From positions 736,001 through 800,000 of the forward strand of contig CAXXMV010000008.1 in the NCBI GenBank assembly GCA_963662285.2: 64,000 nt of DNA. Direction: 5' to 3'. Shown here piece after piece: positions 1 to 64,000 of this stretch (position 1 is the first letter of the stretch; every line of letters begins with the position of its first letter). The position numbers were made by a program, and so were the translations under genes. The notes under the pieces were generated by a model, which was given only the letters and a program-made list of their open reading frames with translations, was not told where the DNA came from and did no database searches. Origin of the DNA: a bacterium (lineage in GTDB: Bacteria; Hinthialibacterota; Hinthialibacteria; Hinthialibacterales; Hinthialibacteraceae).

Positions 1-67
1 GAGTTAAAAAGAGAATGAGAACTGCAATTCCAACAAATATCAACATTCGCATCCATCGGGCATACAT
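1..67 (-). CDS. 5' end of a probably secreted/membrane protein (runs off the window)
   Basis: ATG at 67 preceded by GAGGAGGA RBS; translates MYARWMRMLIFVGIAVLILFLT, signal-peptide-like. Confidence 0.6.
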   Translation of the reverse strand, partial: MYARWMRMLIFVGIAVLILFLT

Positions 68-245
68 GTTAATCCTCCTCCTTCTTCTTGTAATCGCCTA
101 AACAAAAAGTGATCTAACTAATCTTTTTTCTTCATCGATTTAGGAATTGAAATTTTTTAACAGTTATTTCGCAAACTCTACGCCATATATTCAAATAGTC
201 TATTTTCAAAAAATGGCTGAAAAACCATTGATGTGGTATTCGGAA

Positions 246-292
246 TGAGAATAATTGAGAATAATTGAGAATAATTGAGAATAATTGAGAAT
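246..292. repeat. 10-bp tandem repeat (TGAGAATAAT x ~4.7)
   Basis: Perfect tandem copies visible directly. Confidence 0.95.
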
Positions 293-403
293 GATTTATC
301 ATGATTTACCCTTCAACATGATTACCATTCAGGGAAGCAAACGTAGAAAACCGCCTTAGAAGAAGCAATTCCCAACTGGGTAATTCTAAGTGTAATAAAT
401 TTA

Positions 404-1794
404 GGTTCTATAAAGAAATCTGTGGGTGAATGATAGCAAAAATACTTCGAATAGTAGAGGTATAAAAAAGACATCCGGTCTCTTATCCTGAAAGAATGAA
501 ATCAGCGAAAAATCATCAACCAGGAGGAAACCGGATGGATGTCATTAGAATCCTCAATCGTGTTCATAAAATCAAGGGGTATGTATATGCTTCTAGCAAA
601 TTTGGTGAATGGAATGGTAAAACATCCATAGAGGTAAAAGTCCGTGCTCATGTCAAAAGCCGCCCGATATGTTCATGCTGCGGAGAAAAAGGATCAGGTT
701 ATGACAGATTAGATGCGCGCCGATTTGAGTTTATCCCGATATGGGGATTAACCGTATTCCTGATCTATGCCATGCGCCGCGTGAATTGTCACCGCTGTGG
801 AGTGAAAGTTGAAAAGGTACCTTGGGCCGATGGTAAACATGAATTAACGCATATCTATCAATGGTTCTTGGCGAGCTGGGCCAAGCGGATGAGTTGGAGC
901 CAAGTGGCGGAAGCATTTCAAACAAGTTGGTACAATGTTTTTCATTCGGTTGAACGGGCGGTAGAATGGGGCCGCCAGCATGTGAACCTGGAAGGAATCA
1001 CCGCCATTGGAATCGATGAAATGCAATGGGGCGGCGGCCATCAGTATGTGACAGTGGTATATCAAATCAATGAGAATTGCAAACGGCTGCTGTGGATCGG
1101 GGAAAAAAGAAAGATCAAAACACTGTTGAAATTCTTCAGATGGTTCGGGGAAGAGCGTTCAAAAAAATTGGAATTTGTGTGCAGTGATATGTGGAAAGCT
1201 TATCTCAAAGTCATTCGCAAAAAAGCCAAAAGCGCGCTGAATGTATTGGATCGGTTTCACATCATGGCTCATATGAACAAAGCCATAGATCAAGTCCGCG
1301 CTGGAGAATCCCGTGAATTGAAGGCCAAGGGATTAGAACCGGTATTAAAAGGAAGTCGCTGGTGGTTTCTGAAACGCCCGGATAATTTGACAGTCAAGCA
1401 GGTCGATAAATTAGCCAACGTGGTTCGATATAATCTGCGCACGGTGAGAAGTTATCTTCTCAAAGAGGAATTTCAATTTTTCTGGGAATATAAATCAGCA
1501 TGGTGGGCTGGACGCTTCATGGATCAGTGGTGTACTAAAACCATGCGCTCGCGAATCGAACCAATGAAGAAAGTGGCCAAGATGCTGCGCAACCATCGCG
1601 AACTGATTTTGAACTGGTTTCGGGCGAAAAAGGAGTTTTCTTCTGGAGTGGTGGAAGGCTTAAACAACAAGGCCAAAGTGACTACCAAAATGGCGTACGG
1701 TTTTCGAACCTACAAAGCGCTGGAAATCGCCTTATATCATACACTTGGCGATTTACCAGAACCAAATTTCACCCACAGATTTTTTTGAAGAGGC
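404..1794 (+). mobile_element. Complete ISL3-family insertion sequence
   Basis: 27-bp imperfect terminal IRs (404-430 GGTTCTATAAAGAAATCTGTGGGTGAA; 1768-1794 reverse complement GCCTCTTCAAAAAAATCTGTGGGTGAA); 8-bp target duplication TAAATTTA at 396-403 and 1795-1802. Confidence 0.92.
496..1788 (+). CDS. ISL3-family transposase (true start may be 535)
   Basis: Zn-finger CSCC...CHRC, IGIDE, CSDMWKAY, LDRFHI and EGLNNKAK...AYGFR motifs. Confidence 0.95.
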   Translation: MKSAKNHQPGGNRMDVIRILNRVHKIKGYVYASSKFGEWNGKTSIEVKVRAHVKSRPICSCCGEKGSGYDRLDARRFEFIPIWGLTVFLIYAMRRVNCHRCGVKVEKVPWADGKHELTHIYQWFLASWAKRMSWSQVAEAFQTSWYNVFHSVERAVEWGRQHVNLEGITAIGIDEMQWGGGHQYVTVVYQINENCKRLLWIGEKRKIKTLLKFFRWFGEERSKKLEFVCSDMWKAYLKVIRKKAKSALNVLDRFHIMAHMNKAIDQVRAGESRELKAKGLEPVLKGSRWWFLKRPDNLTVKQVDKLANVVRYNLRTVRSYLLKEEFQFFWEYKSAWWAGRFMDQWCTKTMRSRIEPMKKVAKMLRNHRELILNWFRAKKEFSSGVVEGLNNKAKVTTKMAYGFRTYKALEIALYHTLGDLPEPNFTHRFF

Positions 1795-1845
1795 TAAATT
1801 TATAAACACAAAAAGAGAATAATGTCAACTGCACATTGGGAAAAA

Positions 1846-2233
1846 GTAACGATTTAGTTGTTTGAAACCCGGGGAGGTGGAAGAGGGGGCATTTGACCGG
1901 TCTTGATGGCGGTTTTCAGCGCGTCCACCACGACGTCCAATGGATTGTAGCCACGGCGTTTGAGTGTGCGAAAAACCGTCATCAGAACGGACTGCGTTTT
2001 CGTTTTCGCTCCCGCTTCGCTTTGGTTTCCCTATATCATCTTGCGCATAATGACCGCCGGGCGAATTTCCCGTTCGCCGTGATTGTTGTCATCCCCAGCC
2101 CATCGTGCCAATGGCCTGACAGAGCCAACACCCGGTTTCCCAGGATTGCGTTGGACAAAGCGTCTTCGACTTTCAGTTCCACCAGTTTTTGGCAATGCGG
2201 GCAATAATAGCGTGGAATTTCGTGTTCGGTGAC
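1846..2233 (-). pseudogene. Internally deleted IS66-family transposase (TnpC) remnant with IS end
   Basis: Minus strand gives VTEHEIPRYYCPHCQKLVE...LGNRVLAL joined out of frame to DNNHGEREIRPAVIMRK*...QSVLMTVFRTLKRRG; GTAA terminus at 1846. Confidence 0.75.
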
Positions 2234-2338
2234 AGCATACTACGCTCTATTACTCTGTTTTTCGATTTGCGATGCATGCGTATTGCTTGCGCAGGATTTT
2301 TTAGGCTGGAGATATTTATTCATAACACAAGTAAAATC

Positions 2339-2387
2339 AACACGCGCCGGAAGGGACTCGAACCCCCAACCGCCTGATCCGAAGTCA
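2339..2387 (-). repeat. att site: 49-bp duplicate of the tRNA-Arg 3' half (distal island boundary)
   Basis: Identical to 37255-37303. Confidence 0.95.
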
Positions 2388-2430
2388 TAACAGGGTTCCA
2401 ATGCAACCAGTTGCAACCTGCTGAACCGAA

Positions 2431-2452
2431 TCTATGGAAAAAAGTATGGAAA
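2431..2452. promoter_or_regulatory. Putative integrase arm-type sites (TATGGAAA x2)
   Basis: TATGGAAA at 2433 and 2445; same pair at 37182 and 37193 just inside the other att. Confidence 0.55.
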
Positions 2453-2576
2453 AATAACATCAACGAATATAATCTGTGTGTGGCTGTCAACCGTGTATCG
2501 AACCAGCAAATTTGAATAGCTGAGTTTCCTTCTTTCGTTCACTTATTATTGATTCAAATACGTTTATCAGGGATAA

Positions 2577-3647
2577 CTATTTTAGCATTGTTGGATGAAT
2601 CATAGTATTAGCGTATTGTTTCCCATGTTTTATAAGGAATGGAACAGCTTCCAGATTATCCAATGCCAGTCCATAGCGCGAGTAATGCAGCAATTCCTTC
2701 ATCTCGGTTTCTTGAAATATTTTGTTGAATCGGTAATAAGAAAATTGTTTTGTGGATCGTTCTTCCGGCTTAATTAAATCACCGATTTCTGAGTCGATGC
2801 ACTCACCAAACCGACAATCCCCAATCACCCTGCATATGACATCTTGTTCAACCTTAATCGAATCTAGGATCGCTAAGGGAATTGCCTTGGCATGATCGAG
2901 TACATTCATACGATCCACTGGTTTCCTTCCGTACGGTTCTCGAGTTCGGCCACAACCAACTGAATAAAGAACCAGTTGGTCCACCCCTTTGGCAAATTCG
3001 ATACCATACTCTGGCAGTGTGGCCATGAGATAGGCAATAAAAGATGGATTCAAATAAGGACTGATACCTCCATCTATAAATGCAAACGAACTAGAACCAA
3101 GATCGACTCGTTGAGCGGGAAAATATGTTGGAGCCGCAGAACTGGCGCGCAATAGCTGCCAGAGTGGGATTTTCAGATTGCAATCGGGAAGATCCAGATG
3201 ATTGAATTTTGCGCTAGGACAGTTACTGATAGGCCAGGGAGAACCCGTAGATGCATTTCGAGTGACGACGATAAGCAGCGTACGCAATCGTGAACTCCCC
3301 AGCATAGCGAATTGTCCGTTTTCTTCCCGGAAAATGTTTTGGAGTTCTCGGCTGAGTTCATCCGTGCGAAATTTATATTTCCACCGGTTTTTCCAGGAAG
3401 ACCGAAAAATATTCGTCAAATGCGTTTGGCAAAAATCATGGATGTTTTCTACGGTATATCCCCAAGATAATAACGTTCCGATAATCGCCCCGACACTCGT
3501 CCCAGCAATCAGATCGAAATAATCACCCAATTTCATATTTGGGCGTTCGGGAAAACGTTCCTGGAGTAACGTTTCCATTCTCTTCAATATTTGAAGAGAA
3601 AACAAACCACGTACTCCACCTCCATCTAAACTTAGTATGCGTTTCAT
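2577..3647 (-). CDS. Patatin-like phospholipase
   Basis: LSLDGGGVRG oxyanion loop, GTSVG nucleophile, ASSAAPTYF, DGG catalytic Asp. Confidence 0.93.
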   Translation of the reverse strand: MKRILSLDGGGVRGLFSLQILKRMETLLQERFPERPNMKLGDYFDLIAGTSVGAIIGTLLSWGYTVENIHDFCQTHLTNIFRSSWKNRWKYKFRTDELSRELQNIFREENGQFAMLGSSRLRTLLIVVTRNASTGSPWPISNCPSAKFNHLDLPDCNLKIPLWQLLRASSAAPTYFPAQRVDLGSSSFAFIDGGISPYLNPSFIAYLMATLPEYGIEFAKGVDQLVLYSVGCGRTREPYGRKPVDRMNVLDHAKAIPLAILDSIKVEQDVICRVIGDCRFGECIDSEIGDLIKPEERSTKQFSYYRFNKIFQETEMKELLHYSRYGLALDNLEAVPFLIKHGKQYANTMIHPTMLK

Positions 3648-3684
3648 CTTGGTAAAATCCTGAATATGTGCATATTTCTCTTTA

Positions 3685-5793
3685 TCACTCTTCCATAGGA
3701 TTAGTGTAATGACGAATTAATTCTCCCCAGATTGGATGATTTTGATGTAGCATTAATTTTTCTGTTATCTCAAAACATTGTTTGGAAGAGATTTTCTTCA
3801 CATGTAGATTTTCATCTATTTCATATCCACTTAAGTGCTTCGCAAGGAGTCTTAACGGTTTAACATCCATTTTTTGGCTAGAATAATCAAAATTTAAAAA
3901 GTGCCAGAAACGAGCGACACCACCTGAAAGGGTCATTAGCCAGCGACCATCCGGACTGAATTCCGCTGATTGAACAAAATCTTCATGCTGTATGGGGACA
4001 CTCACTGGTTTGCTTGTTGCCACTTCCCAAATTCGCGCGGTTTTATCTTTTGATGCAGTCACTACCCAACGCCCATCTGGACTGAATTTCGCAGACCAGA
4101 CTTCATCTTCATGCTTCAAGGGCTGATTTAAAGAAATCCCTGTTTTTGCATCCCAAACCTGTGCGGTTTTATCCAAGGAAGCGGTAACAATCCAGCGGCC
4201 ATCCGGACTAAATTCAGCTGAATTTACTGTACCATCATGCCTCATTAGATCACTCACTGGTTTTCCTGTAGCTGCATCCCAAACCTGAGCGGTTTTATCA
4301 AAGGAAGAGGTAACTACCCAGCGGCCATCCGGACTGAATTTCGCTGAAGTAATATCATAATACTGATGATTCATAAAACTACTTACAATATTGCCTTTAG
4401 CCACATCCCAGACTATTTCTCTTATATCATAAATGGTGGTTAGTATCCAACAGCTATCTGGACTAAACTCTGCTGATGTTACATCAAAACCAATCGGTTT
4501 GTGCTTTTTTACTGATTCATCAATGGCTATCTCCCATAATAACGCTAGACCCTTTCCATTTGACAGAGGCGTCATATCCTCTGAAATAGTCAACAAAAAG
4601 TGTCCATCCGGACTGAATGCCGCTGAATTTACTTTACCATAATGCCTCATCGGCTCAATCACGAGTTTACCTGTGGCGGCCTCCCATATCCGTGTTGTTT
4701 TATCATCTGATGCGGTCACTACCCATCGCCCATCCGGACTGAATGCCGCTGAATTTATTTTATCATCATGCTTCATCTGCTCACCAACTGGTTTAGCAGT
4801 GGCGGCTTCGTAAACACACACCGTATTAACACCAGAAGTACTCACTACCCAACGGCTATCTGGGCTAAATTTCGCGGAAGTTACAGGCTTTTCATGTTTT
4901 ACTTTAGAAACCAATCTTACCCATGGACACTGATTCAGAAGAGTAAACATGCGGACTCGGGCTGTTATAAATTCCGCATCTAAGTTTAAGGCATAATCTA
5001 AATAGGCCAGCGCGGTATCGGGACGATCTTGTTCAATCTTCTCACAAGCTATATAGAAGAATGTTTTAGCGGCATTTTTTCTTATCGTCTGTTCCGCTCT
5101 TTGCCCTTTTCCCCATTGGACATAACTATAAGCGGCTAGTCCCGAGATGATAGTGAAAAACAGAACAGAAATAAAACTGGCCAGAATGGCTTGTCTTCGT
5201 CTGCGCTGTTTGTCCCGCTGTATGAATAAGTCAAAACCAATGCCTGTTATTCCCGCAACAATTTTAATAAAAGCATTTCGTCTTCCATCTTTTCCCTCTC
5301 GCACATCGGCGGCGATCGGTTCGGTTCGAATCACACTCATACTGCCGTCGTCATTTAACCGATACCGCAACGCTTCAGGAAAGCATTCTACCATGTCACC
5401 CGGTAGTTTATCGAATGCATTGGGTTCGCCAGCAACAATCAAACACAGTACACGGTTCTCTCATCCCAACGATTTAAAATACTGAATCTCTTCATTAACC
5501 CAAATTGATTTTGCCGAATGTGAAGAGCAGATCACAATCAAAAAACGGGATTGTTGCAATGCATCATGAATACATTCACCGAGGTCGGAGGATGTAGGTA
5601 ACTCCTCCCGATCCCGAAAAACAGGTAAAAGCCGCTTCGGGATCGTTGCACCTCGAAGTTCCTGCCCAACAAACTGATTGGGGATTCGGTACGTTTCCAA
5701 GAATCGATGAAGTTTCTTGCCCCAATTCGCATCCATATGGCTATAACTAATGAAAGCCCAGTATTTATAGTTGTTTGTTTGTGTATCGTTCAC
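3685..5793 (-). pseudogene. TIR + transmembrane + TPR + WD40 protein interrupted by one in-frame TGA (5461-5463)
   Basis: 5461..5793 has YWAFISYSH, FRDREEL, LIVICS, WVNEEI (TIR); reading through gives SLG*ENRVLCLIVAGEP in frame with 3685..5442, which has a TM helix and 8 FSPD-type WD40 repeats. Confidence 0.8.
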
Positions 5794-6228
5794 AATCGAA
5801 ACAAAACACTCCCTTTCAATAGAAAATAATGAAAGCCAAATACGTAAAAAACGGACACTCTTGAACTCAAGTTAGTTTTTAATCAAAACCAAAAAACGGA
5901 AATGGAGCTCAGCATGGTTTATTCTGCCTGTCTTTTTTCTCAAATTCTATCCCTTATTACCCACTTGTTATTCTAATACATCGTTCATTAGTTTCATGGG
6001 AACCATTAGGTCAAGAATTTCTCCTTCTTGGATCAACACGTCTTCATGCTCTTCTGCCAACTCGGTCAGATGCAGCCTCTCCAGAAAGCCTGTCATATTT
6101 CTTCATCACTTTTTCAAGGAAGATCCGTTTGGAACGCTTCCAGCCCACTATAAGGCACCTCTTACCATGTCCCCCGCAACAATCCAAGATCAGCCACAAA
6201 CTTATCGCGACAATGTTTTAATGAGTTT

Positions 6229-6625
6229 TCAGCCTTTCGCTAAAACTAATCGATTCCCCATAGGGATGAAAAGCCCGGATTCTTCCCTAACTTTTAGCAT
6301 CAGATAAAATTCCCGCTCGGTACCGGAACAGAATTCAGAATGATACTTATCCTCTTTTTTGATCAAAGGCCCCACCGCTGATCCCTGCCGAAACCACAGA
6401 ATGAACACGGCGATATCGATTTGATAGTTCTCATTTGTTAGTTCTAGGCCGTTCATCTGCTGAAAAGAAATAATCCCAGACAAAGGCAAGTCCTCCCTAA
6501 GCACGGGCGCCAGTTACAGTTTCCCTGCATATCGCTTTTGCAGCAGTTCAATCACGCTCCGCGTTTTCTCCCGCTCTTTTCGGACATCACCTAGCTAGGA
6601 AATTAATAAGCGGATTGTCTTCCTA
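6229..6625 (-). pseudogene. Degraded DUF4062/TIR-like domain gene
   Basis: GDVRKERE...VIELLQKRYAGKL*LAPVLREDLP...IDIAVFILW...SGTEREF with a stop and an upstream frameshift. Confidence 0.6.
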
Positions 6626-6689
6626 ATTCCTCCTTGGAATTATAGAAAATCATGATTATCTCAAGACTCTAATCCATTGAAAAATATTG

Positions 6690-8108
6690 TTATTCTATTG
6701 CTTGCAAAACCGCTAATGGGATAACAACACAAAGCCTACTGTCTGCAAATGGATATTCCAAGAATCGTAAAAATAACTCGTTTTCGACAATACTTTGATA
6801 ATATGCCACCGCAGCGACATAATCTCCATCTAACTCACTCATCAATCCTTTTACAGTATACCAAACGCACATTTTGTTTGGAGAAGAGTTACTTTTCTCG
6901 TTCACGGCGCATGGTTCTTGATGGTTGCATACCGCATCAAGAATCCATTGCCATTCCTGAGGGAATACTTCTTTTTGTAATTGTACAATATATTTATGAT
7001 ATTTATCATTCCTTCCCAGTATTCTATAGATCAGAGATAGGTAGACTTTGGCGCATACGACATTTTCACTATTCCATGCATTAGATTGACAAATTTTTTC
7101 AAGTTCTATTTCCGCTTCATTCCAATATTCCATTATCATGAGTTGAATTGCTTTCATTATGAGACAATCGATATCTTGAGGCGTAATTTTTCTCATTCGA
7201 TCACATAAAAAAATACATCTCTCATAATCGCCCTGAAAGACAAATGCGTCAACCAGTTCTTTCTCAATTCGCGCATACTCGCTCCAACGATATGATTGAT
7301 TCGCTTCCTGCAAAATTTTTTGGAAATGAATGTCATTGTTGATTGTCCAATTCATCAAAAGCAAAGGTATGGAACCGGTGATCGTAGGATTTTCATTACT
7401 CACCGCTTCTCTCATCATCTCTATTCCTCTTTCTTTTTCATTTTGTTGAAAAAGTGAAAAACCTGCGCATGCCTTAAGCAAGCAATACTCGTAATGAGTA
7501 GTAGAGGAATGCAAATACTGATTTATTTGATGCGGGTTACTTATAATTGGAATGATTCTTTCAACATACAACCTGCTTTCTTCAGATTCTGGAAAAATGA
7601 ATAGAGAATGGATACGGTTCTCTGATAAATCATTGTTAGTGGACTTCAGCAATAGCATACCTTTGAGGAAACAAAAATAAGGATCATTAAAAACAAGATA
7701 TTGATCGATAAGTTGTAATGCTTGGTTTACCGCATCTGTCGCCGCCAACGATAAGATTCGCAATTTTAATAAATCATATGTGTATTGATAAAAGCCAAGT
7801 TCCTCGATGGATTCAATATACGATAATGAATCCTGATTGGGAATATTTTCTGTGGCCGTTAATACCAAATCGAATCGCCCGTAACGAAAGCAGACATGAC
7901 AATACTTAAAGCGAATAATTTCATCTTCAGGAATCGCGAGAATCAATTTTTCTCCCAGTTCCATAACACCTTGATAATCCGTTTCCGCAAAACGATCATG
8001 AAAGGAAGTGATCATTTCAGAAGTGATAGCGGTTTTTTCTCGATTGGCATGGGTAACCATTGCCAGCATAATCAAAATTGTAATATAGAAAAATCGTTTT
8101 AGAATCAT
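6690..8108 (-). CDS. Exported TPR protein (NlpI-like C-terminus)
   Basis: Signal-peptide-like N-terminus, helical repeats, C-terminal GDYVAAVAYYQ...FLEYPFA. Confidence 0.6.
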   Translation of the reverse strand: MILKRFFYITILIMLAMVTHANREKTAITSEMITSFHDRFAETDYQGVMELGEKLILAIPEDEIIRFKYCHVCFRYGRFDLVLTATENIPNQDSLSYIESIEELGFYQYTYDLLKLRILSLAATDAVNQALQLIDQYLVFNDPYFCFLKGMLLLKSTNNDLSENRIHSLFIFPESEESRLYVERIIPIISNPHQINQYLHSSTTHYEYCLLKACAGFSLFQQNEKERGIEMMREAVSNENPTITGSIPLLLMNWTINNDIHFQKILQEANQSYRWSEYARIEKELVDAFVFQGDYERCIFLCDRMRKITPQDIDCLIMKAIQLMIMEYWNEAEIELEKICQSNAWNSENVVCAKVYLSLIYRILGRNDKYHKYIVQLQKEVFPQEWQWILDAVCNHQEPCAVNEKSNSSPNKMCVWYTVKGLMSELDGDYVAAVAYYQSIVENELFLRFLEYPFADSRLCVVIPLAVLQAIE

Positions 8109-9148
8109 TGTTTTATTTGGTATATCATTGGGATTTGATTTCTAATGTTCTGTTTATCCAATTCATGAATAGCACCTTGTTCAGCGTAATTTGGGGTGCT
8201 TGTTAAATCTAGTAACAACACATCTTGACCACGATGATGTAGGATCGTATCTCGCGGCATACGTTTATGCCACCCAACCAGCCCGTTAAACGCATGGCCC
8301 GGGATAATCAATATCATACTTTCAATTCCCTCAATACGAGATAACATAGTTGAAAAAAGAACGGCCTTAGTATCACAATCTCCCTTTCCACGAACCAATG
8401 TTTCCAAAGGGGGCCATAATCCATGAATCCAGCGCTGTCCATCATACATGGGAGGAATTTCATACTCCATCTGCTGAACGAAAGACATTAATGTTTGAAT
8501 ACATTCACTGGTTTTCATCGTTTCGGTAGACACTTGATCAATCCATTGCCTCATACAATCTTTCAAAAAAATTGAATGGATTGCGACAAAACCTGTATAA
8601 TCAATTTCAACTCGCTTGCCTTTTCTTACATAAAATCCTCTCGAAATATAAAACTCTTTTTCTAATTGACGACAACCTTCTAGAAATTTAAGTCGAATTG
8701 CGTCGTCGATATCATCCTGTTTACTTAAGTGAATCGGTCCTTTCTTTTGGATAATATGATCCACAATATTTCTCCATTCCGGTTGTTGTTTTAGCATTTC
8801 TGGCCAGTGTTGCTTGTAAAAATCACTACGACTTTCTGAATGGATACCTAAACGAATGGAAGATGAATACAGTGTATCGGCTTGGATTTGAAAGGAAATC
8901 TGTTTGCTTTTTCTGTTATAATCCAACCACAGATAGGTCACTGTAATTCCTGTCTCATCTACATTACGCTGAAATGTTCCAACAGCATTTGTCCATGCTT
9001 CATCTCCGAAATCCAGCTGAAACGAAAGATGCCGAGTAGGAAATCGGGGAAATTTTCCCCGGATGATTAAATGATATGCCATGCCGTAAGAGATAACCAA
9101 AACTACGATTAGTAGGCAGTTTATACGTATTTTATCGTAAGCGAACAT
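8105..9148 (-). CDS. Membrane-anchored transglutaminase-like cysteine protease-fold protein
   Basis: N-terminal TM; GKGDCDTKAVLF (Cys), IPGHAF (His), LLDLT (Asp). Confidence 0.7.
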   Translation of the reverse strand: MFAYDKIRINCLLIVVLVISYGMAYHLIIRGKFPRFPTRHLSFQLDFGDEAWTNAVGTFQRNVDETGITVTYLWLDYNRKSKQISFQIQADTLYSSSIRLGIHSESRSDFYKQHWPEMLKQQPEWRNIVDHIIQKKGPIHLSKQDDIDDAIRLKFLEGCRQLEKEFYISRGFYVRKGKRVEIDYTGFVAIHSIFLKDCMRQWIDQVSTETMKTSECIQTLMSFVQQMEYEIPPMYDGQRWIHGLWPPLETLVRGKGDCDTKAVLFSTMLSRIEGIESMILIIPGHAFNGLVGWHKRMPRDTILHHRGQDVLLLDLTSTPNYAEQGAIHELDKQNIRNQIPMIYQIKQ

Positions 9149-9656
9149 CGTGAAAACCTGCAGGAGGAATCAAAGTATTTAATGCATCCGCCAATCCTGG
9201 ACGCACCATGATAGCAACAGTAATGACCACCGCTGCCAATAACAAAGCAATTGTCATATTGTTTTTTTTCAATTGTTCTTTTTCATTCAATTGTAGTGTA
9301 AGCATTTGAAACAACCAAAAGGACGCCTGAACAGTAAGGAATGAAAGAATATATGCAATAATGAAATAAATAAGAATATATCCTCCGGTTTTCACTGTAT
9401 TCACAAAATTAAAAAATTCATAAAGAAAAAGATTTTGTAGAATAGCTGACATTGGATACATGCACTTAGCCATTAATAGTCCAAAAGCAATCAGATTGGC
9501 TGCGTGGACAGTTGCCATGGCTGTGTTTCCCTTTTCCATATCATCTAATTGCAAACTGGTATTGATTCGAATGATGAATCGTAATGTACAAAAAACCACA
9601 AATAAGGAAAACAAGACGGAAAAAATAAAACAAACAATTCCCATGAATATAATCAT
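9132..9656 (-). CDS. DUF350-family membrane protein
   Basis: 4 TM helices with duplicated motif KGNTAMA / KNNMTIAL. Confidence 0.75.
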   Translation of the reverse strand: MIIFMGIVCFIFSVLFSLFVVFCTLRFIIRINTSLQLDDMEKGNTAMATVHAANLIAFGLLMAKCMYPMSAILQNLFLYEFFNFVNTVKTGGYILIYFIIAYILSFLTVQASFWLFQMLTLQLNEKEQLKKNNMTIALLLAAVVITVAIMVRPGLADALNTLIPPAGFHDVRLR

Positions 9657-9755
9657 GTTATATCTCCTGTATGATGAATGAAAGAATATCTCATTTCAAT
9701 CCTCAATCCTTCTTTTCATTTTTATTCAAATCATATAAATATTGAATGTATATAA

Positions 9756-10763
9756 TTACTGAATACTTTTCACCCAGATATTCCGATATTTAACTGGCGC
9801 CTGATGATATTGCAACATCAACGGGCCTTGTAAAGATTCTTCCTCACTAATACAACCAGGCGTTGGATGTGGAATTTCAACCTGATCTAATATCAGTTCC
9901 CCATTATGCAGCACGGTAACATTGGCATTTTGTATTTTTTTTCCATCAGTGTTAAAACGTGGAGTCAGGAAAGTGATATCGAATGTTTGCCATTCACCAG
10001 GAGCCAAACATATATTTTTTAGCGGTGCAGCTACTCCATAAATACCTCCGCATGAACGATCGGTTAGTTCATCATCAAAAAAATTGTCTAAGACTTGGAT
10101 CTCGTATCGCCCCATTAGATATATACCACTGTTGGATTTTTGTTGACCGTGTGCGTTTTGCATCAAAGATAAACAAAATTCAAGATGGTATTTTGAGTCT
10201 CCAAGTTGTTTGCGCGTTTTGATTCCGCTTGATGTGGGACAAAGTGAACCATCCTTCTGTATTTTCCACAGTGGCTGTCGCTCCCAAAACTGTTCGATTG
10301 TACTTTCTTGTCCATTCATCAGGATTAATGCATTTTCCGGTGGAGGGGCATTCAACGTAGGTGATCGTACAAAATATCGTTTTAACTCGTAGCGGGTTCG
10401 AAAACGTGGATTAGTGATTAAACCGCGAAATACACCATTTGCAATTCTTCCTTCTAGAGTGAATGATTCACCAAATAGTGGAGAACTCTTAAATTCTTTT
10501 CGAATATAGGCAGAATTTTCATCAGCGGTTCCGGTTATTACCAGGCGATTTTCATTCCCTTTTTTATCTAAAATATAGAAAGCGACATCATAACAATTCT
10601 CATCACTTGCATTCACCTTTGCCCGAACAGAAGAATTGATTGTTTCGATATTTTCAATATTTCCTCGCCAGTCACCAATGATCGATTCCGAATTGTCTGC
10701 AAATAATAGTTTACTACACAATAATAGTAAAATAAATATACTATATAATCGGCGGAAATTCAT
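9756..10763 (-). CDS. Secreted DUF1080 (3-keto-disaccharide hydrolase fold) protein
   Basis: Signal peptide; HLEF, NSGIY...YEIQVLD, GEWQTFDI, GPLMLQYH...YRNIWV. Confidence 0.85.
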   Translation of the reverse strand: MNFRRLYSIFILLLLCSKLLFADNSESIIGDWRGNIENIETINSSVRAKVNASDENCYDVAFYILDKKGNENRLVITGTADENSAYIRKEFKSSPLFGESFTLEGRIANGVFRGLITNPRFRTRYELKRYFVRSPTLNAPPPENALILMNGQESTIEQFWERQPLWKIQKDGSLCPTSSGIKTRKQLGDSKYHLEFCLSLMQNAHGQQKSNSGIYLMGRYEIQVLDNFFDDELTDRSCGGIYGVAAPLKNICLAPGEWQTFDITFLTPRFNTDGKKIQNANVTVLHNGELILDQVEIPHPTPGCISEEESLQGPLMLQYHQAPVKYRNIWVKSIQ

Positions 10764-10852
10764 TTTTACTCCGTGTCGTAGAGCATAATTTCATAAGTCA
10801 AATAATGAAATCACGAATTATAATACAGAATATCTCGACTTTAATACTATGT

Positions 10853-13800
10853 TTATTCTTTAACAAGGCGAAAACCTAAATATCCCATAGTATAATCTGG
10901 AGATTTAAATTCTCGTTTCGCTGATCTATTTACATTGAAATACCAATGGTTGCCTCGGAGTACACGGTTCTTCCCATTCAAAGGGCCTATAGGATCTATT
11001 TGTGCGGATAGTTTGTACTTTCCATACAAATCGTGGCACCATTCCATCACATTCCCGACCATATCATATAGACCCCAGGCATTGGGTAGTCTTAAACCAA
11101 CTTCACCTGTTTGTAAGTTGGTTTCATGAAGTCTCCATACATAATCGATACATTTTTCTTCATCGTTCCCCCAGAAATACCGGGTAACAGTACCAGCACG
11201 GCACGCATATTCCCATTCTGCTTCTGTCGGCAATCGAAACACACCTTTCCCCATTTGGTTTAGTTTTTCGATAAATTCCTGACAATCGTTCCAGGATACA
11301 TTCTCGACAGGATGATTTATTTGATTGTAGAAATATGAAGGATTTGTTCCCATGACAGCACTCCATTGCGCTTGGGTTACGACATATACTCCCAAGTAAA
11401 AAGGCTGGCCTAGTGTGACCGGATGCTGAATTTCATCTTTATCTCTCCAATAGTCGTTGTCTGGCGAACCCATCATAAACGTACCAGCTGGAATCTGTAC
11501 CATTTTCAGTGGTTTAGCATTGGAAGGCAAATTAGGCAAATCAATTGTAATGGTAGGCAAGTCTATAGTTACAGTTTCGCTCTTCGATGATTCTATATTC
11601 GAAGAAGCCGATTCTTTAGCCCATTTTTCTTCTAGTTTTTCTATCACCAACTTTGCTTCACCACGAATTATATCATCGTCATCTTCGAGGGCTTTATTGA
11701 GCAATGTCAGCGCTTCTGTATCGCGCGGTGATAAGCAAGCAAACGCTTCAATGGCCAATACAGGATGATCAGGAAATACTTCTATCAATTCCGGAATCAC
11801 ACTTTTCGCATCCGATCCCATTTTCCCGATGGCGCCTGCAGATTGAATAGGTAGAACCATACCATCTGCTGAATATTTTTCATGATTTTTTATAATTTCA
11901 ATTAAATCGGGTATGGCCTCTTTTGCCGCTGCGCCAATATGACGTATCCCTTCTACCGCCTCTTCAAATACACCCTCAGGCTTCCCCCTAATCGCATCGA
12001 TGAGTAACGGAACTGTAATCTCCGGCTCACCTTCAATTTTGCTTAACGCTGACAATGCAATTTTACGGATTTTCAGGGAGGGATCGTCAAGTGCTTCTTT
12101 CAGTGCGGGAATTGCGGAATTAATAGCCGAATAATGAACAGACCAATCATGATATAAATCATCGAGGCCGGAATTATTCAAAGAAGAAACTATAAGAAAA
12201 GCGTGAAGACGAAGTATTTTCTGAGAACTGTTGAGAGAATCCAGTATTAATGCCAAAGATTCGTTTACACATTGCCCAATTTGTATTAGTTCACCAGCTA
12301 CTTGAAGACGCACTATAGGATTTTTGTCTTGCTGTGCATCAATCAAAACTTCAACAGCATGCCGGGAGTTTTTAGCTATTTCAGAAAGTGCAACAATCGC
12401 ACTATAAGCAATATATTCATTGGTATCATCAAACGCTTCGCGAAGCGCCAATCTTGCCTCTGCCGTATCGGCGTAATGATTTCGCAGTGTTGCTATTGCC
12501 TTAGACCTGATCTGTTCGGAATCATCATGGACCGCGGATACAAACACCCGAAGAGCTTTTGGTTTGTTTTTCTTTATGATTTCATTATCTAAGGCTTCCT
12601 TTATTAAGGTAATCGCGCGCTCACGCAGTTCTGCGGATGGATCATTATAGCACTCTATAATGGCTAGTAACATTCGATCGACTTGGGAACCATTGCATGG
12701 TTTCAAGATTTCAAGACGTTTAGATAATGTAGCTTCTTGTAACTCTTTAATATCCGATATGATGTAGCTAATATTAAACGCTTTGCTGGCGCAATTCGAG
12801 AACTCACCTGTTAATACTTTTTGTGCGACTGAAAATTTCACTGCCTTATTGTAAAATGTCATCGCATCATCATATTCCATCATATCACGATACGCATCAC
12901 CTAAATGTATATTGGTTAGAGCGACCGTGAGATGATCGGCATCATACAGCATTTCATAGATTTGCAACGCTGATTCCAATAAGCCTTTTGCTTTCTCTCC
13001 ATCGCAGAGACGCAAATATATTTCTCCTAAACTGTCTAAAGAATTAGCGACGTTCAATTTTTCAAAATTCCCCATACTCTCAGCCTTAGAGATAATTTCT
13101 TGCACTTTCGGTAAAATCCTGTTTTCTGTTTCCTGAAGAAATGTATCCAGAGCCGCCAATACATCCGGATCGCGTTCGCCAATATCGCAAATTGCGAAAG
13201 CCGCCTCCTTCCAAACCGAGGGGACAGGATCGTGTAAGGCATTAAGCAAGGCGGACACTGCTTCTTCAGGAAGATCGTAAATGTTACCATCCCAAGTCAA
13301 ACGGTATCTGATTACATTTAACAAATCTATCGAGTTTGCGCGTATCGATTCGTCGGTATGCTGTATCCCGTCCATCAAGAAAGGGATTGATTGTTCACCA
13401 AAAACTTTGATAGCATTCCTTACTTCACCAAGAACTAATCCAGATGGATTTTGCAAGAGGTTGACTAGATAAGGCAAACTATCTACGACTTTCATTGCTC
13501 CCAATTTTTGCGCGGCTTTTCCTGCAACAAATGCTGAATGATGTTTGAGAGATTGTATACAGTTTTTAATCTCATCCTCTTTGGTTAAAGGCACTGTTGG
13601 TGCTTTATCTTGATCTTGGATAAGTTCATCTTCCTTCAGCTTAAGAATTTCCATGATCAGTGCATCCCATTGAGTTATAAATCCACTCTGAACAACAGAA
13701 TTCATCTTATCGGTAGACATTGCTTCGGATTGGGATAAGATACGAAGCAATTGAATGGATTGTACATCAAGATACATTCCATGATCTTTCATATGTGACA

Positions 13801-16800
13801 AAATGTCTCGACAACGAACAATCCAATGGTTCGCTTTTTCGTTTTCACCCATTTGCTTATGCACAATGGCCATAGTAAAATACATTTGAGAAACACGATG
13901 CTGCCATTGTGCATTGCCGGGATCCAATGCCGCTATACGTTCTCGAATGGCTAAAGCCGACTGATATTTTTCCAGCCCTAACGCTGTATCACCTTGGTTA
14001 AAAAACAAATCACCGATTCGCGTTTCGCAGTCTGAGAGATCGAGTTGCAGACGTGCATTTTCGGGATATATACTGGCAAAATATTCACGTATAGCATAAG
14101 CGGAATGATAGGCTTCCTGAGCTTCATTCGTTTTACCTAATTCTATCAGTACATCTCCATATTGGATTAGGCCACGAGCATATCGATAATGCCATTGTTC
14201 ATTTCCTCCATATATTTCTACACATTGCTTCTGAATGGCAAGAGCATTTTTATACACATTATCGATGTTTAATCGCAACGCCTCAGATAAGTTTTTTTTC
14301 AGGAGTAGATCAGAATATTGAAAAAATATTGCTGAGAACTCAGATTTCCATTGGATATTATCCGGATCTTTTTCTATAAGGAATTTACATATCTCAATTG
14401 CGGTATCACATTCTTGAACAGCTTCATCGACATTATCTTGCGCTTCAAGCACCATACTTATTTTTCCGTGGATTATAGCCAGAGTACGTTGCCATTCAGG
14501 ATTGCCGGTATCTGTATTGGTTAAACGATCATGGATCGATTGGGCTTTACGATACGAATGCAATGCATCCGGTAAATTACCTTGATCCATCAGCATCCCG
14601 CCAACCGTGATATGGCAGACTGACAGACCGTGTTGTTGGGAAAATTCACTAGAACCGCTCTCTATGATATTTTGCAAGATATCCCGTACGCACTGCATAA
14701 ACCGTAAACGTAAAATTAATGGGGTATGGCTTTCTAGGGCATTTAAAAGAAATTCATGAAATTTCATGCAAATATTGATTCGTTCGTACGGTTTTAATTG
14801 ACTTTTATCCAATAGCGAAAGCACCCAGTCGAAACCAGGACCAAAATCCACTGTTTCCGAATCGGATTTTGGATTCGTTTCCAACTGATTGCGAATGATA
14901 TGCTCCGCCAAACTCCAGGTGGGACCCCAATGTTGATTTTTAGTAACCTCAAAAAGCAATCTCGCATAATATTTTGCCGCCATCAATTTAGCATCCGCAC
15001 CAATGTAATGAAACATCAAGTTGCTGAATTGGATGAGATCGGTGGAATCCAAATCACTTAGATAATCGGCAATACCAAGATGAATACTTTTTTCTTTTTC
15101 AGTATCGCTTAGGTAACGGTGGTAAATTGCTTCCCGCATTTTTGTGTGAAAAAAATCCCATTGTCCCTGTTCGCCTTTTTGTACAATATGAGATCGAAAA
15201 GTACGGCGTAAACTGGCAAAACGCAGATCATTCCATGGGCAATCGTCCGTAGAAATTTCTGGATACAATTGAGCCATAATGCGGGGCAAAAGAATGCGTA
15301 TATCTTTTTCCCGCCACCCCTGACGGCTGACTGCGATCAGGTTCGCAAAACTTTCAGCCCATTCTTTGCCGTGGATTTCTTCCGCATGTTCTAACATAAA
15401 ACCATACATGCCTTCCACATCGGGAGGAAAGGATTGGGTTGTATCGCACATCATGGCCAAAAGACGTTCTTCATCGGTTCCGGAATATTGTTGATGAGCA
15501 CGTTTAAAATCATCCGCGTCGAGAAGATTCAACTCTTCAACAGCAAGTTCCAGCCACAGTGGAATTCCTAAAGATGGTTCGTCATCAGCATTTTGTTTGT
15601 CCAGTAAAATTTGTAAAACTTTTTGATTCAGGGTTCGATGGTATCGGGCGCATATTGTTTTTATTATGCTTTCCGCCTCATCTGTATTGAGCAATGACAA
15701 TGGGAGCAAATCAATTCCTTTGCGCTGCTGCAAGGATTCCGATTCGGAACCAGGAATAGTGGTTGCAATAAGCCGCACATTGTCAGGAAGAATTCTTCGT
15801 AACCAAGTCATATACGAAGCGCGGGGAGAACGCTCGAATTGGTTTAGGGCATCGATGAGCAACACCACGCGGCGTTTTAACGAAGTCTGACCTAGAATTG
15901 TAAAAAACGTGTTTTCGATCTCCTCAGTCGAAAAACCTTGGCGTGTTTCTTGTTCTACTGGTCTTGATTCCAGATCATTCTGGTATTTTGTGCTGTGGGT
16001 ATCTTTCTCTGCCAGAGGATTTTCGATTGAAAGGAATTGCGCCAATTCCTCCGTCCAGCGCAAGAGCATGGCATCAACTTGACCGGCTTGCTGGCTAATG
16101 CCAGCAGCATGTGAAAGTAACAAGACATCTGATGATTCGAGCATACGATGCATATAGGCGAACAGGGCGCTTTTCCCTGAGCCTGTTCTTCCGGTGATAC
16201 ATATTCCCCATTTTTCATCTTTGAGTGCAATCGATGTGACATGTTTCATCAGGGTTTTGATGATATCGGCGCGTCCGATGAAGTCACGTCCGCGCTGTTC
16301 CACGAATGTATTCAGGATCGAACGTTCCTGTTCCTGCCAAGAGGAAACACTTTGATGGGCGAATTCCAACGTTTCTTCATTCAGTTCATTCCACAAGTCT
16401 TCAAGAACCTGGTTACCCAAGTCTTCAAGATTGTAAACTTGTATAGTTCCATCTGAATCGGATTTCCAATCAGCTCTGTAAGAACGAACACGGTCGGGCA
16501 ATTCTTGTGTGATGCGTTCTTTAAGCGCTCTCAAGCGTTCGGCGCGTGCGGGTTCGCCGGCATGTTGTTCGCTGAAATGAGAAGATTGAGCTAGCGTCAT
16601 CCGATCGTAGTCAAACGATTCTCTAAAATAAAAGAAACATCTCTTTTGCTGGCTAGGTGATTTCAATACGCCATATTCAATTTCAAGAGCCGTAACGCTT
16701 TTACCCTCCAAATCGCTTTCGAAACTGGCCTCTTGTGTGGCAGCCGCCATTCGTTCTTTTGGTGGAACCCATCCATAACGATCACCGATGAGACCGATTA

Positions 16801-17053
16801 AAAACGGTCGGCTGCGCTGTATTTCATCAAGGCATACTTTAAGAACTAACATTTCCTTTTGGTGAGTTTCATCTATTGATATGGTCTCAACTCCCCAACG
16901 CAAATCGATAGATTCTAGATGGTGACGTCTTTCACGTAGACGCTCTTCCAATTCAGGAAATACAACATTGCGTAAATAATCTCTTTCCGCTTGCATATCT
17001 ATAAACGTACTTGTAATAAAAATTGGTCGTGTTTTCCAGTGAGCAGAAGTCAT
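10853..17053 (-). CDS. 2066-aa DUF4062 + NACHT/STAND NTPase + TPR + HEAT + FGE-sulfatase-domain protein
   Basis: IFITSTFIDMQAERD, IDLRWG, SVTALEIEYG (DUF4062); GRTGSGKS Walker A, LLIDALNQ Walker B; TPR/HEAT repeats; C-terminal FMMGS...RLPTEAEWEYACRAG...NAWGLYDMVGNVMEWC...GFRL. Confidence 0.88.
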   Translation of the reverse strand: MTSAHWKTRPIFITSTFIDMQAERDYLRNVVFPELEERLRERRHHLESIDLRWGVETISIDETHQKEMLVLKVCLDEIQRSRPFLIGLIGDRYGWVPPKERMAAATQEASFESDLEGKSVTALEIEYGVLKSPSQQKRCFFYFRESFDYDRMTLAQSSHFSEQHAGEPARAERLRALKERITQELPDRVRSYRADWKSDSDGTIQVYNLEDLGNQVLEDLWNELNEETLEFAHQSVSSWQEQERSILNTFVEQRGRDFIGRADIIKTLMKHVTSIALKDEKWGICITGRTGSGKSALFAYMHRMLESSDVLLLSHAAGISQQAGQVDAMLLRWTEELAQFLSIENPLAEKDTHSTKYQNDLESRPVEQETRQGFSTEEIENTFFTILGQTSLKRRVVLLIDALNQFERSPRASYMTWLRRILPDNVRLIATTIPGSESESLQQRKGIDLLPLSLLNTDEAESIIKTICARYHRTLNQKVLQILLDKQNADDEPSLGIPLWLELAVEELNLLDADDFKRAHQQYSGTDEERLLAMMCDTTQSFPPDVEGMYGFMLEHAEEIHGKEWAESFANLIAVSRQGWREKDIRILLPRIMAQLYPEISTDDCPWNDLRFASLRRTFRSHIVQKGEQGQWDFFHTKMREAIYHRYLSDTEKEKSIHLGIADYLSDLDSTDLIQFSNLMFHYIGADAKLMAAKYYARLLFEVTKNQHWGPTWSLAEHIIRNQLETNPKSDSETVDFGPGFDWVLSLLDKSQLKPYERINICMKFHEFLLNALESHTPLILRLRFMQCVRDILQNIIESGSSEFSQQHGLSVCHITVGGMLMDQGNLPDALHSYRKAQSIHDRLTNTDTGNPEWQRTLAIIHGKISMVLEAQDNVDEAVQECDTAIEICKFLIEKDPDNIQWKSEFSAIFFQYSDLLLKKNLSEALRLNIDNVYKNALAIQKQCVEIYGGNEQWHYRYARGLIQYGDVLIELGKTNEAQEAYHSAYAIREYFASIYPENARLQLDLSDCETRIGDLFFNQGDTALGLEKYQSALAIRERIAALDPGNAQWQHRVSQMYFTMAIVHKQMGENEKANHWIVRCRDILSHMKDHGMYLDVQSIQLLRILSQSEAMSTDKMNSVVQSGFITQWDALIMEILKLKEDELIQDQDKAPTVPLTKEDEIKNCIQSLKHHSAFVAGKAAQKLGAMKVVDSLPYLVNLLQNPSGLVLGEVRNAIKVFGEQSIPFLMDGIQHTDESIRANSIDLLNVIRYRLTWDGNIYDLPEEAVSALLNALHDPVPSVWKEAAFAICDIGERDPDVLAALDTFLQETENRILPKVQEIISKAESMGNFEKLNVANSLDSLGEIYLRLCDGEKAKGLLESALQIYEMLYDADHLTVALTNIHLGDAYRDMMEYDDAMTFYNKAVKFSVAQKVLTGEFSNCASKAFNISYIISDIKELQEATLSKRLEILKPCNGSQVDRMLLAIIECYNDPSAELRERAITLIKEALDNEIIKKNKPKALRVFVSAVHDDSEQIRSKAIATLRNHYADTAEARLALREAFDDTNEYIAYSAIVALSEIAKNSRHAVEVLIDAQQDKNPIVRLQVAGELIQIGQCVNESLALILDSLNSSQKILRLHAFLIVSSLNNSGLDDLYHDWSVHYSAINSAIPALKEALDDPSLKIRKIALSALSKIEGEPEITVPLLIDAIRGKPEGVFEEAVEGIRHIGAAAKEAIPDLIEIIKNHEKYSADGMVLPIQSAGAIGKMGSDAKSVIPELIEVFPDHPVLAIEAFACLSPRDTEALTLLNKALEDDDDIIRGEAKLVIEKLEEKWAKESASSNIESSKSETVTIDLPTITIDLPNLPSNAKPLKMVQIPAGTFMMGSPDNDYWRDKDEIQHPVTLGQPFYLGVYVVTQAQWSAVMGTNPSYFYNQINHPVENVSWNDCQEFIEKLNQMGKGVFRLPTEAEWEYACRAGTVTRYFWGNDEEKCIDYVWRLHETNLQTGEVGLRLPNAWGLYDMVGNVMEWCHDLYGKYKLSAQIDPIGPLNGKNRVLRGNHWYFNVNRSAKREFKSPDYTMGYLGFRLVKE

Positions 17054-17089
17054 TTTTGATATTATCCTTTACTCGAGTTACGCTAATAA

Positions 17090-17345
17090 ATTGCATTCCA
17101 ATAGAAAAAATTACATTCCTCTATGCGAAAGTGCATATTTTTCTCAAAGGTCAAAGAAAGTTGCTAACTCCTCCCGATCCCTGAAAAACGGATAAAGCCG
17201 TTTCGGGAATGTTGCGTCTCTAACTTACTTCCAACAAGCAGAATATTGATTCAGTACGTTTCCAAAAATCGTTGAAGTTTCTTGCCCCAATACGCATCTT
17301 TGTGACTGTAACTAATTAAATCTCAAGATATATGGTTATTTGTCA
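17090..17345 (-). pseudogene. Decayed paralog of the TIR gene at 5461-5793
   Basis: Shares TAACTCCTCCCGATCCC (17165-17181 = 5599-5615) and TGAAGTTTCTTGCCCCAAT (17273-17291 = 5708-5726); multiple frameshifts. Confidence 0.8.
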
Positions 17346-17409
17346 GCGTACCTTTTATGAGCATTTTCCTAAGCGGTGAAAATTATATTTCAAGCTTATT
17401 AAGCAAACA

Positions 17410-19125
17410 CTACTTCACGATTTTCTTTCCTACTTTTTTCAGATAATCTGGAATATTCTTTACGGCATCCCGGTCATAGTCTTTTGTTTCTTCATCCAGG
17501 TCTTGCCACTCTTTCATATCTGGATGAGTTCGTTGTTTTATATCATTTGGCCCTTCAGTAAAATTTTCCAAGCGGTTAAAGGCAAGCCAGCGTTTGTGTT
17601 CCATTTCCGCAAGAATTTCTATATCTTCCTTAGAAAAATGATATTCTTCAACTTCGCTAGTTGCACATATGATTTGAAGACCAAGTGTGCGGAGTTTGAT
17701 TCCAATGTGCAGCGCTTGAAGTCTGTTGGATTCGCGATAATACATATTTAACTGATTCCAGGATTTGTGAGACTCCGTCATCCCAAAGTCATTTTTTTTT
17801 GCTGCGGATTCTAAATAATTTTTATGAATGACTTTTGCCAGATGGTCTAGTTCATCTTCAACAATACATTGTAATGTTGCCGTTTCATTCAATGCACCAA
17901 AATAGTTAAAAGCCGCATCCCGAAATTCAGAGTTCATATAACAGGATTGATCAACATCGGCAGGAATTCTTACAAAGATGGGAATTTTATATTTTTTTAG
18001 TTGTTGAGAAATATTATGAGGATATAAGAATGACTTGCGCTTTTCATTGAAACAAAATACAGCGGATATTATCGCATTTTTATTGTCCAGCCATTTCGTG
18101 AATTGTTTATCAAGGGTTTCCTTTTCAATGTCGGCATGAATAAATTCTATATCAGCCAGTGTATTGATTTGTGGATATTTTGCATATAATTCTTGCTTTC
18201 GGTTTTCCGAATCTAAATCGATAATAGATATTAATGTTTTTTGCTGATTTGCCATTTGATAGAGTTGAATGGCTTTAATAACTAAAATTTCCCCCAAACA
18301 TCCAAATCCTATAAGAATTAAATGGATAAAGTTATTGGAAGAAGGCATGATGGGGTTATAATCCAGCGGAGATTCATTTAATAGTTTCCTAGCCATGATC
18401 TCATACAAGTTGATGATTTGAAACTCTAATCCTGAATGCGGATTCAAGAATAAGTCTTTATCTCGTAAAACAATACACATTTTTGAGTCAATTATATGAA
18501 TATAGTTTCTAAGGATATTACATTTTTTTGATGCAACTGAATCTAACAAAGTCTGATGTACTTCATAAGCAAGTTCCATATTCTTAATATCTTCATCAAA
18601 AAAAGCAAATAAGTATGATGCTTTTTGAATACCTGCTTCAAGCAAAATAGAGTATTTTGTTGGTTCTGCTTGGATATGGTACAAATCCTGATTGTTGAAA
18701 TCATTTGAAACAATATCCAGACTAACATCAGCAAGCAGTACAACGTTTTTTTGCTTTTCTAACAAATCACAAATAAGATGTTTTGCCATTGGGGAATAGC
18801 CACAAACAATGTAGTGAGAATTAAAAAATCGAAGGATAAGTGATATATATTTTTTATAAAACAACGCGATGAATCCTAAAACCAATGTAAATGAGGATGT
18901 AACGACTCCCAGCCATCGAGCCAATTCTACTTGCCATGTTTGAGGAAGATCATCATATTCAAGAATAAATAATTGAATAGTGCTGTAAAGACGATCCCAA
19001 AGACTCCATGCAGGATGTTCAAAGAAATAACCCCAAAGCCCCAAAAATATTGTCCAACAGATTAGACAGGACAAAATTGAACCGCGATTGACTTCGATGT
19101 ATTTGATACCTTTCAAAATATTCAT
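17410..19125 (-). CDS. 2TM + RCK/TrkA-N-like Rossmann domains + RyR-repeat protein (channel-like)
   Basis: Two N-terminal TM helices flanking WDRLYSTIQLFILE; HYIVCGY and LILIGFGCLG Rossmann motifs; LAKVIHKNY...W..L...RESN and LAEMEHKRW...HPDMKEWQDLDEETKDYDR RyR repeats. Confidence 0.82.
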   Translation of the reverse strand: MNILKGIKYIEVNRGSILSCLICWTIFLGLWGYFFEHPAWSLWDRLYSTIQLFILEYDDLPQTWQVELARWLGVVTSSFTLVLGFIALFYKKYISLILRFFNSHYIVCGYSPMAKHLICDLLEKQKNVVLLADVSLDIVSNDFNNQDLYHIQAEPTKYSILLEAGIQKASYLFAFFDEDIKNMELAYEVHQTLLDSVASKKCNILRNYIHIIDSKMCIVLRDKDLFLNPHSGLEFQIINLYEIMARKLLNESPLDYNPIMPSSNNFIHLILIGFGCLGEILVIKAIQLYQMANQQKTLISIIDLDSENRKQELYAKYPQINTLADIEFIHADIEKETLDKQFTKWLDNKNAIISAVFCFNEKRKSFLYPHNISQQLKKYKIPIFVRIPADVDQSCYMNSEFRDAAFNYFGALNETATLQCIVEDELDHLAKVIHKNYLESAAKKNDFGMTESHKSWNQLNMYYRESNRLQALHIGIKLRTLGLQIICATSEVEEYHFSKEDIEILAEMEHKRWLAFNRLENFTEGPNDIKQRTHPDMKEWQDLDEETKDYDRDAVKNIPDYLKKVGKKIVK

Positions 19126-20210
19126 AACTGTATCGACTTCGTTAGCTTTGGAATCATTTGATAATCTCTATCTTCAAAGGGTTTTTGAAATTCCAATAGC
19201 AATTCTTTCATTATGGGATGTATTGCGCATTGCTCCTTTACGTGGCAGTATTGGCAGGTAGTTTTTCCGGTAATTCCCAATTTCCCGACACCCGCCAACT
19301 CACCGGATCCCGAAGCTTTTATCACGGTTCCTTTCCCTTGAGGTGTTAACCAGTAAGCAAAATGACAATGCAGCGGCTCGACTTCAGCCCAATCGCCTGC
19401 TTGTAGGGTTTTAACATTCCAAGTTAATGAGCCCCGCTGGTTCATTGGTTTAGACCAAATTTGCATTTCACCCGATAGAATCCCATAGATTTCAACAGCA
19501 GGAAGTCCGTGAACATGGACATCCTGTTTGTCTTTGGGCGAGAAAAAACTCCATGTAAATCCCAATCCTTGTTTTTGATAGGGTAAATAAGGATCGGCTA
19601 CACGGAGATTAAAGGCTCGATTTCCTGCAGAAAGAATTTCATCTACGGTCTGGCTTTTAACAACTCGGACTCCGGTTTCTTGCAACGAAGCCCAATGACA
19701 TGCCAATGCATCCATGGATGGAATTGTTGATGTTGTATCGATAACCTCAGAAAAATGACTTTGAACATAATTAGCTATCGTTCGGACATTTGGCTCTTTT
19801 GTATCTGCAAGAACTTCATTCAACAATTTCCAGGAAATAATATCTTTTTGCGTATTCAAGTTAGCCCAACCAGATTCAGTTAATGAGATTGTCACTGGGT
19901 ATAAATACCATTTTTTGTTTAGCCCCTCGTAGCGTGGACTATTATGATCGTTTAACAAAAGTGGCAATTCATCTTCTAAAAAGTAACTTCCTGGCTTCAG
20001 TCCAAGATCTTCCTTTAAGGGACGTACGAGTGCTTTATAAAGCGATTCCCCCTGACGTAACTTTGTTGAGGGAAATGTTGGATGTCCTTGTTTTTCTATT
20101 AGCAGAAATTGTACAGGGTCATGAGAAGATAATTTTCTGCAAATCAAACAATATAATACATACGAAATGGACATATCTCTGACATTTTCTCGATTTGATT
20201 TTTCACACAT
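19122..20210 (-). CDS. Degenerate Nudix-like domain fused to a cupin domain
   Basis: FPSTKLRQGESLYKALVRPLKEDLGL resembles a Nudix box lacking the RE..EE acids; HVHGLPAVEIYGILSG...AGDWAEVEPLHCH cupin metal motifs; ATGA overlap with the next gene. Confidence 0.65.
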   Translation of the reverse strand: MCEKSNRENVRDMSISYVLYCLICRKLSSHDPVQFLLIEKQGHPTFPSTKLRQGESLYKALVRPLKEDLGLKPGSYFLEDELPLLLNDHNSPRYEGLNKKWYLYPVTISLTESGWANLNTQKDIISWKLLNEVLADTKEPNVRTIANYVQSHFSEVIDTTSTIPSMDALACHWASLQETGVRVVKSQTVDEILSAGNRAFNLRVADPYLPYQKQGLGFTWSFFSPKDKQDVHVHGLPAVEIYGILSGEMQIWSKPMNQRGSLTWNVKTLQAGDWAEVEPLHCHFAYWLTPQGKGTVIKASGSGELAGVGKLGITGKTTCQYCHVKEQCAIHPIMKELLLEFQKPFEDRDYQMIPKLTKSIQL

Positions 20211-20234
20211 ATAGAATACCTATTTGGGCAAGTA

Positions 20235-20963
20235 TTTCCTGGTTCAACGTGAACTGGAGAATCACTCGTTCTGAGTTAGCACTTCTTTGTATAATAGTTT
20301 GAGTTTTTTAGGCAAGGGGAAACTATCAATCCAATGAATATCTTTTAATGGGAGGCGTAGAAGGAGTGGCCTTCCACACCCCACTCATCGTCTTGATGAG
20401 TTCCATCCGGCTATCCCTGGCGAGTTGCGCTCCCACAGAGCCCGCGTCCGTTTCACCGGATGCTATCATCTTCTTACATCACGTCAGCCGTGTCAAGAGT
20501 TTGCACGGCCTGCAGGTTGGCCTTTCTCCTTCCCGCGCTGCGTGAAGTTTACGATCCCATTCAGCGAAGATCGTGGGTCCGCGTCCGTCAGAGTTCCTTA
20601 AGACTTTTTTTACCTGAATGTGCTTCTCCATGAGTTCATCGAGTACTTCGTTCTTGCGTTTGAGTTTTTTTCCCAGCGCTGCGATTTTTCTCTCAGCGGT
20701 GGCAGACACGTCACTTGGGTTGGATTAGAAGGCGGCGGCTCCATTTTCAAAGAATTGCTTCTGTCAGCGGTAGAACATGGACGGTTGCAGCCCATACGTC
20801 TCACAGTTATCCGATACCTCCTGCCTGTCCACCAAATGGCGCTTCAAAATCCCGACTTTTCCCTGCGGGGTGCAATGCTTGAGTTTCTTTATGATCTCCT
20901 CCATTCGAATATGCTATGCTAACTCAAATGAAGTATTTCTCCATTTCCGTTTGAAACGGAGCA
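20235..20963 (-). mobile_element. Internally deleted IS3-family remnant
   Basis: orfA-like ILKRHLVDRQEVSD.CE.YGLQPSMFYR*QKQFFENGAAAF*...KNEVLDELM fused to orfB tail IFAEWDRKLHAARE; imperfect IRs ~20235-20261 and 20937-20963. Confidence 0.7.
20363..20460 (-). ncRNA. Putative IS-borne structured RNA, copy A
   Basis: TCCGGT-GAAACGGAC-GCGGG-CTC-TGTG GGAG CGCA-A-CTCGC-CAGGGATA-GCCGGA; covaries with copies at 33338 and 52624. Confidence 0.6.
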
Positions 20964-20975
20964 CGGGAAGGAAGA

Positions 20976-21005
20976 TTGACATGTCACTACTTTGTATGAT
21001 AAAAT
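20976..21005 (+). promoter_or_regulatory. Sigma70-type promoter for the right-hand operon
   Basis: TTGACA-N18-TAAAAT with TGn extended -10; TGACATGTCA palindrome overlaps the -35. Confidence 0.6.
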
Positions 21006-21094
21006 CAGGTGTGATATATTTCAGAATAATTCTGGATTAAATGGAAAATCTTGGACATATTGACTAATTTTTTATATCAATTATAGAGGAATCC

Positions 21095-24000
21095 ATGCTT
21101 CATTGCCCTAAATGCCATTCTTCAGATTTGACATTTCGTAAAAAGAAAAACGTCTATATTTGCGATAACTGCGATCATGAGTTTCATACGAAACAATCAT
21201 TTACCGCAAAGCGGATTTTTATCAGTTACGGACATGATGAACATGCCGCGTTGGCAGAAAAACTCAAAAACGATCTTGAAAAGCGTGGACAACTTGTTTG
21301 GTTCGATCGCAACCGGATTCCGCTGGGGCCGGATTGGGAGCTCAGCATCGAACAAGGTCTGGCTTGGTTGAGAGAGAACAGGGAAAACAGTCTCTTTATC
21401 ATCATCATGACACCCCACTCCGTGCGGCGACCGGATGCTTATTGTCTAAATGAAATAGCTTATGCGGTTTCTAAAAAATTCGACATTTTACCGATCATGC
21501 TGGTATATTGCGAACCGCCACTGTCGATCCTTCGCTATCAATATCTAGATATGCAGGATTGTCTTCCAATCGATATTCACGCAACACGCTATGAGAAGCA
21601 TTTTGAACGACTGTGCCAAGCGATCGAGCAGAACCATCGTGATTTTGAGGGTAATCAAGCATATTTCATGAAGTATCTTGATCCATTTTCGCTCTCATTC
21701 AACGCTCAAGTATTATCGAAATTGCCGAATTTTGTGGGACGAGGGTGGGTGATAGAAGCAATCGACCGCTGGCTCAGCGATCCTGAAGGTTCAAAAGTGT
21801 TTTGGATCAGCGGCAAGGCGGGCATCGGAAAATCATCGTTGTCGGTTTGGCTTGTTGAGAATCGCCCGGAAATCGCCGCCTTTCACATGTGCGAGTATCG
21901 CAACAACAATAAATCCGATCCCAAAATATGTCTGCTGTTTCTAGTTTATCAACTCACCCAAGAACTGCCTGATTACCAGGAGAAACTATTACAGCGCGAC
22001 ATTTCCAAAGACGTGCTGGAAAGCGACGCTTCGACGTTGTTTGATTCGCTAGTGGTTGAGCCGCTTTCGATGATCAAAGCGCCTGAACACAACTTCGTGA
22101 TTTTGATCGATGCGTTGGATGAAGCATCGCAAGGTCGTGTTAACGACCTGGCCGAATTCATCGCCAACGACTTCAAGAAGACGCCTTCCTGGCTACGCCT
22201 CATTGTCACCAGCCGACCAGAGACGAATATCCAGACGTATTTTCAATCCATAGATCCCTTTGATTTGGACAAGGCCAAAGATCAGAACGAAAACGACATC
22301 AAAACCTACTTACAAACTGCCTTGAAGCCGTTTTATCCCGATCAACCCATTTCTTCCGGCGTCTTGCAGACCATCGTCGAAAAAAGCGAGATGGTTTTCA
22401 CCTACGTTCAACAAATCATCCAAGAATTGCACGCAGGCCGACTGTCGTTGGATCGGTTAGATGAATTTCCCCGCGGATTGGGCGAATACTTTTTTACATG
22501 GTTTAAGCGACAATTTCCCGAAGCCGACAAACGCAAGCATGACAGCCAGGGGACCGTAGAGATATACAAAAAGCAATGTCTCCCCTTGTTGGAACTCCTG
22601 GCTGTCGCCCAAGAGCCATTAGCCTTGAATACCATTAAATCGATTTTGAACTGGGGCGATTATGGCGATGACATCATTAACTTTTTCGGTTCATTGCTCA
22701 TCAAGGATGAGACGGTTCATCCCTTTCACAGTTCGCTGATGGATTGGTTGGAAGATTCACAACGGTCGTATCCCTATACCATCCGCGCCATCGCCGGGCA
22801 TCGCCGTATGATGGAGTATGGTTGGGGAGTGTATGAAGACAATGTCCAAACCCTTCCTGTGTATTTTTTAAGGCGCCTTCCTCTTCATCTAATGGCTTTG
22901 GAGGAATGGGATCGTATCCGACAGTTTCTTTGTGAACCGCATATTCTCTCTCATTGGTCGAGGGATAAGCAGCAATATGAATTGCTCGCGCTGTGGCGGC
23001 AAATTGGCGAGGCCCTGGACATGGTCGCTCTATATATGGAGGCGACTGTACATCTGGGGGCATCGGATTTTTCACCTCGGCGAAAGCAGCAGATTTTACG
23101 TTCGATCGCTTCGTTTTTGGCTTTGAACGGTCACTATTCGTCGGCGGAAACTCTTCTTCGACAAGCGTTAGCGATTCTGATGGAATTAGAGGAAGCGTCT
23201 TTGATCGATGTAACCGAATGCAAGGAGGATTTAGCGCGAGTTTATACACATCAATACAAGCAGGCCCCGGCGCTTCGTTTATTTAAGGAAGTGGAAAAAG
23301 CATATGAAAGCGAATTGGGCTTGGATCACTCTGATATGGCAGATTTATTCACCCATATGTCGGATTTGTATTATCAGCAATGCCGATTCACTGAGGCAGC
23401 GCATTATTGCCGTCAGGCTCTTAATATCCATAAGAAACATTTTCACTTCAATCACTCTCTTCTCGCTGATTCGCAGCATGCCTTGGCGAATATCAATCGC
23501 TCTCAAGGGTGTGGTGAAGAAGCGGAATCGCTCTATTTGAGATGTCTGAACATTCACCACGAAAACTTGGGAGATGATCATATCAAGGTCGCCGACGTGT
23601 TGCACGATTTGGCGATTCTCTACTTTCAACAAAATAACATTACGCAAGCGGAATACCATTTCAAACGCGCATTCGAGATTCGCAACCGTTTTTTGGGGGC
23701 GTCTCACCCTCAAATCGCGGATACATTGAGCGCGTTGGCGGACGTCATGGTCTCCAAAGGTGACCTTACGGGCGCCGAACGGTATTATCAAGACGCCTTA
23801 CAGATGCTGGAGACGTCATTCGGCAAAGAAAGCGTAAAGCGGGCGGACGTTATGGAGCGATTCGCCGAGCTCTATATACGTCAGGATCGCTTTGAACCGG
23901 CGATGCGGCTGCTCGATGAAACTCTCTCCATTCGAAATAAGTATTTGGGTCCCATTCAGTTCGACACCATGCGCGCACGGCGTAAGAGAACACAATTACA

Positions 24001-25720
24001 GCTACGTTATGAAGGACTGGATAAAAGAAGTGCGTTTGCTAATCGAAATGAGTTCCTTGATATCGAAAGCAGACTGGCTGAAACGTACGGTCAGGCAATC
24101 TATGATGCATTTGTAGAGAAAAAAAGTCCGGAACCGGGCGATTTACTGCCGCCCCAAACCGCCGTACAGTTACAAAATGATCTTGCCCTACTTAGGGATG
24201 TGATAGAAATACGCTTGTATGCGGATGTTCTTTCCTACACCATGGTTCAATACCGCATTTGTGAGCTCAGTGGAGATTGGGGCGATGTGGGAAAAGACCG
24301 CGCCGATTTTAATTTGATGCAAGTACTGCTTTCTCTTCCGCCCGATGAAGAGATCCAATTTCACCACTATTCACTATATGCAGAGGCGCGAGAGGAATTG
24401 ATGGGAACGCTGCATCTTGATCGCTTGAATAAAGAATCGATCGATGCGTTGAAAAAAAAGATGGAATGGTTCGAGTTAAAGATATTAAACAAAAAATTCA
24501 ATCTGAAATCGAAGGAGATTAATCGAATTCTCGCATGGTTGAAATCCAATCATCGATTGACAAACTCATCGGAATGCTTGTTATGGGGAAGAGCAGATTG
24601 CTTCGGTATGCAAAACAACACAATATCCATCTACCACCATGAGGAGATGCGTTCACCTTTGCTGGCCAATTATTGCGTATCATTTTCGAAAGATACGGAA
24701 ATCATCTTACGTGAAGAAGGGATCAACTATGTGATGTATATCAAATGGGCGAGTGTATTTAATGGTTCGGCGTTTGCGCCGACGGCTAAGGAACAAATCT
24801 CGGATCGTCTAAAACAATGCGCGCTGGAGGCCTGCCGAATCGGAACGCGACGGGATTTTGAACTGCAGAAAGATTTTTTCATCAGCGCCATGATGGAAAA
24901 TATTTTTTATTATGAATTAACCGACAAATCACTCAATGAGGTGGTTGGAAGTATATCCGTTGGAATGCAATCTGGATTAAGGAACTTCCACAATAAAAAT
25001 TTCCTGGCGCACGTGAATTGTCTTACATGCGAATGGCATCCGCTTGTCGATGGCAAAGTCAGCCCCATCGGCAATATTTTAGACACAGCTATCGAGAAGA
25101 GCGATTACAACCGCGCCTTGCAACTTCTATATATCTATCTCAGCGACGGCTGGTTTCTAGACACCGACATCTCTTTTATGTATCCCTATACTCATATTCT
25201 GTACCTTCTTATTCTTCCTTATCTGAAAGAGCCTTTGTATGTCGACTTTGAAATGATGCAAAAGGATTTGCCGACACTGTTTGATTTTATGATAAGTGAA
25301 TATAAGCGAATGCTCGAACATTTGCATAATTTCCTTCTTAAACGAAGTTATATTGATGAGGGAAAAGAATGCCATTTTGAGAATATCAAAGATAAGATTC
25401 TCTGCTTCCAAACACTTTATGAAACGTTGGGTACACATTTCGACACGGAATGGGTGAAATCAATTAATTTTTGGAGAAATTTTTTCAGCAGAGTTCTTCG
25501 AGAAGATCCCTTGTTTCATCAGGCATTGACGATTCAGATCCAAGAATATCAAATGGATTTCTATGCCAAATTGTTGAGTCGTTTTCATGGCCAAAAGCAA
25601 TACGATCCCAGCCCGGCTGGTGTTGAGAATTATATCATCGAACAAATGACGGATCGAGGGTACTCCATTCGAGATAAGCAGATGATCTATCTACCTTTAT
25701 CCGAACTTGGACTCGATTGA
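21095..25720 (+). CDS. Zn-ribbon + TIR + NACHT + TPR protein with an unassigned C-terminal region
   Basis: CPKC...CDNC; IFISYGH, VWFDR, YCLNEIAYA (TIR catalytic Glu); FVGRGW, GKAGIGKS, ILIDALDE, LIVTSRPE (NACHT); 42-aa LG.DH..A TPRs. Confidence 0.9.
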   Translation: MLHCPKCHSSDLTFRKKKNVYICDNCDHEFHTKQSFTAKRIFISYGHDEHAALAEKLKNDLEKRGQLVWFDRNRIPLGPDWELSIEQGLAWLRENRENSLFIIIMTPHSVRRPDAYCLNEIAYAVSKKFDILPIMLVYCEPPLSILRYQYLDMQDCLPIDIHATRYEKHFERLCQAIEQNHRDFEGNQAYFMKYLDPFSLSFNAQVLSKLPNFVGRGWVIEAIDRWLSDPEGSKVFWISGKAGIGKSSLSVWLVENRPEIAAFHMCEYRNNNKSDPKICLLFLVYQLTQELPDYQEKLLQRDISKDVLESDASTLFDSLVVEPLSMIKAPEHNFVILIDALDEASQGRVNDLAEFIANDFKKTPSWLRLIVTSRPETNIQTYFQSIDPFDLDKAKDQNENDIKTYLQTALKPFYPDQPISSGVLQTIVEKSEMVFTYVQQIIQELHAGRLSLDRLDEFPRGLGEYFFTWFKRQFPEADKRKHDSQGTVEIYKKQCLPLLELLAVAQEPLALNTIKSILNWGDYGDDIINFFGSLLIKDETVHPFHSSLMDWLEDSQRSYPYTIRAIAGHRRMMEYGWGVYEDNVQTLPVYFLRRLPLHLMALEEWDRIRQFLCEPHILSHWSRDKQQYELLALWRQIGEALDMVALYMEATVHLGASDFSPRRKQQILRSIASFLALNGHYSSAETLLRQALAILMELEEASLIDVTECKEDLARVYTHQYKQAPALRLFKEVEKAYESELGLDHSDMADLFTHMSDLYYQQCRFTEAAHYCRQALNIHKKHFHFNHSLLADSQHALANINRSQGCGEEAESLYLRCLNIHHENLGDDHIKVADVLHDLAILYFQQNNITQAEYHFKRAFEIRNRFLGASHPQIADTLSALADVMVSKGDLTGAERYYQDALQMLETSFGKESVKRADVMERFAELYIRQDRFEPAMRLLDETLSIRNKYLGPIQFDTMRARRKRTQLQLRYEGLDKRSAFANRNEFLDIESRLAETYGQAIYDAFVEKKSPEPGDLLPPQTAVQLQNDLALLRDVIEIRLYADVLSYTMVQYRICELSGDWGDVGKDRADFNLMQVLLSLPPDEEIQFHHYSLYAEAREELMGTLHLDRLNKESIDALKKKMEWFELKILNKKFNLKSKEINRILAWLKSNHRLTNSSECLLWGRADCFGMQNNTISIYHHEEMRSPLLANYCVSFSKDTEIILREEGINYVMYIKWASVFNGSAFAPTAKEQISDRLKQCALEACRIGTRRDFELQKDFFISAMMENIFYYELTDKSLNEVVGSISVGMQSGLRNFHNKNFLAHVNCLTCEWHPLVDGKVSPIGNILDTAIEKSDYNRALQLLYIYLSDGWFLDTDISFMYPYTHILYLLILPYLKEPLYVDFEMMQKDLPTLFDFMISEYKRMLEHLHNFLLKRSYIDEGKECHFENIKDKILCFQTLYETLGTHFDTEWVKSINFWRNFFSRVLREDPLFHQALTIQIQEYQMDFYAKLLSRFHGQKQYDPSPAGVENYIIEQMTDRGYSIRDKQMIYLPLSELGLD

Positions 25721-25798
25721 AACAGGACGAAACTACTGGAACTGTTGAGCAGTACAGACGACGCGTTCTTGACAAACAGAGCATTAATCGAGGTTTTT

Positions 25799-28700
25799 AT
25801 GCTAATCGATTTTCTGACTTATCAACGAGAGACCCAAAAGCAACCGGCTCCGTCTAAGCCACTCGATTGGACTTGCGGGGAATTGCTTTGTGATGTCAGC
25901 TATCTTCAATACACGGGGCCGTCGGAATGGGAGTGCACTGGTTTATTCGGCTCTTCACATACATGCAAAGATATACACCGGAATCGCCGTTTTCTCTGCT
26001 TGGTTCCACGGGAAGAAATCTATCGCAAAGGTTGGGTGCGTAAGCGATTTGCGTTTGAGTACAAACGGCTTCTCACCGCCTCTCCCTCCCCCTTTCTGAT
26101 GATTCCCGTAGGATGGATCGAAAGGGTTGATTATGTCATGTGCATCTTGGAATGGAATGACAGGGTTCCGCTGCAAACCTTGTTAGAATCATCACAATCG
26201 GCGCCATCCTCTTCTCCACTTCCCTTTGCCGATCCCCAAGTGCGAGCGCGCGATGCACTCGAATTGTTTTTCCAAGTCGCCACGGGAATGAAACAGTTGC
26301 ATGACAAAACAGGGTTGATTCATCACAATCTTCATCCCGGAACCCTCTTTTGGAGTCAAGAGCGTCAGGCGTTTCAAATCAGCGGTTTTCTACTTTCGCA
26401 TAGTCTGTATTGGACTCGGGAGGATGAACCTGAGTTTGAAACGACATTTCCGGACAACAATGTATCTTCAGAAGATAGTATCTGCGCATTTCAATTTCCC
26501 GAATCCGTCCGTCCCTATCTTCCTCCAGATGTTCTCGATAATCCCCTGCATGCGGAACCCTGCGACGATATATATTCTCTCGGCATGATCGTATATCAAA
26601 TTCTGCATAATTTTAACGATGAAGTCGTCAAGCGGTTTCCAACGGATGGTTTTGAAACGCCCGAGTGTGGAAGTGATGGGCTTCTTACCTTACTGCGCCG
26701 ATGCCTGGCGACGCAGAGGGATGATCGATGCATTTCGTGGGACGCTCTTCTCGACGATGTACGTAATATGTTGTCTGAAAATAAGAGTCGATCCCTGCAA
26801 AAACCCCAACTCATTCTTTCATGCGACGACTGTGTGAATCTATCCTGGGCGCACATCGACATGAGTAAATACAGTCGCGCCGGGGAATGGGCCAACCAAG
26901 CCCTCGACATCGAGTCGAATAATTCTTTCGCTCAAATAGCCAAGATGATCACTCTTGGGAAAATCGGTCGCTTGGATGAAGCCTTTGAAATTGGATCATC
27001 CTTACTTCGTAGAGAGCCGGAAAACGCCGAAGCGCATAATTATATGGGTTATTTGTATTACCAAAAAGGAGATTTCAAAACCAGTCTTGAACATTTTGAA
27101 TCCAGTTTGCGTTACGATTCCAACCTAGCCTGCAACTATAACAACCTCACTGTACTCTATCTTGTTCACGAACGCCTGAAAGAAGCGCGGGACTGCTTGA
27201 TGCGGGGCTTGGAACGCTTTCCCTTCGATCCCGATCTATTGGTTTCATGGGTTAGTGTATCCGAATCGCTAGGAGACCTCCCGAGCGCATTGGCCCATCT
27301 CGAAGAAAAACTCGCGGACGATTGGGATGGCTCCATTCACAATGCGTATGGTATGGTGCTGGAAAAAAAAGGCCGCCTCGATGACGGAATAATCCGGCTA
27401 GAGGCCTTTCTTTCGACCAGGCCGAGCGCCCATCTCGCTTGGAACCGGTTGGGAATTCTTTCAGAAAACGCCGGACATTTGGAAAAAAGTCTGGAAAGTT
27501 TTCAAAAGGCCATCCGTCTCAAACCACATGACGAAAACTATGTGGGCAATTGCCTACGGATTTTAAACTCATTGGGTTGTTTGTCTGAGGGAATTCAACT
27601 TGGAGAACAATGGTTGTCCTGTTATTATCCCGCAATGTCTGTTAGCAGCCTATTGGGAGTGCTATTGACTAATGCGGATGAGATAGAACGCGCGGTAGAG
27701 CCTCTTCAGAACGCTCAACGCATTGCCCCTTGCGATGAGACATTGGCGGGCAATCTGGTTCACAGTCTGCGCATTGCCGACCAGGTAAATCAAGCCATTG
27801 AATTCGGCGCCGAATGGTCAGTAACTCATAAAGGTGGATCGTATTTTTGGAATCAATTGGGGAACGCCTATTTTGGCTTGGAGCGTTTTGCCGAAGCAAT
27901 TCCCTGTTATCAGAAAGCTCTGGAATTCGAACCGGATGATGCAGAAATCGCATCCAATTTATTAAATGCCTATTTTAAAATAAACGATTTTTCCGCTTGT
28001 ATGCAATTCGCCGAAGCATGGCTTGCAGACCATCAGGGCAACGAGAATTTTCATACTTACTTAAGCATCTCCTTCATCAACACGAATCAGATGGAAAAAG
28101 CCATCTCTACCTTAAAAACCGCTATCAGCAAGCAGCCTGAATTAGCAAATTCACTGAAAGAAGTGATTGCCAAATTAACTCAGAGTGGGCAGGAACAACG
28201 GGCGATTGAATTCGGCGAACTCTGGCTCCTACACAATCCTCCGACGCTGGATGTTTTGAATCAAATCGGAATCGTCCATTACGAAAACAAACGCTTTGAA
28301 GAGGCGACCGCCTGTTTTCGAAACGCACTCGAACTGGAACCAAGTAATAAAACTGTCGCATTGAATATAATGAATTCCTACGATAACTTGAATCAGTATC
28401 AGCGGTGCATCGAATTTGGAGAAAATTGGCTCCAACACAATCCTCCGACGCTGGATGTTTTGAATCTTATCGGAATCGTCCATTACAAAAACAAACGCTT
28501 TGAAGAAGCGACCGCCTGTTTCCAAAACGCGCTCGAACTGGAACCAAGTAATAAAACTGTCGCATTGAATATAATGAATTCCTACGATAACTTGAATCAG
28601 TATCAGCGGTGCATCGAATTTGGAGAAAATTGGCTCCAACACAATCCTCCGACGCTGGATGTTTTGAATCTTATCGGAATCGTCCATTACAAAAACAAAC

Positions 28701-29842
28701 GCTTTGAAGAAGCGACCGCCTGTTTCCAAAACGCGCTCGAACTGGAACCAAGTAATAAAACTGTCGCATTGAATATAATGAATTCCTACGATAACTTGAA
28801 TCAGTATCAGCGGTGCATCGAATTTGGAGAAGATTGGCTTAATCGGCACTCGCCAGATGATACAATATTCGGACATCTTGTCGATGCGTACACTCATTTA
28901 GGAAAGTATGATAAAGCAGAACAAGCGTTAGTAAAAGCACCGAAAGAATATCAATATTTGAGATGTATACTAAACGCTTACTATCAATCCAAACAATTTG
29001 ACAAAGCCATCGATTGTGCAGAACAATGGAAAGATCAATACAATCTTGAGCCGGAGTTATGGAATTCCTTGGGACAAATCCATTATGATAAAAAACAATA
29101 TTCGGAAGCCTTAGAATGCTATGAAGAAGCATCGCGATTGTCCCCTGAAAATCTAGATTACCTTAATAACTCTGCTTTGGCCTTGTCCTCATTAAAAAAA
29201 CACGATGAAGCGATTGCCCGAATGGGCTATGTACTTGAGCAACAGCCTAGTACTTTACTTTATGCACAAAATTACTTTACATGCCTTAAAGACGCCAACC
29301 ACAAAGAAAAAGCTGTTGAATTTGCGAAAGGGTGGATGGAAGCAAATACTGTGGATGAAATTTTATTGAATTCTGTAGGACTAACGTTAGATGATTTAAA
29401 GAAAGATAAAGATGCAATTGAATGCTACCAGAAGGCTCACGAACTGAATCCTCAAAATGCCGGGTATTTAAATAATATGGGAATGAGTTTCAAAGCACTC
29501 GGCCAATTCGATCAAGCCATTACTTTAACGAAGCAAGCCATAGAACTGGAGCCGAAAAATATTGTTATTATTGTGAATCATCTTATCTGTTTGAAAAGTG
29601 CAGACCGTCTGGATGAAGCGATCCAAATCGGCAATGCTTGGATTCAAGAACATGGCGAAAAACCAATAGTTTTAAATCAATTGGCGTTGATTCACGAACA
29701 AAAATTTGATTTTGAAAATGCGCTGGTCTGTTATGATTCCACACAAGAGAAAGAGAAATACCTTGCCGCATTAATAGATTACGGCCGGTATGAAGCCCTG
29801 AATCAAGCCTTGGAATGGTATGACTGGATGGAGACGGCGTGA
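25799..29842 (+). CDS. Inactive-looking Ser/Thr kinase domain + long TPR array
   Basis: QVATGMKQLH, LIHHNLHPGTL, ISGFLL, YLPPD, DIYSLGMIVY, LLRRCLA kinase subdomains; many TPRs; ATG at 25799 has a GAGG RBS (ORF track opens at 25745). Confidence 0.8.
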   Translation: MLIDFLTYQRETQKQPAPSKPLDWTCGELLCDVSYLQYTGPSEWECTGLFGSSHTCKDIHRNRRFLCLVPREEIYRKGWVRKRFAFEYKRLLTASPSPFLMIPVGWIERVDYVMCILEWNDRVPLQTLLESSQSAPSSSPLPFADPQVRARDALELFFQVATGMKQLHDKTGLIHHNLHPGTLFWSQERQAFQISGFLLSHSLYWTREDEPEFETTFPDNNVSSEDSICAFQFPESVRPYLPPDVLDNPLHAEPCDDIYSLGMIVYQILHNFNDEVVKRFPTDGFETPECGSDGLLTLLRRCLATQRDDRCISWDALLDDVRNMLSENKSRSLQKPQLILSCDDCVNLSWAHIDMSKYSRAGEWANQALDIESNNSFAQIAKMITLGKIGRLDEAFEIGSSLLRREPENAEAHNYMGYLYYQKGDFKTSLEHFESSLRYDSNLACNYNNLTVLYLVHERLKEARDCLMRGLERFPFDPDLLVSWVSVSESLGDLPSALAHLEEKLADDWDGSIHNAYGMVLEKKGRLDDGIIRLEAFLSTRPSAHLAWNRLGILSENAGHLEKSLESFQKAIRLKPHDENYVGNCLRILNSLGCLSEGIQLGEQWLSCYYPAMSVSSLLGVLLTNADEIERAVEPLQNAQRIAPCDETLAGNLVHSLRIADQVNQAIEFGAEWSVTHKGGSYFWNQLGNAYFGLERFAEAIPCYQKALEFEPDDAEIASNLLNAYFKINDFSACMQFAEAWLADHQGNENFHTYLSISFINTNQMEKAISTLKTAISKQPELANSLKEVIAKLTQSGQEQRAIEFGELWLLHNPPTLDVLNQIGIVHYENKRFEEATACFRNALELEPSNKTVALNIMNSYDNLNQYQRCIEFGENWLQHNPPTLDVLNLIGIVHYKNKRFEEATACFQNALELEPSNKTVALNIMNSYDNLNQYQRCIEFGENWLQHNPPTLDVLNLIGIVHYKNKRFEEATACFQNALELEPSNKTVALNIMNSYDNLNQYQRCIEFGEDWLNRHSPDDTIFGHLVDAYTHLGKYDKAEQALVKAPKEYQYLRCILNAYYQSKQFDKAIDCAEQWKDQYNLEPELWNSLGQIHYDKKQYSEALECYEEASRLSPENLDYLNNSALALSSLKKHDEAIARMGYVLEQQPSTLLYAQNYFTCLKDANHKEKAVEFAKGWMEANTVDEILLNSVGLTLDDLKKDKDAIECYQKAHELNPQNAGYLNNMGMSFKALGQFDQAITLTKQAIELEPKNIVIIVNHLICLKSADRLDEAIQIGNAWIQEHGEKPIVLNQLALIHEQKFDFENALVCYDSTQEKEKYLAALIDYGRYEALNQALEWYDWMETA
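28231..28842 (+). repeat. Three tandem 204-bp (68-aa) near-identical repeats in the TPR array
   Basis: ACACAATCCTCCGACGCTGGATG at 28231, 28435 and 28639. Confidence 0.95.
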
Positions 29843-29908
29843 TGAAAATCAAATTTGTTGGAGAGGAAGGTTTAGAATCGAAATTCTTTTTAAGGATCTT
29901 CAGAAAAC

Positions 29909-32386
29909 ATGAACCTACACTGGTATGACGAACAAATTCAACTTTACAAAAAACTTACTTCCCTCTATGAAAAAATGGCGGCGGGATTAAAACGGCGTCT
30001 GCAAATCGCCATGTCCGAGATGGGGATGGACGCTATCGTTCAGGCGCGTGCAAAAACCATCTCCAGCTATGCAGAAAAGATCGTCCGCAAACAGAGCAAA
30101 TATGCCGATCCTATCCGTCTGATCACCGACCTCTGCGGACTGCGCATCATCGTCGAACGATTGGATGAAGTTCGCCGATTGTGCGATTTCATTGAAACCG
30201 AGTTTGAGATTGATGAAGGAAACAGTGAAGATTGCCTCGAACGTCTGAAGATCAATGAGTTCGGCTACTTATCCAATCATTACATCGTGATGTTGACTTC
30301 CCCCGAAAAAGCTGAAGCGTTCGGCATTACGACGAGCGATCTCGATATCATAAAAACAGTCAAGGGGCTGGATTTTCCGATCAAGGCCGAGATCCAAGTA
30401 CGGACGCTACTGCAACATGCATGGGCGGTTTTCATACATAAGCATCTCTATAAAAGGAAATGGAACCTACCGCGGGCGTGGCTCCGCGAAACATCCCGTA
30501 TCTCGGCTATGTTGGAGGATGCGGACGATTCGTTTTCCCGACTGGTCGAGGAAATTGACGTCTATAAGACACAGTACGGCGCCTACATGACGCCAGATCA
30601 GATGAACAGTGAAATCGAGATGCTGCAATTGATTCAACGTTACGATCCCGGTAATGAATCTCTTGCCCGTGAAATTGCTCGAATCGCGAAGGAAAGCGGA
30701 CGCTGGTCATTGGTGGTGGAAACATTATTGCCGTTTCGCGAATCCGCCGATCCCGACTCTCTTCTCGATCTCGGCAACGCCATTTTGCACATGAAAGATC
30801 CGCTCCAAGTCGATGAAGGCCACCGCCTGATTGAGCGCGCCATTGAATTGTCTGCTAAAAACGCACCAGCCTATATCACCTTAGCCCAATTGTGCAGAGA
30901 AAGCGAACAGACAAAACGTTTGCGCTATTACGAAATGGCTTTTCAGGCCGATCCAAACGAACCCATGGCATTTTGTGGTTTTCTGCTAAACAAAATCATA
31001 GCAGAGCGAAATCGAGATTTTCTAGCATTGCTTCGCCCTCTTATAGAAAATGCCGTCAAACGTTGTAATGATCGAATACGCGCCGGTGTCGATGCTTCCT
31101 CTTCGTATTGTCATATCGGAATATTGCAGATGGCGTTGGGTCGAATGGAATCGAGCGCATCCGCCTTTGCCAAAGCGGCGACATTAAAACCGGTTCCTCG
31201 CGTATTTTATGAATATCGAGATTCGGTGCGTTTATTAATAAATCAGGTTAACAATCAATGGCCCGAACTACTCATACTCGACCAACTATTCGATCTCTTC
31301 AACAAAGCAGAGGCGCTTCAAAGCGGTTCAATCTCTGACATTTCAAACGACTTGCAGACGACGAGCCTGATACGGATTCCCGTTGTCATTGTGGCAGGCA
31401 GCTGCAATGAAGATTCGTCTCACCTCATGGAGGCGCATCGAAAATTGATGACAGAATCGTTTCAAGGATTTCAAGGAACAATTGTATCAGGCGGAACCCG
31501 ATCAGGCGTCAGTGGTCTGGTGGGAGATATGTCGTTGGATATGGGCAACGCCGTGAAACTGGGATATATACCCAAAGACATCGAATCAAATCAACTGCAT
31601 CCTGCTTTCCTCATCCGGAGAACGAAGGGATCAACCTTTTCGACGCTGGAACCAATCCAGTATTGGATAGATTTGCTACAATCTGGGATTTGTCCATTGC
31701 AAGTAAAATTGATCGGCTTCGGTGGTGGGGTGCTTTCAGCGTTTGAATATCGCTTGGCGCTGGCAATGGGCGCCTGGGTGGGCATATTGCCTGATAGCAG
31801 GCGTGAAGCCGCCCGCCTGCTGGACGACGATGATTGGAATGGCTCACCGAACCTTCTTCGCATTCCGTTGGATGCTGGGATTTTACGTTCCTTCATTCAC
31901 CCTGCGCCGTCGGCGGCGTTTGCGTCGGATGATCGCGAGCGAATGGCACGGGGCATTCATGGCGAATATCGAAAAAAACATGTGAAGCGATTGCTGCAAT
32001 ACGAGCCTTCCGCCGTCGAGTGGGAATATCTGAGAGACGATTTGAAAGAGTCTAATCGGCGACAGGCCGATCACTATTGCATGACGTTGCAATCGGCCAG
32101 TCTCAACATTCGGAAGGCGCTGAGGAGGAGTGAAATACAAATCATTGAATTCACTGATCGTGAAATAGAAGTCATGGCCGAAAGAGAACATTCGCGTTGG
32201 ACCGTGGAGCGCTTGATGGATGGATGGCGTCTGGGAGAGCAGAACACCGACCGAAAAGAAAGCCCCTATCTGGTCTCCTGGATGGACCTTTCCGACGATA
32301 TTAAGGACTACGACCGAAACGCAGTCAAGGACATTCCACGGATTTTAGAAGAATACGGTTATGAAGTGTATCGTGAAACCATCTGA
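29909..32386 (+). CDS. RelA/SpoT synthetase domain + TPR + SLOG-like Rossmann + RyR-repeat protein
   Basis: RAKTISSYAEK, DLCGLRII, GYLSNHY, EIQVRTLLQHAWA; VVIVAGS, IVSGGTRSGV, GFGGG...FEYRLA (SLOG-like); MARGIHGEY...W..L.DDLKESN and MAEREHSRW...LVSW.DLSDDIKDYDR (RyR). Confidence 0.85.
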   Translation: MNLHWYDEQIQLYKKLTSLYEKMAAGLKRRLQIAMSEMGMDAIVQARAKTISSYAEKIVRKQSKYADPIRLITDLCGLRIIVERLDEVRRLCDFIETEFEIDEGNSEDCLERLKINEFGYLSNHYIVMLTSPEKAEAFGITTSDLDIIKTVKGLDFPIKAEIQVRTLLQHAWAVFIHKHLYKRKWNLPRAWLRETSRISAMLEDADDSFSRLVEEIDVYKTQYGAYMTPDQMNSEIEMLQLIQRYDPGNESLAREIARIAKESGRWSLVVETLLPFRESADPDSLLDLGNAILHMKDPLQVDEGHRLIERAIELSAKNAPAYITLAQLCRESEQTKRLRYYEMAFQADPNEPMAFCGFLLNKIIAERNRDFLALLRPLIENAVKRCNDRIRAGVDASSSYCHIGILQMALGRMESSASAFAKAATLKPVPRVFYEYRDSVRLLINQVNNQWPELLILDQLFDLFNKAEALQSGSISDISNDLQTTSLIRIPVVIVAGSCNEDSSHLMEAHRKLMTESFQGFQGTIVSGGTRSGVSGLVGDMSLDMGNAVKLGYIPKDIESNQLHPAFLIRRTKGSTFSTLEPIQYWIDLLQSGICPLQVKLIGFGGGVLSAFEYRLALAMGAWVGILPDSRREAARLLDDDDWNGSPNLLRIPLDAGILRSFIHPAPSAAFASDDRERMARGIHGEYRKKHVKRLLQYEPSAVEWEYLRDDLKESNRRQADHYCMTLQSASLNIRKALRRSEIQIIEFTDREIEVMAEREHSRWTVERLMDGWRLGEQNTDRKESPYLVSWMDLSDDIKDYDRNAVKDIPRILEEYGYEVYRETI

Positions 32387-32792
32387 ACCTTGGGCGTCAC
32401 CCATTCCAACGGCACGAGTCATCATCGTCAATGAAGAGGGCGCTGTATTGCTATTGAAACGTGGTGAGGGCGACTATGGTGCCGGTCTGTGGTGCTTACC
32501 CGGTGGGAAGGTGGATTATGGAGAATGCCTCAAGGAGGCGGCCCGTCGTGAACTGCATGAAGAAACATCGATCCACCCAGACCATCTACGTTTTTTATTC
32601 TATCAGGATGGATTACCCAAATTTGATCAGGATATGCATTGCATCGAACTTTTTTTTCAATGCGTATACTCCGGTCCCGTCTCCGTCAATTGCGAATCCA
32701 TCGATTTTGCCTGGGTTAAAGAGAAAGGAATACAAGATTATCCTATGGCTTTCAATCACGACCGAGCATTGAGCCGATATTGGGAAACATGA
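32361..32792 (+). CDS. Nudix hydrolase
   Basis: Nudix box GGKVDYGECLKEAARRELHEET; overlaps the upstream stop. Confidence 0.92.
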   Translation: MKCIVKPSEPWASPIPTARVIIVNEEGAVLLLKRGEGDYGAGLWCLPGGKVDYGECLKEAARRELHEETSIHPDHLRFLFYQDGLPKFDQDMHCIELFFQCVYSGPVSVNCESIDFAWVKEKGIQDYPMAFNHDRALSRYWET

Positions 32793-33189
32793 TAAAAGTT
32801 GTCTGCTAAGTCTATCCGTTTTTTATGGATTGGATTGAGACACATTGCGGCAAAGGGATTTCCAATCGTGCAATCAAAATATTGTCTATTTCTCAGTACT
32901 CATTTTAAGCTTGCCAGCAGCTTATAGCAGAACTTAAGTAATAATATAATGGAACATGCAATAAGATTAATGAATCCAGGAATCTTACGCTTTTTTTGCT
33001 TTTATTATGTCTCTAGTAAATAAGCCGTGAAGTCAAAAAACTCATCCTACATGCAAGAGCTTCATATAAAACGGTTTGCGTTAACTATATTTTTGTAGGC
33101 TTGGCCTATTGAGTTTGTCTGCGTTTGCTGGAATGATAATTCTTTTGCTCAGTATATAGGATTATCTCTTCCCGTGCTGGAATTCATTT

Positions 33190-33310
33190 TGAAACCTTGC
33201 CATTTGATTATCTGATTCATGGCCTCGCATTTCAATCGCGAGCAGCAGCAAATCATTGAGTATCTGCAGGTTGAGAACGAGGTTCTCCGTGAAAAGTTGG
33301 AGAAAAAGTC
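33190..33310 (+). pseudogene. N-terminal fragment of an integrase-core (IS481/IS3-like) transposase
   Basis: FNREQQQIIEYLQVENEVLREKLEKK resembles the N-terminus of such transposases. Confidence 0.5.
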
Positions 33311-33337
33311 CTTTTTTAACTATCCGATATTTTTATT

Positions 33338-33466
33338 GCCAGGTGAAACGGAGGTCGGCTCTGCTGGAGAGCAACCGGCCAAGGGATAACCTGGTGCGTT
33401 TGCGATGGGTGGAAACTGGGGGTGAACTTAAAAAGATTCGCTCCCTGATTCCTTTCAATTCCACCC
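33338..33466 (+). ncRNA. Putative IS-borne structured RNA, copy B
   Basis: GCCAGGT-GAAACGGA-GGTCGG-CTC-TGCT GGAG AGCA-A-CCGGCC-AAGGGATA-ACCTGGT plus a downstream hairpin. Confidence 0.6.
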
Positions 33467-33504
33467 GGAACATTCGCCCATGCCTCACAAAACTCAAATC
33501 ATAA

Positions 33505-34296
33505 CTATGTGTTTTCTTCATCATGCGGTGTTGTTTCCTGTCCAGATTTAGTTTCCATCTTTTGCCGCGTCCGGTATGAGTTGCCTTTGGTGGTGAGAAT
33601 ATGAGCGTGGTGCACGAGGCGGTCCAGCAAGGCGGTGGTTAATTTCTCGCTGCCGAAAACCTGCACCCATTCACTGAAATCCAAGTTGGTCGTCACAATG
33701 GTCGAGCGGCGTTCGTATCGATCCGCCAAAAGATTAAATAGCAACTCGCCTTCGTGTTTGTTGAAAGGAGTGAATCCCAGTTCATCCACAATCAAAAGAG
33801 AAACGCTCAAATAGCGTTGATGCAAACGTCCCAGCGTCCGGTCATCTTTGGCTTCCACCAAATTCCTGACCAGTTCCGATGCTCTCACAAAAACCACCCT
33901 GCATCGACGCCGCGCCGCTTCCATGCCCAGCGCAATGGCCAAGTGTGATTTGCCCGTTCCGATTGGCCCCGCAATAATCACGTCATCCGCGCGATCAATA
34001 AATTCACCACTGGCCAGTTCGAGCACTTTCGGTTTGGATACCCCGCGCAATTTCTGCCAATCAATTTGATCAAGCGTTTTTTGATCGGGGAAACGGGCTT
34101 CCCGAATACGGCGCAAGGCGCTTTTCTCGCGTCGTTCGCGCACTTCCGACTCAAGCAACTGCTTGAGAAATTCTTCATAAGGCCAATCCCCATCCTGCGC
34201 ATGACGCGCTAATTCCGGGTAAAGCCGCACCATGGCGCTGAGTTTAAGTTCTTTCCCATATTCTTCAATCACGGCTTTCAAGGCGCTATTATTCAT
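33505..34296 (-). CDS. istB: IS21-family helper ATPase IstB
   Basis: GPIGTGKSHLA Walker A, LLIVDELG, IVTTNL, ALLDRLVHHA. Confidence 0.93.
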   Translation of the reverse strand: MNNSALKAVIEEYGKELKLSAMVRLYPELARHAQDGDWPYEEFLKQLLESEVRERREKSALRRIREARFPDQKTLDQIDWQKLRGVSKPKVLELASGEFIDRADDVIIAGPIGTGKSHLAIALGMEAARRRCRVVFVRASELVRNLVEAKDDRTLGRLHQRYLSVSLLIVDELGFTPFNKHEGELLFNLLADRYERRSTIVTTNLDFSEWVQVFGSEKLTTALLDRLVHHAHILTTKGNSYRTRQKMETKSGQETTPHDEENT

Positions 34297-35197
34297 GATC
34301 GCCTCCTCGCAACAAAAAATCATAATCGGCGGCGGTCGCTTTTTCGATCACATATTCTGCCAGTTCATCCGGCACGGGAATAGTTAGAGGCGCACTTTGA
34401 TCAATGATATCCATTCGCCCCAACAGACCGGTTCGATCTGCGTCCAGTATGTCCTTAACAGCCTGACTGACCTCTTCCAAAGATGAGTCCAGGATCGCTC
34501 TAAGCACTTTGGCCATTATGCGGGCGGCGTTAATTCCACCGTGTGATTTTTCCAGCAAGTTCCAGAAACGCTGAAATGGTTCGCCTAGTTCCGACATCAA
34601 CTCCGGCGAAAGTTGACGGACTGCTTGCGGCTTTTTGGCGAATTCACGCAGGTAATGAACATAGCGAATCTGCCGCCCCGCTTGTTTTTTCTTTTCATAA
34701 ATAACGGTGATCCCCTGGCAAACAATCCGTATTTCTTCCACGCCGACATAGGCCATCGCTTCCAGGCAAGCCCATTCCGAGGGCAGCGAATACTCGGTTC
34801 CCTCAATGATGGCGGTCGATTTACGGTTGATTGAAATGGGGAGCAAACGGCTTGGATCAAACGGATAAGGCGGCAGGGAATGTAAATAGCGCTGCTCTTC
34901 TTTGATCTTTTCCGCAACCGGTTTCCCGGCGCGATCCTTTTTGGATTGACGAAGTTTCTCAATGTCATGCAAGAGGGCTTGCGATAATTGGGCCAGCGAA
35001 TCGCCGCGCGGAACCGGCGTGAGATGCTGCAAACGAATACCTTTACCCCGGCTTTCCACTCCGCCTTTGTCGTGTCCAACGCCAACCCGCGCAAAGCAGG
35101 GTTCGAATAAATAATGGCTCACCAAGGCGTGGAAGCGTCCGCTTAATTCACGGGCGGGATACATGATGCGTTTTACCGCCGCCGCCAGATCAACCAA
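34289..35197 (-). pseudogene. istA: 5'-truncated IS21 transposase IstA
   Basis: HYLFEPCFA...HDKGGVE, YSLP, HYL...KKPQA; HTH and first catalytic Asp missing; overlaps the istB start. Confidence 0.85.
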
Positions 35198-35220
35198 TCA
35201 CAAGACAAAGGAGCATCGAC

Positions 35221-35619
35221 ATGACGGATAACAATTTACCAACATTTTACATGACAGAAGACGAACTCATTCCTGAGGGCGTTTATCAAACTGAATGCAC
35301 CAAAGTGGAAAGCATCAAAAAGGGCAGATACATCAAGTTTACTTTCTGAATTTTGGATTATAGCCTTGAGAAAAACTTTGCGAATGGACTCTGCGAAACA
35401 CGAAGCAACCGATCTTCCAGTTTCGTACGCTGGGTTAGGACGCTTTCGGGTATTGAATTCTCTAAAGACCAATCCTTCAACTTGAATGAGTTGCAGCATG
35501 ACATTATTGGGAACCATTGCTTTGTTCGGATCAAGCATAAAGAAAAAGACGACCGTGTCTTTGATAACGTCGTAGCGGTTTATCCGCACGATGATTCGCG
35601 ATTCACAAAATCGTCATAG
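35221..35619 (+). pseudogene. Frameshifted phage-type OB-fold/SSB-like (DUF669-like) gene
   Basis: AAGGAG RBS, ELIPEGVY..., then shifted frame GRYIKFTF*ILD...IIGNHCFVRIKHK...FDNVVAV. Confidence 0.45.
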
Positions 35620-35624
35620 GAGGA

Positions 35625-35852
35625 ATGAGACAAATGACTGTACCCGCTACCTTGAAAAAAGTCATAACGCCGGAAGGGAAAGTTTATTACGAGGGTTCTT
35701 TCCCTTCTTGTATATCCAAGAGCAAAGAGGATCTTAAAGTGATCGGTTACGATGAAGAAAATGTTCCATCTGAATTGCGTTCTATGGCGTCAAAAGTTCC
35801 AGCGAAAGATGGTAATTTTTATCTTTTCATTGAAGAACTGACCAAGAAGTGA
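35625..35852 (+). CDS. Small hypothetical protein of the island mobility module
   Basis: AGGAGG RBS; sits between the SSB-like gene and the excisionase. Confidence 0.55.
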   Translation: MRQMTVPATLKKVITPEGKVYYEGSFPSCISKSKEDLKVIGYDEENVPSELRSMASKVPAKDGNFYLFIEELTKK

Positions 35853-35937
35853 TTCCGTACTGGATGGCCTTCGGTGAGGTAATCGCTTCGCCGGAGCCGA
35901 TGCGAAACAGAATTCTGATCGATCATGGAATAGACAG

Positions 35938-36126
35938 ATGAAAATAACAATAGATCTCTTCACACGTGAAGATGCAGCGAAATACCTTCGCATATCAATT
36001 CGGTATCTCGACAAATTACTTTCCGATGGAGAAATACAGAAAGTCCAATACCGTCCCGGAGGGCGAGTATTCATTGACAAAGCGGATTTGGATGAATTTA
36101 TCGAGAACAGCAAGCGATATGGCTAA
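35938..36126 (+). CDS. Excisionase-like HTH protein
   Basis: LFTREDAAKYLRIS...LL.DGEI...GRVFIDKADLDEFIE; convergent with the integrase. Confidence 0.85.
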   Translation: MKITIDLFTREDAAKYLRISIRYLDKLLSDGEIQKVQYRPGGRVFIDKADLDEFIENSKRYG

Positions 36127-37172
36127 TCGATTCTATCGATATCGCTATCCATCTCCTGAAGGTGCGCATAAATTTGCGTTGTAACTGAATCCTTATGACC
36201 CAACCATTTCTGTACTTTATAAAGGCTAACTCCAGCAATAGCCAACTGAGAAGCAAACGTATACCGCAACACGTGAGGGGTGGCATTATCCACACCGGCT
36301 GCGTTGCAGACTTTATCGAATCCTTTACGAAAATCGTATCGATACCGGTTTTGTTTCCGCTCCCTATCATCGGAGAATATGTATCCGCTTTCTTCCCTGC
36401 AAGGTTCAAACTCTTCCTTGATTTTTGAGTGCATCGGAACCGTCCGATGTCGCCCGCTTTTGGGATTGAAATCCTCGCTCTCTTGGATAGTGATCGTCCG
36501 CCGTTCAAAGTCGAACCATTCCCACCAAATGAACGATATTTCCCGTTTCCGTAATCCTGCATAGATGCCCAATAGGAATACCCAATACCATTCTCTTCTC
36601 AGAGCCTTCGCCACTGCCAAGACTTTTTCGATCTCTTCACTGCTTAAAAATCTCGGCAATTTTTGGGGAACTTTGAATTTCTCGACTCCAGAACAGGGAT
36701 TCCGGTCTAATTCTCTACATTTTACTGCTCTCCCCAAGATGGCGCTGATATGTCTGAGATGAATATTGACTGAAGTAGGGGACGATCCAGCCTTCAACCT
36801 TTTCTGCTTAAAATCCTCAATGACGGCGGGAGTGATCTGTCTCAGTTTCTTCTTATTACCCAAAATCTCTAGAAGATACCGAACCGCTTCTTTTTCAATG
36901 TTAATTGTAGATTGCCTTTTATGTTGAGCCGCGTATTCCCAATAACGATTAAGAAATGAATCGATATCGCTTTGACCTTGGGTTTCATGTCCATCAGAGG
37001 AAATAGCGAGTTGACGCTCCAGTTCCTTCACTCGTTCGAGCGCTTCCGACTTGATCCCCGTATGGAGATTCTTATGGAATTGCTTTCCACCTATTGAATA
37101 GTAACACCAATAGGACTTGTCATTCTTGCGTTTTTTGCGGATACGGACTTTAACCATGATTCCTCTCTCCAT
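36123..37172 (-). CDS. Tyrosine recombinase/integrase
   Basis: AGLRKREI, PKSG, HVLRYTFAS, LGH, TQIYAH catalytic residues intact. Confidence 0.95.
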   Translation of the reverse strand: MERGIMVKVRIRKKRKNDKSYWCYYSIGGKQFHKNLHTGIKSEALERVKELERQLAISSDGHETQGQSDIDSFLNRYWEYAAQHKRQSTINIEKEAVRYLLEILGNKKKLRQITPAVIEDFKQKRLKAGSSPTSVNIHLRHISAILGRAVKCRELDRNPCSGVEKFKVPQKLPRFLSSEEIEKVLAVAKALRREWYWVFLLGIYAGLRKREISFIWWEWFDFERRTITIQESEDFNPKSGRHRTVPMHSKIKEEFEPCREESGYIFSDDRERKQNRYRYDFRKGFDKVCNAAGVDNATPHVLRYTFASQLAIAGVSLYKVQKWLGHKDSVTTQIYAHLQEMDSDIDRID

Positions 37173-37258
37173 TCATTATTATATGGAAATTCTATGGAAA
37201 GAGGCAAAGGGGGAGTTTCAGGAAAATTATAAGTCTTTATATTTCAATAAATTAAACA

Positions 37259-37332
37259 CGCGCCGGAAGGGACTCGAACCCCCAACCGCCTGATCCGAAG
37301 TCAGGTGCTCTATCCAATTGAGCCACCGGCGC
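37259..37332 (-). tRNA. tRNA-Arg (anticodon TCG), no encoded CCA
   Basis: GCGCCGG acceptor stem, D-arm GCTCAATTGGATAGAGC, anticodon arm CCTGA-CTTCGGA-TCAGG, GGTTCGAGTCC T-arm. Confidence 0.95.
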
Positions 37333-37429
37333 TGATTGAGATATTATTAACCAAAGTGGATTTTGGCCTTTTAACTCCTGGGGTCAAGCCCTTCATCATT
37401 TTGACAAGACAGTTATTCCACAAATTATT

Positions 37430-37466
37430 GTTGTACAGCGCCAAATCCTTGATGGCGCTGTACAAC
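37430..37466 (-). terminator. Hairpin after the oxidoreductase operon
   Basis: 14-bp perfect stem GTTGTACAGCGCCA/TGGCGCTGTACAAC. Confidence 0.6.
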
Positions 37467-37485
37467 TAATGTGTTGCATTCTGAT

Positions 37486-38763
37486 TTACAATATGATTTT
37501 ATCTCTGGCTGAATCAAACTTGGCTACTTTACCTTCACGGAATCCAAGCATACCCATCTGCAAAGCAGTTTGGACATGATAAGCCAAGTCAGCAGTGCTT
37601 TGGGTTTCCAGTTTTCGCTCCCGAATGCATTTAAAGAAGTTTCTCCAATAGTCTTGGAAATTCTCGCCATGTTCAATGGGGAAACTTTTGGCTTTTTTAT
37701 CAGAGCCTTCTGTCGGAGTAAATGTCACATCTTCTCCTGCCACCGTCAAAGTTCCATCCCAGCCGCGAATCACGGGTATGCGGTTTCCAGCGCCGCGCGA
37801 TCCGGTAGTGGGGTGATTGTTGCCCTGGGTTCCCAAAACCACAACCGTAACTTTTTCGGGATAGTCGATCAGCATATTGAAAGTGTCGGGAATCTCTCTT
37901 TCCTGATAGCGGAACTTTCCACCGGTCGCTACAACCGTTTCCGGCATGGATAATCCAAGGATGCTAATAACAGGAGTCAATGAATGCGGAAACAGATCGG
38001 TCACCGGACCGCCGGCATAATCAGCGTACATCCGCCAACGGAAATAGCGGCTTACATCAAAAGGACGCTTGGGAGAATCGCCTAAGAAGGCATCCCAATT
38101 TATATCTTTACCTGGTTTAACATCGGGATCATCAATCGGCATGCCGCGTTCGCCCCAGTCTCCCACGCGGAAATAGCCGCATTCAGCATGAAGCGGCTGC
38201 CCGATAAGGCCGTCTTGAACCAGCGTCTTCATCAGGCTCCATGCGCCGTCAGACATCCCCTGGGTTCCCAGTTGAAATACTCTTTTCGATTTGTTCACTT
38301 CCCACGCCAGTTTTTTAGTCAGTTCAAACTGGCGCCAGTGGGTGACTGGTTTTTCGCAATATACATCTTTGCCAGCCTGCACAGCGTCTATCGCCTGATA
38401 ACCATGAATATGATCCGGAGTGGCGATGCTCACGGCGTCAACCTCCGCATCAGCCAGCAGTTCGCGATGATCCATATATTGTTTTTTTACTTCAAATTTA
38501 TCAGCGGCGCGTTGCATCCGTGGACGATATGAATCACACACGGCAACCACGCGGACATTACAATCTTGTTCTAATTCCTGCACTACGCGAAGATGTGAAT
38601 GCGCTCTGCCTCCAGCGCCAATCACGCCGAATCCAATACGGTCGTTGGCGCCCATTACGCGTGAAGATGATAACGCGGTAATAGCAACAGCGGCGGACGC
38701 AGTACGATTTAGAAAGCCGCGCCGGTCAAGTTTTGATTGAGAATTTTTTGAATCTTTCAACAT
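37486..38763 (-). CDS. Tat-exported Gfo/Idh/MocA oxidoreductase
   Basis: RRGFL twin-arginine; IGAGGR, ATPDHIH, GKDVYCEKP. Confidence 0.92.
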   Translation of the reverse strand: MLKDSKNSQSKLDRRGFLNRTASAAVAITALSSSRVMGANDRIGFGVIGAGGRAHSHLRVVQELEQDCNVRVVAVCDSYRPRMQRAADKFEVKKQYMDHRELLADAEVDAVSIATPDHIHGYQAIDAVQAGKDVYCEKPVTHWRQFELTKKLAWEVNKSKRVFQLGTQGMSDGAWSLMKTLVQDGLIGQPLHAECGYFRVGDWGERGMPIDDPDVKPGKDINWDAFLGDSPKRPFDVSRYFRWRMYADYAGGPVTDLFPHSLTPVISILGLSMPETVVATGGKFRYQEREIPDTFNMLIDYPEKVTVVVLGTQGNNHPTTGSRGAGNRIPVIRGWDGTLTVAGEDVTFTPTEGSDKKAKSFPIEHGENFQDYWRNFFKCIRERKLETQSTADLAYHVQTALQMGMLGFREGKVAKFDSARDKIIL

Positions 38764-38779
38764 AATTATCTCCCTTTTA

Positions 38780-39694
38780 TTATTTAGATTTCAAATTATC
38801 GATCCAGGATTGATAAGCGGCGCCAATGACGTCCGGCTTGATTACGCCATCCCATACTGCGACGCCGTAAGTTAGATTCAACGGATTGCCTTCAGTGATT
38901 TTGAATGGCTTCTCGTGATACAGCATTGTCGCGGATAGATAGGCGAATGAATTAACCATGTTAAACCACGTCGCTTGCCGGTAATTATCAGGGCTGTCAA
39001 ACATGACAACGGTAACGGGATGATCTCCACTGTCAACTGTATACGAACACCACTTGGCGGGCGCTAACCGTTCTTCGCCTCTGAATATCTTTCCTTCAGT
39101 TCCCTCTGAATTGGTGAATTTTCCAACCTTATCCATCGATTCCAAGAAACGCATACCCAGTCCATAGTAATGTGAACCGGAAATATCCACCGATGATTTT
39201 CCGGCAGCGGTTTTGAATTGAGATTGCCAGGTCAATAAAGTATAAGGCTTACTTTTATGAACTGTGACAGTGCGCAATTCATCAAGAACCGCTTGATCAG
39301 AAGGCAGTTTCCAAGTGAGAAACTCAGAGAATCCAGCAGTTTGATCATTAAACAGAGTCTGATTAATTGAACAATGCACCTGTTTCCCGCCCTTGTCAGT
39401 CTCCTCCCAAAAACTTGCGCCCTCCACACTGAATGCAAACATCAAACTATGATGATGCAGATGGTCGCTGGGAGCATCGCGCAGAATATTAAAACCCTGG
39501 GGAGTAAATAATTCCTTAACGTATGGCTTAAAAGGAACCTGATCGTATTTATAGATCATCATAGGACGTTGGCCATCAAGTACAGTGATCTGCTTTTCAT
39601 CAGTAATCACCCGCAGAGATCCATCAGCCATCACATTCATACTGCCTATCACCAACAACAATAATATACTTAAAAAGACGCATGTTTTATTCAT
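38780..39694 (-). CDS. Secreted PmoA-like/DUF6807-family protein
   Basis: Signal peptide from M39694; KPY...TP.G...DHLHHHSL, YYGLGMR. Confidence 0.7.
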   Translation of the reverse strand: MNKTCVFLSILLLLVIGSMNVMADGSLRVITDEKQITVLDGQRPMMIYKYDQVPFKPYVKELFTPQGFNILRDAPSDHLHHHSLMFAFSVEGASFWEETDKGGKQVHCSINQTLFNDQTAGFSEFLTWKLPSDQAVLDELRTVTVHKSKPYTLLTWQSQFKTAAGKSSVDISGSHYYGLGMRFLESMDKVGKFTNSEGTEGKIFRGEERLAPAKWCSYTVDSGDHPVTVVMFDSPDNYRQATWFNMVNSFAYLSATMLYHEKPFKITEGNPLNLTYGVAVWDGVIKPDVIGAAYQSWIDNLKSK

Positions 39695-39725
39695 GATTTT
39701 TTCCCCTTGAATCCGCAATAGCGTC

Positions 39726-40550
39726 TTATATAAGCGCTTTGAGATGTTTAATGCTGCGTTCGGCCTGCTCGACCGTTCCGCATTCAACCGAGAAGACGAT
39801 ATCACGTTCAAGTTTCTGGCATATTTCTACCACCTTAGCCCAATCAATCACGCCATCACCACAGGCGCAGCCCACCGGCGTACCGGAAACCTGCCCTCTT
39901 TCCGCTTCGGATTGTTGGATGGAAATGTCCTTGGCATGCAGATGAATCAAGCGGTCAGCCACATGTTCCAACCATGCGATAGGATCCTGACCCGCTATAT
40001 AGGCGTTACCTGTATCAAAATTAATGCCTATGGCTGGCGAATCAACCAGTTCATACAACCGGTCCAGTCCATCAGGCGTCTTACTATATTGCTGATGGTT
40101 TTCGATGCCGATTTCGATGCCGCGCGGTTCAGCAACTTTGGCCGCTTCTTTTAAGACATATTTCATTAAGACATGATCTTCTTCGACTGTAGTCCAATCC
40201 GATTTGGGACCCTCATCAGAATTAACGATAGTAGTTCCAATTTCTGCCGCAAAACGGATGGCTTGCTTCAGATATTCCGTACTGATTTCCGGTTTACATA
40301 ACGGTGAATGGCCTGATAAACTGCAAACGCCGATGCCCGCTTTTTTACATGCATTCTTTATACGGTAAGGATCATCCAACATCGAGACGCTATGAAAATA
40401 CCCCGCCTCACTCAACAGCTCGCGTCCCCAATGCACCATTGGCTCCACAAAATCATAACCCAATTCGGCGGCCTTCTCGACGCCCCACTCAAACGACTTG
40501 TCCGCACTGCGGACAAACTCCATATTTACGCTTAAAGATATTTTTCCCAT
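39726..40550 (-). CDS. Sugar phosphate isomerase/epimerase (TIM barrel)
   Basis: IENH, NFDTGN, HLHAKD, SVE metal ligands. Confidence 0.9.
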   Translation of the reverse strand: MGKISLSVNMEFVRSADKSFEWGVEKAAELGYDFVEPMVHWGRELLSEAGYFHSVSMLDDPYRIKNACKKAGIGVCSLSGHSPLCKPEISTEYLKQAIRFAAEIGTTIVNSDEGPKSDWTTVEEDHVLMKYVLKEAAKVAEPRGIEIGIENHQQYSKTPDGLDRLYELVDSPAIGINFDTGNAYIAGQDPIAWLEHVADRLIHLHAKDISIQQSEAERGQVSGTPVGCACGDGVIDWAKVVEICQKLERDIVFSVECGTVEQAERSIKHLKALI

Positions 40551-40729
40551 ATCAATAATCTCCTTTCAATTCAGAATCATACTCAATAGTATTAAAATTA
40601 GGTTGAACAAGATCAAACAACACGCAACACCCATATTCTTGCGTTATTGTTACATTAATGATATATTTTAGTCTACCCTGTGTCGTCTGTTTTTCTTCAG
40701 TGAAGGATTTTAAACATCCGGTGACCAAC

Positions 40730-41758
40730 ATGCCCAAGCATCCCTATATATACCAGGAACACGGAAACACTTATCAAGCAGATACTTGCGAAGACCTCAG
40801 CGCAGCGGTTCAAGCGGGAAACGTGCGGCTTGAAGCGCTGGCGAGGGGCAGTTATCCCGGCCAAAGATTAGAACATCTCACCCTCCCCGGCATAAAAAGC
40901 ATCGGATTCTGGGACGCCATTGGACCGCAAACATGGGGACTCGATTGGCACCGCAATGAAGGCATCGAACTGACTTATCTTGAGACGGGCAGTTTTTGCT
41001 TCTCAGTCAACGCTCATCAACATAGGCTCAAACCGGATGATTTAACCATCACCCGTCCCTGGCAGCCCCACCGCGTCGGCGATCCATACGTTGAAGCGGG
41101 CAGACTCCATTGGATCATCCTTGATGTGGATGTAAGACGCCCTAATCAGGACTGGAAATGGCCCAAGTGGCTCATCCTGAAAAAAGAGGACATCACCGAA
41201 CTGACCAACTTACTACGCCATAACGAGCAGCAAGTCTGGCGCTCCACATCCGACATCAGGCATTGCTTCAAAAAAATCGGCGCCGCCGTCGAGCAAGACC
41301 GTAACGGAAATCAAATATCACGCTTAACCGTATACATAAACGAACTATTCCTCCATCTTCTCGAAATGCTTAGAGAGAAGAACATTGATCTCAATCCATC
41401 ACTCTCCAGCACTCACCGGACAGTGGAACTATTCTTCGGAGACCTGAAATCAAACCGGGAAACGCTCTGTGAACCCTGGACAGTGGAAACCATGGCTCAA
41501 CAATGCGGCTTGGGCGTCACCTCGTTTGTGCACTATTGCAAACATCTTTTCAACACGACGCCTGCGCAATACCTTAACCAATTAAGAATCGAAGCGGCGA
41601 CCAGGCAATTAATCGATAATCCGCGATTAAGCATAACCGAAATTGCCTATTCTTCCGGATTCTGCTCCAGTCAATATTTCGCTACCGTTTTTAGGCGGCA
41701 TACGGGTTTCAGTCCCAAAGAATTCCGCGAACTCTATATCTCAAAGCGAAATATTTAG
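40730..41758 (+). CDS. AraC-family regulator
   Basis: N-terminal cupin HRNEGIE; ITEIAYSSGFCSSQYFATVFRRHTG. Confidence 0.92.
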   Translation: MPKHPYIYQEHGNTYQADTCEDLSAAVQAGNVRLEALARGSYPGQRLEHLTLPGIKSIGFWDAIGPQTWGLDWHRNEGIELTYLETGSFCFSVNAHQHRLKPDDLTITRPWQPHRVGDPYVEAGRLHWIILDVDVRRPNQDWKWPKWLILKKEDITELTNLLRHNEQQVWRSTSDIRHCFKKIGAAVEQDRNGNQISRLTVYINELFLHLLEMLREKNIDLNPSLSSTHRTVELFFGDLKSNRETLCEPWTVETMAQQCGLGVTSFVHYCKHLFNTTPAQYLNQLRIEAATRQLIDNPRLSITEIAYSSGFCSSQYFATVFRRHTGFSPKEFRELYISKRNI

Positions 41759-41799
41759 CAAAATCCGAATTGGGAATTACATTATTTTCAAATCCCACT

Positions 41800-41819
41800 T
41801 TATTACGTACACGTAATAA
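41800..41819. promoter_or_regulatory. Palindromic operator upstream of the MarR gene
   Basis: TTATTACGT-AC-ACGTAATAA; related TTTGT-GT-ACAAA at 42364-42375. Confidence 0.55.
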
Positions 41820-41845
41820 TATATAATATAAGTAAGGCATAAAAA

Positions 41846-42343
41846 ATGAAAACACAAAATAACCATATTTGTAACGATGTACTTATTGCAATAAGAAAAA
41901 TCACCCGGGCGATCGATATTCATTCAAAAGATTTGGTACGGAATTATGGAATAACCGGGCCGCAATTGCTTTTAATGCAGAATTTGAAAGAAAACGGACC
42001 GATTAATACAGGTGAAATTGCAAAACAAATACATCTAAGCAATGCAACTATAACAGATATCATAAATAGGCTGGAAAAACGCGCTTTTGTTGAGAGAACA
42101 CGTAATAAAAATGATAAAAGACAAATTAACGTTTCATTAACTTCATTGGGGAATGTAATACTCCAGAATGCGCCATCTCCTTTGCAAGAACGCTTTATTA
42201 CTGAATTTGACAGACTTGAGGCTTGGGAACAAAATTCCCTGCTTTCTTCCTTGCAACGAATCGCTTCAATGATGGAAGCTAAAGAAATTGAGGCTTCACC
42301 AATTTTGTTGACGGGGCCAATTACCGAATACGAAGATGATTAA
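41846..42343 (+). CDS. MarR-family regulator (EctR/CosR-like)
   Basis: LIAIRKITRAIDIHSK...GITGPQL, DKR wing, APSPLQERF...LSSLQRIASMM. Confidence 0.85.
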   Translation: MKTQNNHICNDVLIAIRKITRAIDIHSKDLVRNYGITGPQLLLMQNLKENGPINTGEIAKQIHLSNATITDIINRLEKRAFVERTRNKNDKRQINVSLTSLGNVILQNAPSPLQERFITEFDRLEAWEQNSLLSSLQRIASMMEAKEIEASPILLTGPITEYEDD

Positions 42344-42384
42344 ACAATTTTGCTTATAAATACTTTGTGTACAAATGAAATGAA

Positions 42385-43230
42385 ATGAAATTCATTATCA
42401 TAAGGAGTAATAAAATGATTAAGAGCAGTGAGATAGACATTGAACCCGATTTATATCTTCAAATCAGTGATGATATAAATGTCGACTTTCCAGAAAAAGG
42501 AAAAAAATATTCTCAGGATGAAGAGTTTTGTATAATTAATTTAGATGGTGTGGAAAAACGCGTCCGGTTCCACGATTATGACGAAGTCTATTCGATACCC
42601 GGACTATATGAAAAGATTTTTTATGAATATCTCCAATGTTGTTCGCATAAGACAGTTTGCGACCTTTTTTTTCAAGAATTAAAAAAACATCATTACTCCG
42701 CCAACCAGTTGCGCGTACTTGAAATCGGCGCTGGCAATGGAATGGTAGGAGAACAACTCCAGAAATCCTTCGTTAATAAGATCATTGGCATAGATATCTT
42801 GATCGAAGCCAAATTGGCCGCTTATCGTGATCGTCCAGAAGTGTATGATGATTACTATGCAATTGATTTAACCGAAATACCCCGCCAAATTGAAGAAGAA
42901 ATCCTGCAACACAATTTAAACAGCATGGTATCCGTCGCCGCTCTGGGATTTGATGATTTACCTCCCCTGGCTTACGCCAAGGCCTTCAATTTGATTTCAG
43001 AAAATGGATGGATTGCGCTTAATATCAAAGATGAGTTCTTAAGCGAAAAAGACGAATCTGGTTTCTCTAAATTGATCAAAAGAATGATTAAAGAAGAGAT
43101 TCTCACCATTAACGCCCAAAAAAAATATCAACACCGCTTAGCCACAGATAATTCGCCGCTTTATTACTACGCCATAATTGGACAAAAACAAGCGGATATT
43201 CCACTAGAATTATTATCCCGGCTAACCTGA
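42385..43230 (+). CDS. Class I SAM-dependent methyltransferase
   Basis: VLEIGAGNG...IGIDI. Confidence 0.8.
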   Translation: MKFIIIRSNKMIKSSEIDIEPDLYLQISDDINVDFPEKGKKYSQDEEFCIINLDGVEKRVRFHDYDEVYSIPGLYEKIFYEYLQCCSHKTVCDLFFQELKKHHYSANQLRVLEIGAGNGMVGEQLQKSFVNKIIGIDILIEAKLAAYRDRPEVYDDYYAIDLTEIPRQIEEEILQHNLNSMVSVAALGFDDLPPLAYAKAFNLISENGWIALNIKDEFLSEKDESGFSKLIKRMIKEEILTINAQKKYQHRLATDNSPLYYYAIIGQKQADIPLELLSRLT

Positions 43231-43241
43231 ATTCAAAATCT

Positions 43242-44003
43242 ATGATCAGATTATCAAATGTATCCAAATCATTCGATGACGGAGACCATTATGCAGTCAA
43301 GAACATTTCTCTGAATATTCAAAAAGGGGAAACCTTAGTACTATTAGGATCTTCAGGGTGCGGTAAAACCACCACCCTGAAGATGATCAACCGTTTAATT
43401 GAACCTTCCGGTGGATGCATAGAAATTGATGAACGCGACGCGGCAACCATTGACCCTATCGAATTAAAACGTTCCATAGGTTATGTTTTCCAGGGAATCG
43501 GGTTATTCCCTCATTTATCTGTTGAAGAAAATGTTTCAATCGTTCTTCGTCTTATGGGAAAATCCAAAAGCGAAAGAGAAGCGTCTGCACAGGAATGGCT
43601 GGAAATAGTCAGTCTGGATCCCGGTCTATACGCAAAACGTTATCCGCATGAATTGTCTGGTGGACAACAACAGAGAGTAGGAGTAGCCCGCGCTTTAGCC
43701 GCCAATCCAGATTATCTTCTTATGGACGAACCATTCGGGGCCTTGGACGCCATAACTCGCGATGCCTTGCAACAAGAATTGTTAACCATAAAAAACCGGG
43801 TGGCCAAAACCATTGTTTTCGTAACCCACGATCTTTTTGAAGCCCTGACATTAGCTGATCAAATCGCTGTAATGAATGATGGGATAATTGAACAAGTCGG
43901 CCATCCCGATGAATTGATGCAATCTCCAGCCACCAATTTTGTATACCAATTATTTGAAAAACCAGGAAGGCAACTAAGGTTATTACATGAGAACAATCGA
44001 TGA
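43242..44003 (+). CDS. Osmoprotectant ABC transporter ATPase (OpuC-type)
   Basis: GSSGCGKTTTLKMINRL, LSGGQQQR, LMDEPFGALD. Confidence 0.92.
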   Translation: MIRLSNVSKSFDDGDHYAVKNISLNIQKGETLVLLGSSGCGKTTTLKMINRLIEPSGGCIEIDERDAATIDPIELKRSIGYVFQGIGLFPHLSVEENVSIVLRLMGKSKSEREASAQEWLEIVSLDPGLYAKRYPHELSGGQQQRVGVARALAANPDYLLMDEPFGALDAITRDALQQELLTIKNRVAKTIVFVTHDLFEALTLADQIAVMNDGIIEQVGHPDELMQSPATNFVYQLFEKPGRQLRLLHENNR

Positions 44004-44638
44004 ATGATTCCCTTTACCTTTTCCTTTTAAATCACTTGCCTGCTTTGGGTCAAAAAACCATGGAACATTTTATCCTCACCGGGATCGCCGTATCAGGCGC
44101 TATTCTGATAGGCATCCCCTTCGGAATATTGGCCTCCAGACGCATCATGGTAAGGAAAATTTTCTTCACCATCGCAGGAATAATCCAAACGATTCCCAGC
44201 CTGGCTATGCTGGCTTTTTTACTGCCCTTCTTAGGTATTGGCGTTATTCCCGCTATTGTTGCTCTGATATTATATGCTTTGCTGCCTATCTCCAGAAATA
44301 CCTACACGGGTATCACTGAAATCGATCCCTCGATCCTAGAGGCATCCGACGGATTAGGTTTTTCCCATAATCAACGATTATACCTGGTAGAAATCCCTAT
44401 CGCTTTACCGACCATCATTGCCGGAATTCGAACAGCAGCGGTTATCTGCGTGGGAGTTGCAACTCTCTCAGCATTTATCGGCGCAGGCGGATTGGGTGAT
44501 TTTATCAACCGCGGGCTTTCGATGAATAACACCCGCTTAATTCTACTGGGCGCCATTCCTTCCGGTATCATGGCCATCGCCCTGGATATAACTATAGGAG
44601 CAATTGAACATAAGTTTTCTTGGAAAAATAAATCATGA
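44000..44638 (+). CDS. Osmoprotectant ABC transporter permease
   Basis: QTIPSLA, YALLPI.RNT, IGAGGLG. Confidence 0.92.
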   Translation: MNDSLYLFLLNHLPALGQKTMEHFILTGIAVSGAILIGIPFGILASRRIMVRKIFFTIAGIIQTIPSLAMLAFLLPFLGIGVIPAIVALILYALLPISRNTYTGITEIDPSILEASDGLGFSHNQRLYLVEIPIALPTIIAGIRTAAVICVGVATLSAFIGAGGLGDFINRGLSMNNTRLILLGAIPSGIMAIALDITIGAIEHKFSWKNKS

Positions 44639-45540
44639 CGCCCAATATAAATTTGATTAAATCACTCTGGTCTGGAATTATATTATTTGGTTTTTTCTTA
44701 ACGCTGCATCAATGCGGAGCAATTGATAAAGAAAAGACGCTGGTGCTGGGATGTAAAAATTTCACCGAACAGATCATTCTCGGAGAGATCATTGCTCAGG
44801 CGATTGAAGACAATACCGATTTATCAGTGATGCGTAAGTGGAATCTTGGTGGAACGATGATTTGCCATCAAGCTTTAATATCGGGCGAGATCGATCTTTA
44901 TCCTGAATACACCGGAACCGCTTATATCAATATTCTTAATAATCAACATATCAAAGATGCCACTGACACATATCAAATTGTTCAAAGCGCTTACCAGAAA
45001 AAATTTCAGTGTAAATGGCTGCCTCCATTCGGCATCAACAATACCTACACCATTACCGTTCGTAAATCTGATGCTATCCAAAGAAAATGGCGAACCATCA
45101 GTGACCTTAAACTGGATTCTATAAATTTATCCGCCGGATTCACCTCTGAATTCATGGTGCGTCATGATGGCTACCCCCAATTAAAACAAAAATATAATCT
45201 AGATTTCGCTAAAGTTGTTGATCTCGAACCGGGATTAATGTACCAGGCTATCGCCAACAATAATATTGATGTTATCTGCGGCTTCTCAACCGATGGCCGG
45301 ATTCCCGCATTTGATTTAGTCTCCTTGAAAGATGACTTGCATTTCTTTCCTCCATATTATGCAGCGCCTGTGATAAGATTGGACGCTCTGCAAAAACATC
45401 CTGAACTCAAACAAATATTTGATAAATTATCTCATTCCATTGATAACAAAAAAATGCAAGAAATGAATCTCCTGGTTGACGAAAAGAAGATCAATCCCAC
45501 AATTGTCGCCCAAAATTTCCTGCAAGAATTTAACTTCTGA
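44635..45540 (+). CDS. Glycine betaine/choline-binding protein
   Basis: KNFTEQ, YPEYTGT, NNTY, TDGRI, FFPPY. Confidence 0.92.
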   Translation: MTPNINLIKSLWSGIILFGFFLTLHQCGAIDKEKTLVLGCKNFTEQIILGEIIAQAIEDNTDLSVMRKWNLGGTMICHQALISGEIDLYPEYTGTAYINILNNQHIKDATDTYQIVQSAYQKKFQCKWLPPFGINNTYTITVRKSDAIQRKWRTISDLKLDSINLSAGFTSEFMVRHDGYPQLKQKYNLDFAKVVDLEPGLMYQAIANNNIDVICGFSTDGRIPAFDLVSLKDDLHFFPPYYAAPVIRLDALQKHPELKQIFDKLSHSIDNKKMQEMNLLVDEKKINPTIVAQNFLQEFNF

Positions 45541-45743
45541 AACAAAAAAAAGTTGCCCATAGGTTGATACCACATTCACAAACCTTCTGAATGATTTATA
45601 GTTAAAAGGTTAACATAATATTTTCATCTTTAACACTCATTCAAATATCTCCAAAATGGTATATAATCTATCTATGCAAGCAATATGATCAGATCAAATA
45701 TATTTTAGAATACACCAAATCAAGTGTAACGTTGTGATCCATC

Positions 45744-46514
45744 ATGAATATTAAAAACAAGAACGACTGGTGTTTCAGGTTTTTTAACAATCCCGATTAC
45801 CTGGACATCTACCGCGACATGACCGGTCCAGCCAGAACGGATCAGGAAATCGATTTCTGCTCTAAAGTACTACAGTGGAAAAAAGGCCAGGCAATCCTTG
45901 ATTCTCCATGCGGCGCGGGACGCCATTCATTTGAATTATCCAGACGCGGCTACAGCGTCACAGGACTGGATTTCTCCTCATACCTTCTGGAGCAAGCCCA
46001 TAACAATATTCAGCAACTCAATGGAACAAGACCTGTTTTCGTCAGGGGTTTACTTCAACAACTCCCCTTCCCAGAAGACTCATTTGATTACCTGGTCTGT
46101 CTATTCAGCAGTTATGGCTATGGAGAGAGCGACTATGAAAACTTTGTTGTAATGCAAGAGTTCAACCGCGTCCTGCGGCCTGGAGGAAAATTGCTCATTG
46201 ATGTAATGAACCGCCATTTCATCGTTCCCCGGTTAAATGCAGTGTATGAGTCGGTTCAATCCAACTTAAAAGTACGCGAAGAACGCTCCTTCTCCGATAA
46301 CGGACGCCGCCTGCATAACTGCATAAACGTTGAAGACGCCAACGGCGCCAAACGGCAGTATTATTACCGCCCCTGGCTATTCAATGGCTGGGAACTTTCT
46401 TTATTCGCTACGCAGGCGGGATTATCAGTCGACGCGGTTTATGGCAACTTTCAGGCTGATCCATACAACGAAAACAGCGAAAGAGCCATGCTAGTCGCTG
46501 AAAAAAAATCATAA
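45744..46514 (+). CDS. Class I SAM-dependent methyltransferase
   Basis: ILDSPCGAGRH, GLDFS, VLRPGG. Confidence 0.88.
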   Translation: MNIKNKNDWCFRFFNNPDYLDIYRDMTGPARTDQEIDFCSKVLQWKKGQAILDSPCGAGRHSFELSRRGYSVTGLDFSSYLLEQAHNNIQQLNGTRPVFVRGLLQQLPFPEDSFDYLVCLFSSYGYGESDYENFVVMQEFNRVLRPGGKLLIDVMNRHFIVPRLNAVYESVQSNLKVREERSFSDNGRRLHNCINVEDANGAKRQYYYRPWLFNGWELSLFATQAGLSVDAVYGNFQADPYNENSERAMLVAEKKS

Positions 46515-46522
46515 CTCATTCT

Positions 46523-48289
46523 ATGAATGATCCGGGAAAACCACAAGCATATTTCATCGGCAGCGGTTGGGGATGCAGCGAACGCTCAGGTTTCCGTTGC
46601 GTCGCCGATCACATAATCCAGGCCGATTCCATCGACCAGGTAATACCTGCATTGCAAGAAATTGAACAACGCACGCATGATGGTTGGTATGCTTTCGGCT
46701 ACATAGCCTACGAAGCAGCAGCAGCCTTTGGATTACCGGTTTTAACAAATCCATCAGGCCATCCACCACTTTTATGGTTTGGATTATGCAAAACCAATAA
46801 TATCCAGCAGATTGAAATCAGCGACATTGCCATTAGTTCACCGCAATACACCCCACCTGAACTCAAGATAAACCTTACCGAAGAATCCTATATCAGAACA
46901 ATCGCCCGGATAAAACAGCATATCGAACGCGGTGAAACCTATCAGGTCAACTACACTGTTCGCGCAAACTGCATCGGCGCAGAATCAGGCCTGGATTTAT
47001 TTACATACTTATATAGGGCGCAGCCGATTCCCTACGCCGCCTTCATCCAAGACAACGACTGGCAAATCCATTCGCTCTCCCCAGAATTATTCCTCAACAA
47101 ACACAGTTCATTGATTGAATCACGCCCCATCAAAGGAACCATCGGGCGGGGATTGACGCCTGAGCAGGATCAACAAAAAATCGGGCAATTAAAACATAGC
47201 GCCAAAGATCAAGCTGAGAACATCATGATTCTCGACATGATGCGCAATGATTTAGGGCGCATTTGTAAATTGGGCAGCGTCCAATCCCAGAACATTTGCC
47301 GCATGGAGCGCTACCGCTCTCTCTTCCACCTGACCAGCTCAGTGCAGGGAGTACTATCAGATGATTCAACATTGACCAGTATATTCCAAGCAACATTTCC
47401 CGCCGCCTCCATAACCGGCGCTCCCAAGCACCGCACTATGGACATAATCCGCAATTACGAAGACTCGCCCCGCAGCATATATTGCGGCGCCATAGGTTTT
47501 ATCAAACCTGATGGAGATTTCACCTTCAATGTAGCCATTCGTACGATGTACGGTTCAGCGGATGAATACACTCTTGGAGTAGGTGGAGGCATCATCTGGG
47601 ATTCCGATCCACAGATGGAATATGAAGAGGTTAAAACAAAAATGGCCTTCGCCCGAAAGCTGCCAGCCGATTTCCAGTTAATCGAAACGTTGCGGTTGAA
47701 CCAGGATGGAGTTTACTCTTTTTTAGATGAACACCTGAAACGATTATCCCAATCAGCCAACTACTGGGATTATCCCTGTGATGCAAACGCCGCGCAAAAC
47801 GCTCTGCTGGAATATGCTAAAAGCGTTCTTGAACCACCCGCAGCTATCCGTATTGCCCTAAACGCCCAAGGCGGCACAACCATCAACCACCGGCCAATAA
47901 CTCAACCGCCGACAAACCTTCGCGTACAAATTTCATCCACCACGGTAGATTCAAACAATGTTTTCCTATACCACAAAACAACCAACCGTGAATTCTATAA
48001 CAACGCCAGAACAGCCGGACTCAAGCAGGGCTTCTTCGAAACCATATTCGCCAATCAACATAACCACATAACAGAGGGATGCATCACCAACATCTTCTAC
48101 CGTATCGGCGACCACTGGTTTACCCCGCCAATAGAAGACGGCCTGCTTGCCGGAATATGGAGAAGCCAATTCATGACAGAAACCAACGCCGCAGAAAAAT
48201 CCATCACCTCTGAAAAACTAAAAACCGCCGACCAAATCATCATAGGAAATTCGGTCAGCGGCTCAATGATTGTCAATCAAATAGACTAA
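46523..48289 (+). CDS. pabB: Fused aminodeoxychorismate synthase component I / ADC lyase (PabB-PabC)
   Basis: GETYQVN, SPELF, PIKGT, ITGAPK, NVAIRT; C-terminal class IV aminotransferase HKTTNR, EGCITN, GLLAG. Confidence 0.9.
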   Translation: MNDPGKPQAYFIGSGWGCSERSGFRCVADHIIQADSIDQVIPALQEIEQRTHDGWYAFGYIAYEAAAAFGLPVLTNPSGHPPLLWFGLCKTNNIQQIEISDIAISSPQYTPPELKINLTEESYIRTIARIKQHIERGETYQVNYTVRANCIGAESGLDLFTYLYRAQPIPYAAFIQDNDWQIHSLSPELFLNKHSSLIESRPIKGTIGRGLTPEQDQQKIGQLKHSAKDQAENIMILDMMRNDLGRICKLGSVQSQNICRMERYRSLFHLTSSVQGVLSDDSTLTSIFQATFPAASITGAPKHRTMDIIRNYEDSPRSIYCGAIGFIKPDGDFTFNVAIRTMYGSADEYTLGVGGGIIWDSDPQMEYEEVKTKMAFARKLPADFQLIETLRLNQDGVYSFLDEHLKRLSQSANYWDYPCDANAAQNALLEYAKSVLEPPAAIRIALNAQGGTTINHRPITQPPTNLRVQISSTTVDSNNVFLYHKTTNREFYNNARTAGLKQGFFETIFANQHNHITEGCITNIFYRIGDHWFTPPIEDGLLAGIWRSQFMTETNAAEKSITSEKLKTADQIIIGNSVSGSMIVNQID

Positions 48290-48411
48290 TATTTCGTCCA
48301 ACTACATTATGTCATAAAACCAAGTCCCTTCTCCCTCCGGGCTGATCTTAACCCACAAATATCAATATGAGAGATTATGAGAAATCCAATTATCTGAATA
48401 TAGGACAATAA

Positions 48412-48975
48412 CGGGTGCCAAGGGCAGTGTATTTTCTGCCCTTGATTGAGTTTACCTCATTTATTTCCATGGTTTTTATCAACAATTAACATTGAATGAC
48501 GGGCGCCAAGGGCAAGACCGCAATGCGGTCAGCCCTTGATCAAGCCACCTTATCAAAAGGTAAGTTCACTCTAAATTCTCAATCCATAGGTTCAATCAAA
48601 TAAGTAACAATTTCCCCACCGCCAATAGCCAAGGGAAGAATCCCGTTATCCGATGAACCGCTAGCATCCTGAATAGGACGCTCGACCAAGTCGCGGGTGC
48701 CAAGGGCAGTGTATTTTCTGCCCTTGATTGAGTTTACCTCATTTATTTCCATGGTTTTTATCAACAATTAACATTGAATGACGGGCGCCAAGGGCAAGAC
48801 CGCAATGCGGTCAGCCCTTGATCAAGCCACCTTATCAAAAGGTAAGTTCACTCTAAATTCTCAATCCATAGGTTCAATCAAATAAGTAACAATTTCTCCT
48901 CCACTAATGGCAAATGGAAGAATCCCGTTATCCGATGTACCGCTAGCATCCTGAATGGGACGCTCAACCAAGTCG
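48412..48975. repeat. 282-bp tandem duplication containing REP-like palindromes and the 3' end of the GH38 gene
   Basis: Units start CGGGTGCCAAGGGC at 48412 and 48694; hairpins CAAGGGCAG...CTGCCCTTG. Confidence 0.92.
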
Positions 48976-51900
48976 CATTTGCTCCACTCAAATTTCCGCC
49001 ATAGAGGAAATGATATATTGGCGTTAGTAGACTTACCATTCAATTCACGCACCCGGATAATGATGCCATCCGCATTTTCAGCCTTTTTGATGTTCTGAAT
49101 CAACACATTGGGCGTATCCATAGAAGCCAGCGACATGGTTTGATCCGTCAGCAGACCATCTGGATTGATTCCCAAAGGTTCAACGCAGAATGGAGACGTC
49201 ACATGATCAGCGAATTGATTCGCCTGATCGGGCGCCCATGCATCCTTATGAAAAATCATGGAATAACGGAACACCGCCGGACCGCCCTGGCTCGCTTTAT
49301 AATTGGTAAACCAATAATTGTTCATGGCGAAAGAGAACAGATGCGTGTTAACCAACGGAAGATGCTCCAACCAGGGCTGCTCAGCATGCATATCGCAAAG
49401 TTCAACCAATGGAGCGTCATGAGTAACCCAGGTAACTCCATAATCTTTATTGGACGCATCAACCCAACGGCGCACGGTATATATATTACGGTTGGCGCCG
49501 GGAATCTGTTCTGTTTCAGGATGCATCGAAGCCAGGGGAATCTCCAGGGTGAATACTCCCTCAGGAACCTTGAATGGAAAAGCGAACCGCACCGCTTCTT
49601 TGTCGCGGATATCGCTTTTAAGCATGGTATTGATAAAGTCAATCCGGTTTTGCTGAGGATAAAGCCTGATCTCCTGTTGCAGAGATTCAATTCCCTGCCC
49701 TTCAATATGGGCGATCAACGTACCGCTCATACCCAGAGGATCGCGCTTGGATTTCAAGATAACCTGCCGGGCGCTTTTACTATCTTTACCATTAGCGCCC
49801 GATACATGTAGATATTGGTTTAAACCATAAGAACTGTCAGCATCGACTAACTGAAGACTCTCAGGCAGATAAACCAGCGACGAAATGGCGCCGGTTTTCT
49901 TATCCAGTTTCACTTCCCAATCTCCGCCAAGCATCACGCCATCCGATACGTCTATATCAATTGCAGAAACATCCGTTTCACACTTCTCTGGAACAAACTT
50001 AAAGATCGAGTATCCCAATGCAGGAATATCCGCAACCTGGAAAACATATCCTTCATCAGTGCGGATCACCGCTGACCGTTTACCACTGGCATCAACCGCC
50101 GTCCATTGATCAGCAGAAACCAGTTCTCCCAGCGCTGCACTATATGGAATCACGGCCTTACCAGATCGCTTCCACTGGGTCAGGTTCCACACCGCAAAAC
50201 TTAATGGTTGATCATTCTTGATATTGCCGCTTAGGGCTTGCAAGCCGCCCCGCTTTAATTCTGCTGAATACCACAATGCATTATGAGCGAAACTGCGCTT
50301 GGTCTCCCATTGCTTGGTGGCGAATTCGGATTCAGGTTCAGTTATACTGTTATGCGCCCCCCAGGTATGCTCGCTATAAAGCATGGCATAGTCATAACCT
50401 TGTTCGATCTTTTTCGATGGAACCGCTTGTTGAGCACCCAGGGCGTAAGCCAGTGACCATGCTTTTTCTGATTCCTGCATACGAAGCGTCGCCGTGCGGT
50501 TCATCGCGCTTTCCCGCGCAGTCGATCCCGCTCCATCTTCCCAATACGGCGTATAGTCTCCCTTATAAGATGGGATTTGATCTTTATATTTAGATTCCAG
50601 ATACTGCGAAGGCGCCGCCGCGCCGGATAGAATCAAATGTGGAACCTGATATTGCTGATTCCACTCCTGCACCATATTAGAAAGATGATCAGGTGGAGGC
50701 GTATTATCAACTAAATACGCCCGGAACTGCGCCACGTCATAGGGATACGCTTCATCGGCTTCATAGTCAGACAGAACTTGCAGAAACTGAGCAACGCCAT
50801 CTTCTGAACGCAGCATATTGAAATTATTGGAATATCCATAACCCGTATTCCAAACCAAAACCTTACTCACCCCATCCGGTCCAATCCAATAATATGGATG
50901 ATATTTCAACGCTATAGTGGTGAATCCGATGCGGGCGGTATGGTTAGGACCAAGATTAAAATATTTCACGCCGGAACCTGCCAATAAAGGAACCATGCCC
51001 CAGGTATACCCCGGTACATCCGTAATCATGGCCGATACCACTTCCGGGAGGTTTTCACGTTGCGCCAGATGTTTGGAAAAATACACGCTTCGGATAAGTT
51101 CTTCATCACCGCATAAGGCGGTCAGGATATTTCCATACAGCGCGTCAAGCGTAAAGACTCCACTACGCAAATAATCCAACAAACGCTTGCAGTCTTCCTC
51201 CGGTTCAGTGCGTAAAAAATCCTTCAATACCCAGGTCACTTCAGGATTCCAGATATAATGCGCGTCTTTATCATATTTCTTACTGACCGACTCTTCATAT
51301 AAATCCCATGCCTGGCGATAGAATTTTTTATGATCGGCCATAACAATATCCTGGTGGTTGGTATAGCCGATATCAACATGCGATCCCGCCATCAAATAAA
51401 CCCGCCAATCACGGCATGGCTTTACTTTAACTGAGTTTTTATATTCACGTCCGGAAATAATCGCGCGGAATATCACATCACGCGGTTGGTTGGCTCTACC
51501 TACCGCAACCTTTATCCGGCGGGTGGAAGGTTTTTCTATAGACCAGACCGGCTCGGTCGCTTGCTGATCATCATAGACCTCAATCAAATCAAGCGTGTTT
51601 GGATCGACGTAAGCAGGAATGCTTAATTGTAACTCGCGCTTACCGTCTTTATTAACTAGTGGTGGAGAATCAATCTTAAAAAGATGATCGATATATTCGG
51701 TTTCTTCAAATTCTCCCGGCAGAATTACGCTGATGCCTTGGGGAACAATTCCATCAGCATCTTTCAATTGGACGCTAAAATACCATTTCTCTTTACTCTG
51801 GCATATCTTAACCAACAAAGGCTGAGGCCCCTGCCGCACAGAAACCGGGATCACCTCTGCTTTATCAACTGCTCCTTCTGATTTATCATAAACCAGTTTC

Positions 51901-52316
51901 CCTCCCAACCACACTTTGGCGCCATCATCACGCTTGATATGCAACGCCAATTCAAGGTCCTTATCACTTTCCAGAATGCAATAGAAATACGAACAAACTC
52001 CCTCCAGGCCGGGATAACGGTCAGATAACCTGATTTCGGTTTTCTCTTCAAAGAATGGATTCCACAGAAATTGCTTATCCTGAATGATCTCTTTTTTACT
52101 GCGAATTGGTGTAGCGCTGCCCTCACCGGAAAGATAATCCGTGTTATAACCAATCAGCGGTACAGTATCAGTAGCATCATTAATCGGCCCAAGATGCAAC
52201 CATGCGCCTATCGCGCCTTCATCTGATAGTTGAAAAACAACTTCAGGTATGCTCGCATTCGCCATAGACGAAATAAACATCAATAGAAATAATGGATAAA
52301 AGAATTTTGTTCTCAT
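48861..52316 (-). CDS. Secreted GH38 (alpha-mannosidase-like) glycoside hydrolase with a PA14-like N-terminal domain
   Basis: Signal peptide from M52316; DDGAKVWLGG; SHVDIGYT, ITDVPG, YWEDG, SEHTWG. Confidence 0.85.
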   Translation of the reverse strand: MRTKFFYPLFLLMFISSMANASIPEVVFQLSDEGAIGAWLHLGPINDATDTVPLIGYNTDYLSGEGSATPIRSKKEIIQDKQFLWNPFFEEKTEIRLSDRYPGLEGVCSYFYCILESDKDLELALHIKRDDGAKVWLGGKLVYDKSEGAVDKAEVIPVSVRQGPQPLLVKICQSKEKWYFSVQLKDADGIVPQGISVILPGEFEETEYIDHLFKIDSPPLVNKDGKRELQLSIPAYVDPNTLDLIEVYDDQQATEPVWSIEKPSTRRIKVAVGRANQPRDVIFRAIISGREYKNSVKVKPCRDWRVYLMAGSHVDIGYTNHQDIVMADHKKFYRQAWDLYEESVSKKYDKDAHYIWNPEVTWVLKDFLRTEPEEDCKRLLDYLRSGVFTLDALYGNILTALCGDEELIRSVYFSKHLAQRENLPEVVSAMITDVPGYTWGMVPLLAGSGVKYFNLGPNHTARIGFTTIALKYHPYYWIGPDGVSKVLVWNTGYGYSNNFNMLRSEDGVAQFLQVLSDYEADEAYPYDVAQFRAYLVDNTPPPDHLSNMVQEWNQQYQVPHLILSGAAAPSQYLESKYKDQIPSYKGDYTPYWEDGAGSTARESAMNRTATLRMQESEKAWSLAYALGAQQAVPSKKIEQGYDYAMLYSEHTWGAHNSITEPESEFATKQWETKRSFAHNALWYSAELKRGGLQALSGNIKNDQPLSFAVWNLTQWKRSGKAVIPYSAALGELVSADQWTAVDASGKRSAVIRTDEGYVFQVADIPALGYSIFKFVPEKCETDVSAIDIDVSDGVMLGGDWEVKLDKKTGAISSLVYLPESLQLVDADSSYGLNQYLHVSGANGKDSKSARQVILKSKRDPLGMSGTLIAHIEGQGIESLQQEIRLYPQQNRIDFINTMLKSDIRDKEAVRFAFPFKVPEGVFTLEIPLASMHPETEQIPGANRNIYTVRRWVDASNKDYGVTWVTHDAPLVELCDMHAEQPWLEHLPLVNTHLFSFAMNNYWFTNYKASQGGPAVFRYSMIFHKDAWAPDQANQFADHVTSPFCVEPLGINPDGLLTDQTMSLASMDTPNVLIQNIKKAENADGIIIRVRELNGKSTNANISFPLWRKFEWSKCDLVERPIQDASGTSDNGILPFAISGGEIVTYLIEPMD

Positions 52317-52623
52317 TTTTTCCCCTTTTACTCTTTCTTTAAAAAACAAGGAAAATTGCAATCTCTTTATTACATCTTACCAAAATAAAATCCGGAAAAC
52401 CAAGTCTCCTCTCCACCCGGAAGAGGACTAGTACTCTGACCAACTAATTATGTTGAGCGACCTCGTCCCCTCTCCCCACTGTACAGACCGGGTAGATGGG
52501 TAACACATGTTCGGGGACATGGGTTACAGTTTTTTATCAAAACCGGGATTTATCCCAGGTTATTGTTTGAGTTTTTTTTTAGGCATCTAGAGATGCTCAG
52601 GATAATTGGTTGGCTTAGAGGGA

Positions 52624-52723
52624 GGAGGTGAATATTTCACCTCCTGCATTATCCCTCGCACCTCGGATCGGCTATCCCTGGCGGGTTGCACTCCTGCAGC
52701 GCCCGCTTCCGTTTCGCCCAACC
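52624..52723 (-). ncRNA. Putative IS-borne structured RNA, copy C
   Basis: GGC-GAAACGGAA-GCGGG-CGC-TGCA GGAG TGCA-A-CCCGC-CAGGGATA-GCC immediately after the transposase stop. Confidence 0.6.
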
Positions 52724-52728
52724 AATTT

Positions 52729-53895
52729 CTATTGTGACGCCTTTTTCTGGATTGCCAAGTTATCTTCTTTGATTTCATTCAAACGCAGATCGAGCGTCTT
52801 GATTTTTTGTCGGCAAAAATATACGTCCATCATCCCATCGGTCATAGCGGGTTTCAAGGCAACCGGGCATCCTACCAGGGCGCGGCTCACCCGGTAATCT
52901 TCACCACGGTACGCCACCCGACCTCCTTGTTGCACCTTCCTGATAATGCTGCCCGGCGCGTACTCGATATCCGGCAAACTTCCCGGATAAACAAAAGGAC
53001 TGGACGTATAATGGTTAGCCGGGACATCCATATCCAGGGCTTCGTGAGGACGCTCAAAATTGTATTCATAACGCCACTCATCAAACCGCCTTTGGCAATA
53101 TTCCAAATCCACAAACGATTCCCTTATCAGCAATTCTTGCTTAAAGGTCCGGTGAAATCGCTCGACCTTGCCTTGGGTTTGCGGATGGTAGGGGCGACCG
53201 TGATACACGCGAATACCCAATCGTATCAGCCATATTGTCAATCTGGTGTATTCGCAGGTTTTGCATCCTCCCCACGGACTTCCGTTATCCATCAACATCG
53301 CCCGAGGCATACCATACATCCTGAACACGCTTTCCAGGGAGTCTTGCACGGTTTCCCTTTGCTGATTGGCGCACGAAAATAATCCGGGAACAAAGCGCGT
53401 GCAATCATCCAGAATGCTGAGCGGATAACAGCGTGCTTTGAGCGTGGGAAAATCTCCTTTGAAATCCATTTGCCACAATTCGTTGGGCGTATCTTTTTCA
53501 AAACGCTTATAGGCTTTGTGCTTGTGACTTTCCTTTTCATCCAGCAATCCCAGTCGGCGTAACACGGCAGTAATAGTGCTGGCGCTAGGAACATTTTCGT
53601 ATCCCAATTGAATCAGACGAGAGAGAATTTTGCGTCCTCCCCATCCTTTTTCGCGATTTTCTGTAATGGCTTGCTCGATAGACTTATCTGTTTGATGAGG
53701 GCAAGTATTGGGTTTTTTGGAACGGTCTTGGAGATTTTCGCCTCCTCCTTCTTTGTACCGTTTGATCCATTTGTAACCCGTCTTACGGCTGATATCAAAC
53801 CGTTTACATAATTGGCTGATGTTGCTTTCTTCTTGCTGGCTCAACAATACGAATTCTTTTCTCAGAGACATAAGGTCCACCTCGTTCCAGGGCAT
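52729..53895 (-). CDS. IS481-family transposase
   Basis: MPWNEV...ISRKTGYKW, LWQMDFKG, DNGSPW, HPQTQGKVERFHRT, YNFERPHEAL. Confidence 0.95.
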   Translation of the reverse strand: MPWNEVDLMSLRKEFVLLSQQEESNISQLCKRFDISRKTGYKWIKRYKEGGGENLQDRSKKPNTCPHQTDKSIEQAITENREKGWGGRKILSRLIQLGYENVPSASTITAVLRRLGLLDEKESHKHKAYKRFEKDTPNELWQMDFKGDFPTLKARCYPLSILDDCTRFVPGLFSCANQQRETVQDSLESVFRMYGMPRAMLMDNGSPWGGCKTCEYTRLTIWLIRLGIRVYHGRPYHPQTQGKVERFHRTFKQELLIRESFVDLEYCQRRFDEWRYEYNFERPHEALDMDVPANHYTSSPFVYPGSLPDIEYAPGSIIRKVQQGGRVAYRGEDYRVSRALVGCPVALKPAMTDGMMDVYFCRQKIKTLDLRLNEIKEDNLAIQKKASQ

Positions 53896-54099
53896 ATTCT
53901 TCGCCTCCTTTCAAGGCTAGAATACACTCAGGGAATGTGTTACCTATGTCCCCGAACACCTGTTACCCATGTCCCAGGCCTTTACACCCACGGGAGAGGG
54001 CTAGGGTGAGGGGGAATTACAGAAAACCACCTGACAAAATAAACTGGTCGTACTACTAGGGTCAGGGCTGATCTAATAATACAATCCGGCCAAAACACC

Positions 54100-54984
54100 C
54101 TAAATAATCATATAAAATACATTCGTTTTCAAGTCAAATTCTCTCAGTTTCCTAGAAACTTCTTCCGCCTCAGCCTCACTGGTATGCAAACTGAATAGAT
54201 TCGATCCAGACCCGGTCAAACGGGGAGGAGTTGGTGATGCTTTACAAAAATTTTTGTAAGCCTTTTTAACAACAGGATATTTCTTAAAAACAACCTGCTC
54301 AAAAGAATTGAAAAGATAATTAGGAATCCTTCCCCAATCCTGCATCGTCATTGCATTTAATAATCTACGCGCAGACGAATGCTTCTGTACTTTTAATTCA
54401 TCCCATTGGTTATAAGCAATTTTTGAAGAGACTTCTTCATCTGGTGAACATAATACTCCATACAATGGAGGCTTTTTGACGTTTTGGGCAAGATGTATTG
54501 ACACCACGCGATCCCCGACTCCGCTGCAAACGCAAAGGCCGGGTTCAAGGAAAAAAGGTACATCTGCGCCGATACCAACTGCAATCTCTTTTAAAACTGC
54601 TTGTGAAACCTGATCATAAGTTAATTTGTTCAAAGAAAGCAAAACCGTTGCGGCGTCGCTGCTGCCTCCTCCAAGACCAGCGCCTTTGGGAATTCTCTTC
54701 TCGATGTGTATGATTACGCCTTTTGATATCCGGCTCTGATCACAATAACGCTGAGCTGCCTGATAAGCCATATTGTTCTCGTCAGTTGGCAAATCAGGAT
54801 CGCTGCATGTTAAAACAATACCGGGTTTTGTAGTAAGCGAACAAGTGATGGTATCATGAAACGATATTTTGGCGTTAACCATGCTCAGGTCATGATACCC
54901 ATCTTCACGAATGCGTTCGATATCCAAAAACAGATTAATCTTGGCATATGATGCTGATTCAATAGATTGTTTTTCACGCGGCAT
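54100..54984 (-). CDS. ispE: 4-diphosphocytidyl-2-C-methyl-D-erythritol kinase
   Basis: AKINLFL...DGYH, KRIP.GAGLGGGSSDAA, GADVPFF, TGSGS. Confidence 0.95.
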   Translation of the reverse strand: MPREKQSIESASYAKINLFLDIERIREDGYHDLSMVNAKISFHDTITCSLTTKPGIVLTCSDPDLPTDENNMAYQAAQRYCDQSRISKGVIIHIEKRIPKGAGLGGGSSDAATVLLSLNKLTYDQVSQAVLKEIAVGIGADVPFFLEPGLCVCSGVGDRVVSIHLAQNVKKPPLYGVLCSPDEEVSSKIAYNQWDELKVQKHSSARRLLNAMTMQDWGRIPNYLFNSFEQVVFKKYPVVKKAYKNFCKASPTPPRLTGSGSNLFSLHTSEAEAEEVSRKLREFDLKTNVFYMII

Positions 54985-55043
54985 CCAGTTAATCCTCTTT
55001 TTGAGTATACCCTGCAGCCGACCTTTTGGTTTGGCCCGGCCTT

Positions 55044-55772
55044 TCAGGTATTAGATTTTCGCCGCTCCTGGGCGACGGCTCTCGCTAACAACCAATCTTC
55101 TTGAGTCGTTAACTTGAAATTCAACGACGATCCCTCAACCATCTTCACTTTACCCCCAAACAATTCCATAACTTCTCCATCATCCGTTGGATAAGGAGGT
55201 GGAGAACAGGAACAATATGCATCATAAATATCTGAAAAACGAAACGTTTGCGGAGTTTGAGATAACCAATATTTACACCGCTCATGAGTACGAATCACCA
55301 ATCCGGCTTCATCGGTTTCCTTTAATGAGTCTCTTAGTGGAATTCCGATAACGCTTCCAGGGGATTCGTCCAAAGCCTCAAGCGAATCAGTGATAAAACG
55401 CTCCTCAATAAAAGGCCGGGCTGAATCATGTATCAAAACAGCTTCCGGTCTCAAAGAAGCGGAAAAATCCAGACCTTGCTTCACCGAATCAAACCGTTCC
55501 GCACCGCCGCCGGTAAAATTCCCCCGCGCTTTTGGACAGAATTTTTCAATTATTTGTTCTATAACCGATCTATCTTCCATACGTCCCGCAACAACAACAT
55601 GAGACACAATCGGACTCTTTTCAAAAGCTTCCAGACTATACGAAAGAACTGGTCGCCCTTCCAAAGAACGCAGCACCTTATTCTCCCCGCCACCCATCCG
55701 GGTGCTTCGTCCCGCCGCCAGAACTATAGCCGCCACAACATTAAAATTTTTCATAACTGCCTTATTTCTCAT
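55044..55772 (-). CDS. ispD: 2-C-methyl-D-erythritol 4-phosphate cytidylyltransferase
   Basis: LAAG.S.RMG, GG.ER.DSV, IHDSARPF, QTPQ.F, N.K.TT.ED. Confidence 0.95.
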   Translation of the reverse strand: MRNKAVMKNFNVVAAIVLAAGRSTRMGGGENKVLRSLEGRPVLSYSLEAFEKSPIVSHVVVAGRMEDRSVIEQIIEKFCPKARGNFTGGGAERFDSVKQGLDFSASLRPEAVLIHDSARPFIEERFITDSLEALDESPGSVIGIPLRDSLKETDEAGLVIRTHERCKYWLSQTPQTFRFSDIYDAYCSCSPPPYPTDDGEVMELFGGKVKMVEGSSLNFKLTTQEDWLLARAVAQERRKSNT

Positions 55773-55785
55773 TTCTTAAAAAGAA

Positions 55786-55814
55786 ATGCCCCGCTGCTAT
55801 AATACACGGGGCAT
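55786..55814 (-). terminator. Probable terminator of the ribosomal protein operon
   Basis: ATGCCCCG/CGGGGCAT stem followed on the minus strand by TTCTTTT. Confidence 0.55.
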
Positions 55815-55986
55815 AACTATTTTTATAGTTTAACTTATGAATCTGGTTATTTTATCTCTAAAGCGATTATCAAAAAATATGTCCGTTTATCATCACCTTT
55901 GATCTTCGAAAATTCCTCTCTTTTGCGGCTTTTCCGAATCAAAAATCAGAACATTATTATGACATCTACTCTAACGCAAAAACATA

Positions 55987-56289
55987 TCAGGCTTCTGTTT
56001 CAGCAACTGCCTCAGCTTTTAATGCAGCCTCAGCTTTTGAAACCAGTTGCATCAAGCGTGATTTACGCCGCGACGCGTTTCTTGAATGAATCAGATGCGT
56101 CTTGGCGGCGGTATCCAAAGCGGAAACTGCCATTCTTAATTCTGTTTTTGCAACTTCTATATTATTCTCCGATACCGCAACACGTACTTTTTTGATTACT
56201 GTACGTATACGGGATTTAGTTGACCTGTTGTGCGCATTGCGCCTGGCATCCTGCTTCAGACTTTTTGCAGCAGCTTTATGACTCGGCAT
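55987..56289 (-). CDS. rpsT: 30S ribosomal protein S20
   Basis: MPSHKAA.K...N...KS..RT..KK...IH.RNASRRKSRL. Confidence 0.93.
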   Translation of the reverse strand: MPSHKAAAKSLKQDARRNAHNRSTKSRIRTVIKKVRVAVSENNIEVAKTELRMAVSALDTAAKTHLIHSRNASRRKSRLMQLVSKAEAALKAEAVAETEA

Positions 56290-56318
56290 AATTCTCTCTC
56301 CTAATATTAAACCTTGAT

Positions 56319-56807
56319 TTACCTTTGAGTGAATGATAATAATGCCATGTTCCTGGATCGTTTAATGGCATTCGTCAACATTCTTTGATGACCTGCGCAA
56401 GTTCCAGTGATTCTTCTAGGCATGATCTTGCCGCGCTCTGTAAGGAAATCTTTTAACATACGGTAATTCTTATAATCAATATATTTCACTTTCCCGACGC
56501 AAAAACGACATACTTTCCTGCGTGAGAAACGGCGTTTCGGACCACCTGGTCTCCGGGGGCGATAACCATCTTCACCACCGCTAGGCCGACCACCACCACT
56601 ACCGCCTGGCTTCGGTCTGCCGCCATATGAAGTTCTTCCTCTAACAGGAGAAGAAGAGGAAGGACGTCCTGTCCCTGAAGATGGACGCTGCCCTGTCCCC
56701 GAAGATGGACGCTGTCCCGAAGATGGACGTTGTCCCGCTCCTGAAGATGGACGTTGACCCGTTGAAGGACTTGTTGAAGGATTACTTGTATTAGAAATTT
56801 CAGCCAT
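56319..56807 (-). CDS. rpsR: 30S ribosomal protein S18 (Zn-binding type) with a long N-terminal extension
   Basis: RRKVCRFC...IDYKN...[16 protein letters not shown]...AIKRSR. Confidence 0.95.
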
Positions 56808-56829
56808 TTATTTACTCCTAAGTTTTCTA

Positions 56830-57270
56830 TCAGAAAGGTAAATCGGCATCCCCGCCTTGCGCTTCGCCGTCTGCTGGCGATGAAGATTGTGGAGGTGGGG
56901 GAGCATCAGAATCATTATAAGATGGAGAATCCACTCCACCTGCCCCGCCAGATCCTCCGCGATCTAAAAATTGGATGTTATCGGCAATCACTTCGTACGT
57001 TGTACGCTTTTGACCTTCTTGCTCCCATTGATTCATTTGCAGAGAGCCGTCAATAGCTGCCATTTGTCCTTTTTTCAGATACTGTCCGCACAATTCAGCC
57101 AGCTTGCGCCATGCGACTGCATTAATGAAATCCGTCTGCCTTTCACCGTTTGCGTTCTTGAAAGGCCTTTCTACGGCGATTCGTAAACGGGCGACGGCTA
57201 TACCACTTTGGGTATAACGAATTTCTGGATCTGCAACCATACGGCCTACGAGGATGACTCGGTTAATCAT
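56830..57270 (-). CDS. ssb: Single-stranded DNA-binding protein
   Basis: INRVILVGR..DPE, C-terminal DLPF. Confidence 0.97.
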   Translation of the reverse strand: MINRVILVGRMVADPEIRYTQSGIAVARLRIAVERPFKNANGERQTDFINAVAWRKLAELCGQYLKKGQMAAIDGSLQMNQWEQEGQKRTTYEVIADNIQFLDRGGSGGAGGVDSPSYNDSDAPPPPQSSSPADGEAQGGDADLPF

Positions 57271-57284
57271 CGGACGCCTCTATA

Positions 57285-57878
57285 TTATTCGCTGCTTTTG
57301 ATTTCAGGCGCAGCGGATTCTTCTGTCTTGCCATCATCAGATGCAACAGGAATTTCTTCTACTGCTGATTCAGCTGACGTGGATTGTTCAATTGATTCAG
57401 AAGGATTTTCGGCAGCTTCTTTTGCGGCGGCGGCTTCTTCAGCAGCTTTCGCAGCAGCGGCTTCTCTGGCGACAGAGGCTTCTTCCGCAGCTTTTATAGC
57501 AGCTAATTCCTCTTCCTTCGCCTTGCGAATCGCTTCCTTCTCTTTCTGCTTCCTCGCTTCATCATACTTATCCTGCTCAAGGCGGGCTTTTGAGACTTTC
57601 AAAGTCATGTGGCGCAGTAAACCGGTATGAGTAGCCTCGTACTCATTAATTTTTAACGGCATATCAGCTGGACCATTAAAATCCATGTTGATATATAATC
57701 CCTCAGTCTTTTTCTTGATCGGAAAAGCAAGGGTTCGCTTACCCCAGTTTACTTCTTTTAATATCTCGCCGCCATCGTCAGTAATAACGGCTTTTACTTC
57801 ATTGGATATCTTCTCGATTTGAGCTTCTTCCAATGAAGCGTCGATGATATAAAGAATCTCATACATCGTGGTACTCAT
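57285..57878 (-). CDS. rpsF: 30S ribosomal protein S6 with an acidic C-terminal tail
   Basis: YE..YI, WGKR.LA.PI.K..EG.Y. Confidence 0.95.
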   Translation of the reverse strand: MSTTMYEILYIIDASLEEAQIEKISNEVKAVITDDGGEILKEVNWGKRTLAFPIKKKTEGLYINMDFNGPADMPLKINEYEATHTGLLRHMTLKVSKARLEQDKYDEARKQKEKEAIRKAKEEELAAIKAAEEASVAREAAAAKAAEEAAAAKEAAENPSESIEQSTSAESAVEEIPVASDDGKTEESAAPEIKSSE

Positions 57879-57885
57879 GCAATAA

Positions 57886-57927
57886 CCTCCTACGGTTAAA
57901 GCCCTTATTACGTGAATAAGGACAGGA
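57886..57927 (-). promoter_or_regulatory. S6:S18 autoregulatory leader RNA
   Basis: UCCU-G-UCCUUAUU...AAUAAGGG-CUUUAA-CCG-U-AGGAGG: hairpin plus conserved CCG next to a sequestered SD upstream of rpsF. Confidence 0.7.
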
Positions 57928-58075
57928 TCAACTCTTCATTCCCCATTATATTAAAACTTATATCAGTTTTTTTCGGGAAATGATAAATACACGAACATGC
58001 AAGAGAATATTTTGCTTCCTAAACACAATTTCATCAAGGGCTGCGCGTCATAAATAGCCGATGGGAATGCTTCTG

Positions 58076-58210
58076 TCTGAATCATGATTTACAGGATTAA
58101 AGGATGAACAGGATAAAAACCTCAACATAATCCAAAAACACCTCGTCATCCATAATCCTTCGCATCCCATAATCCCGAGCATCCTTCCATCCTGGGCATC
58201 CAGATTCAGA
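58076..58210. repeat. Degenerate inverted-repeat element with periodic GGAT/ATCC subrepeats
   Basis: TCTGAATCATGAT...ATCCAGATTCAGA ends. Confidence 0.5.
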
Positions 58211-58232
58211 TGAGATTAAAGTTTAAACAAGA

Positions 58233-58258
58233 ACAGGGACGCCAAAAGGCGTCCCTGT
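58233..58258 (-). terminator. Terminator of hppA
   Basis: ACAGGGACGCC-AAAA-GGCGTCCCTGT perfect stem. Confidence 0.75.
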
Positions 58259-58290
58259 GATTAATTCTTTTAGAATACTTTACTTAAACA

Positions 58291-60348
58291 TTATCCAACC
58301 AGTAGTGGCGCCAAAACCAATGAAATAACCGCCATCAACTTGATCAGAATGTTAATCGAAGGACCAACAGTATCTTTCAGAGGATCGCCCACAGTATCGC
58401 CTACAACGGCTGCCTTGTGAGTATCTGATCCCTTACCGCCGAAATGACCTTCTTCGATGTATTTCTTGGCGTTATCCATAGCCCCGCCGCTGTTAGCGCA
58501 CTGAATTCCAAGGCAAACGCCTGAAATCAATGTACCAATCAAAACGCCAGCCAGGGCCGCAGCGCCCATAGTGAAACCGATGATCGGAGGAACGATAATA
58601 GCAATAGTTCCTGGAAGCAACATGCCGCTGATAGCGCCTTGAGTACTGATATCAACGCAACGGGCTGAATCAGGCTTGGCTGTTCCTTCCATCAGGCCGG
58701 GGATTTCACGGAACTGACGGCGAACTTCTTCAATCATGGCATAAGCCGCTTTTGATACAGCCCTGAATAGACGAGCCGAGAAGAAATATGGCAGCATACC
58801 GCCAAGCAGCAAGCCAGCGATAACATTAACATTGTTAAGAGAAACCGAAGCATCAGTCAATTTAGCTGAGACGAGAAACGCCGAAACCAGACCAACCGCA
58901 GCCAGCGCAGCCGAACCAATGGCGAAGCCTTTACCGATAGCAGCAGTAGTGTTACCGACTGAATCCAGGTTATCAGTGATCTTGCGAACTTCAGGATCAA
59001 GACCAGCCATTTCAGCGATGCCGCCGGCGTTGTCAGCAATAGGACCATAAGAGTCAACCGCAACGACCATACCGGTTGTCGCCAGCATACCCAAAGCAGC
59101 CATGGCCACGCCATAGAAGCCGCCGATGTAGAAGGATAACATAATAGAAGCAGCAAGAACGATTATAGGAATGGCAGTACTTTCCATACCAATGGCGATG
59201 CCATCCGTTACGGTAAGAGCAGGACCGCTCTGTGAGTTTTCCGCTAATTTCTTGACTGGCTTGTAATCAGATGAGGTGTAATACTCACTCATAAATCCAA
59301 CCACTGTTCCACAGGCAATACCAATGATAGTAACCCAGAATGGCGCCATCTTGCCGTAAGTAATATCGCCTTCGGTCCACTCACTGCCAATCAACGCAAT
59401 AACTATTCCGCTAATAACTACGGTAATGATAGCGCTTACATAAGTTCCGCCCATCAGAGCGCCTTGTGGATTACTTGATCCAAATTTCTTTACATAAAAA
59501 ACGCCTAGTATAGAGGCGAACAATCCGATTGCGGCAACCGCAAAAGGAATAACTAACAAAGATGGATTGGCAATACCGCTAACCGCTGAAATAGAAACGG
59601 CAATAGCCAGCGATGCAATAATCGACTCAACATAAGACTCAAAAAGGTCAGCGCCCAAGCCAGCCACGTCGCCGACATTGTCGCCAACGTTATCAGCGAT
59701 AACCGCAGGGTTGCGGGGATCATCTTCAGGTATGCCAGCTTCAACCTTACCAACCAGGTCAGCGCCCATATCAGCGCCTTTGGTGTAGATTCCACCTCCG
59801 CTACGGGCGAAAAGAGCCATTAAACTGGCGCCCATGGCGTAACCACTTACAATTTCCATTTTGCCGTCAGCAACAAAAAATACCACTACCAATCCCAGTA
59901 AACCTAAACCAACAACCGAAAGCCCCATTACCGCTCCGCCTGACACGGCAACGTTGAGAGCAGCCTTTAAACCGCCGACTTTGGCAGCTTGCGTTGTACG
60001 GCAGTTTGCTTTAGTGGCGATTGACATACCGATATAGCCAGCCAAAGCCGACATCATGGCGCCAATAATAAAAGCAATGGCAGTTCCATAACCAAGATCA
60101 ACACTAGTCGTAAATTGTGGTATTACGCAAAATATCACTGCTATTACCATCACGAATCCGAAAACCCAGATATATTCCCTTTTCAAGAAAGCGCGGGCGC
60201 CTTCCTGGATCATACTGGATATGTCCTGCATTGTTTCATTTCCAGGATCCCTGGAAACTACATCTTTTGCTAAAAATGCAACAAATGCCAAGGCGGCAAC
60301 TGATGCAATTACACTAACAACAAGCATAACTAATAATAATGTTGACAT
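58291..60348 (-). CDS. hppA: Membrane pyrophosphatase, K+-dependent type (probably Na+-translocating)
   Basis: [26 protein letters not shown]; GNTTAA (Ala, K+-dependent signature). Confidence 0.95.
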
Positions 60349-60497
60349 AATCGTTCCTCTATAATATTTTGTTTATTAATTCTCTATGACGTGAAAAAGC
60401 TGAAAATCCACCCTTGGAGGTGACTTTCTTATGATTATACTTTATTTTTTACGTTTCCGTAGGTGTGCAGAACGGTTGTAGATTAAACAACATAACT

Positions 60498-61052
60498 CTA
60501 ACAATTCCAGCGATTCATCGATTTTTCTATACCTACTGACAGAATAGAATCCACCGCTTTCACCGCATTATCCAGGGTCTCGTCTACAATTATACGCTCT
60601 TTGGTTGAAAATGGTTCAAGCACATAATCCACCCAATCCTTACCAGCTTCGCCAATCCCAATCCTAAGACGTGGAATATCCTGCGTACCAGCTATGCTCA
60701 AGATTGAACCCAAACCGTTATGCCCCCCATCTCCACCTGTATACCTAAGGCGCATTTTACCTAACGGCAGGTAGAAATCATCCAGAACCACAAGCGTTTC
60801 TTGATAATTCACCTCCGGATCCCGCAAAATGCGCTTCAAAGCATCTCCTGAGCGGTTCATGAAAGTCATTGGTTTTACCAGCAGAACAGGATTATTTCTG
60901 CGATTGCCCGATCCAAAAACGTATTTTGAGCCTGACTGATCTACTGGTATATTCCAATGAGTGGAAAGTAAGTCGATTAGATCAAAACCGACGTTATGCC
61001 GGGTTGATTTATATTCAGCGCCTGGATTCCCCAGGCCAACTATACACCACAC
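60498..61052 (-). CDS. pth: Peptidyl-tRNA hydrolase (likely GTG start at 61052)
   Basis: VGLGNPG..Y..TRHNVGF, KP.TFMN.SG, GGHNGL, RLRIGIG. Confidence 0.95.
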   Translation of the reverse strand: MWCIVGLGNPGAEYKSTRHNVGFDLIDLLSTHWNIPVDQSGSKYVFGSGNRRNNPVLLVKPMTFMNRSGDALKRILRDPEVNYQETLVVLDDFYLPLGKMRLRYTGGDGGHNGLGSILSIAGTQDIPRLRIGIGEAGKDWVDYVLEPFSTKERIIVDETLDNAVKAVDSILSVGIEKSMNRWNC

Positions 61053-61062
61053 AATGATCCAA

Positions 61063-61713
61063 TTAACCTTCTGATTTTTCGCCTTCAGCCTCTTCGCCTT
61101 CTTCGCCTTCTTCACCCTCTTCAGCAGAAACTACATCAAGAGTCGTATCAATCTTAGGCACAGAGACCATCATCATGGCGCGTGAGCCATCAGTCAAAAT
61201 TTCATAGTTAGGATTATCTGGAATATCAGAAACATGAAGAGTTTGACCAATTATGACTTCAGTAACATCAATCTCAATTGCATCAGGAATATTAAGAGGC
61301 AAGCACTCAACTTCAATTTCACGAAGTTGCTGCTCAAAGACGCCGCCTGCTCTAACGCCTTTAGATACTCCAACCGGATGCACTGGAACCAAAGTTTTAA
61401 TAGCTTTGTCCGTCGAAACGCGACGAAAATCCATGTGTTTCAAGACGCCCGTCAAAGGATCATGCTGGGTTTCGCGAACCAGAGTCAATATCTCTCCATC
61501 CATGCCTTCAACATTAACGTTTACCAGGACATTCTCAGTGTCGCCATGTATCCGCATTTCTTTTTCGATCATCTTACGGTTTACGCTGATTGCAATTGGA
61601 TCAGAGCCTTCACCATATACTATGGCGGGAATCTGACCGGCACGCCGTAATGTACGGGCGCCGCCCTTGCCAGACGCAGTTCGTGTTGCAACTTGAATAT
61701 CTATTCGCTTCAT
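61063..61713 (-). CDS. rplY: 50S ribosomal protein L25 (Ctc-type long form)
   Basis: R...GKG.AR.LRR.G.IPAIVYG, HMDF; start MKRIDI at 61713 with GGAG RBS. Confidence 0.95.
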   Translation of the reverse strand: MKRIDIQVATRTASGKGGARTLRRAGQIPAIVYGEGSDPIAISVNRKMIEKEMRIHGDTENVLVNVNVEGMDGEILTLVRETQHDPLTGVLKHMDFRRVSTDKAIKTLVPVHPVGVSKGVRAGGVFEQQLREIEVECLPLNIPDAIEIDVTEVIIGQTLHVSDIPDNPNYEILTDGSRAMMMVSVPKIDTTLDVVSAEEGEEGEEGEEAEGEKSEG

Positions 61714-61742
61714 CGTTTGTCTCCCATTAAATGATTTTTTTC

Positions 61743-62786
61743 TTATTTTTGAGGTTTTGCGTACATCACTTCGCCATGCTGAAGATTGGCGAAAGGTCCA
61801 ATATTCATGCCCGGAGGAATGCTGCAATCCCGAAGATATGAACTATTAATATTGCAGTTTTCTCCTATTTCAGAATCAAATATCTGGGTTAAAGGTCCTA
61901 TCTGACTGCCTTGCCCGATCATGGACTTCCCGTAAATATGTGTATTAGGCTCTATAATCGTATCCATCCCGATGGTTACGCTATCATCTATAAAAGTGCT
62001 GGAAGGATCGACAATCGTTACTCCAGATAACATAAGACGCTCTAAGATCCTATCACGCATTATGCGTTCAGCTACCGCAAACTGCAAGCGATTGTTTATT
62101 CCCATTGTTTCTGATGGGACTTTGGTCACATATGCTTCAACACGCTTTTTTTCAGTAACCATAATCTGAATTACATCAGTCAGATAATATTCGCCCTGCT
62201 CATTGCTAGGCTCAACTTTAGATAAGGCCTCAAATAGGTCTTCTTTATCAAATACGTATGTTCCCGTATTAATTTCCTTGATTTTTTTCTCGTATATATT
62301 AGCGTCTTTATCTTCAACGATGCGTAACACGGAATTATCTTGATAACGCAGTATGCGTCCATAACCATCCGGCTTTTTCGTGCATGTGGTCAAAACTGTA
62401 GCTGATGCATCTTGATGGTGATGACGCTCAATCAGTTTTTCAACCGTCTCTTGAGTCAATAACGGCGCATCTCCCACCAGTACCAGTATATCCTCGGCGC
62501 AATCCTGGAACATATCTTTCGTCATCATCACGGCATGACCTGTACCAAGGCGCTTTTCCTGTAAAGCAAACTCAACCTTGAAACCTTCCAACGAATCTTT
62601 CATCAATTCGCTGGCGAATCCTATTACAACTACTTGGCTGGAATCCACCAAATCCTTGATCGTGCGTAGAATATGTACAATCATCGGACGTCCGCACACC
62701 CGATGAAGAGCTTTAGGCACCTGTGAACATAAACGCGTTCCATCGCCAGCGGCTAGAATAATTGAAGACAGTGGTTTTGTAGGCAT
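61743..62786 (-). CDS. glmU: GlmU-like uridyltransferase lacking most of the acetyltransferase domain
   Basis: ILAAG.GTR...PK.LH, Q..RLGTGHAV, GDAPL, YGRI, EINTG.Y, N.QGEYYLTD; ends shortly after IGPFA at 347 aa. Confidence 0.85.
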   Translation of the reverse strand: MPTKPLSSIILAAGDGTRLCSQVPKALHRVCGRPMIVHILRTIKDLVDSSQVVVIGFASELMKDSLEGFKVEFALQEKRLGTGHAVMMTKDMFQDCAEDILVLVGDAPLLTQETVEKLIERHHHQDASATVLTTCTKKPDGYGRILRYQDNSVLRIVEDKDANIYEKKIKEINTGTYVFDKEDLFEALSKVEPSNEQGEYYLTDVIQIMVTEKKRVEAYVTKVPSETMGINNRLQFAVAERIMRDRILERLMLSGVTIVDPSSTFIDDSVTIGMDTIIEPNTHIYGKSMIGQGSQIGPLTQIFDSEIGENCNINSSYLRDCSIPPGMNIGPFANLQHGEVMYAKPQK

Positions 62787-62961
62787 ACTTTTCCGTCGTA
62801 TTGATTTTCAAATCTTAAACCGATAATACAAAAACAGCCCGTAGGACGCCCCACGGCCTGAAATCCATCTAAGCAAACAGCATTAGATGTTGGCTGCATA
62901 CATATAAATCGTCAAGGGCTGAATAACTGCCTTATTACTATCTATCCCGAAATCTCCCCTC

Positions 62962-64000
62962 TCAGACCACCATTTTGCATAGTATTTCCGCCGCAATCAC
63001 GCCTCCATCAACTTCTGCAACCGGAAAAGACTTACCTCTCCGATTATTATTACATGCAAAAAAATCTTGCAAAAATCCCCAATTGCCCCGGTTAAAATCA
63101 TCTTCCGCTATAGCAAAAGTCTCAATCCAGTGCTTTGACTGCTCCACCAGCACCTTATGTTCAGGAAAACTATTCCTCGGAGGATAGGCTATAGGGATTT
63201 GATGAGCGATGCATTCCGTCACTATGCCATACCCCATCTTCGCTAAAGCTAAATCCGAAGCCCTGATGGCGTCTGGATGATATGTATCTCTGGGATGAAG
63301 ATAATGCACATTTTCCGGACCATTTAACTTTTCATCAAATGTCAGAAAAGTAATATCATTATAAGTTTCAAGAAAACCGGCTTTTATTGCATCTATCCCC
63401 ATCCCCCCGAAAGAAACTAAAACTACCCTGGCGTCCTGATCAATGCCGAAATGATGACGTGATTCCTCACGGGTCATGCTTGATCGTCTGACAATTAACG
63501 GGATATCTCTTATATCGGGAAAAACCGAGAGGTCGCCTGATAATGGAGTTCTTAACAAAAGCGAACATTGCCTATAATAATCAGATATCCGGTCGATAAT
63601 CCCCTGAAAAGCCGGATTCTGATCAAGAAATACCTCAAAAATCCAGTTCCAACTAAAATTCGCCACAATAACTGATGGTATCCCGGCTTTTTGCGCCACA
63701 GCCACTGCAAAAGGAGAAATATCGCCAACAACTAGATTATTACCTCCTTGAAACCTATTGACTTCTTCTTCAGCCAGCCGGGGATAATCATCCAACAGAC
63801 CATTCCAGAAATCATAAGTGCTTTGCTGATCGTTCTTTAAACAATCAATTTGCATAATCCCCGCATCATGTTGTAGAGATCGGTATTCAAAAGGCCGGAT
63901 CAATGACCTATCAAACAACCATTGCGGCGCCGAAGTAATTATCTCTACTTCAACCGATGATGGAATATGATTGATAACCTCAATTGCGCGGGTTGAATGG
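62962..64000 (-). CDS. GT-B fold glycosyltransferase-like protein (5' end outside the window)
   Basis: Frame open to the window end (HSTRAIEV...); GDI.P, NFSW.WI, SFGG, KMGYG...EC. Confidence 0.75.
   Translation of the reverse strand, partial: HSTRAIEVINHIPSSVEVEIITSAPQWLFDRSLIRPFEYRSLQHDAGIMQIDCLKNDQQSTYDFWNGLLDDYPRLAEEEVNRFQGGNNLVVGDISPFAVAVAQKAGIPSVIVANFSWNWIFEVFLDQNPAFQGIIDRISDYYRQCSLLLRTPLSGDLSVFPDIRDIPLIVRRSSMTREESRHHFGIDQDARVVLVSFGGMGIDAIKAGFLETYNDITFLTFDEKLNGPENVHYLHPRDTYHPDAIRASDLALAKMGYGIVTECIAHQIPIAYPPRNSFPEHKVLVEQSKHWIETFAIAEDDFNRGNWGFLQDFFACNNNRRGKSFPVAEVDGGVIAAEILCKMVV

Follow-up and report, generated by a model that had tools for sequence, protein, structure and literature searches.

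A widely recurring, as yet uncharacterised gene set that probably links TIR/STAND sensors with a RelA/SpoT enzyme under SLOG control, with Nudix hydrolases and with a nucleotide-gated channel

Introduction

Do six large genes in two divergent groups, here named A to F, form a single immunity system that signals through nucleotides? The question was raised by a first-pass annotation of a bacterial window (the whole 64,000-nt stretch of DNA analysed here). The accessible parts of three reports give the proposal its background: the SLOG domain of ThsA is activated by TIR-made cADPR isomers (PMC11204291), the LSDAT/MHR1-2 region of TRPM2 binds ADPR (PMC13143021), and the RY12 domain of RyR1 binds ADP/ATP, its prokaryotic homologues being suggested as nucleotide sensors (PMC13642953).

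Results

The six open reading frames and their domains were borne out (Table 1), together with the tight junctions described for them. A and B overlap by 4 nt and E and F by 26 nt, while gaps of 24 nt and 66 nt separate C from D and D from E. The placement of the genes in a tRNA-integrated island was also correct. The island measures 35 kb and its integration site is tRNA-Arg; of the 56-nt direct repeats that were found with the integrase (2332-2387 and 37248-37303), the right copy overlaps the 3' part of tRNA-Arg(tcg). The 50-nt repeat in the divergent intergenic region recurs 18 times at 86% identity outside this spot of the genome, and a further copy, at 80%, lies in the window (33342-33391). 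Since this IS-end-like repeat separates the divergent groups, the present juxtaposition of A/B and C-F may be secondary.

Further genes of the island deserve consideration. The patatin gene lies within it and is a possible member of the system. The DUF4062-STAND protein, located beyond the coordinates of the first-pass annotation, is a second candidate sensor. The putative sensor genes at this locus are C, the DUF4062-STAND gene and the broken TIR-WD40 gene. The TGA-bearing sequence of the latter was identical in two contigs from one sample, and the segment matched by the TIR remnant (5575-5790) encodes the N-terminal portion of its TIR domain.

Table 1. Features of the island and its boundaries in the 64,000-nt window
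Position	Strand	Feature	Evidence
2332..2387	.	Left island boundary, att-like direct repeat of the 3' part of tRNA-Arg	56 nt, 96% identical to 37248-37303
2577..3647	-	Patatin-like phospholipase	Pfam Patatin 1.6e-26; PADLOC 'Effector Phospholipase' PDLC00758 1.2e-41
3685..5871	-	TIR-WD40 gene, broken by one in-frame TGA at 5458-5460	TIR_2 7.9e-12 (5461-5871), WD40 1e-60 (3685-5442)
10853..17053	-	DUF4062-STAND NTPase-TPR-HEAT-FGE-sulfatase protein, 2066 aa	Pfam
17141..17355	-	Degraded TIR coding-sequence remnant, between A and the 2066-aa gene	74-78% identical to 5575-5790
17410..19125	-	A: 2TM membrane part, two Rossmann/RCK domains, C-terminal RY12-like RyR, 571 aa	TrkA_N 1.6e-7, RyR 1.6e-6
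19122..20210	-	B: degenerate Nudix-like N-domain, metal-site cupin, C-terminal Cys cluster, 362 aa	Homologue alignment
20408..20457	+	50-nt multicopy repeat, solo copy, IS-end-like, in divergent intergenic region	Repeat search
21095..25720	+	C: Zn-ribbon, TIR, NACHT-type STAND NTPase, TPR, 550-aa C-terminal region, 1541 aa	Pfam
25745..29842	+	D: pseudokinase, then long TPR array, 1365 aa	Pkinase 4.4e-6 (below curated cut-off), many TPRs; PADLOC MkoA 1.1e-18
29909..32386	+	E: RelA/SpoT-TPR-SLOG(LSDAT)-RyR protein, system core, 825 aa	Pfam RelA_SpoT 1.5e-15, RyR 3.2e-14
32361..32792	+	F: MutT-like Nudix hydrolase, 143 aa	NUDIX 3.4e-21; PADLOC PDC-S07 1e-13
33505..34323	-	IS21 IstB helper ATPase, insertion sequence within island	Pfam IstB_IS21 4.2e-76
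36123..37172	-	Tyrosine integrase of island	Pfam Phage_integrase 7.1e-25
37259..37332	-	tRNA-Arg(tcg), integration target and right boundary	ARAGORN; Rfam tRNA 66.9 bits; direct repeat

Protein E consists of a RelA/SpoT nucleotide pyrophosphokinase domain (residues 1-225), a TPR linker (226-484), an LSDAT-type SLOG domain (485-672) and an RY12-like RyR domain (673-825). The catalytic-motif residues R47, K49, K57, D74, R79, E161, Q163 and R165 were invariant in 30 aligned sequences. In the PDB, the RelA domain matched RelQ/RelP-type (p)ppGpp synthetases (E=1e-9 to 5e-3), and solved toxSAS were absent among the matches at E<=0.01.

The SLOG assignment of the first-pass annotation survived profile search by way of relatives: E itself matched LSDAT_prok weakly and below significance (E=0.057), 22 of 30 aligned homologues were matched (best 7.4e-9), and the paralogue in the same genome scored 27.9 bits against a cut-off of 25.4 bits. 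Residues 485-672 adjoined LSDAT_prok clusters in a language-model atlas (score 0.89), which was taken as a lead only. A profile of the SLOG region yielded nothing significant among PDB sequences (best 0.2; TRPM2-like chain 1.6), and SLOG was absent among the best 50 Foldseek matches of the full-length E model. The RyR domains called in E and A were both recognised by Pfam. A phmmer match to a RyR chain (2.3e-17) aligned the A-E-x-x-H-x-x-W helix motif, and Foldseek matched both models to RyR3 Repeat12 with a TM-score, normalised to the target, of 0.56-0.57. The physical coupling through RyR repeats that had been proposed found no support, and the accessible part of PMC13642953 offers an alternative, namely that domains of RY12 type sense nucleotides.

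The Nudix box of F is intact (G49-x5-E55-x7-R63-E64-L-x-E67-E68) except that its last G is S. Genes E and F were adjacent in 50 of 80 E loci by tblastn and in 42 by HMM, across many bacterial and archaeal phyla, and natural E-Nudix fusions occur (P0030, P0048, P0104, P0107). The conserved core is E plus F, smaller than the six-gene set.

In C, Pfam detected TIR_2 (3e-15), NPHP3_N (2.6e-25), NACHT (4e-4) and TPR_10/12 (about 1e-36). Its motifs include the catalytic TIR residue Glu120 in C-L-N-E, the Walker A motif G-K-A-G-I-G-K246-S and the Walker B motif L-I-D-A-L-D-E. C is a candidate for both sensor and signal generator. The C-terminal 550 aa were found in none of the 80 E loci and are unique to the present locus. 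None of the Avs or bNACHT models of PADLOC matched C, the PADLOC matches covering TIR or TPR parts only. For D, the pseudokinase call held, as alignments with GCN2/PERK place H-H-N at the HRD position and the DFG aspartate is missing. Its TPR array was recently amplified, with three copies at a spacing of 204 nt and 91-92% identity (28190-28839). No relatives of D were found below E=1e-10 among 1.84 billion representatives; it is an orphan found at this locus only, probably a lineage-specific accessory.

The AF2 model of A (pLDDT 80.5) displays helices at residues 14-36, 42-51 and 64-100, followed by two Rossmann domains, the second with invariant G273, G275 and G278. Its best Foldseek match was the GsuK channel (E=1.1e-10, 543-599 aligned columns). 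The earlier channel call therefore stands at the level of fold, and A is a predicted ligand-gated cation channel of 2TM, pore-loop-like type. The K+ selectivity filter T-V-G-Y-G is absent; at that position, assigned by topology and not by a printed structural alignment, the loop in the window reads L-E-Y-D-D and the family consensus is T-L-E-S-G-S. Pfam gave no ion-channel match for A. Homologues of A were present in 16-18 of the 80 E loci. The RyR domains of A and E formed separate clades with matching sub-groups (FastTree, no support values), and A appears from these sequence comparisons to be co-inherited with E.

Two Nudix-type proteins had been announced. This was right for F, whereas B is not a plain Nudix protein; it is a degenerate Nudix domain fused to a cupin. 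Its match to Pfam NUDIX (1.4e-3, 19.1 bits) is under the 21.1-bit cut-off. The Nudix box is not satisfied, with R-P for R-E, E-D for E-E and no leading G, and the family consensus there is R-P-M-E-E-D-L-G-L. The 334 homologues, at 51-62% identity, share invariant H232, H234, E240, H283, C319, C322 and C328; the language-model atlas also gave a lead to a cupin. Natural fusions of B homologues to canonical Nudix domains were observed. B occurred in only 1-2 of the 80 E loci. TIR was found in 21 of 80 B loci (median length 4.9 kb) and any partner in 37, rising to 19 of 26 for B loci of at least 8 kb. One B locus (L156) contains DUF4062-STAND, TIR, E, Nudix, A and B all together, with a RyR-RyR protein.

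To evaluate recurrence, partners were sought within 8 kb of E at 80 loci, which span about 15 phyla, Archaea among them. TIR proteins were found in 22 loci, DUF4062/STAND NTPases in 19-24, any sensor class in 40 (20 of the 36 loci whose two flanks each span 5 kb or more) and additional RyR proteins in 11, counts that come from related genomes and from HMMs built on the same loci and are not independent trials. All ten sampled TIR neighbours were confirmed as TIR_2 by Pfam, and 14 of 29 TIR proteins lay within 1 kb of E, frequently as its immediate neighbour. Variable TIR or DUF4062/STAND proteins, rather than one family, occupy the sensor slot. No partner was seen within 8 kb in 21 loci (9 of 36 with full flanks), and E is therefore able to act by itself or with genes located elsewhere.

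As had been expected of a genuine system, Nudix, TIR or DUF4062-STAND, and RCK-RyR membrane proteins adjoin RelA-SLOG-RyR genes in other phyla. The idea of six genes as one fixed set had to be abandoned, since the kinase-like domain of D had no match in any of the 80 E loci or the 80 B loci, and the NACHT family of C recurred in only 2 of 80 E loci (L017, L078). The combination itself was seen again in a second, integrase-associated island of the same genome, which carries TIR-TPR, B-like (54% identity), Nudix, RelA(x2)-SLOG-RyR and DUF4062-NACHT-WD40 genes. Together, the two loci hold three of the six TIR_2, all three DUF4062 above cut-off, all three RyR and both B matches of the 7.29-Mb genome. 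The distribution is patchy: of 35 genomes in the phylum, two contain E and a single one contains B.

Such loci might be independent systems sharing a defence island, in which C (with D) would be an NAD+-depleting TIR-STAND abortive infection system, E and F a toxSAS-like toxin and antidote, and A and B unrelated genes. A TIR-STAND protein that has an effector domain of its own can work unaided. The patatin effector, TIR-WD40 gene, IS21 and IS-end remnants of the island, the rarity of the C family and lack of D beside E, and the partnerless E loci are consistent with independence. However, the class-level association is far above background: the TIR frequency near E contrasts with only 6 TIR_2 matches in the 7.29 Mb of the present genome and a TIR_2 signal in only 4 of 14 control genomes. 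The co-inheritance of A with E, the B-Nudix and Nudix-E fusions and the repetition of the combination at the second locus also argue against independence, which is considered unlikely.

Discussion

We lean towards reading the locus as a defence-type conflict system, acquired by horizontal transfer, in which several genes signal through nucleotides: E and F are the core, the sensors vary, and A and B are optional conserved partners. Its TIR/STAND proteins would probably sense infection and be connected with a RelA/SpoT enzyme under SLOG control, with Nudix hydrolases and with a channel gated by nucleotides. A housekeeping-type stress circuit, in which the alarmone synthetase uses SLOG and RY12 to gauge the nucleotide or energy state and adjusts a cation channel, Nudix enzymes providing turnover, would agree with the resemblance of the RelA domain to RelQ/RelP, with the description of RY12 as an ADP/ATP status sensor in the accessible part of PMC13642953, with NAD/ADP bound by GsuK-type channels according to PDB entry titles, and with the conservation of B, unusual for arms-race proteins. 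Nevertheless, the island lies at a tRNA with an integrase and the second copy is integrase-linked, the genes were seen in no more than 1-2 of the 35 genomes in the phylum, the linkage to TIR and STAND-repeat proteins is consistent, and the TPR repeats of D were recently amplified; such a circuit is quite improbable.

In the conflict system, a STAND sensor would recognise the invader and oligomerise, and its TIR (or TIR-like DUF4062) domain would turn NAD+ into an ADP-ribose-type signal. Binding of this signal by the SLOG domain of E would free the RelA/SpoT domain, which may make a (p)ppNpp-type alarmone or, less likely, pyrophosphorylate tRNA, leading to a growth stop. The RY12 domains of A and E would respond to an adenine-type nucleotide, which may be the product of E itself; the A channel would then open and the membrane depolarise. 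F, and perhaps B, would hydrolyse the nucleotides, preventing self-intoxication and resetting the system, while D may be a local accessory or co-sensor.

That E is instead a Tox-RelA-type toxin modifying macromolecules (e.g. a tRNA 3'-end pyrophosphokinase), with Nudix removing the modification and with neither a second soluble messenger nor an alarmone-gated channel, is the least probable reading: Tox-RelA domains are known as RNA-modifying effectors of immunity, according to the accessible part of bioRxiv 10.64898/2026.10.19.760177, the PADLOC candidate model PDC-S33 matches the RelA region of E (9.5e-13), and stand-alone relatives of this domain are present on plasmids and phages, but its sequence and fold matches are only to RelQ/RelP-type nucleotide synthetases, and the RY12 common to E, A and the extra RyR proteins would be left unexplained.

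The first-pass annotation did not recognise the gene set as a named defence system, and no PADLOC system matched the full set. No description was found in the searchable literature, coverage of which was incomplete. In the accessible main text of Kaur et al. 2020 on conflict systems of multicellular bacteria (PMC7159879), RelA is only a rare domain in vWA ternary systems, and RyR and DUF4062 have 0 occurrences. The gene set is uncharacterised and widely recurring.

The signalling conflict system resembles Thoeris in that a TIR gene neighbours the gene of an effector with a SLOG-superfamily ligand-binding domain, and in the proposed logic of a TIR-made NAD-derived signal that would activate the effector. 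Unlike in Thoeris, the effector enzyme is RelA/SpoT instead of SIR2, TM or Macro, the SLOG belongs to the LSDAT (TRPM) clade and differs from that of ThsA, TIR occurs in fusion with NACHT-TPR or gives way to DUF4062-STAND, and Nudix, cupin, RY12 and channel components are added. None of the ThsA models in PADLOC matched E (only PDC-S33 did), and ThsB was marginal against C (1.3e-3).

With toxSAS/CapRel the locus shares a RelA/SpoT synthetase with intact motifs, mobility, a patchy distribution and a tightly coupled neighbour gene that could neutralise E. In contrast to a small, essentially single-domain toxin, E has 825 aa and contains TPR, SLOG and RY12 domains for regulation, its PDB matches are RelQ/RelP and not solved toxSAS, and its partner is a Nudix protein, a class that, to our knowledge, is not among the described toxSAS antitoxins. 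The N-terminal TIR effector/signalling domain, STAND NTPase and TPR/WD40 sensor array recall Avs/bNACHT and NTP-dependent conflict systems, although C matched no Avs or bNACHT model; FGE-sulfatase, HEAT, patatin and kinase accessories in patchy, mobile loci are likewise shared with the NTP-dependent systems. The topology of A (TM1, short helix, loop, TM2, then tandem RCK) is that of GsuK/MthK, from which it differs by the missing TVGYG filter and Pfam channel match and by the C-terminal RY12.

In animals, TRPM2 combines an LSDAT SLOG, a cation channel and a NUDT9-homology Nudix domain, and ryanodine receptors carry the RY12 nucleotide clamp. The same LSDAT-type SLOG, Nudix and RY12 modules are found here beside a predicted cation channel. 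They are spread over separate operon proteins, the channel is of 2TM RCK type and not a 6TM TRP or RyR pore, and an alarmone synthetase is present. The system would be built from sensor modules that are also used by animal TRPM2 and ryanodine-receptor channels.

Island and gene layout

All six open reading frames of the immunity locus proposed in the first-pass annotation were located exactly where it had placed them (genes A to F in the table). They form two divergent groups, B followed by A on the minus strand and C, D, E and F on the plus strand, with overlaps of 4 nt between A and B and of 26 nt between E and F; the other junctions are tight. The proposed location in a tRNA-integrated island was confirmed: an att-like direct repeat overlaps the 3' part of a tRNA-Arg(tcg) gene, which is adjoined by a tyrosine integrase gene (Pfam). 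The integrated island is about 35 kb long, and its other cargo comprises IS21 genes, a patatin phospholipase gene, a WD40 gene and a gene for a 2066-aa DUF4062-STAND-TPR-HEAT-FGE-sulfatase protein.

Features of the locus and its island, in window positions
Feature	Position	Strand	Description
A	17410-19125	-	channel-like RCK-RyR protein
B	19122-20210	-	Nudix-like/cupin protein
C	21095-25720	+	TIR-NACHT-TPR protein
D	25745-29842	+	pseudokinase-TPR protein
D repeats	28190-28839		TPR array, three tandem copies
E	29909-32386	+	RelA/SpoT-TPR-SLOG-RyR protein, core of the locus
F	32361-32792	+	MutT-like Nudix protein
Direct repeat	2332-2387 and 37248-37303		56 nt, 96% identical
tRNA-Arg(tcg)	37259-37332
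Patatin gene	2577-3647	-	phospholipase
TIR-WD40 gene	3685-5871	-	in-frame TGA at 5458-5460
DUF4062 gene	10853-17053	-	DUF4062 at the N-terminus
TIR-like stretch	17141-17355		74-78% identity to 5575-5790
50-nt repeat	20408-20457		diverged copy
50-nt repeat	33342-33391		inverted copy
Unconfirmed IS3 OrfA candidate	20479-20904	-	ORFs
Sigma-70-like site	20976-21005	+	90 nt upstream of C

A 50-nt IS-end-like repeat occurs in about 20 copies genome-wide, 18 of them outside the window; the two window copies, one between B and C and the other between F and the IS21 genes, bracket C-D-E-F. The copy between B and C parts the divergent gene groups, which counts against reading them as a single system. 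An IS3 OrfA remnant was not confirmed: Pfam returned 0 families for the ORFs concerned, and the 50-nt multicopy repeat was found there instead. The sigma-70-like site upstream of C (TTGACA, 18 nt, TAAAAT, with a TG extension) has 11/12 matches, and shuffled sequence contains such sites at least as often. A look for RNA data sets covering 25000-33000 of the window listed none.

The patatin phospholipase was matched by PADLOC models of CBASS-type phospholipase effectors (1.2e-41); its gene lies beside a broken TIR-WD40 gene, with no cyclase nearby. The break is a single in-frame stop inside the TIR domain, the frame being unchanged on either side; two sequencing runs of one sample, possibly that from which the genome came, yielded contigs with identical letters. 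Upstream of the DUF4062-STAND gene, about 215 nt resemble the segment encoding the TIR N-terminus in the TIR-WD40 gene. They appear to be a TIR fragment in decay, a hint that sensor genes of the island have recombined with one another.

Domain architecture of the proteins

In E, a RelA/SpoT domain (Pfam, 1.5e-15), whose motif residues are invariant across 30 homologues, is followed by a TPR linker, a Rossmann-like region of LSDAT-type SLOG and a C-terminal RyR domain. The AF2 model is confident (pLDDT 83.7), and its full-length Foldseek matches are mostly TPR proteins. By both sequence and fold, the RelA domain matched RelQ/RelP-type synthetases. The SLOG call was upheld by the family: the window protein alone gave E=0.057, which is not significant, LSDAT_prok was matched by 22/30 homologues, the same-genome paralogue scored above the curated cut-off, and the neighbours of the region in a language-model atlas were LSDAT_prok clusters. 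A profile of the SLOG region (35 sequences) found nothing significant among PDB sequences. The RyR call also stood, with a Pfam match of 3.2e-14, a phmmer match of 2.3e-17 to RyR chains in which the A-E-x-x-H-x-x-W helix was aligned, and a Foldseek match to Repeat12 of RyR3. Full-length E was absent from the plasmid and phage collections: none of the 16 and 4 matching records, respectively, covered at least 80% of the query, and the RelA domain alone was matched.

F is a 143-aa MutT-like protein with an intact Nudix box, and a C-terminal Nudix domain is fused to E itself in four homologues (P0030, P0048, P0104 and P0107). Shorter relatives of E (P0108-P0123) carry RelA_SpoT with TPR-S in place of SLOG-RyR, some with a fused Nudix domain; this arrangement suggests interchangeable sensor modules on one RelA/SpoT enzyme.

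C starts with a zinc ribbon, followed by a TIR domain (TIR_2, 3e-15) with Glu120 within a C-L-N-E motif and by a NACHT-type STAND NTPase (NPHP3_N, 2.6e-25) with Walker A G-K-A-G-I-G-K246-S and Walker B L-I-D-A-L-D-E. TPR_10/12 repeats come next, and the last approximately 550 residues gave no family match. The kinase match of D was weak (4.4e-6, under the Pfam cut-off), and PADLOC MkoA matched with 1.1e-18. When aligned to GCN2 and PERK, D showed H-H-N in place of H-R-D in the catalytic loop and no DFG aspartate; it is therefore a pseudokinase, as first proposed. An exhaustive search of 1.84 billion representatives returned no relative of the kinase-like region below 1e-10 and 35 weak matches between 1e-6 and 1e-3, and a word-indexed search found only the region itself. 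Within the TPR array, two-TPR units were recently amplified: three tandem copies, spaced 204 nt apart, are 91-92% identical. D appears to be a fast-changing accessory specific to its lineage.

The N-terminal part of A consists of two membrane helices, between which lie a short helix and a loop; it is followed by two Rossmann/RCK domains and a RyR domain. The best match of its model (pLDDT 80.5) was the full-length GsuK channel (E=1.1e-10), followed by TrkA rings, CASTOR/DMI1, MthK and Slo1. At the position of the K+ channel motif T-V-G-Y-G, placed by topology alone, the loop reads L-E-Y-D-D (T-L-E-S-G-S in the A family), and no recognisable selectivity filter was found in A. If A is a channel, it is probably not K+-selective.

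B belongs to a family with 334 matches at 51-62% identity. The first-pass annotation had grouped it with the Nudix-type proteins, which holds for its Nudix-like N-terminal domain; B is not a plain Nudix enzyme, as the box is degenerate (R-P-M-E-E-D-L-G-L) and the invariant residues H232, H234, E240 and H283 make up a metal site of the cupin type. A C-x-x-C...C cluster lies at the C-terminal end. The atlas points the same way on the cupin assignment, as a lead only, and the family profile gave only marginal Nudix matches against the PDB (0.19-0.8). In P0163, P0171 and P0197, B is fused to a canonical Nudix domain.

Gene neighbourhoods

The neighbourhoods of 80 near-full-length E homologues were collected, with one genome per species and up to 10 kb on each side; they were drawn among 552 pattern-confirmed relatives, many of which may share the RelA domain only. 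The source bacteria belong to Chloroflexota, Planctomycetota, Actinomycetota, Gemmatimonadota, Acidobacteriota, Bacteroidota, Desulfobacterota-type MAGs, Nitrospirota, KSB1, Omnitrophota and others, and the archaea to methanogens, Bathyarchaeia and Halobacteriota.

Within 8 kb of E, an F-like Nudix gene was present at 50/80 loci by tblastn and at 42/80 by the HMM built here, nearly always as the adjacent gene on the same strand. A TIR protein was found at 22 loci, DUF4062 and/or STAND at 24, and any sensor class (TIR or DUF4062/STAND) at 40, or at 20/36 of the loci with at least 5 kb on both flanks. An A-type membrane protein occurred at 16-18 loci and a further RyR-bearing protein at 11; none of these partners was seen at 21. 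Since the HMMs were built from these loci and the genomes are related, the counts are descriptive and do not represent independent tests. All ten TIR matches sampled were TIR_2 by Pfam, with varied architectures (TIR-TPR, TIR-WD40, TIR-FGE-sulfatase, TIR-STAND, propeller-PKD-TIR), and 14 of 29 TIR proteins lay at most 1 kb from E. The expectation that the six genes co-occur elsewhere was borne out for the Nudix, TIR and A partners; D and the C-terminal region of C occurred at 0/80 loci and the NACHT family of C at 2/80. B was found at 1-2/80. Another candidate for an effector under RY12 control is a family of about 876 aa, with two C-terminal RyR repeats after a 700-aa N-terminal part without family assignment; it recurs adjoining E and A, at L016:4688-7318 and at 10 loci besides.

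Around B, 80 metagenome loci with a median length of only 4.9 kb were compared. A TIR gene was present in 21, often directly downstream of B, and DUF4062/STAND in 13, SLOG in 14, RelA in 11 and Nudix in 11; among the 26 loci that measure 8 kb or more, 19 had one partner or several. L156 brings together DUF4062-STAND, TIR, E, Nudix, A, B, a second DUF4062-STAND and a RyR-RyR protein. L101 holds B, A, one gene without assignment and E; L058/L102 hold DUF4062-STAND, E, Nudix, B and TIR.

The cleanest internal control for the gene linkage is a second locus of the same genome, L086 (G000:C8:1136000-1155900), which lies 390 kb away and is also beside an integrase. It encodes a TIR-TPR protein, an ISL3 transposase, a paralogue of B at 54% identity, a Nudix protein, a RelA(x2)-SLOG-RyR protein of 1016 aa whose RelA domain is duplicated, and a DUF4062-NACHT-WD40 protein of 1541 aa. 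In this 7.29 Mb genome, 3 of the 6 TIR_2 matches, 3/3 DUF4062 matches above cut-off, 3/3 RyR matches and 2/2 B matches fall at the two loci. A further DUF4062 start about 5 kb downstream at L086 is a duplicate with an identical score. Of 35 species genomes of the phylum, 2 contain E and 1 contains B, a patchiness of the kind shown by mobile conflict genes.

The RyR domains of A and E fall into two separate clades in a FastTree (mafft alignment, without support values) with matching sub-groups, such as L077/L079/L080, L068/L101/L156, L009/L021 and L031/L033. The pattern is consistent with a long shared inheritance rather than with exchange of domains.

Relation to known systems

Taken together, the modules are RelA/SpoT, LSDAT SLOG, RY12, Nudix, Nudix-like cupin, RCK-RY12 channel and TIR or DUF4062-STAND. 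As the first-pass annotation had anticipated, no PADLOC system matches this combination; partial matches were limited to the candidates PDC-S33 and PDC-S07 and to TIR/TPR models. No published account of RelA/SpoT with SLOG and RyR, or of this gene set, was found in the literature searched. Parts of the architecture may already be listed in Burroughs et al. 2015 (NAR) and in Burroughs & Aravind 2020 (J Bacteriol). In the available text of the eLife 2020 survey (PMC7159879), RelA is mentioned only as a rare domain, and its main text has 0 occurrences of RyR and DUF4062. The locus resembles Thoeris in its proposed signalling logic and NLR/Avs in its sensors, and the effector enzyme of E shares its theme with toxSAS/Tox-RelA, as presented in bioRxiv 10.64898/2026.10.19.760177.

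Proposed mechanism

Domain identities and gene linkage are observed, and the catalytic motifs of the TIR, NACHT and RelA/SpoT domains and of F are intact. We infer the order of signalling by analogy with Thoeris, in which, according to the account in PMC11204291, a SLOG-containing effector is activated by TIR-made cADPR isomers; in TRPM2, ADPR is described as bound by the LSDAT/MHR1-2 region (PMC13143021). A TIR or TIR-like sensor would make an NAD-derived signal, and the SLOG of E would read it and release the RelA/SpoT domain. As the RelA domain resembles RelQ/RelP alone in sequence and fold, its product is more likely a soluble alarmone than a modified tRNA. Breakdown of the messenger or messengers would fall to F and perhaps to B, whose tight linkage to TIR genes suggests action on the NAD-derived side. 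Points against this mechanism, besides the IS-end-like repeat, are the quarter of E loci that lack a nearby partner, the non-significant SLOG match of the window protein together with the negative PDB profile search, and the missing selectivity filter of A.

The RyR repeats had been proposed to couple E physically to the channel. The RY12 domain of RyR1 is reported as a clamp for ADP/ATP (PMC13642953), which makes a shared-ligand role of the RyR domains of E, A and the extra RyR proteins likelier than this coupling. Complex prediction with the RyR regions of E (668-825) and A (418-571) gave a score of 0.02 and a mark of 0.32, which is no answer either way.

DUF4062 may be a TIR-like enzyme domain. 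In hhalign, DUF4062 and TIR alignments gave a pairwise E=0.033 over 101 columns, a lead only, as compared with 0.17-0.22 over 13-15 columns for the SLOG and RyR controls. The conserved C-L-x-E-I of DUF4062, the N-terminal domain of the 10853-17053 protein, was placed on the TIR catalytic-Glu column.

A two-tier second-messenger immune cascade, which is an unlikely reading, would run as follows. TIR or DUF4062-STAND sensors would make an NAD-derived signal, the LSDAT-type SLOG would read it and switch the RelA/SpoT enzyme on, the alarmone would be read by RY12 clamps and open a dedicated RCK-type cation channel, and Nudix and cupin enzymes would erase both messengers.

Significance

Should the proposal hold, alarmone synthesis and a gated channel would become new outputs of TIR/NAD-derived immune signalling, and NLR-like sensing would acquire a link to the enzyme family of the stringent response. 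The system would also give a function to prokaryotic RyR (RY12) domains, whose role is left open in a 2026 structural paper. The E family is widespread in environmental bacteria and archaea and the partner B is unusually well conserved, which leaves a compact, testable set of E, F, A, B and one TIR gene.

LSDAT SLOG, Nudix and RY12 are the ligand sensors of the animal TRPM2 and RyR calcium channels. With all three found next to a putative cation channel in a single prokaryotic operon, the animal modules have a concrete candidate source. If the cascade is true, the TRPM2 (SLOG, Nudix) and ryanodine-receptor (RY12) modules would descend from one prokaryotic conflict system, which already coupled both module sets to a cation channel.

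Follow-up and report, generated by a model that had tools for sequence, protein, structure and literature searches.

The 64-kb window, by which is meant the whole stretch of DNA analysed, contains three copies of a structured RNA, designated A, B and C (Table 1). The pattern GAAACGGA-N(12-14)-GGAG-N(10-13)-AGGGATA has exactly three matches in the window and none in 100 dinucleotide shuffles of it, and the cores of about 60 nt are therefore beyond chance. The original prediction had reported three repeated structured cores at these sites, and they are indeed present, each with the compensatory outer, middle and loop stems that had been described. The unit of about 55 nt that it proposed exists as a core, but the whole RNA is about three times longer and doubly pseudoknotted. 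The RNA has a length of about 150–220 nt, judged from predicted ends, and consists, in order, of a promoter, a P1-P2-P3 core (domain 1), domain 2, which is a hairpin both long and variable, and a 3' tail with the conserved form AUGCCU-N-A(4-9)-CUC. This tail, which follows the domain-2 helix, was absent from the earlier description. The second GG(A/G)GTG-type hairpin noted there occurs in all three copies, but its sequence is not a conserved feature and it represents the tip of the domain-2 helix.

Table 1. Features of the three RNA copies and their host elements (positions within the window)
Feature	Position	Strand	Evidence or remark
Copy A, pattern match	20412-20454	-	Pattern search of window
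Copy A, domain 1	20404-20462	-	P1 CATCCGGT/GCCGGATG, GAAACGGA, P2, P3 with GGAG loop, AGGGAUA
Copy A, promoter-like TTGACA-17-GAAGAT	20468-20496	-	Weak -10; not accepted by simple scan
Copy A, TTGACA	20496-20491	-	Upstream of core
Copy A, domain 2	20403-20316	-	Domain-2 helix
Copy A, tail UUGCCU-A6-CUC	20315-20301	-	Tail match
Copy A, IS3-type terminal repeat TTCACGTTGAACCAGGA	20237-20253	-	Same end in many co-directional homologues
Copy A, remnant of rve-type transposase C-terminal end (DGRGPTIFAEWDRKLHAAREGER)	20521-20589	-	tblastn
Copy B, pattern match	33345-33388	+	Pattern search of window
Copy B, domain 1	33338-33395	+	P1 GCCAGGT/ACCTGGT
Copy B, domain 2 and tail	33396-33495	+	Domain-2 helix, tail match
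Copy B, tail AUGCCUCACAAAACUC	33480-33495	+	Ends 9 nt short of istB stop, opposite strand
Copy B, host IS21-family genes	33505-35197	-	Convergent to RNA
istB, IS21 family	33505-34323	-	IstB_IS21, E=4e-76
istA-like ORF	34289-35197	-	Weak Mu-transpos_C_2
Copy C, pattern match	52673-52715	-	Pattern search of window
Copy C, -35-like TTGGCA, putative own promoter of RNA	52753-52758	-	Fixed TTGAC spacing in wider family
Copy C, -10-like CACAAT	52736-52731	-	Within last transposase codons
Copy C, domain 1	52664-52724	-	Pattern match; P1/P2/P3 covariation
Copy C, P1 (imperfect)	52724-52716 with 52672-52664	-	Covarying stem
Copy C, domain 2	52587-52663	-	Long imperfect helix, compensatory changes
Copy C, tail AUGCCU-A9-CUC	52586-52569	-	Pairs AGGGAU (PK2) and GGAG loop (PK1)
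Copy C, intrinsic-terminator-like hairpin CTGGGATAAATCCCGG, then T run	52535-52558	-	10 nt past tail
Copy C, host IS, IS481-like, 1507 bp	52480-53986	-	About 50-bp inverted repeats TGTA...TACA
Copy C, host transposase	52729-53895	-	IS481-like

Copy C is located 3' of the IS481-like transposase and inside the inverted repeats of its element, as had been proposed. The element is flanked on both sides by a duplicated GTGGG and is present in 18 copies in the genome. Domain 1 of this copy comprises the 5' loop GAAACGGA, P2, P3 with its GGAG loop and the 3' loop AGGGAUA, and domain 2 carries the apical hairpin GCAGGAGGTG...CACCTCCTCC. The host of copy B, which had been regarded as less certain, is an IS21 element, and the copy belongs to the subclass in which AGGGAUA is preceded by an additional A. 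The claim that the copies lie 3' of three transposase genes holds in the same sense for A and C, whereas B is convergent to the istB stop. Copy A had been placed between an IS3-family transposase and a terminal inverted repeat; an IS3-like end does lie beyond the RNA, but only the last 25–50 codons or so of an rve-type transposase remain 5' of it. In tblastn, this remnant matched the C-termini of two rve transposases with E=0.002 and 0.019, and with E=1e-7 when read-through into the RNA was included.

Comparison of 80 distinct homologues (alignment A2) has shown that 87.8% of alignment cells are paired, versus 69.9% after shuffling, and that 16 of 17 pairs have changed on both sides. The covariation score of P1/P2/P3 was 0.544 versus 0.202 in shuffled alignments, none of 500 shuffles reached the observed value and sliding the partners by 1–3 columns gave at most 0.13, all sequences being counted without correction for relatedness. 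The long-range helix of domain 2 has 28 predicted pairs, 20 of them with double changes. The G-U pairs, together with the positioned promoters, indicate that the RNA is probably read from the strand given in Table 1. A conserved peptide frame (GETEAGSAGEQPARD) has also been considered as the cause of the conservation, and the transposase frame is in fact open through domain 1 in some co-directional copies. This explanation is refuted, and we give it practically no weight: a 1-nt indel before AGGGAUA, both forms of which are common among homologues, would shift the frame; a stop codon occurs five codons upstream in the D-type copy, and the transposase stop of copy C is 5 nt short of P1; the stem substitutions are compensatory; and the convergent copies have no gene on the RNA strand. 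The RNA model, against which this frame had been named as a refutation, stands.

Further covariation, likewise counted without correction for relatedness, reveals two pseudoknots formed by the tail. In PK1, the P3 loop pairs with the CUC of the tail; among parsed sequences with a GGAG loop, 55 of 57 have CUC as the tail triplet, and 55 of 61 with a GAGG loop have CCU. In PK2, AGGGAU of the 3' internal-loop strand pairs with the tail AUGCCU except for one fixed purine-G mismatch, a tail G facing a purine in every core class. Position 3 of the 3' loop and position 4 of the tail were G/C in 42, C/G in 12 and other in 3 sequences (n=57), and none of 2000 shuffles reached this covariation. PK2 also covaries with a third strand, the 5' internal-loop sequence GAAACGGA; position 5 of this strand and position 3 of the 3' loop were C/G in 62, A/C in 17 and other in 3 sequences, and position 4 of both loops was A/G in 35, G/A in 45 and other in 2 (n=82 for both). 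The A tract of the tail faces P2/P3, and about 25 unpaired nucleotides are nearly invariant across roughly a dozen phyla. A lineage with a GUAG P3 loop, in which PK1 is weakened, still has 10 or more copies in one genome, and the fold is therefore not strictly needed for spread.

This architecture resembles that of the preQ1-I/II and SAM-II riboswitch aptamers, H-type pseudoknots in which a helix groove is occupied by an A-rich strand. As in those aptamers, a hairpin loop pairs with the 3' tail, an A-rich strand runs along a helix, three positions covary in the manner of base triples and a small core shows high conservation. Unlike them, the RNA matches no Rfam entry, has a hairpin of 80–150 nt between core and tail, forms a second pseudoknot to an internal-loop strand, is borne by insertion sequences and has no regulated ORF downstream. 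Small self-cleaving ribozymes with double pseudoknots, such as twister and HDV-like ribozymes, are likewise often found in mobile DNA. The RNA shares with them the compact doubly pseudoknotted core and a freely variable peripheral domain. These features, together with invariant unpaired purines such as the tail G opposite a purine, would suit a new self-cleaving or otherwise catalytic class, processing transcripts at the end of the element distal to the transposase. Such a class is nevertheless improbable, since no Rfam 15 ribozyme family was matched by covariance model, no cleavage site can be named, the topology differs, both pseudoknots here being formed by the 3' tail, and the core sequence varies among classes Ia, Ib, II and III to a degree unusual for an active site.

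The motifs ACGGA, GGAG and AGGGA in the loops, with more GGA in domain 2, recall decoys of the CsrB/RsmZ type, and the original prediction had offered titration of CsrA/RsmA as one option. The window's genome does have one csrA gene, and a weak, non-significant alignment to PrrB/RsmZ was obtained (10.3 bits, E=6). CsrA (PF02599) was, however, absent from all five other carrier genomes tested (three Bacteroidota, one Acidobacteriaceae and one Oligosphaera), the GGA loops are engaged in PK1 and PK2, and classes II and III carry AGCAAUA or GAGCGCU instead of AGGGAUA. The decoy is thus largely refuted and very unlikely.

The window's genome contains 25 copies of the RNA. Homologues were found at over 113 loci in genomes and over 119 in metagenomes, which together represent about a dozen phyla; occurrence within the window's phylum is patchy, with the RNA in 18 of 35 genomes at 0–25 copies per genome. 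Scans with Rfam 15 matched no family, in agreement with the earlier statement that the RNA could not be assigned to a known one, and no description of it was found in the literature searched. The RNA is apparently widespread in bacteria and uncatalogued.

In the window's genome, all 23 detectable rve-type transposase genes, which belong to two IS481-like elements, carry the RNA and none of three other multicopy IS families does. Two IS481-like elements and one IS3 element were seen to enclose the RNA within their inverted repeats. Among 78 loci scanned, the flanking ORF was an rve (IS3/IS481) or IS21 transposase in 36 and an IS110 transposase in one more; an rve ORF was present at ≤600 nt in 33, co-directional in 21 and convergent in 12. 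Together with the covarying stems and positioned promoters, these neighbours bear out the proposal of an IS-carried non-coding RNA common to several IS families. The survey shows the RNA to be a passenger gene of insertion sequences. In either orientation, it occupies the interval that separates the 3' end of the transposase gene (or of istB) from the terminal repeat close by. A structured RNA of 150–200 nt with its own promoter at an IS end, in some copies beside IS110-family genes, resembles the IS110 bridge RNA, the IS1111 seekRNA and the omega RNAs of IS200/IS605. In those RNAs the guide loops are specific to each element, and the proteins served are DEDD recombinases or TnpB/IscB nucleases. 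Here, in contrast, the loops are invariant among elements with different ends and targets and so hold no element-specific guide segment, the partners are DDE rve transposases and neither TnpB nor IscB was near the RNA at the loci scanned. Pairing of the RNA to the transposase 5' region was no better than in shuffled controls, and a programmable guide is accordingly a very remote prospect. IS10 RNA-OUT and IS200 art200, each specific to its element and antisense to the 5' end of the transposase mRNA, are also IS-encoded small RNAs, and the present RNA may plausibly limit transposition as they do. It differs from them in lying at the 3' end, in its conservation across IS families and phyla and in lacking significant complementarity to the transposase 5' region.

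A more serious possibility, though one we would still call doubtful, is a trans-acting RNA that binds the rve catalytic core common to IS3/IS481/IS21 transposases, RNA polymerase or another universal host factor. It would act on the transpososome, or on its control, in the role of cofactor, decoy or scaffold. Its function would be independent of orientation, which suits the mixture of co-directional and convergent loci, and the strict rve association, the RNA's own promoter and the near invariance of the P3 hairpin and its flanks across classes I–III also speak for it. Against it, IS110-type transposases and one transposase without Pfam hits also adjoin the RNA, the core is conserved next to transposases with very different DNA-binding domains, and covariation among three strands points more to a pocket than to a simple site for a protein.

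Among 91 unique regions upstream of homologues, 22 have a TTGAC that starts between -43 and -41 relative to GAAACGGA and 6 have one that starts elsewhere in the 120 nt, and in 8 the Bacteroidota-type TAnnTTTG starts at -19 or -18. The predicted TTG(A/G)CA is present upstream of both A and C, but a simple promoter scan accepted a site for copy C only and none for A or B. In copy C, the promoter-like and terminator-like sites are about 190 nt apart. Comparative evidence shows each of the three sites to be a copy of a small RNA gene, probably transcribed independently. A search for the sequence among RNA runs gave no match. Many lineages have a stable hairpin directly after the PK1 strand, and many convergent copies have a hairpin and U run inside domain 2. 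In most cases the post-tail hairpin adjoins PK1 and does not compete with it, and a U run is usually missing, so a classic terminator/antiterminator switch is not visible. Mini-hairpins of the C(GAA)G type occur 3' of the tail in many lineages. These mini-hairpins, and the tolerance of single-stranded DNA for G-T wobble, would also fit a DNA-level element, in which the transposase or the copy-out replication process would recognise the folded single strand itself, for instance as a signal for priming or binding; all host elements are generally regarded as replicative copy-out-paste-in elements. We consider this quite unlikely in view of the phylum-specific promoters at fixed distance, the terminator-like ends, the varying placement and direction with respect to the IS end, and the elaborate tertiary covariation, which has no known precedent among DNA signals.

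Overall, the likeliest role of the RNA is to regulate its element, in a riboswitch-like way or by binding a factor, as we infer from an architecture, with invariant unpaired nucleotides and hairpins after PK1 or in domain 2, that we count as riboswitch-grade. More specifically, and at somewhat less than even chances, the core may be a binding pocket for a conserved ligand or factor and the RNA a riboswitch-like governor. Against such a governor, no consistently regulated gene lies downstream, and those convergent copies that have a strong internal terminator would often leave the tail untranscribed. To our knowledge, well-studied IS3, IS481 and IS21 elements transpose without such an RNA, which also counts against the governor. 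The two orientations would differ in consequence, which a trans-acting RNA fits at least as well. In the governor proposal, the compact, triple-stranded and doubly pseudoknotted core would receive a conserved cellular ligand or factor, and its folding or occupancy would determine what share of the transcription started at the RNA's own promoter gets beyond the hairpins within or after it. Read-through would run antisense into the transposase gene in convergent copies; in co-directional copies it would cross the terminal repeat and, in a circular or tandem form, enter the transposase. Through such hairpin-controlled read-through, transposition of rve-type elements (IS3/IS481/IS21) may be coupled to the state of the cell.

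A pattern built from three unpaired blocks of the RNA, GAAACGGA-N(12-14)-GGAG-N(10-13)-AGGGATA, has exactly three matches in the window and none in 100 dinucleotide shuffles of it, and these matches place the cores of copies A, B and C at the coordinates of the original prediction. The surroundings of each copy are listed below. Copy A has a transposase remnant upstream and an IS3-type end downstream, and is therefore regarded as the 3' stub of a truncated insertion sequence (IS). The host of copy B, about which the original prediction was uncertain, can now be named as an IS21 element, because the RNA, which lies on the strand opposite to istB, has its end 9 nt short of that gene's stop codon. 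Upstream of copy B, a frame (EQQQIIEYLQVENEVLREKLEKK) resembles the leucine-zipper end of an IS3-type OrfA and looks by eye, with weak tblastn support, as if it had been severed by the IS21 element. The neighbouring genes between 17410 and 32792 are defence- or signalling-like in appearance.

Coordinates of the RNA copies and of neighbouring features in the window
Feature	Position	Strand	Remarks
TrkA_N-RyR protein and weak NUDIX-like ORF	17410-20210		
IS3-type end after copy A	20253-20237		TTCACGTTGAACCAGGA; many co-directional homologues have the same end
Copy A, pattern match	20412-20454	-	
rve-type transposase remnant before copy A	20589-20521		last ~25-50 codons only
TIR-NPHP3/NACHT-TPR protein	21095-25720		1541 aa
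RelA_SpoT-TPR-RyR protein	29909-32386		
NUDIX gene	32361-32792		follows the preceding gene
OrfA-like frame upstream of copy B	33240-33310	+	
Copy B, pattern match	33345-33388	+	
istB beside copy B	33505-34323		IstB_IS21, E=4e-76
tRNA	37259-37332		
REP-like palindrome, first site	52470-52489		
Copy C unit, IS481-like	52480-53986		~50-bp terminal inverted repeats TGTA...TACA, GTGGG on either flank
Copy C terminator-like hairpin	52558-52543		
Copy C, pattern match	52673-52715	-	
Copy C transposase, rve/IS481-type	52729-53895		388 aa; RNA begins 5 nt past the stop, same strand
Copy C predicted promoter	52758-52731		TTGGCA-16-CACAAT
REP-like palindrome, second site	53971-54000		

The RNA is far more extensive than first noted. 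The genome to which the window belongs (7.29 Mb, 8 contigs) contains 25 pattern matches and none to a reversed-pattern control, and a covariance model of the core recovers the same 25 copies and no more. These copies fall into four sequence variants, namely the singletons A and B, the C-type with 18 copies (including copy C) and the D-type with five, none of them in the window. The C-type copies belong to a repeated unit of ~1.5 kb with repeats at both ends. The D-type copies belong to a second IS481-like element of ~1.8 kb per unit, and its transposase shares 35% identity with that of the C-type. In this element the RNA is placed between the 3' end of the transposase gene and the terminal repeat and is convergent to the gene; the RNA region contains a canonical hairpin followed by T8. 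All 23 matches of the genome to PF00665 (rve, the retroviral-integrase-like transposase domain) lie within C-type and D-type elements, and 22 of the 23 intervals of the repeat cluster holding these units carry the motif. The RNA is absent from the other multicopy repeats of the genome, i.e., ISL3 (11 intervals), Transposase_29 (10) and DDE_Tnp_1_2/DUF772 (7). In this genome it is thus tied to rve-type elements. The original claim of carriage by insertion sequences holds for the C-type, the D-type and one Saprospiraceae IS3 element, in each of which the RNA lies within the terminal inverted repeats and has been copied with the element; the RNA is a passenger gene of insertion sequences. Every pair of the four modules of the genome is 72-77% identical, so that no grouping by IS family can be demonstrated. 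Both IS481-like elements have been found inserted in REP-like palindromes (CCCTCTCCC...GGGGAGAGGG, or AACCCCCTC...GGGGGAGAGGGGTT), as seen at both ends of the copy C unit and in the D-type flanks in this genome, and they seem to target this host repeat.

A scan of one genome per species has returned at least 113 loci. About 13 of these are chance pattern matches without P1 or P3 pairing and were left out of all counts (L031, L043, L051, L064, L066, L071, L078, L094, L121, L130, L133, L136 and L138). Among the loci listed, the carriers, named as recorded, include Acidobacteriota, Bacteroidota, Planctomycetota, Cloacimonadota, Verrucomicrobiota, Lentisphaerota, Nitrospirota, Armatimonadota, Sumerlaeota, Spirochaetota, Desulfobacterota-type bins, Magnetococcales and Competibacteraceae. 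In the phylum of the window, 18 of the 35 genomes searched carry 1-25 copies. Five other carrier genomes hold 1, 1, 2, 14 and 35 copies, and five additional ones hold a single copy each. A Pfam scan covered 135 flanking ORFs at 78 loci, with flanks of up to 600 nt and of only 300 nt for about one third of the loci. An rve domain stood beside the RNA at 33 loci, upstream on the same strand at 21 and convergent at 12 as read from ORF positions, and IstB or IstA at three, which gives 36/78 together. In the Saprospiraceae genome, the RNA is convergent to orfB of a 1.55-kb IS3 element present in eight copies. The RNA at L091 (Bacteroidota) runs on the opposite strand in the space that separates an IstA-like C-terminal ORF from the start of istB, and is therefore inside the IS21 operon and not at its end. 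The IS110-type domain Transposase_20 was found at one of the 78 loci, and inspection by eye showed a further IS110-like C-terminus. At L060, L120, L125, L127 and L044, IS110-family transposase genes adjoin the tail end directly (CUCC followed at once by AGCAG...); such genes may be insertions into the hairpin usually present after the tail and may not be true hosts. Some single-copy loci have no transposase within 1.5 kb and may be remnants, like copy A. A few orphan copies precede unrelated genes. At L055, from a Spirochaetota bin, a core without domain 2 or tail is joined to the start of a truncated NifU/IscU-like ORF, which is probably a remnant or an assembly chimera.

The secondary structure was modelled on 80 distinct cores, in which domain 1 consists of P1 (7 bp), P2 (6 bp) and P3 (4 bp, with a GGAG loop). 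The covariation first proposed from three copies is borne out in this alignment, where 87.8% of the cells are paired versus 69.9% after shuffling. Changes on both sides occur in 16 of the 17 core pairs, and the covariation score is 0.544 versus 0.202 for shuffled alignments (0/500 reach 0.544); slid partners give no more than 0.13. The strand of the RNA is fixed by frequent G-U pairs in the core, such as the 16 cases of U-G at the pair that closes P1. A signal acting at the level of DNA has also been considered for the conserved element, and is very unlikely. Domain 2 is a long imperfect helix after P1; RNAalifold on 16 full-length sequences gave 28 pairs, 20 of them with double changes, and the long-range pairs predicted there surround a variable apical hairpin, with which single-sequence folds concur.

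Nearly every copy carries a tail, AUGCCU-N(0-5)-A(4-9)-CUC, 45-190 nt past the core. The tail was analyzed in two sets of sequences, a genome set in which the search itself fixed the P3 loop as GGAG, and a metagenome set of at least 119 loci (114 unique cores) gathered by the P3 string with a GAGG loop. The latter can test the internal loops because the search left them free. Loop tables cover 82 of the 114 unique metagenome cores, 57 of which have a parsed tail; the other 32, which are class III, truncated or divergent, could not be parsed as class I or II. Counted without regard to kinship of the sequences, the triplet after the A run is CUC in 55/57 parsed cases with a GGAG loop (genome set) and CCU in 55/61 with a GAGG loop (metagenome set), while an acidobacterial lineage pairs a GGGA loop with UCCC; this pairing of the P3 loop with the tail is PK1. 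In PK2, position 3 of the 3' loop and position 4 of the tail, counted in the same manner, are G/C in 42 cases, C/G in 12 and other in 3 (0/2000 shuffles match), so that AGGGAU would pair with AUGCCU and AGCAAU with AUGGCU. Position 4 of PK2 is never Watson-Crick, a purine always standing opposite the tail G. This purine covaries with position 4 of the 5' internal loop (A/G 35, G/A 45, other 2; n=82), and position 5 of that loop tracks the PK2 pair (C with G-C 62, A with C-G 17, other 3), again regardless of kinship. From the covariation in PK1 and PK2, the tail is placed antiparallel along the 3' half of the core, through PK2, an A tract opposite P2/P3, and PK1, and the 5' loop is the predicted third strand of the core. 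In one genome (G012; L183 and L190), at least 10 copies of an element have a P3 loop GUAG instead of GGAG and keep the tail CUC; PK1 is weakened in this lineage, yet the element has multiplied. Immediately after the PK1 strand, many co-directional loci, e.g., L026, L032, L040 and L117, have a GC-rich hairpin whose triloop reads C(GAA)G or C(GGA)G (e.g., CCGCCC-GAA-GGGCGG); this hairpin may be an additional conserved piece of the RNA or may form its 3' end.

The cores fall into classes that recur with many different P1/P2 sequences. The P3 hairpin and its flanks, GCUC-UGCU-RRRG-AGCA-AC, are common to all of them. The Saprospiraceae genome also has class II. Class III retains P1, domain 2, the P3 hairpin and an A-rich tail that ends in CCU, and its P2 is cut to 2-3 bp. 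Class III relatives have been noted at L227, L237, L258, L261, L272, L279, L287, L300, L306 and others, where IS-type ends follow.

Loop and tail sequences of the core classes
Class	5' loop	3' loop	Tail
Ia	GAAACGGA	AGGGAUA	AUGCCU
Ib	GAAGCGGA	AGGAAUA	AUGCCU
II	GAAGAGGA	AGCAAUA	AUGGCU
III	GGAGAGGAUA	GAGCGCU	AGCG-N-AAACCU

With the tools used, the RNA could not be assigned to any catalogued RNA family. As the original prediction of novelty implied, a scan of the whole window against Rfam 15 (4227 models) at gathering thresholds returned only the tRNA. Copies A and C gave only chance alignments at E<=10 (<=18.7 bits), and 20 diverse homologous genome loci gave only tRNA at E<=1. Twenty metagenome loci gave no match to the RNA, two near-threshold matches to Acido-Lenti-1 and one chance match. 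The near-matches (L300:9-53, minus, and L279:600-618, plus; 35.2 bits, with the gathering score at 37) are found downstream of class III RNAs at a distance of 250-280 nt, apparently past the IS end, and may represent a neighbouring repeat or an insertion target. None of these scans matched the RNA to a ribozyme model of Rfam 15; a new self-cleaving ribozyme is an unlikely possibility. In the parts of the literature covered, including 10.64898/2026.10.21.760802, there is no description of the RNA, and the supplements of PMC11109978 and PMC5737381 may hold the motif. PMC11109978 has 250 'mobile/repeat sequence candidates', and the motif may already sit unnamed among published candidates of this type. 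In the searched parts of the alignment supplements of Weinberg et al. 2010 (PMC2864571), the P3 string CUGGAGAGCAAC occurs 0 times, and a joint occurrence of GAAACGGA and AGGGAUA there is the unrelated Flavo-1 motif.

On the tests applied, the RNA also fits none of the known kinds considered. A CsrA decoy was rejected because csrA (PF02599), present in the genome of the window, is absent from five of five other carriers (genomes of unstated completeness); the GGA loops are, moreover, predicted to be base-paired. GGA motifs do occur in the three copies, but covariation makes them partners in the pseudoknots, and classes II and III have other sequences in their place. A peptide was rejected as well, the frame GETEAGSAGEQPARD being a chance by-product of RNA conservation. 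Stops lie upstream, stem substitutions are compensatory, and a 1-nt indel, an extra A before AGGGAUA that makes 61- and 62-nt forms both common, shifts the frame. In some co-directional copies, the transposase frame continues through domain 1. Guide RNAs of the bridge or omega kind have element-specific guide segments and accompany a DEDD recombinase or TnpB/IscB, whereas here the loops are invariant across elements, and the ORFs scanned gave rve, IstB or IstA as neighbours at 36 of the 78 loci and IS110 at one. Predicted antisense duplexes of the RNA with the 5' region of the transposase gene were not significant for either the C-type (duplex -76.5 versus -64.0 +/- 6.8 shuffled) or the D-type (-57.7 versus -61.8 +/- 5.3).

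The upstream regions suggest that the RNA has a promoter of its own. Of 91 unique upstream regions, 22 have a TTGAC whose first base is at -43 to -41 relative to GAAACGGA, and six have it elsewhere in the 120 nt; TAnnTTTG starts at -19 or -18 in eight Bacteroidota-type sequences. The promoter thus appears to be adapted to the host phylum, and the predicted RNA start would be at the foot of P1. Promoters had been proposed upstream of copies A and C; a simple promoter/terminator scan accepted that of C and found no site for A or B, and in copy A (TTGACA-17-GAAGAT) the -10 element is weak. With its promoter-like site and terminator-like hairpin, copy C would give an RNA of ~190 nt.

A conserved, complex aptamer with covariation, as expected of a riboswitch, is present, and the predicted fold is of riboswitch grade; a steady 5' UTR place before coherent genes was not found, the RNA being followed by the IS end or by the 3' end of a convergent transposase gene. 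The reading that we favour, tentatively, is that of a regulatory RNA sensing a ligand or factor. Its fold would govern the transcription leaving the RNA gene, which in convergent copies would go antisense into the transposase gene and in co-directional copies would cross the terminal repeat. Several observations speak against a classical switch. Hairpins after the tail or within domain 2 overlap with PK1 by 1-2 nt at most and often have no U run; the hairpin after the tail mostly adjoins PK1 without competing with it. Where domain 2 contains a strong terminator, transcription would often stop before the tail is made. In addition, both orientations are common, and the GUAG-loop lineage has at least 10 copies in one genome despite its weakened PK1. 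Nearly as likely as a sensor is a trans-acting, protein-binding RNA whose partner would be the rve core, RNA polymerase or another universal factor. Returning to the sensing RNA, it may be, though it is less likely than not, that a new superfamily of riboswitch- or ribozyme-grade RNAs, doubly pseudoknotted and triple-stranded, serves rve transposons as a common sensor or cofactor of IS3, IS481 and IS21 elements in about a dozen phyla.

The IS3, IS481 and IS21 families are among the commonest bacterial mobile elements, and to our knowledge their members have been described as containing only transposase genes and terminal repeats. The structure, distribution and host association of the RNA are well supported, and they describe an IS-borne RNA gene with a predicted tertiary structure as elaborate as those of riboswitches and small ribozymes. 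Its presence in every rve-type element of one genome and at hundreds of loci in about a dozen phyla points to an unrecognised layer of transposon biology, in which RNA regulation, sensing or catalysis may operate in DDE elements. With its well-defined fold, the RNA is also suited to structural studies and the search for ligands, and its natural classes exchange core nucleotides in concert. Even if it merely stabilises or insulates, it would fill a gap in RNA catalogues and improve IS annotation. If the superfamily proposal is true, classes Ia, Ib, II and III keep the fold and alter the pocket, possibly differing in specificity, and no RNA known before would have governed DDE transposition by sensing a metabolite or factor.

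Follow-up and report, generated by a model that had tools for sequence, protein, structure and literature searches.

A RelA/SpoT-type synthetase with TPR, SLOG and RyR domains, a candidate effector of a TIR-linked nucleotide relay on a bacterial genomic island

Introduction

What could be the function of a RelA/SpoT synthetase that carries a long tail of nucleotide-sensor domains and whose gene overlaps that of a Nudix hydrolase? This question is raised by a locus in a stretch of 64,000 nucleotides (the window; positions 736,001 to 800,000 of contig CAXXMV010000008.1, assembly GCA_963662285.2), in which the two proteins P0001 and P0002 are encoded as follows:

29909..32386, + strand, P0001, 825-aa protein composed of a RelA/SpoT synthetase, TPR region, SLOG domain (LSDAT type) and two RyR repeats
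29909..30574, + strand, synthetase-only RelA/SpoT domain, RelP/RelQ-like, residues 1-222 of P0001 (Pfam and profile matches)
30575..31339, + strand, helical TPR region, residues 223-477 of P0001 (weak TPR matches, all-helical model)
31340..31912, + strand, SLOG domain of TRPM/LSDAT type, residues 478-668 of P0001 (family matches and fold comparison)
31910..32383, + strand, pair of RyR repeats, together a Repeat12-like module, residues 668-825 of P0001 (Pfam, profile and Foldseek)
32361..32792, + strand, P0002, 143-aa Nudix hydrolase with an intact Nudix box (Pfam NUDIX)

An original prediction had seen here a ligand-gated alarmone synthetase toxin with the Nudix protein as its antidote. The analysis described below leads us to propose, at about even confidence, that a mobile defence island encodes a Thoeris-like nucleotide relay here, with P0001 as both its receiver and its effector.

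As far as the literature search reaches, the P0001 family is experimentally uncharacterised: no paper was found on this architecture or on a TIR-linked RelA/SpoT effector, and nothing was found on toxSAS together with Nudix. Burroughs et al. 2015 and Burroughs & Aravind 2020 reportedly define the SLOG/LSDAT and TPR-S systems, and may already list the architecture of P0001.

Results

The domain make-up of P0001 as first described was confirmed. Pfam RelA_SpoT (PF04607) was matched above its cut-off by residues 47-184 (E 1.5e-15), and the four synthetase motifs announced in the original prediction were all present in the translation, namely RAK..EK (47-57), DLCGLR (74-79), GYLSNHY (119-125) and EIQVRT (161-166). 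The HD hydrolase, TGS and ACT domains were absent, with no Pfam match at E<=0.01. Residues R47, K49, K57, D74, G77, R79, G119, E161, Q163 and R165 were invariant in 41/41 aligned full-length homologues, Y120 was conserved in 90% or more of the aligned homologues, and the same conservation of the catalytic residues was observed in a set of 73 sequences. They include what we take to be the R/K pair, the Mg-binding Asp, the catalytic Glu and the G-loop Tyr. Judged by these residues, the synthetase of P0001 looks catalytically intact.

In sequence comparisons the domain appeared closest to RelP/RelQ. The profile of the synthetase family matched RelP/RelQ structures with E-values of 9e-20 to 4e-17, compared with 2.8e-5 for CapRel and 5e-3 for long Rel, and Foldseek gave TM-scores of 0.56-0.59 on target against the RelP/RelQ folds. 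RelP/RelQ proteins (YwaC/YjbM), which provided the best sequence and fold matches of residues 1-222, have the catalytic motifs and G-loop (GY.S.H) in common with P0001; nevertheless, they are single-domain tetramers of ~210 aa, whereas P0001 carries ~600 aa of sensor modules. The score of P0001 against the NCBIfam YjbM model was 40.8 bits, the cut-off being 320 bits.

The region that follows the synthetase gave weak TPR matches in sequence and an all-helical model. Pfam TPR-S (PF20308) was found at the equivalent position in the homologues P0114 and P0108, and had no match in the window protein P0001 itself. When the full-length model was used in Foldseek, TPR proteins (SPY, OGT) dominated the matches; a kinship with these glycosyltransferases was rejected, and the matches were treated as repeat similarity.

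The middle domain, which had been called SLOG-like, was also recognised as SLOG by structure comparison of a predicted model with VIA-align, and the original prediction withstood this check, which it had set itself. The AlphaFold model of residues 478-668 (191 residues, pLDDT 92.7) found TM1055 as best match (Z 16.2), followed by the N-terminal domain of the TRPM2 chanzyme (Z 15.5, 187/191 residues aligned, rmsd 2.6), the Moco carrier protein MCP (2iz5, Z 15.0) and a type-II LOG (5wq3, Z 13.6). The fold matches included SLOG structures of TRPM2 and ThsA in complex with ADPR or 3'cADPR, the ThsA SLOG bound to 3'cADPR reaching Z 11.0. Foldseek placed TRPM channels on top, with zebrafish TRPM2 as the best; the SLOG profile reached TRPM2 among PDB sequences at E 0.15-1.7, which is not significant. 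LSDAT_prok (PF18171) matched P0001 below the Pfam threshold (E 0.071, 12.8 bits vs a cut-off of 25.4), and matched 68/74 orthologous middle domains at E<=0.01, the best at 2e-12. Residues G523, G529, T530 and G533 of the glycine-rich loop, presumably the nucleotide-binding loop, were invariant in 41/41 sequences.

The titles of the structure entries give ADP-ribose as the ligand of TRPM2. As in P0001, a SLOG of this subtype goes together with a Nudix hydrolase in TRPM2 and the TRPM2 chanzyme (SLOG plus NUDT9-type Nudix), but the output of P0001 is an enzyme instead of an ion channel, and its Nudix is a separate protein that is MutT/NudI-like and not NUDT9-like.

The paired RyR repeats were also recovered: Pfam RyR (PF02026) was matched in two stretches at E 3e-16, the profile of the P0001 family matched RyR Repeat12 (6uhi) in two stretches at E 2e-31, and Foldseek found the pair to resemble RyR3 Repeat12 with ATP (6uhh, TM-score 0.55 on target). 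Binding or cleavage of 2'/3'cADPR is described for phage RyR/R12 proteins (PMC13232231), the ligand residues of RyDEP being H75, W78, H100 and D117. In an alignment of eight sequences, three of these four residues were kept in repeat 2 of P0001 (H761, W764 and D802), with S785 replacing His100 of RyDEP; repeat 1 was more divergent (H, Y, E and N at the ligand positions), and all four residues were kept in P0124, a neighbour described below, and in the paralogue. RyR Repeat12 and the phage RyDEP (PF02026) resemble the C-terminal part of P0001 in domain family, in the tandem pair and in the His, Trp and Asp of the ligand pocket kept in repeat 2. RyDEP is, however, a free 138-aa dimer with which phages degrade or sequester cADPR signals, whereas in P0001 the RyR pair forms the C-terminus of a host enzyme, with a serine in place of one ligand histidine. 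When phage records were searched with the RyR part by tblastn, four weak matches were returned, RyDEP not among them.

The Repeat12 fold is described as binding adenine nucleotides (PMC12627627). Both C-terminal modules, SLOG and RyR, come from families with demonstrated binding of ADP-ribose-type nucleotides. The earlier idea that P0001 converts one nucleotide signal into another fits these families, with TIR genes as a plausible source of the signal. The E-values and Z-scores behind the domain calls of P0001 and P0002 were far beyond chance.

The Nudix domain of P0002 was matched by Pfam NUDIX (PF00293) at E 3.4e-21. As predicted, its gene overlaps the stop of P0001: an overlap of 26 nt begins with the ATG at 32361 and runs to the last base of the stop codon (32384-32386), and the sole other in-frame start, a GTG at 32373 read by eye, overlaps that stop too. 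The Nudix box (GX5EX7REUXEEXGU) was intact, and G48, G49, E64, E67 and E68 were invariant in 33/33 Nudix partners, which argues for an enzyme and not for a binding antitoxin. P0002 resembles MutT/NudI overall. ADP-ribose diphosphatases typically have a proline in the X-loop (PMC5389931), and this residue was present in 26/33 partners; hence, the Nudix could degrade the incoming signal instead of the alarmone. A complex prediction for P0001 and the Nudix gave a score of 0.19 (mark 0.32), which weighs neither for nor against binding. PADLOC candidate-defence models matched both proteins (PDC-S33 at 1e-12, PDC-S07 at 1e-13).

The linkage of the two genes was counted over 80 related loci, by BLAST-level detection in short flanks that limit the test: a Nudix was found within 700 bp, upstream or downstream, in 42/80, and was absent there in 38/80, so the synthetase is often kept without a Nudix. 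In some homologues the Nudix is fused N-terminally, directly before the RelA/SpoT domain. The original reading of a toxin with its Nudix antidote finds partial support: the synthetase looks intact, but the pairing as stated is not supported, given the 38 loci in which no nearby Nudix was found.

A classical toxin-antitoxin pair with the Nudix, in which the C-terminal domains would tune the activity and no upstream TIR signal would be needed, could account for the 26-nt overlap, the linkage and fusions, and the resemblance to the MutT/NudI clade. Nudix enzymes with (p)ppGpp-degrading activity are on record (a Thermus example, PMC3153485; also PMC5845004 and PMC7584652), and toxSAS toxins with hydrolase antitoxins are described (PMC7229694). 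Known toxSAS antitoxins are SAH or other proteins. We consider this explanation unlikely, given the loci without a nearby Nudix, a synthetase profile far nearer to the non-toxic RelP/RelQ than to CapRel, and the ADP-ribose-type proline of most Nudix partners; furthermore, it explains neither the linkage to TIR nor the presence of a large and conserved sensor tail.

A nucleotide relay, the reading preferred here, requires a signal source, and the surroundings of P0001 in the window offer a candidate. They comprise the following features:

2332..2387, 56-nt direct repeat at the far end of the integrated island
10853..17053, - strand, 2066-aa DUF4062, STAND, TPR, HEAT and FGE-sulfatase protein
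17410..19125, - strand, P0124, 571-aa protein with two N-terminal hydrophobic helices (by eye), TrkA_N and RyR (Pfam)
19122..20210, - strand, P0125, 362-aa protein of unknown family
20976..21005, + strand, best promoter-like site (11/12 consensus positions), ~90 nt before the TIR-STAND gene
21095..25720, + strand, P0004, 1541-aa protein with Zn-ribbon, TIR (TIR_2, E 3e-15), STAND NTPase (NPHP3_N, E 2.6e-25) and TPR
25745..29842, + strand, P0003, 1365-aa kinase-like and TPR protein (Pkinase, E 4e-6, below the Pfam cut-off)
36123-37172, - strand, integrase gene, beside the tRNA-Arg repeat
37248..37303, 56-nt direct repeat (96% identity), which overlaps tRNA-Arg in its 3' part
37259-37332, - strand, tRNA-Arg

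P0004 is the first gene of the same-strand run, two genes upstream of P0001, and a candidate signal generator. Its TIR domain, in which E120 is the candidate catalytic Glu (read by eye), had no match among PDB sequences at E<=0.01. No ThsA model was matched in PADLOC. In the promoter and terminator scan, site counts were at or below those of shuffled sequences, and the position of the best site is at most suggestive. The kinase-like part of P0003 is probably inactive, as the HRD and DFG motifs look lost when read by eye; this protein was rejected as a conserved partner, relatives of its kinase-like part being found in 0/80 loci.

TIR or DUF4062 ORFs were present in 41/80 related loci (within 3 kb in 32), and none was found in 39/80 when the fetched DNA, up to 8 kb each side, was searched. 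Given the loci without TIR/DUF4062 or an adjacent Nudix, the core gene can stand alone, or its partners lie elsewhere. The close neighbours were tallied as same-strand ORFs with gaps <250 bp, drawn from 67/77 loci (3/80 were dropped, the main gene having been missed by the ORF caller); subtraction of 32 Nudix-labelled ORFs from the set of 189 left 157 non-Nudix neighbours. TIR_2 was the commonest Pfam family among them (19 matches), DUF4062 was present in 9, and TIR, STAND and WD40/TPR proteins dominated. This plausible TIR signal source, seen in the operon and in the 41 related loci, had been missed in the original prediction.

Additionally, further RyR-domain ORFs were found in 23/80 loci, with the TrkA_N type in 17/80 (Pfam run on 10 examples), so that the family of P0124 is recurrent. 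These partners, which occur in the window and elsewhere in the same genome, are compatible with a different order of events, in which the RelA/SpoT domain would generate a signal, its product would be read by the RyR domains of TrkA_N-RyR and AAA-RyR partners that execute the response, the SLOG/RyR modules in cis would serve as input or feedback, and the Nudix would clear the messenger. We find this improbable: 57/80 loci showed no second RyR protein in the fetched DNA, and to our knowledge no alarmone-binding RyR domain has been described. The adenine-nucleotide binding of the Repeat12 fold (6uhh match; PMC12627627) speaks for it, but characterised phage RyR proteins bind cADPR isomers, the class of TIR products (PMC13232231), and the RyR module is therefore more likely an input sensor.

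P0001 is carried on an island of ~34.9 kb between the 56-nt repeats at tRNA-Arg, with integrase and IS21 present. The family, of which 762 representatives were counted at E<=1e-30, has a scattered occurrence in bacteria and archaea, methanogen and Bathyarchaeia genomes included; the gene was found in 1/19 other genomes of the same taxonomic family and in 0/21 more distant genomes. The genome itself (7.29 Mb) also encodes a normal long RSH, so a physiological role has to be weighed. Crosstalk outside immunity, in which an accessory alarmone synthetase would read NAD+/ADP-ribose status (stress, redox, DNA damage) and feed the stringent response while the Nudix does nucleotide housekeeping, would suit the RelP/RelQ-like synthetase, the long RSH as a possible (p)ppGpp hydrolase and the many loci without a TIR gene, but it appears the least probable explanation in view of the patchy distribution, the integrated island with integrase and IS elements, the mostly TIR, STAND and WD40/TPR neighbours, and the occurrence in methanogens and Bathyarchaeia, in which one would not expect a stringent response of the bacterial type.

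Discussion

The immune relay can be sketched in steps. The TIR-STAND-TPR protein P0004 would detect an invader, and its TIR domain would cleave NAD+ to yield an ADP-ribose-derived signal. To judge by the ligands of the domain families, this signal may bind the TRPM2-type SLOG and/or the Repeat12-like module of P0001, and binding would relieve, via the TPR region, the autoinhibition of the RelP/RelQ-like pyrophosphokinase. With ATP as the donor, the kinase would then pyrophosphorylate a purine nucleotide at its 3'-OH, so that (p)ppGpp or (pp)pApp is formed; the tRNA 3' end seems a less likely acceptor. The product might arrest growth or starve the invader. The co-translated Nudix, as an active hydrolase, would set the threshold or reset the system through hydrolysis of the product or of the signal that comes in, and the nearby RyR-bearing membrane (TrkA_N) and AAA proteins could be parallel receivers of the same signal. 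This complete scheme, a two-stage immune relay in which a TRPM2-type SLOG, together with a RyR Repeat12-type module, would read an ADP-ribose-type signal from TIR-STAND and convert it to an alarmone-type output, with RyR membrane (two helices plus RCK) and AAA receivers and a Nudix off-switch, is offered tentatively and at somewhat below even confidence.

A close parallel to such a relay is type I Thoeris (ThsB TIR plus ThsA SIR2-SLOG), with which the locus shares a TIR gene and an enzymatic head followed by a C-terminal SLOG sensor. The differences are considerable: the head of P0001 is a RelA/SpoT pyrophosphokinase and not SIR2, its SLOG is of the TRPM/LSDAT type, it has an RyR pair and TPR besides, the TIR domain belongs to a large STAND-TPR protein, and a Nudix partner is frequent. 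Since the effector is of neither known type (ThsA SIR2-SLOG, or Macro/TM effectors), the locus is not filed as Thoeris, and may be likened to it in its working. The toxSAS toxins and fused CapRel, RelA/SpoT-type effectors against phages (PMC9712102 and PMC11782079), are synthetase-only enzymes that arrest growth and have a regulatory C-terminal region, and an effector role is likewise proposed for P0001; however, CapRel is distant in sequence (E 2.8e-5) and senses a phage protein directly, whereas the tail of P0001 consists of nucleotide-sensor domains.

If the relay holds, a single protein would join TIR/ADP-ribose immune signals and RelA/SpoT alarmones, as a new effector class in TIR-based immunity of bacteria and archaea, and an alarmone synthetase would for the first time be seen in the effector role of a TIR pathway. 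The sensor modules known from animal TRPM2 (SLOG plus Nudix) and ryanodine-receptor (RyR) channels would cooperate in prokaryotic signalling, and P0001 would offer a tractable soluble enzyme with which to probe the ligands of TRPM-type SLOG and RyR Repeat12, a question for the animal channels too. The question has become timely since the 2026 report on binding and cleavage of cADPR isomers by phage RyR-domain proteins (PMC13232231), and a family of 762 representatives (E<=1e-30) is large enough for study. The genome described here itself holds two members: a second locus repeats the set with Nudix, RelA-SLOG-RyR and DUF4062-NACHT-WD40 genes, adjoined by a paralogue of P0125 (54% identical), and TIR_2 matches in the whole genome number just 6.

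Organization of the gene run

The 825-aa protein P0001 (RelA/SpoT synthetase-TPR-SLOG-RyR-RyR) and its Nudix partner P0002 were encoded by the last two of four closely spaced ORFs:

21095-25720, +, P0004, first of the four, a Zn-ribbon-TIR-STAND-TPR protein (TIR_2 3e-15 and NPHP3_N 2.6e-25 in Pfam)
25745-29842, +, P0003, a kinase-like-TPR protein, 24-nt gap from P0004
29909-32386, +, P0001, 825 aa, 66-nt gap from P0003
32361-32792, +, P0002, 143 aa, 26-nt overlap with P0001

P0002 was recognized as a Nudix protein by Pfam (E 3.4e-21). Its ATG at 32361 and the sole in-frame alternative at 32373 both lie before the P0001 TGA (32384-32386). When ORFs, Pfam domains and start and stop positions were checked, every element described in the original prediction was found in place.

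Domain identities and residue conservation

In P0001, Pfam recognized a RelA_SpoT domain (residues 47-184, E 1.5e-15) and a RyR domain (741-820, E 3e-14); the stretch separating the two gave weak TPR matches, and no HD, TGS or ACT domain was matched. A search of 5.8 billion proteins, with 8000 candidates scored, returned 141 relatives; the best 120 of these were 30-44% identical to P0001, most of them with 97-100% query coverage. Residues R47, K49, K57, D74, G77, R79, G119, E161, Q163 and R165 were unchanged in all 41 full-length members aligned, and a 73-sequence alignment of the synthetase domain was concordant. At E<=0.01 the profile of this domain matched just 12 distinct sequences in the PDB. 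Eight were small alarmone synthetases of the RelP/RelQ type (8.7e-20 to 7.4e-14); the others were CapRel (2.8e-5), the GTP pyrophosphokinase chain 7oiw (8.7e-4) and a long Rel (4.8e-3). The nearest kin of the domain by profile comparison are nucleotide-pyrophosphorylating enzymes, and the domain looks catalytically competent, with an acceptor that the sequence does not fix. An ordinary long RSH was also present in the same genome (746-aa frame, RelA_SpoT 8e-43).

The middle domain of P0001 matched LSDAT_prok weakly on its own (E 0.071). When the equivalent region from 73 related loci was added to the window copy, 68 of the 74 sequences matched PF18171 at E<=0.01 (best 2e-12). An AlphaFold model built from this 74-sequence alignment (pLDDT 92.7, pTM 0.90) was compared by VIA-align with 48,161 chains. 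The top match was TM1055 (Z 16.2), followed by the TRPM2 chanzyme (Z 15.5, 187 of 191 model residues aligned), the Moco carrier protein (Z 15.0), the TRPM2 domain 7aov (Z 14.9), LOG proteins (Z about 13-14) and the ThsA SLOG with 3'cADPR (Z 11.0); glycosyltransferase-like Rossmann folds formed the next fold class, from Z ~8. By Foldseek the best match was zebrafish TRPM2 (E 2e-6). The middle domain is, as modeled, a TRPM-type SLOG. Structure comparison of this domain had been named beforehand as a test on which the original prediction could fail, and since SLOG proteins came out on top, the prediction survives it.

When the C-terminal 166 aa of P0001 were scanned separately, RyR was matched in two stretches (E 3e-16). 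The family profile likewise gave two matching stretches against RyR Repeat12 constructs (6uhi, E 2.3e-31) and also matched bacterial proteins with a single repeat (3nrt, 1.6e-15). The full-length model (pLDDT 86.7, pTM 0.82) matched the ATP-bound (6uhh) and AMP-PCP-bound (9ls7) forms of RyR3 Repeat12, with target TM-scores of 0.55-0.57. A preprint dated May 2026 shows tight binding or cleavage of 2'cADPR and 3'cADPR by phage RyR-domain proteins (RyDEP) and names the RyDEP ligand residues H75, W78, H100 and D117 as conserved across PF02026 (PMC13232231). RyDEP, taken from its phage record, was aligned with the RyR repeats of the window and with partner proteins.

Residues at the four RyDEP ligand positions
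P0001 repeat 1: H, Y, E, N
P0001 repeat 2: H761, W764, S785, D802 (three of four RyDEP residues)
P0124, the TrkA_N-RyR protein of the window: four of four
Paralogue elsewhere in the genome: four of four

The Nudix box residues G48, G49, E64, E67 and E68 were unchanged in 33 of 33 partners, and the partner is therefore predicted to be an enzyme. The nearest solved relatives of P0002 were MutT (7e-11) and NudI (1e-10), with no ADP-ribose diphosphatase near the top of its solved-structure matches. Against this kinship, a proline 14-18 residues past the box (X-loop), described as a mark of ADP-ribose diphosphatases (PMC5389931), was found in 26 of the 33 partners, including P0002 (P86). Two substrate readings were therefore kept: the enzyme may act on an alarmone-type product or on an ADP-ribose-type input.

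Gene linkages in related loci

Scanning a single genome for each species gave 538 relatives of any RelA/SpoT type, of which the best 80 were kept. All 80 loci encoded the P0001 architecture, and their hosts covered many bacterial phyla together with Methanoregulaceae, Methanobacterium, Halobacteriota and Bathyarchaeia genomes. With P0002 as the tblastn query, a Nudix match was obtained anywhere in the locus in 47/80 and within 700 bp of the gene in 42/80. Among these 42, the Nudix lay upstream on the same strand in 25, downstream on the same strand in 11, within the span assigned to the gene in five and upstream on the opposite strand in one. In some family members (P0108, P0030) it was fused N-terminally, immediately ahead of the synthetase.

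A first rival explanation, a plain toxin-antitoxin pair with the Nudix as antidote, would account for the close linkage in these loci; the other 38 had no Nudix within 700 bp. The original prediction, a ligand-gated alarmone synthetase toxin with a Nudix antidote, stood in part: the SLOG fold was borne out by structure comparison, but the toxin-antidote pair was not supported in the form proposed.

Among 157 non-Nudix ORFs on the same strand, on either side of the gene and with gaps <250 bp, the commonest Pfam families were TIR_2 (19), RyR (14), TrkA_N (11), AAA_16 (10), DUF4062 (9) and nSTAND1 (7). Iterated HMMs seeded with the TIR and DUF4062 domains of the window found such ORFs in 41/80 loci, and within 3 kb in 32/80. 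Additional RyR-domain ORFs occurred in 23/80 loci and TrkA_N-type ORFs in 17/80; ten of these neighbors were scanned, and six carried TrkA_N, accompanied by RyR in five of them; AAA was combined with RyR in another three, and the last had RyR alone. Neighbors of this kind would also suit a second rival explanation, in which the synthetase is the messenger-maker for RyR effectors. The kinase-like part of P0003 had no relatives among the 80 loci, and P0003 was therefore not counted as a member of the conserved system.

Mobile and patchy genomic context

Further genes of the first set and its surroundings were as follows:

2577-3647, -, patatin gene
10853-17053, -, DUF4062-STAND-TPR-HEAT-FGE protein
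17410-19125, - (divergent), P0124, 571 aa, with TrkA_N (RCK-like), RyR and, by eye, two hydrophobic helices at the N-terminus
19122-20210, -, P0125, 362 aa, no Pfam or PADLOC match
33505-35197, -, IS21 genes, after the Nudix gene

The entire first set was bracketed by 56-nt direct repeats (2332-2387 and 37248-37303, 96% identical). The second copy overlaps the 3' part of a tRNA-Arg (37259-37332, -), and an integrase gene (36123-37172, -) adjoins. Together these form the signature of an integrated island of ~34.9 kb, which holds all of the TIR, STAND, RyR, RelA and Nudix genes, as well as the patatin and IS21 genes. Within the same taxonomic family, the P0001 gene was found in one of 19 additional genomes, and outside it in none of 21 further relatives, several of these genomes being incomplete.

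Elsewhere on this contig, a second and paralogous locus (G000:C8:1141000-1159000; L084: 4987-15078) carried a similar gene set and encoded:

a P0125 paralogue of 368 aa (54% identity)
a Nudix protein of 136 aa
a protein of 1016 aa in which RelA_SpoT is duplicated (two stretches), plus LSDAT and RyR
a DUF4062-NACHT-WD40 protein

A small DUF4062 protein is also encoded there, with an ISL3 transposase adjoining the locus and a TIR_2 gene ~5 kb upstream. The whole 7.29-Mb genome had six TIR_2 matches, three of them within ~25 kb of either of the two RelA-SLOG-RyR genes. The PADLOC candidate-defence models PDC-S33 and PDC-S07 matched P0001 (9.5e-13) and P0002 (1e-13), respectively, and scored the paralogous pair of the second locus higher.

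Proposed mechanism

The P0001 system would combine TIR-signal immunity with a RelA/SpoT effector, each of a known kind, and most likely works as a Thoeris-like relay, whose every biochemical step we infer from the observed domains, conserved residues, gene linkages and mobile, patchy context. The TIR-bearing STAND sensor would make an NAD+-derived nucleotide, to be bound by the SLOG and/or the RyR module of P0001; the RelP/RelQ-like head would thereby be switched on, the Nudix would limit the response, and the membrane and AAA proteins that carry RyR would act as additional receivers. Non-immune metabolic signaling is a third rival to this relay.

The literature search found neither a description of the P0001 architecture nor a TIR-linked RelA/SpoT effector, and the comparative-genomics work defining SLOG/LSDAT and TPR-S systems may already list the architecture. 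Unplaced archaeal synthetase-only "divRel" sequences appear in Atkinson et al. (2011; PMC3153485), the main text of Jimmy et al. (2020; PMC7229694) makes no mention of Nudix, TPR or RyR, and LSDAT is mentioned beside TIR-associated TPR proteins in a preprint that cites the comparative-genomics work (10.1101/2023.05.26.542521). On the literature searched, the system is experimentally uncharacterised, and it is directly testable.

Additional observations in the island

The domain order of P0124 is channel-like, with no GYG filter seen by eye, and it had relatives in 17/80 loci. P0125, with relatives in just 2/80 other loci, showed by eye a stretch close to the N-terminus that resembles a degenerate Nudix box, together with a C-terminal half that looks cupin-like.

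A ~215-nt repeat (5575-5790 and 17141-17355, 74-78% identical) with a GC-rich hairpin inside lies upstream of the WD40 and DUF4062-STAND genes, both on the minus strand, and may be a regulatory element common to the two. The WD40-repeat ORF (3685-5442, -) is preceded by a TIR_2 match (5431-5754) with one in-frame TGA. The region 3685-5754 may represent a single TIR-WD40 gene interrupted by a stop or a pair of genes.

In P0003, a 204-nt unit occurs three times in tandem at 28190-28839 (91-92% identical), encoding three near-identical 68-aa TPR pairs, a pattern suggestive of recent repeat expansion within the gene. The catalytic motifs of its kinase-like domain appear by eye to be lost (HRD to HHN, DFG to GFL), and P0003 is probably a pseudokinase fused to ~25 TPRs.
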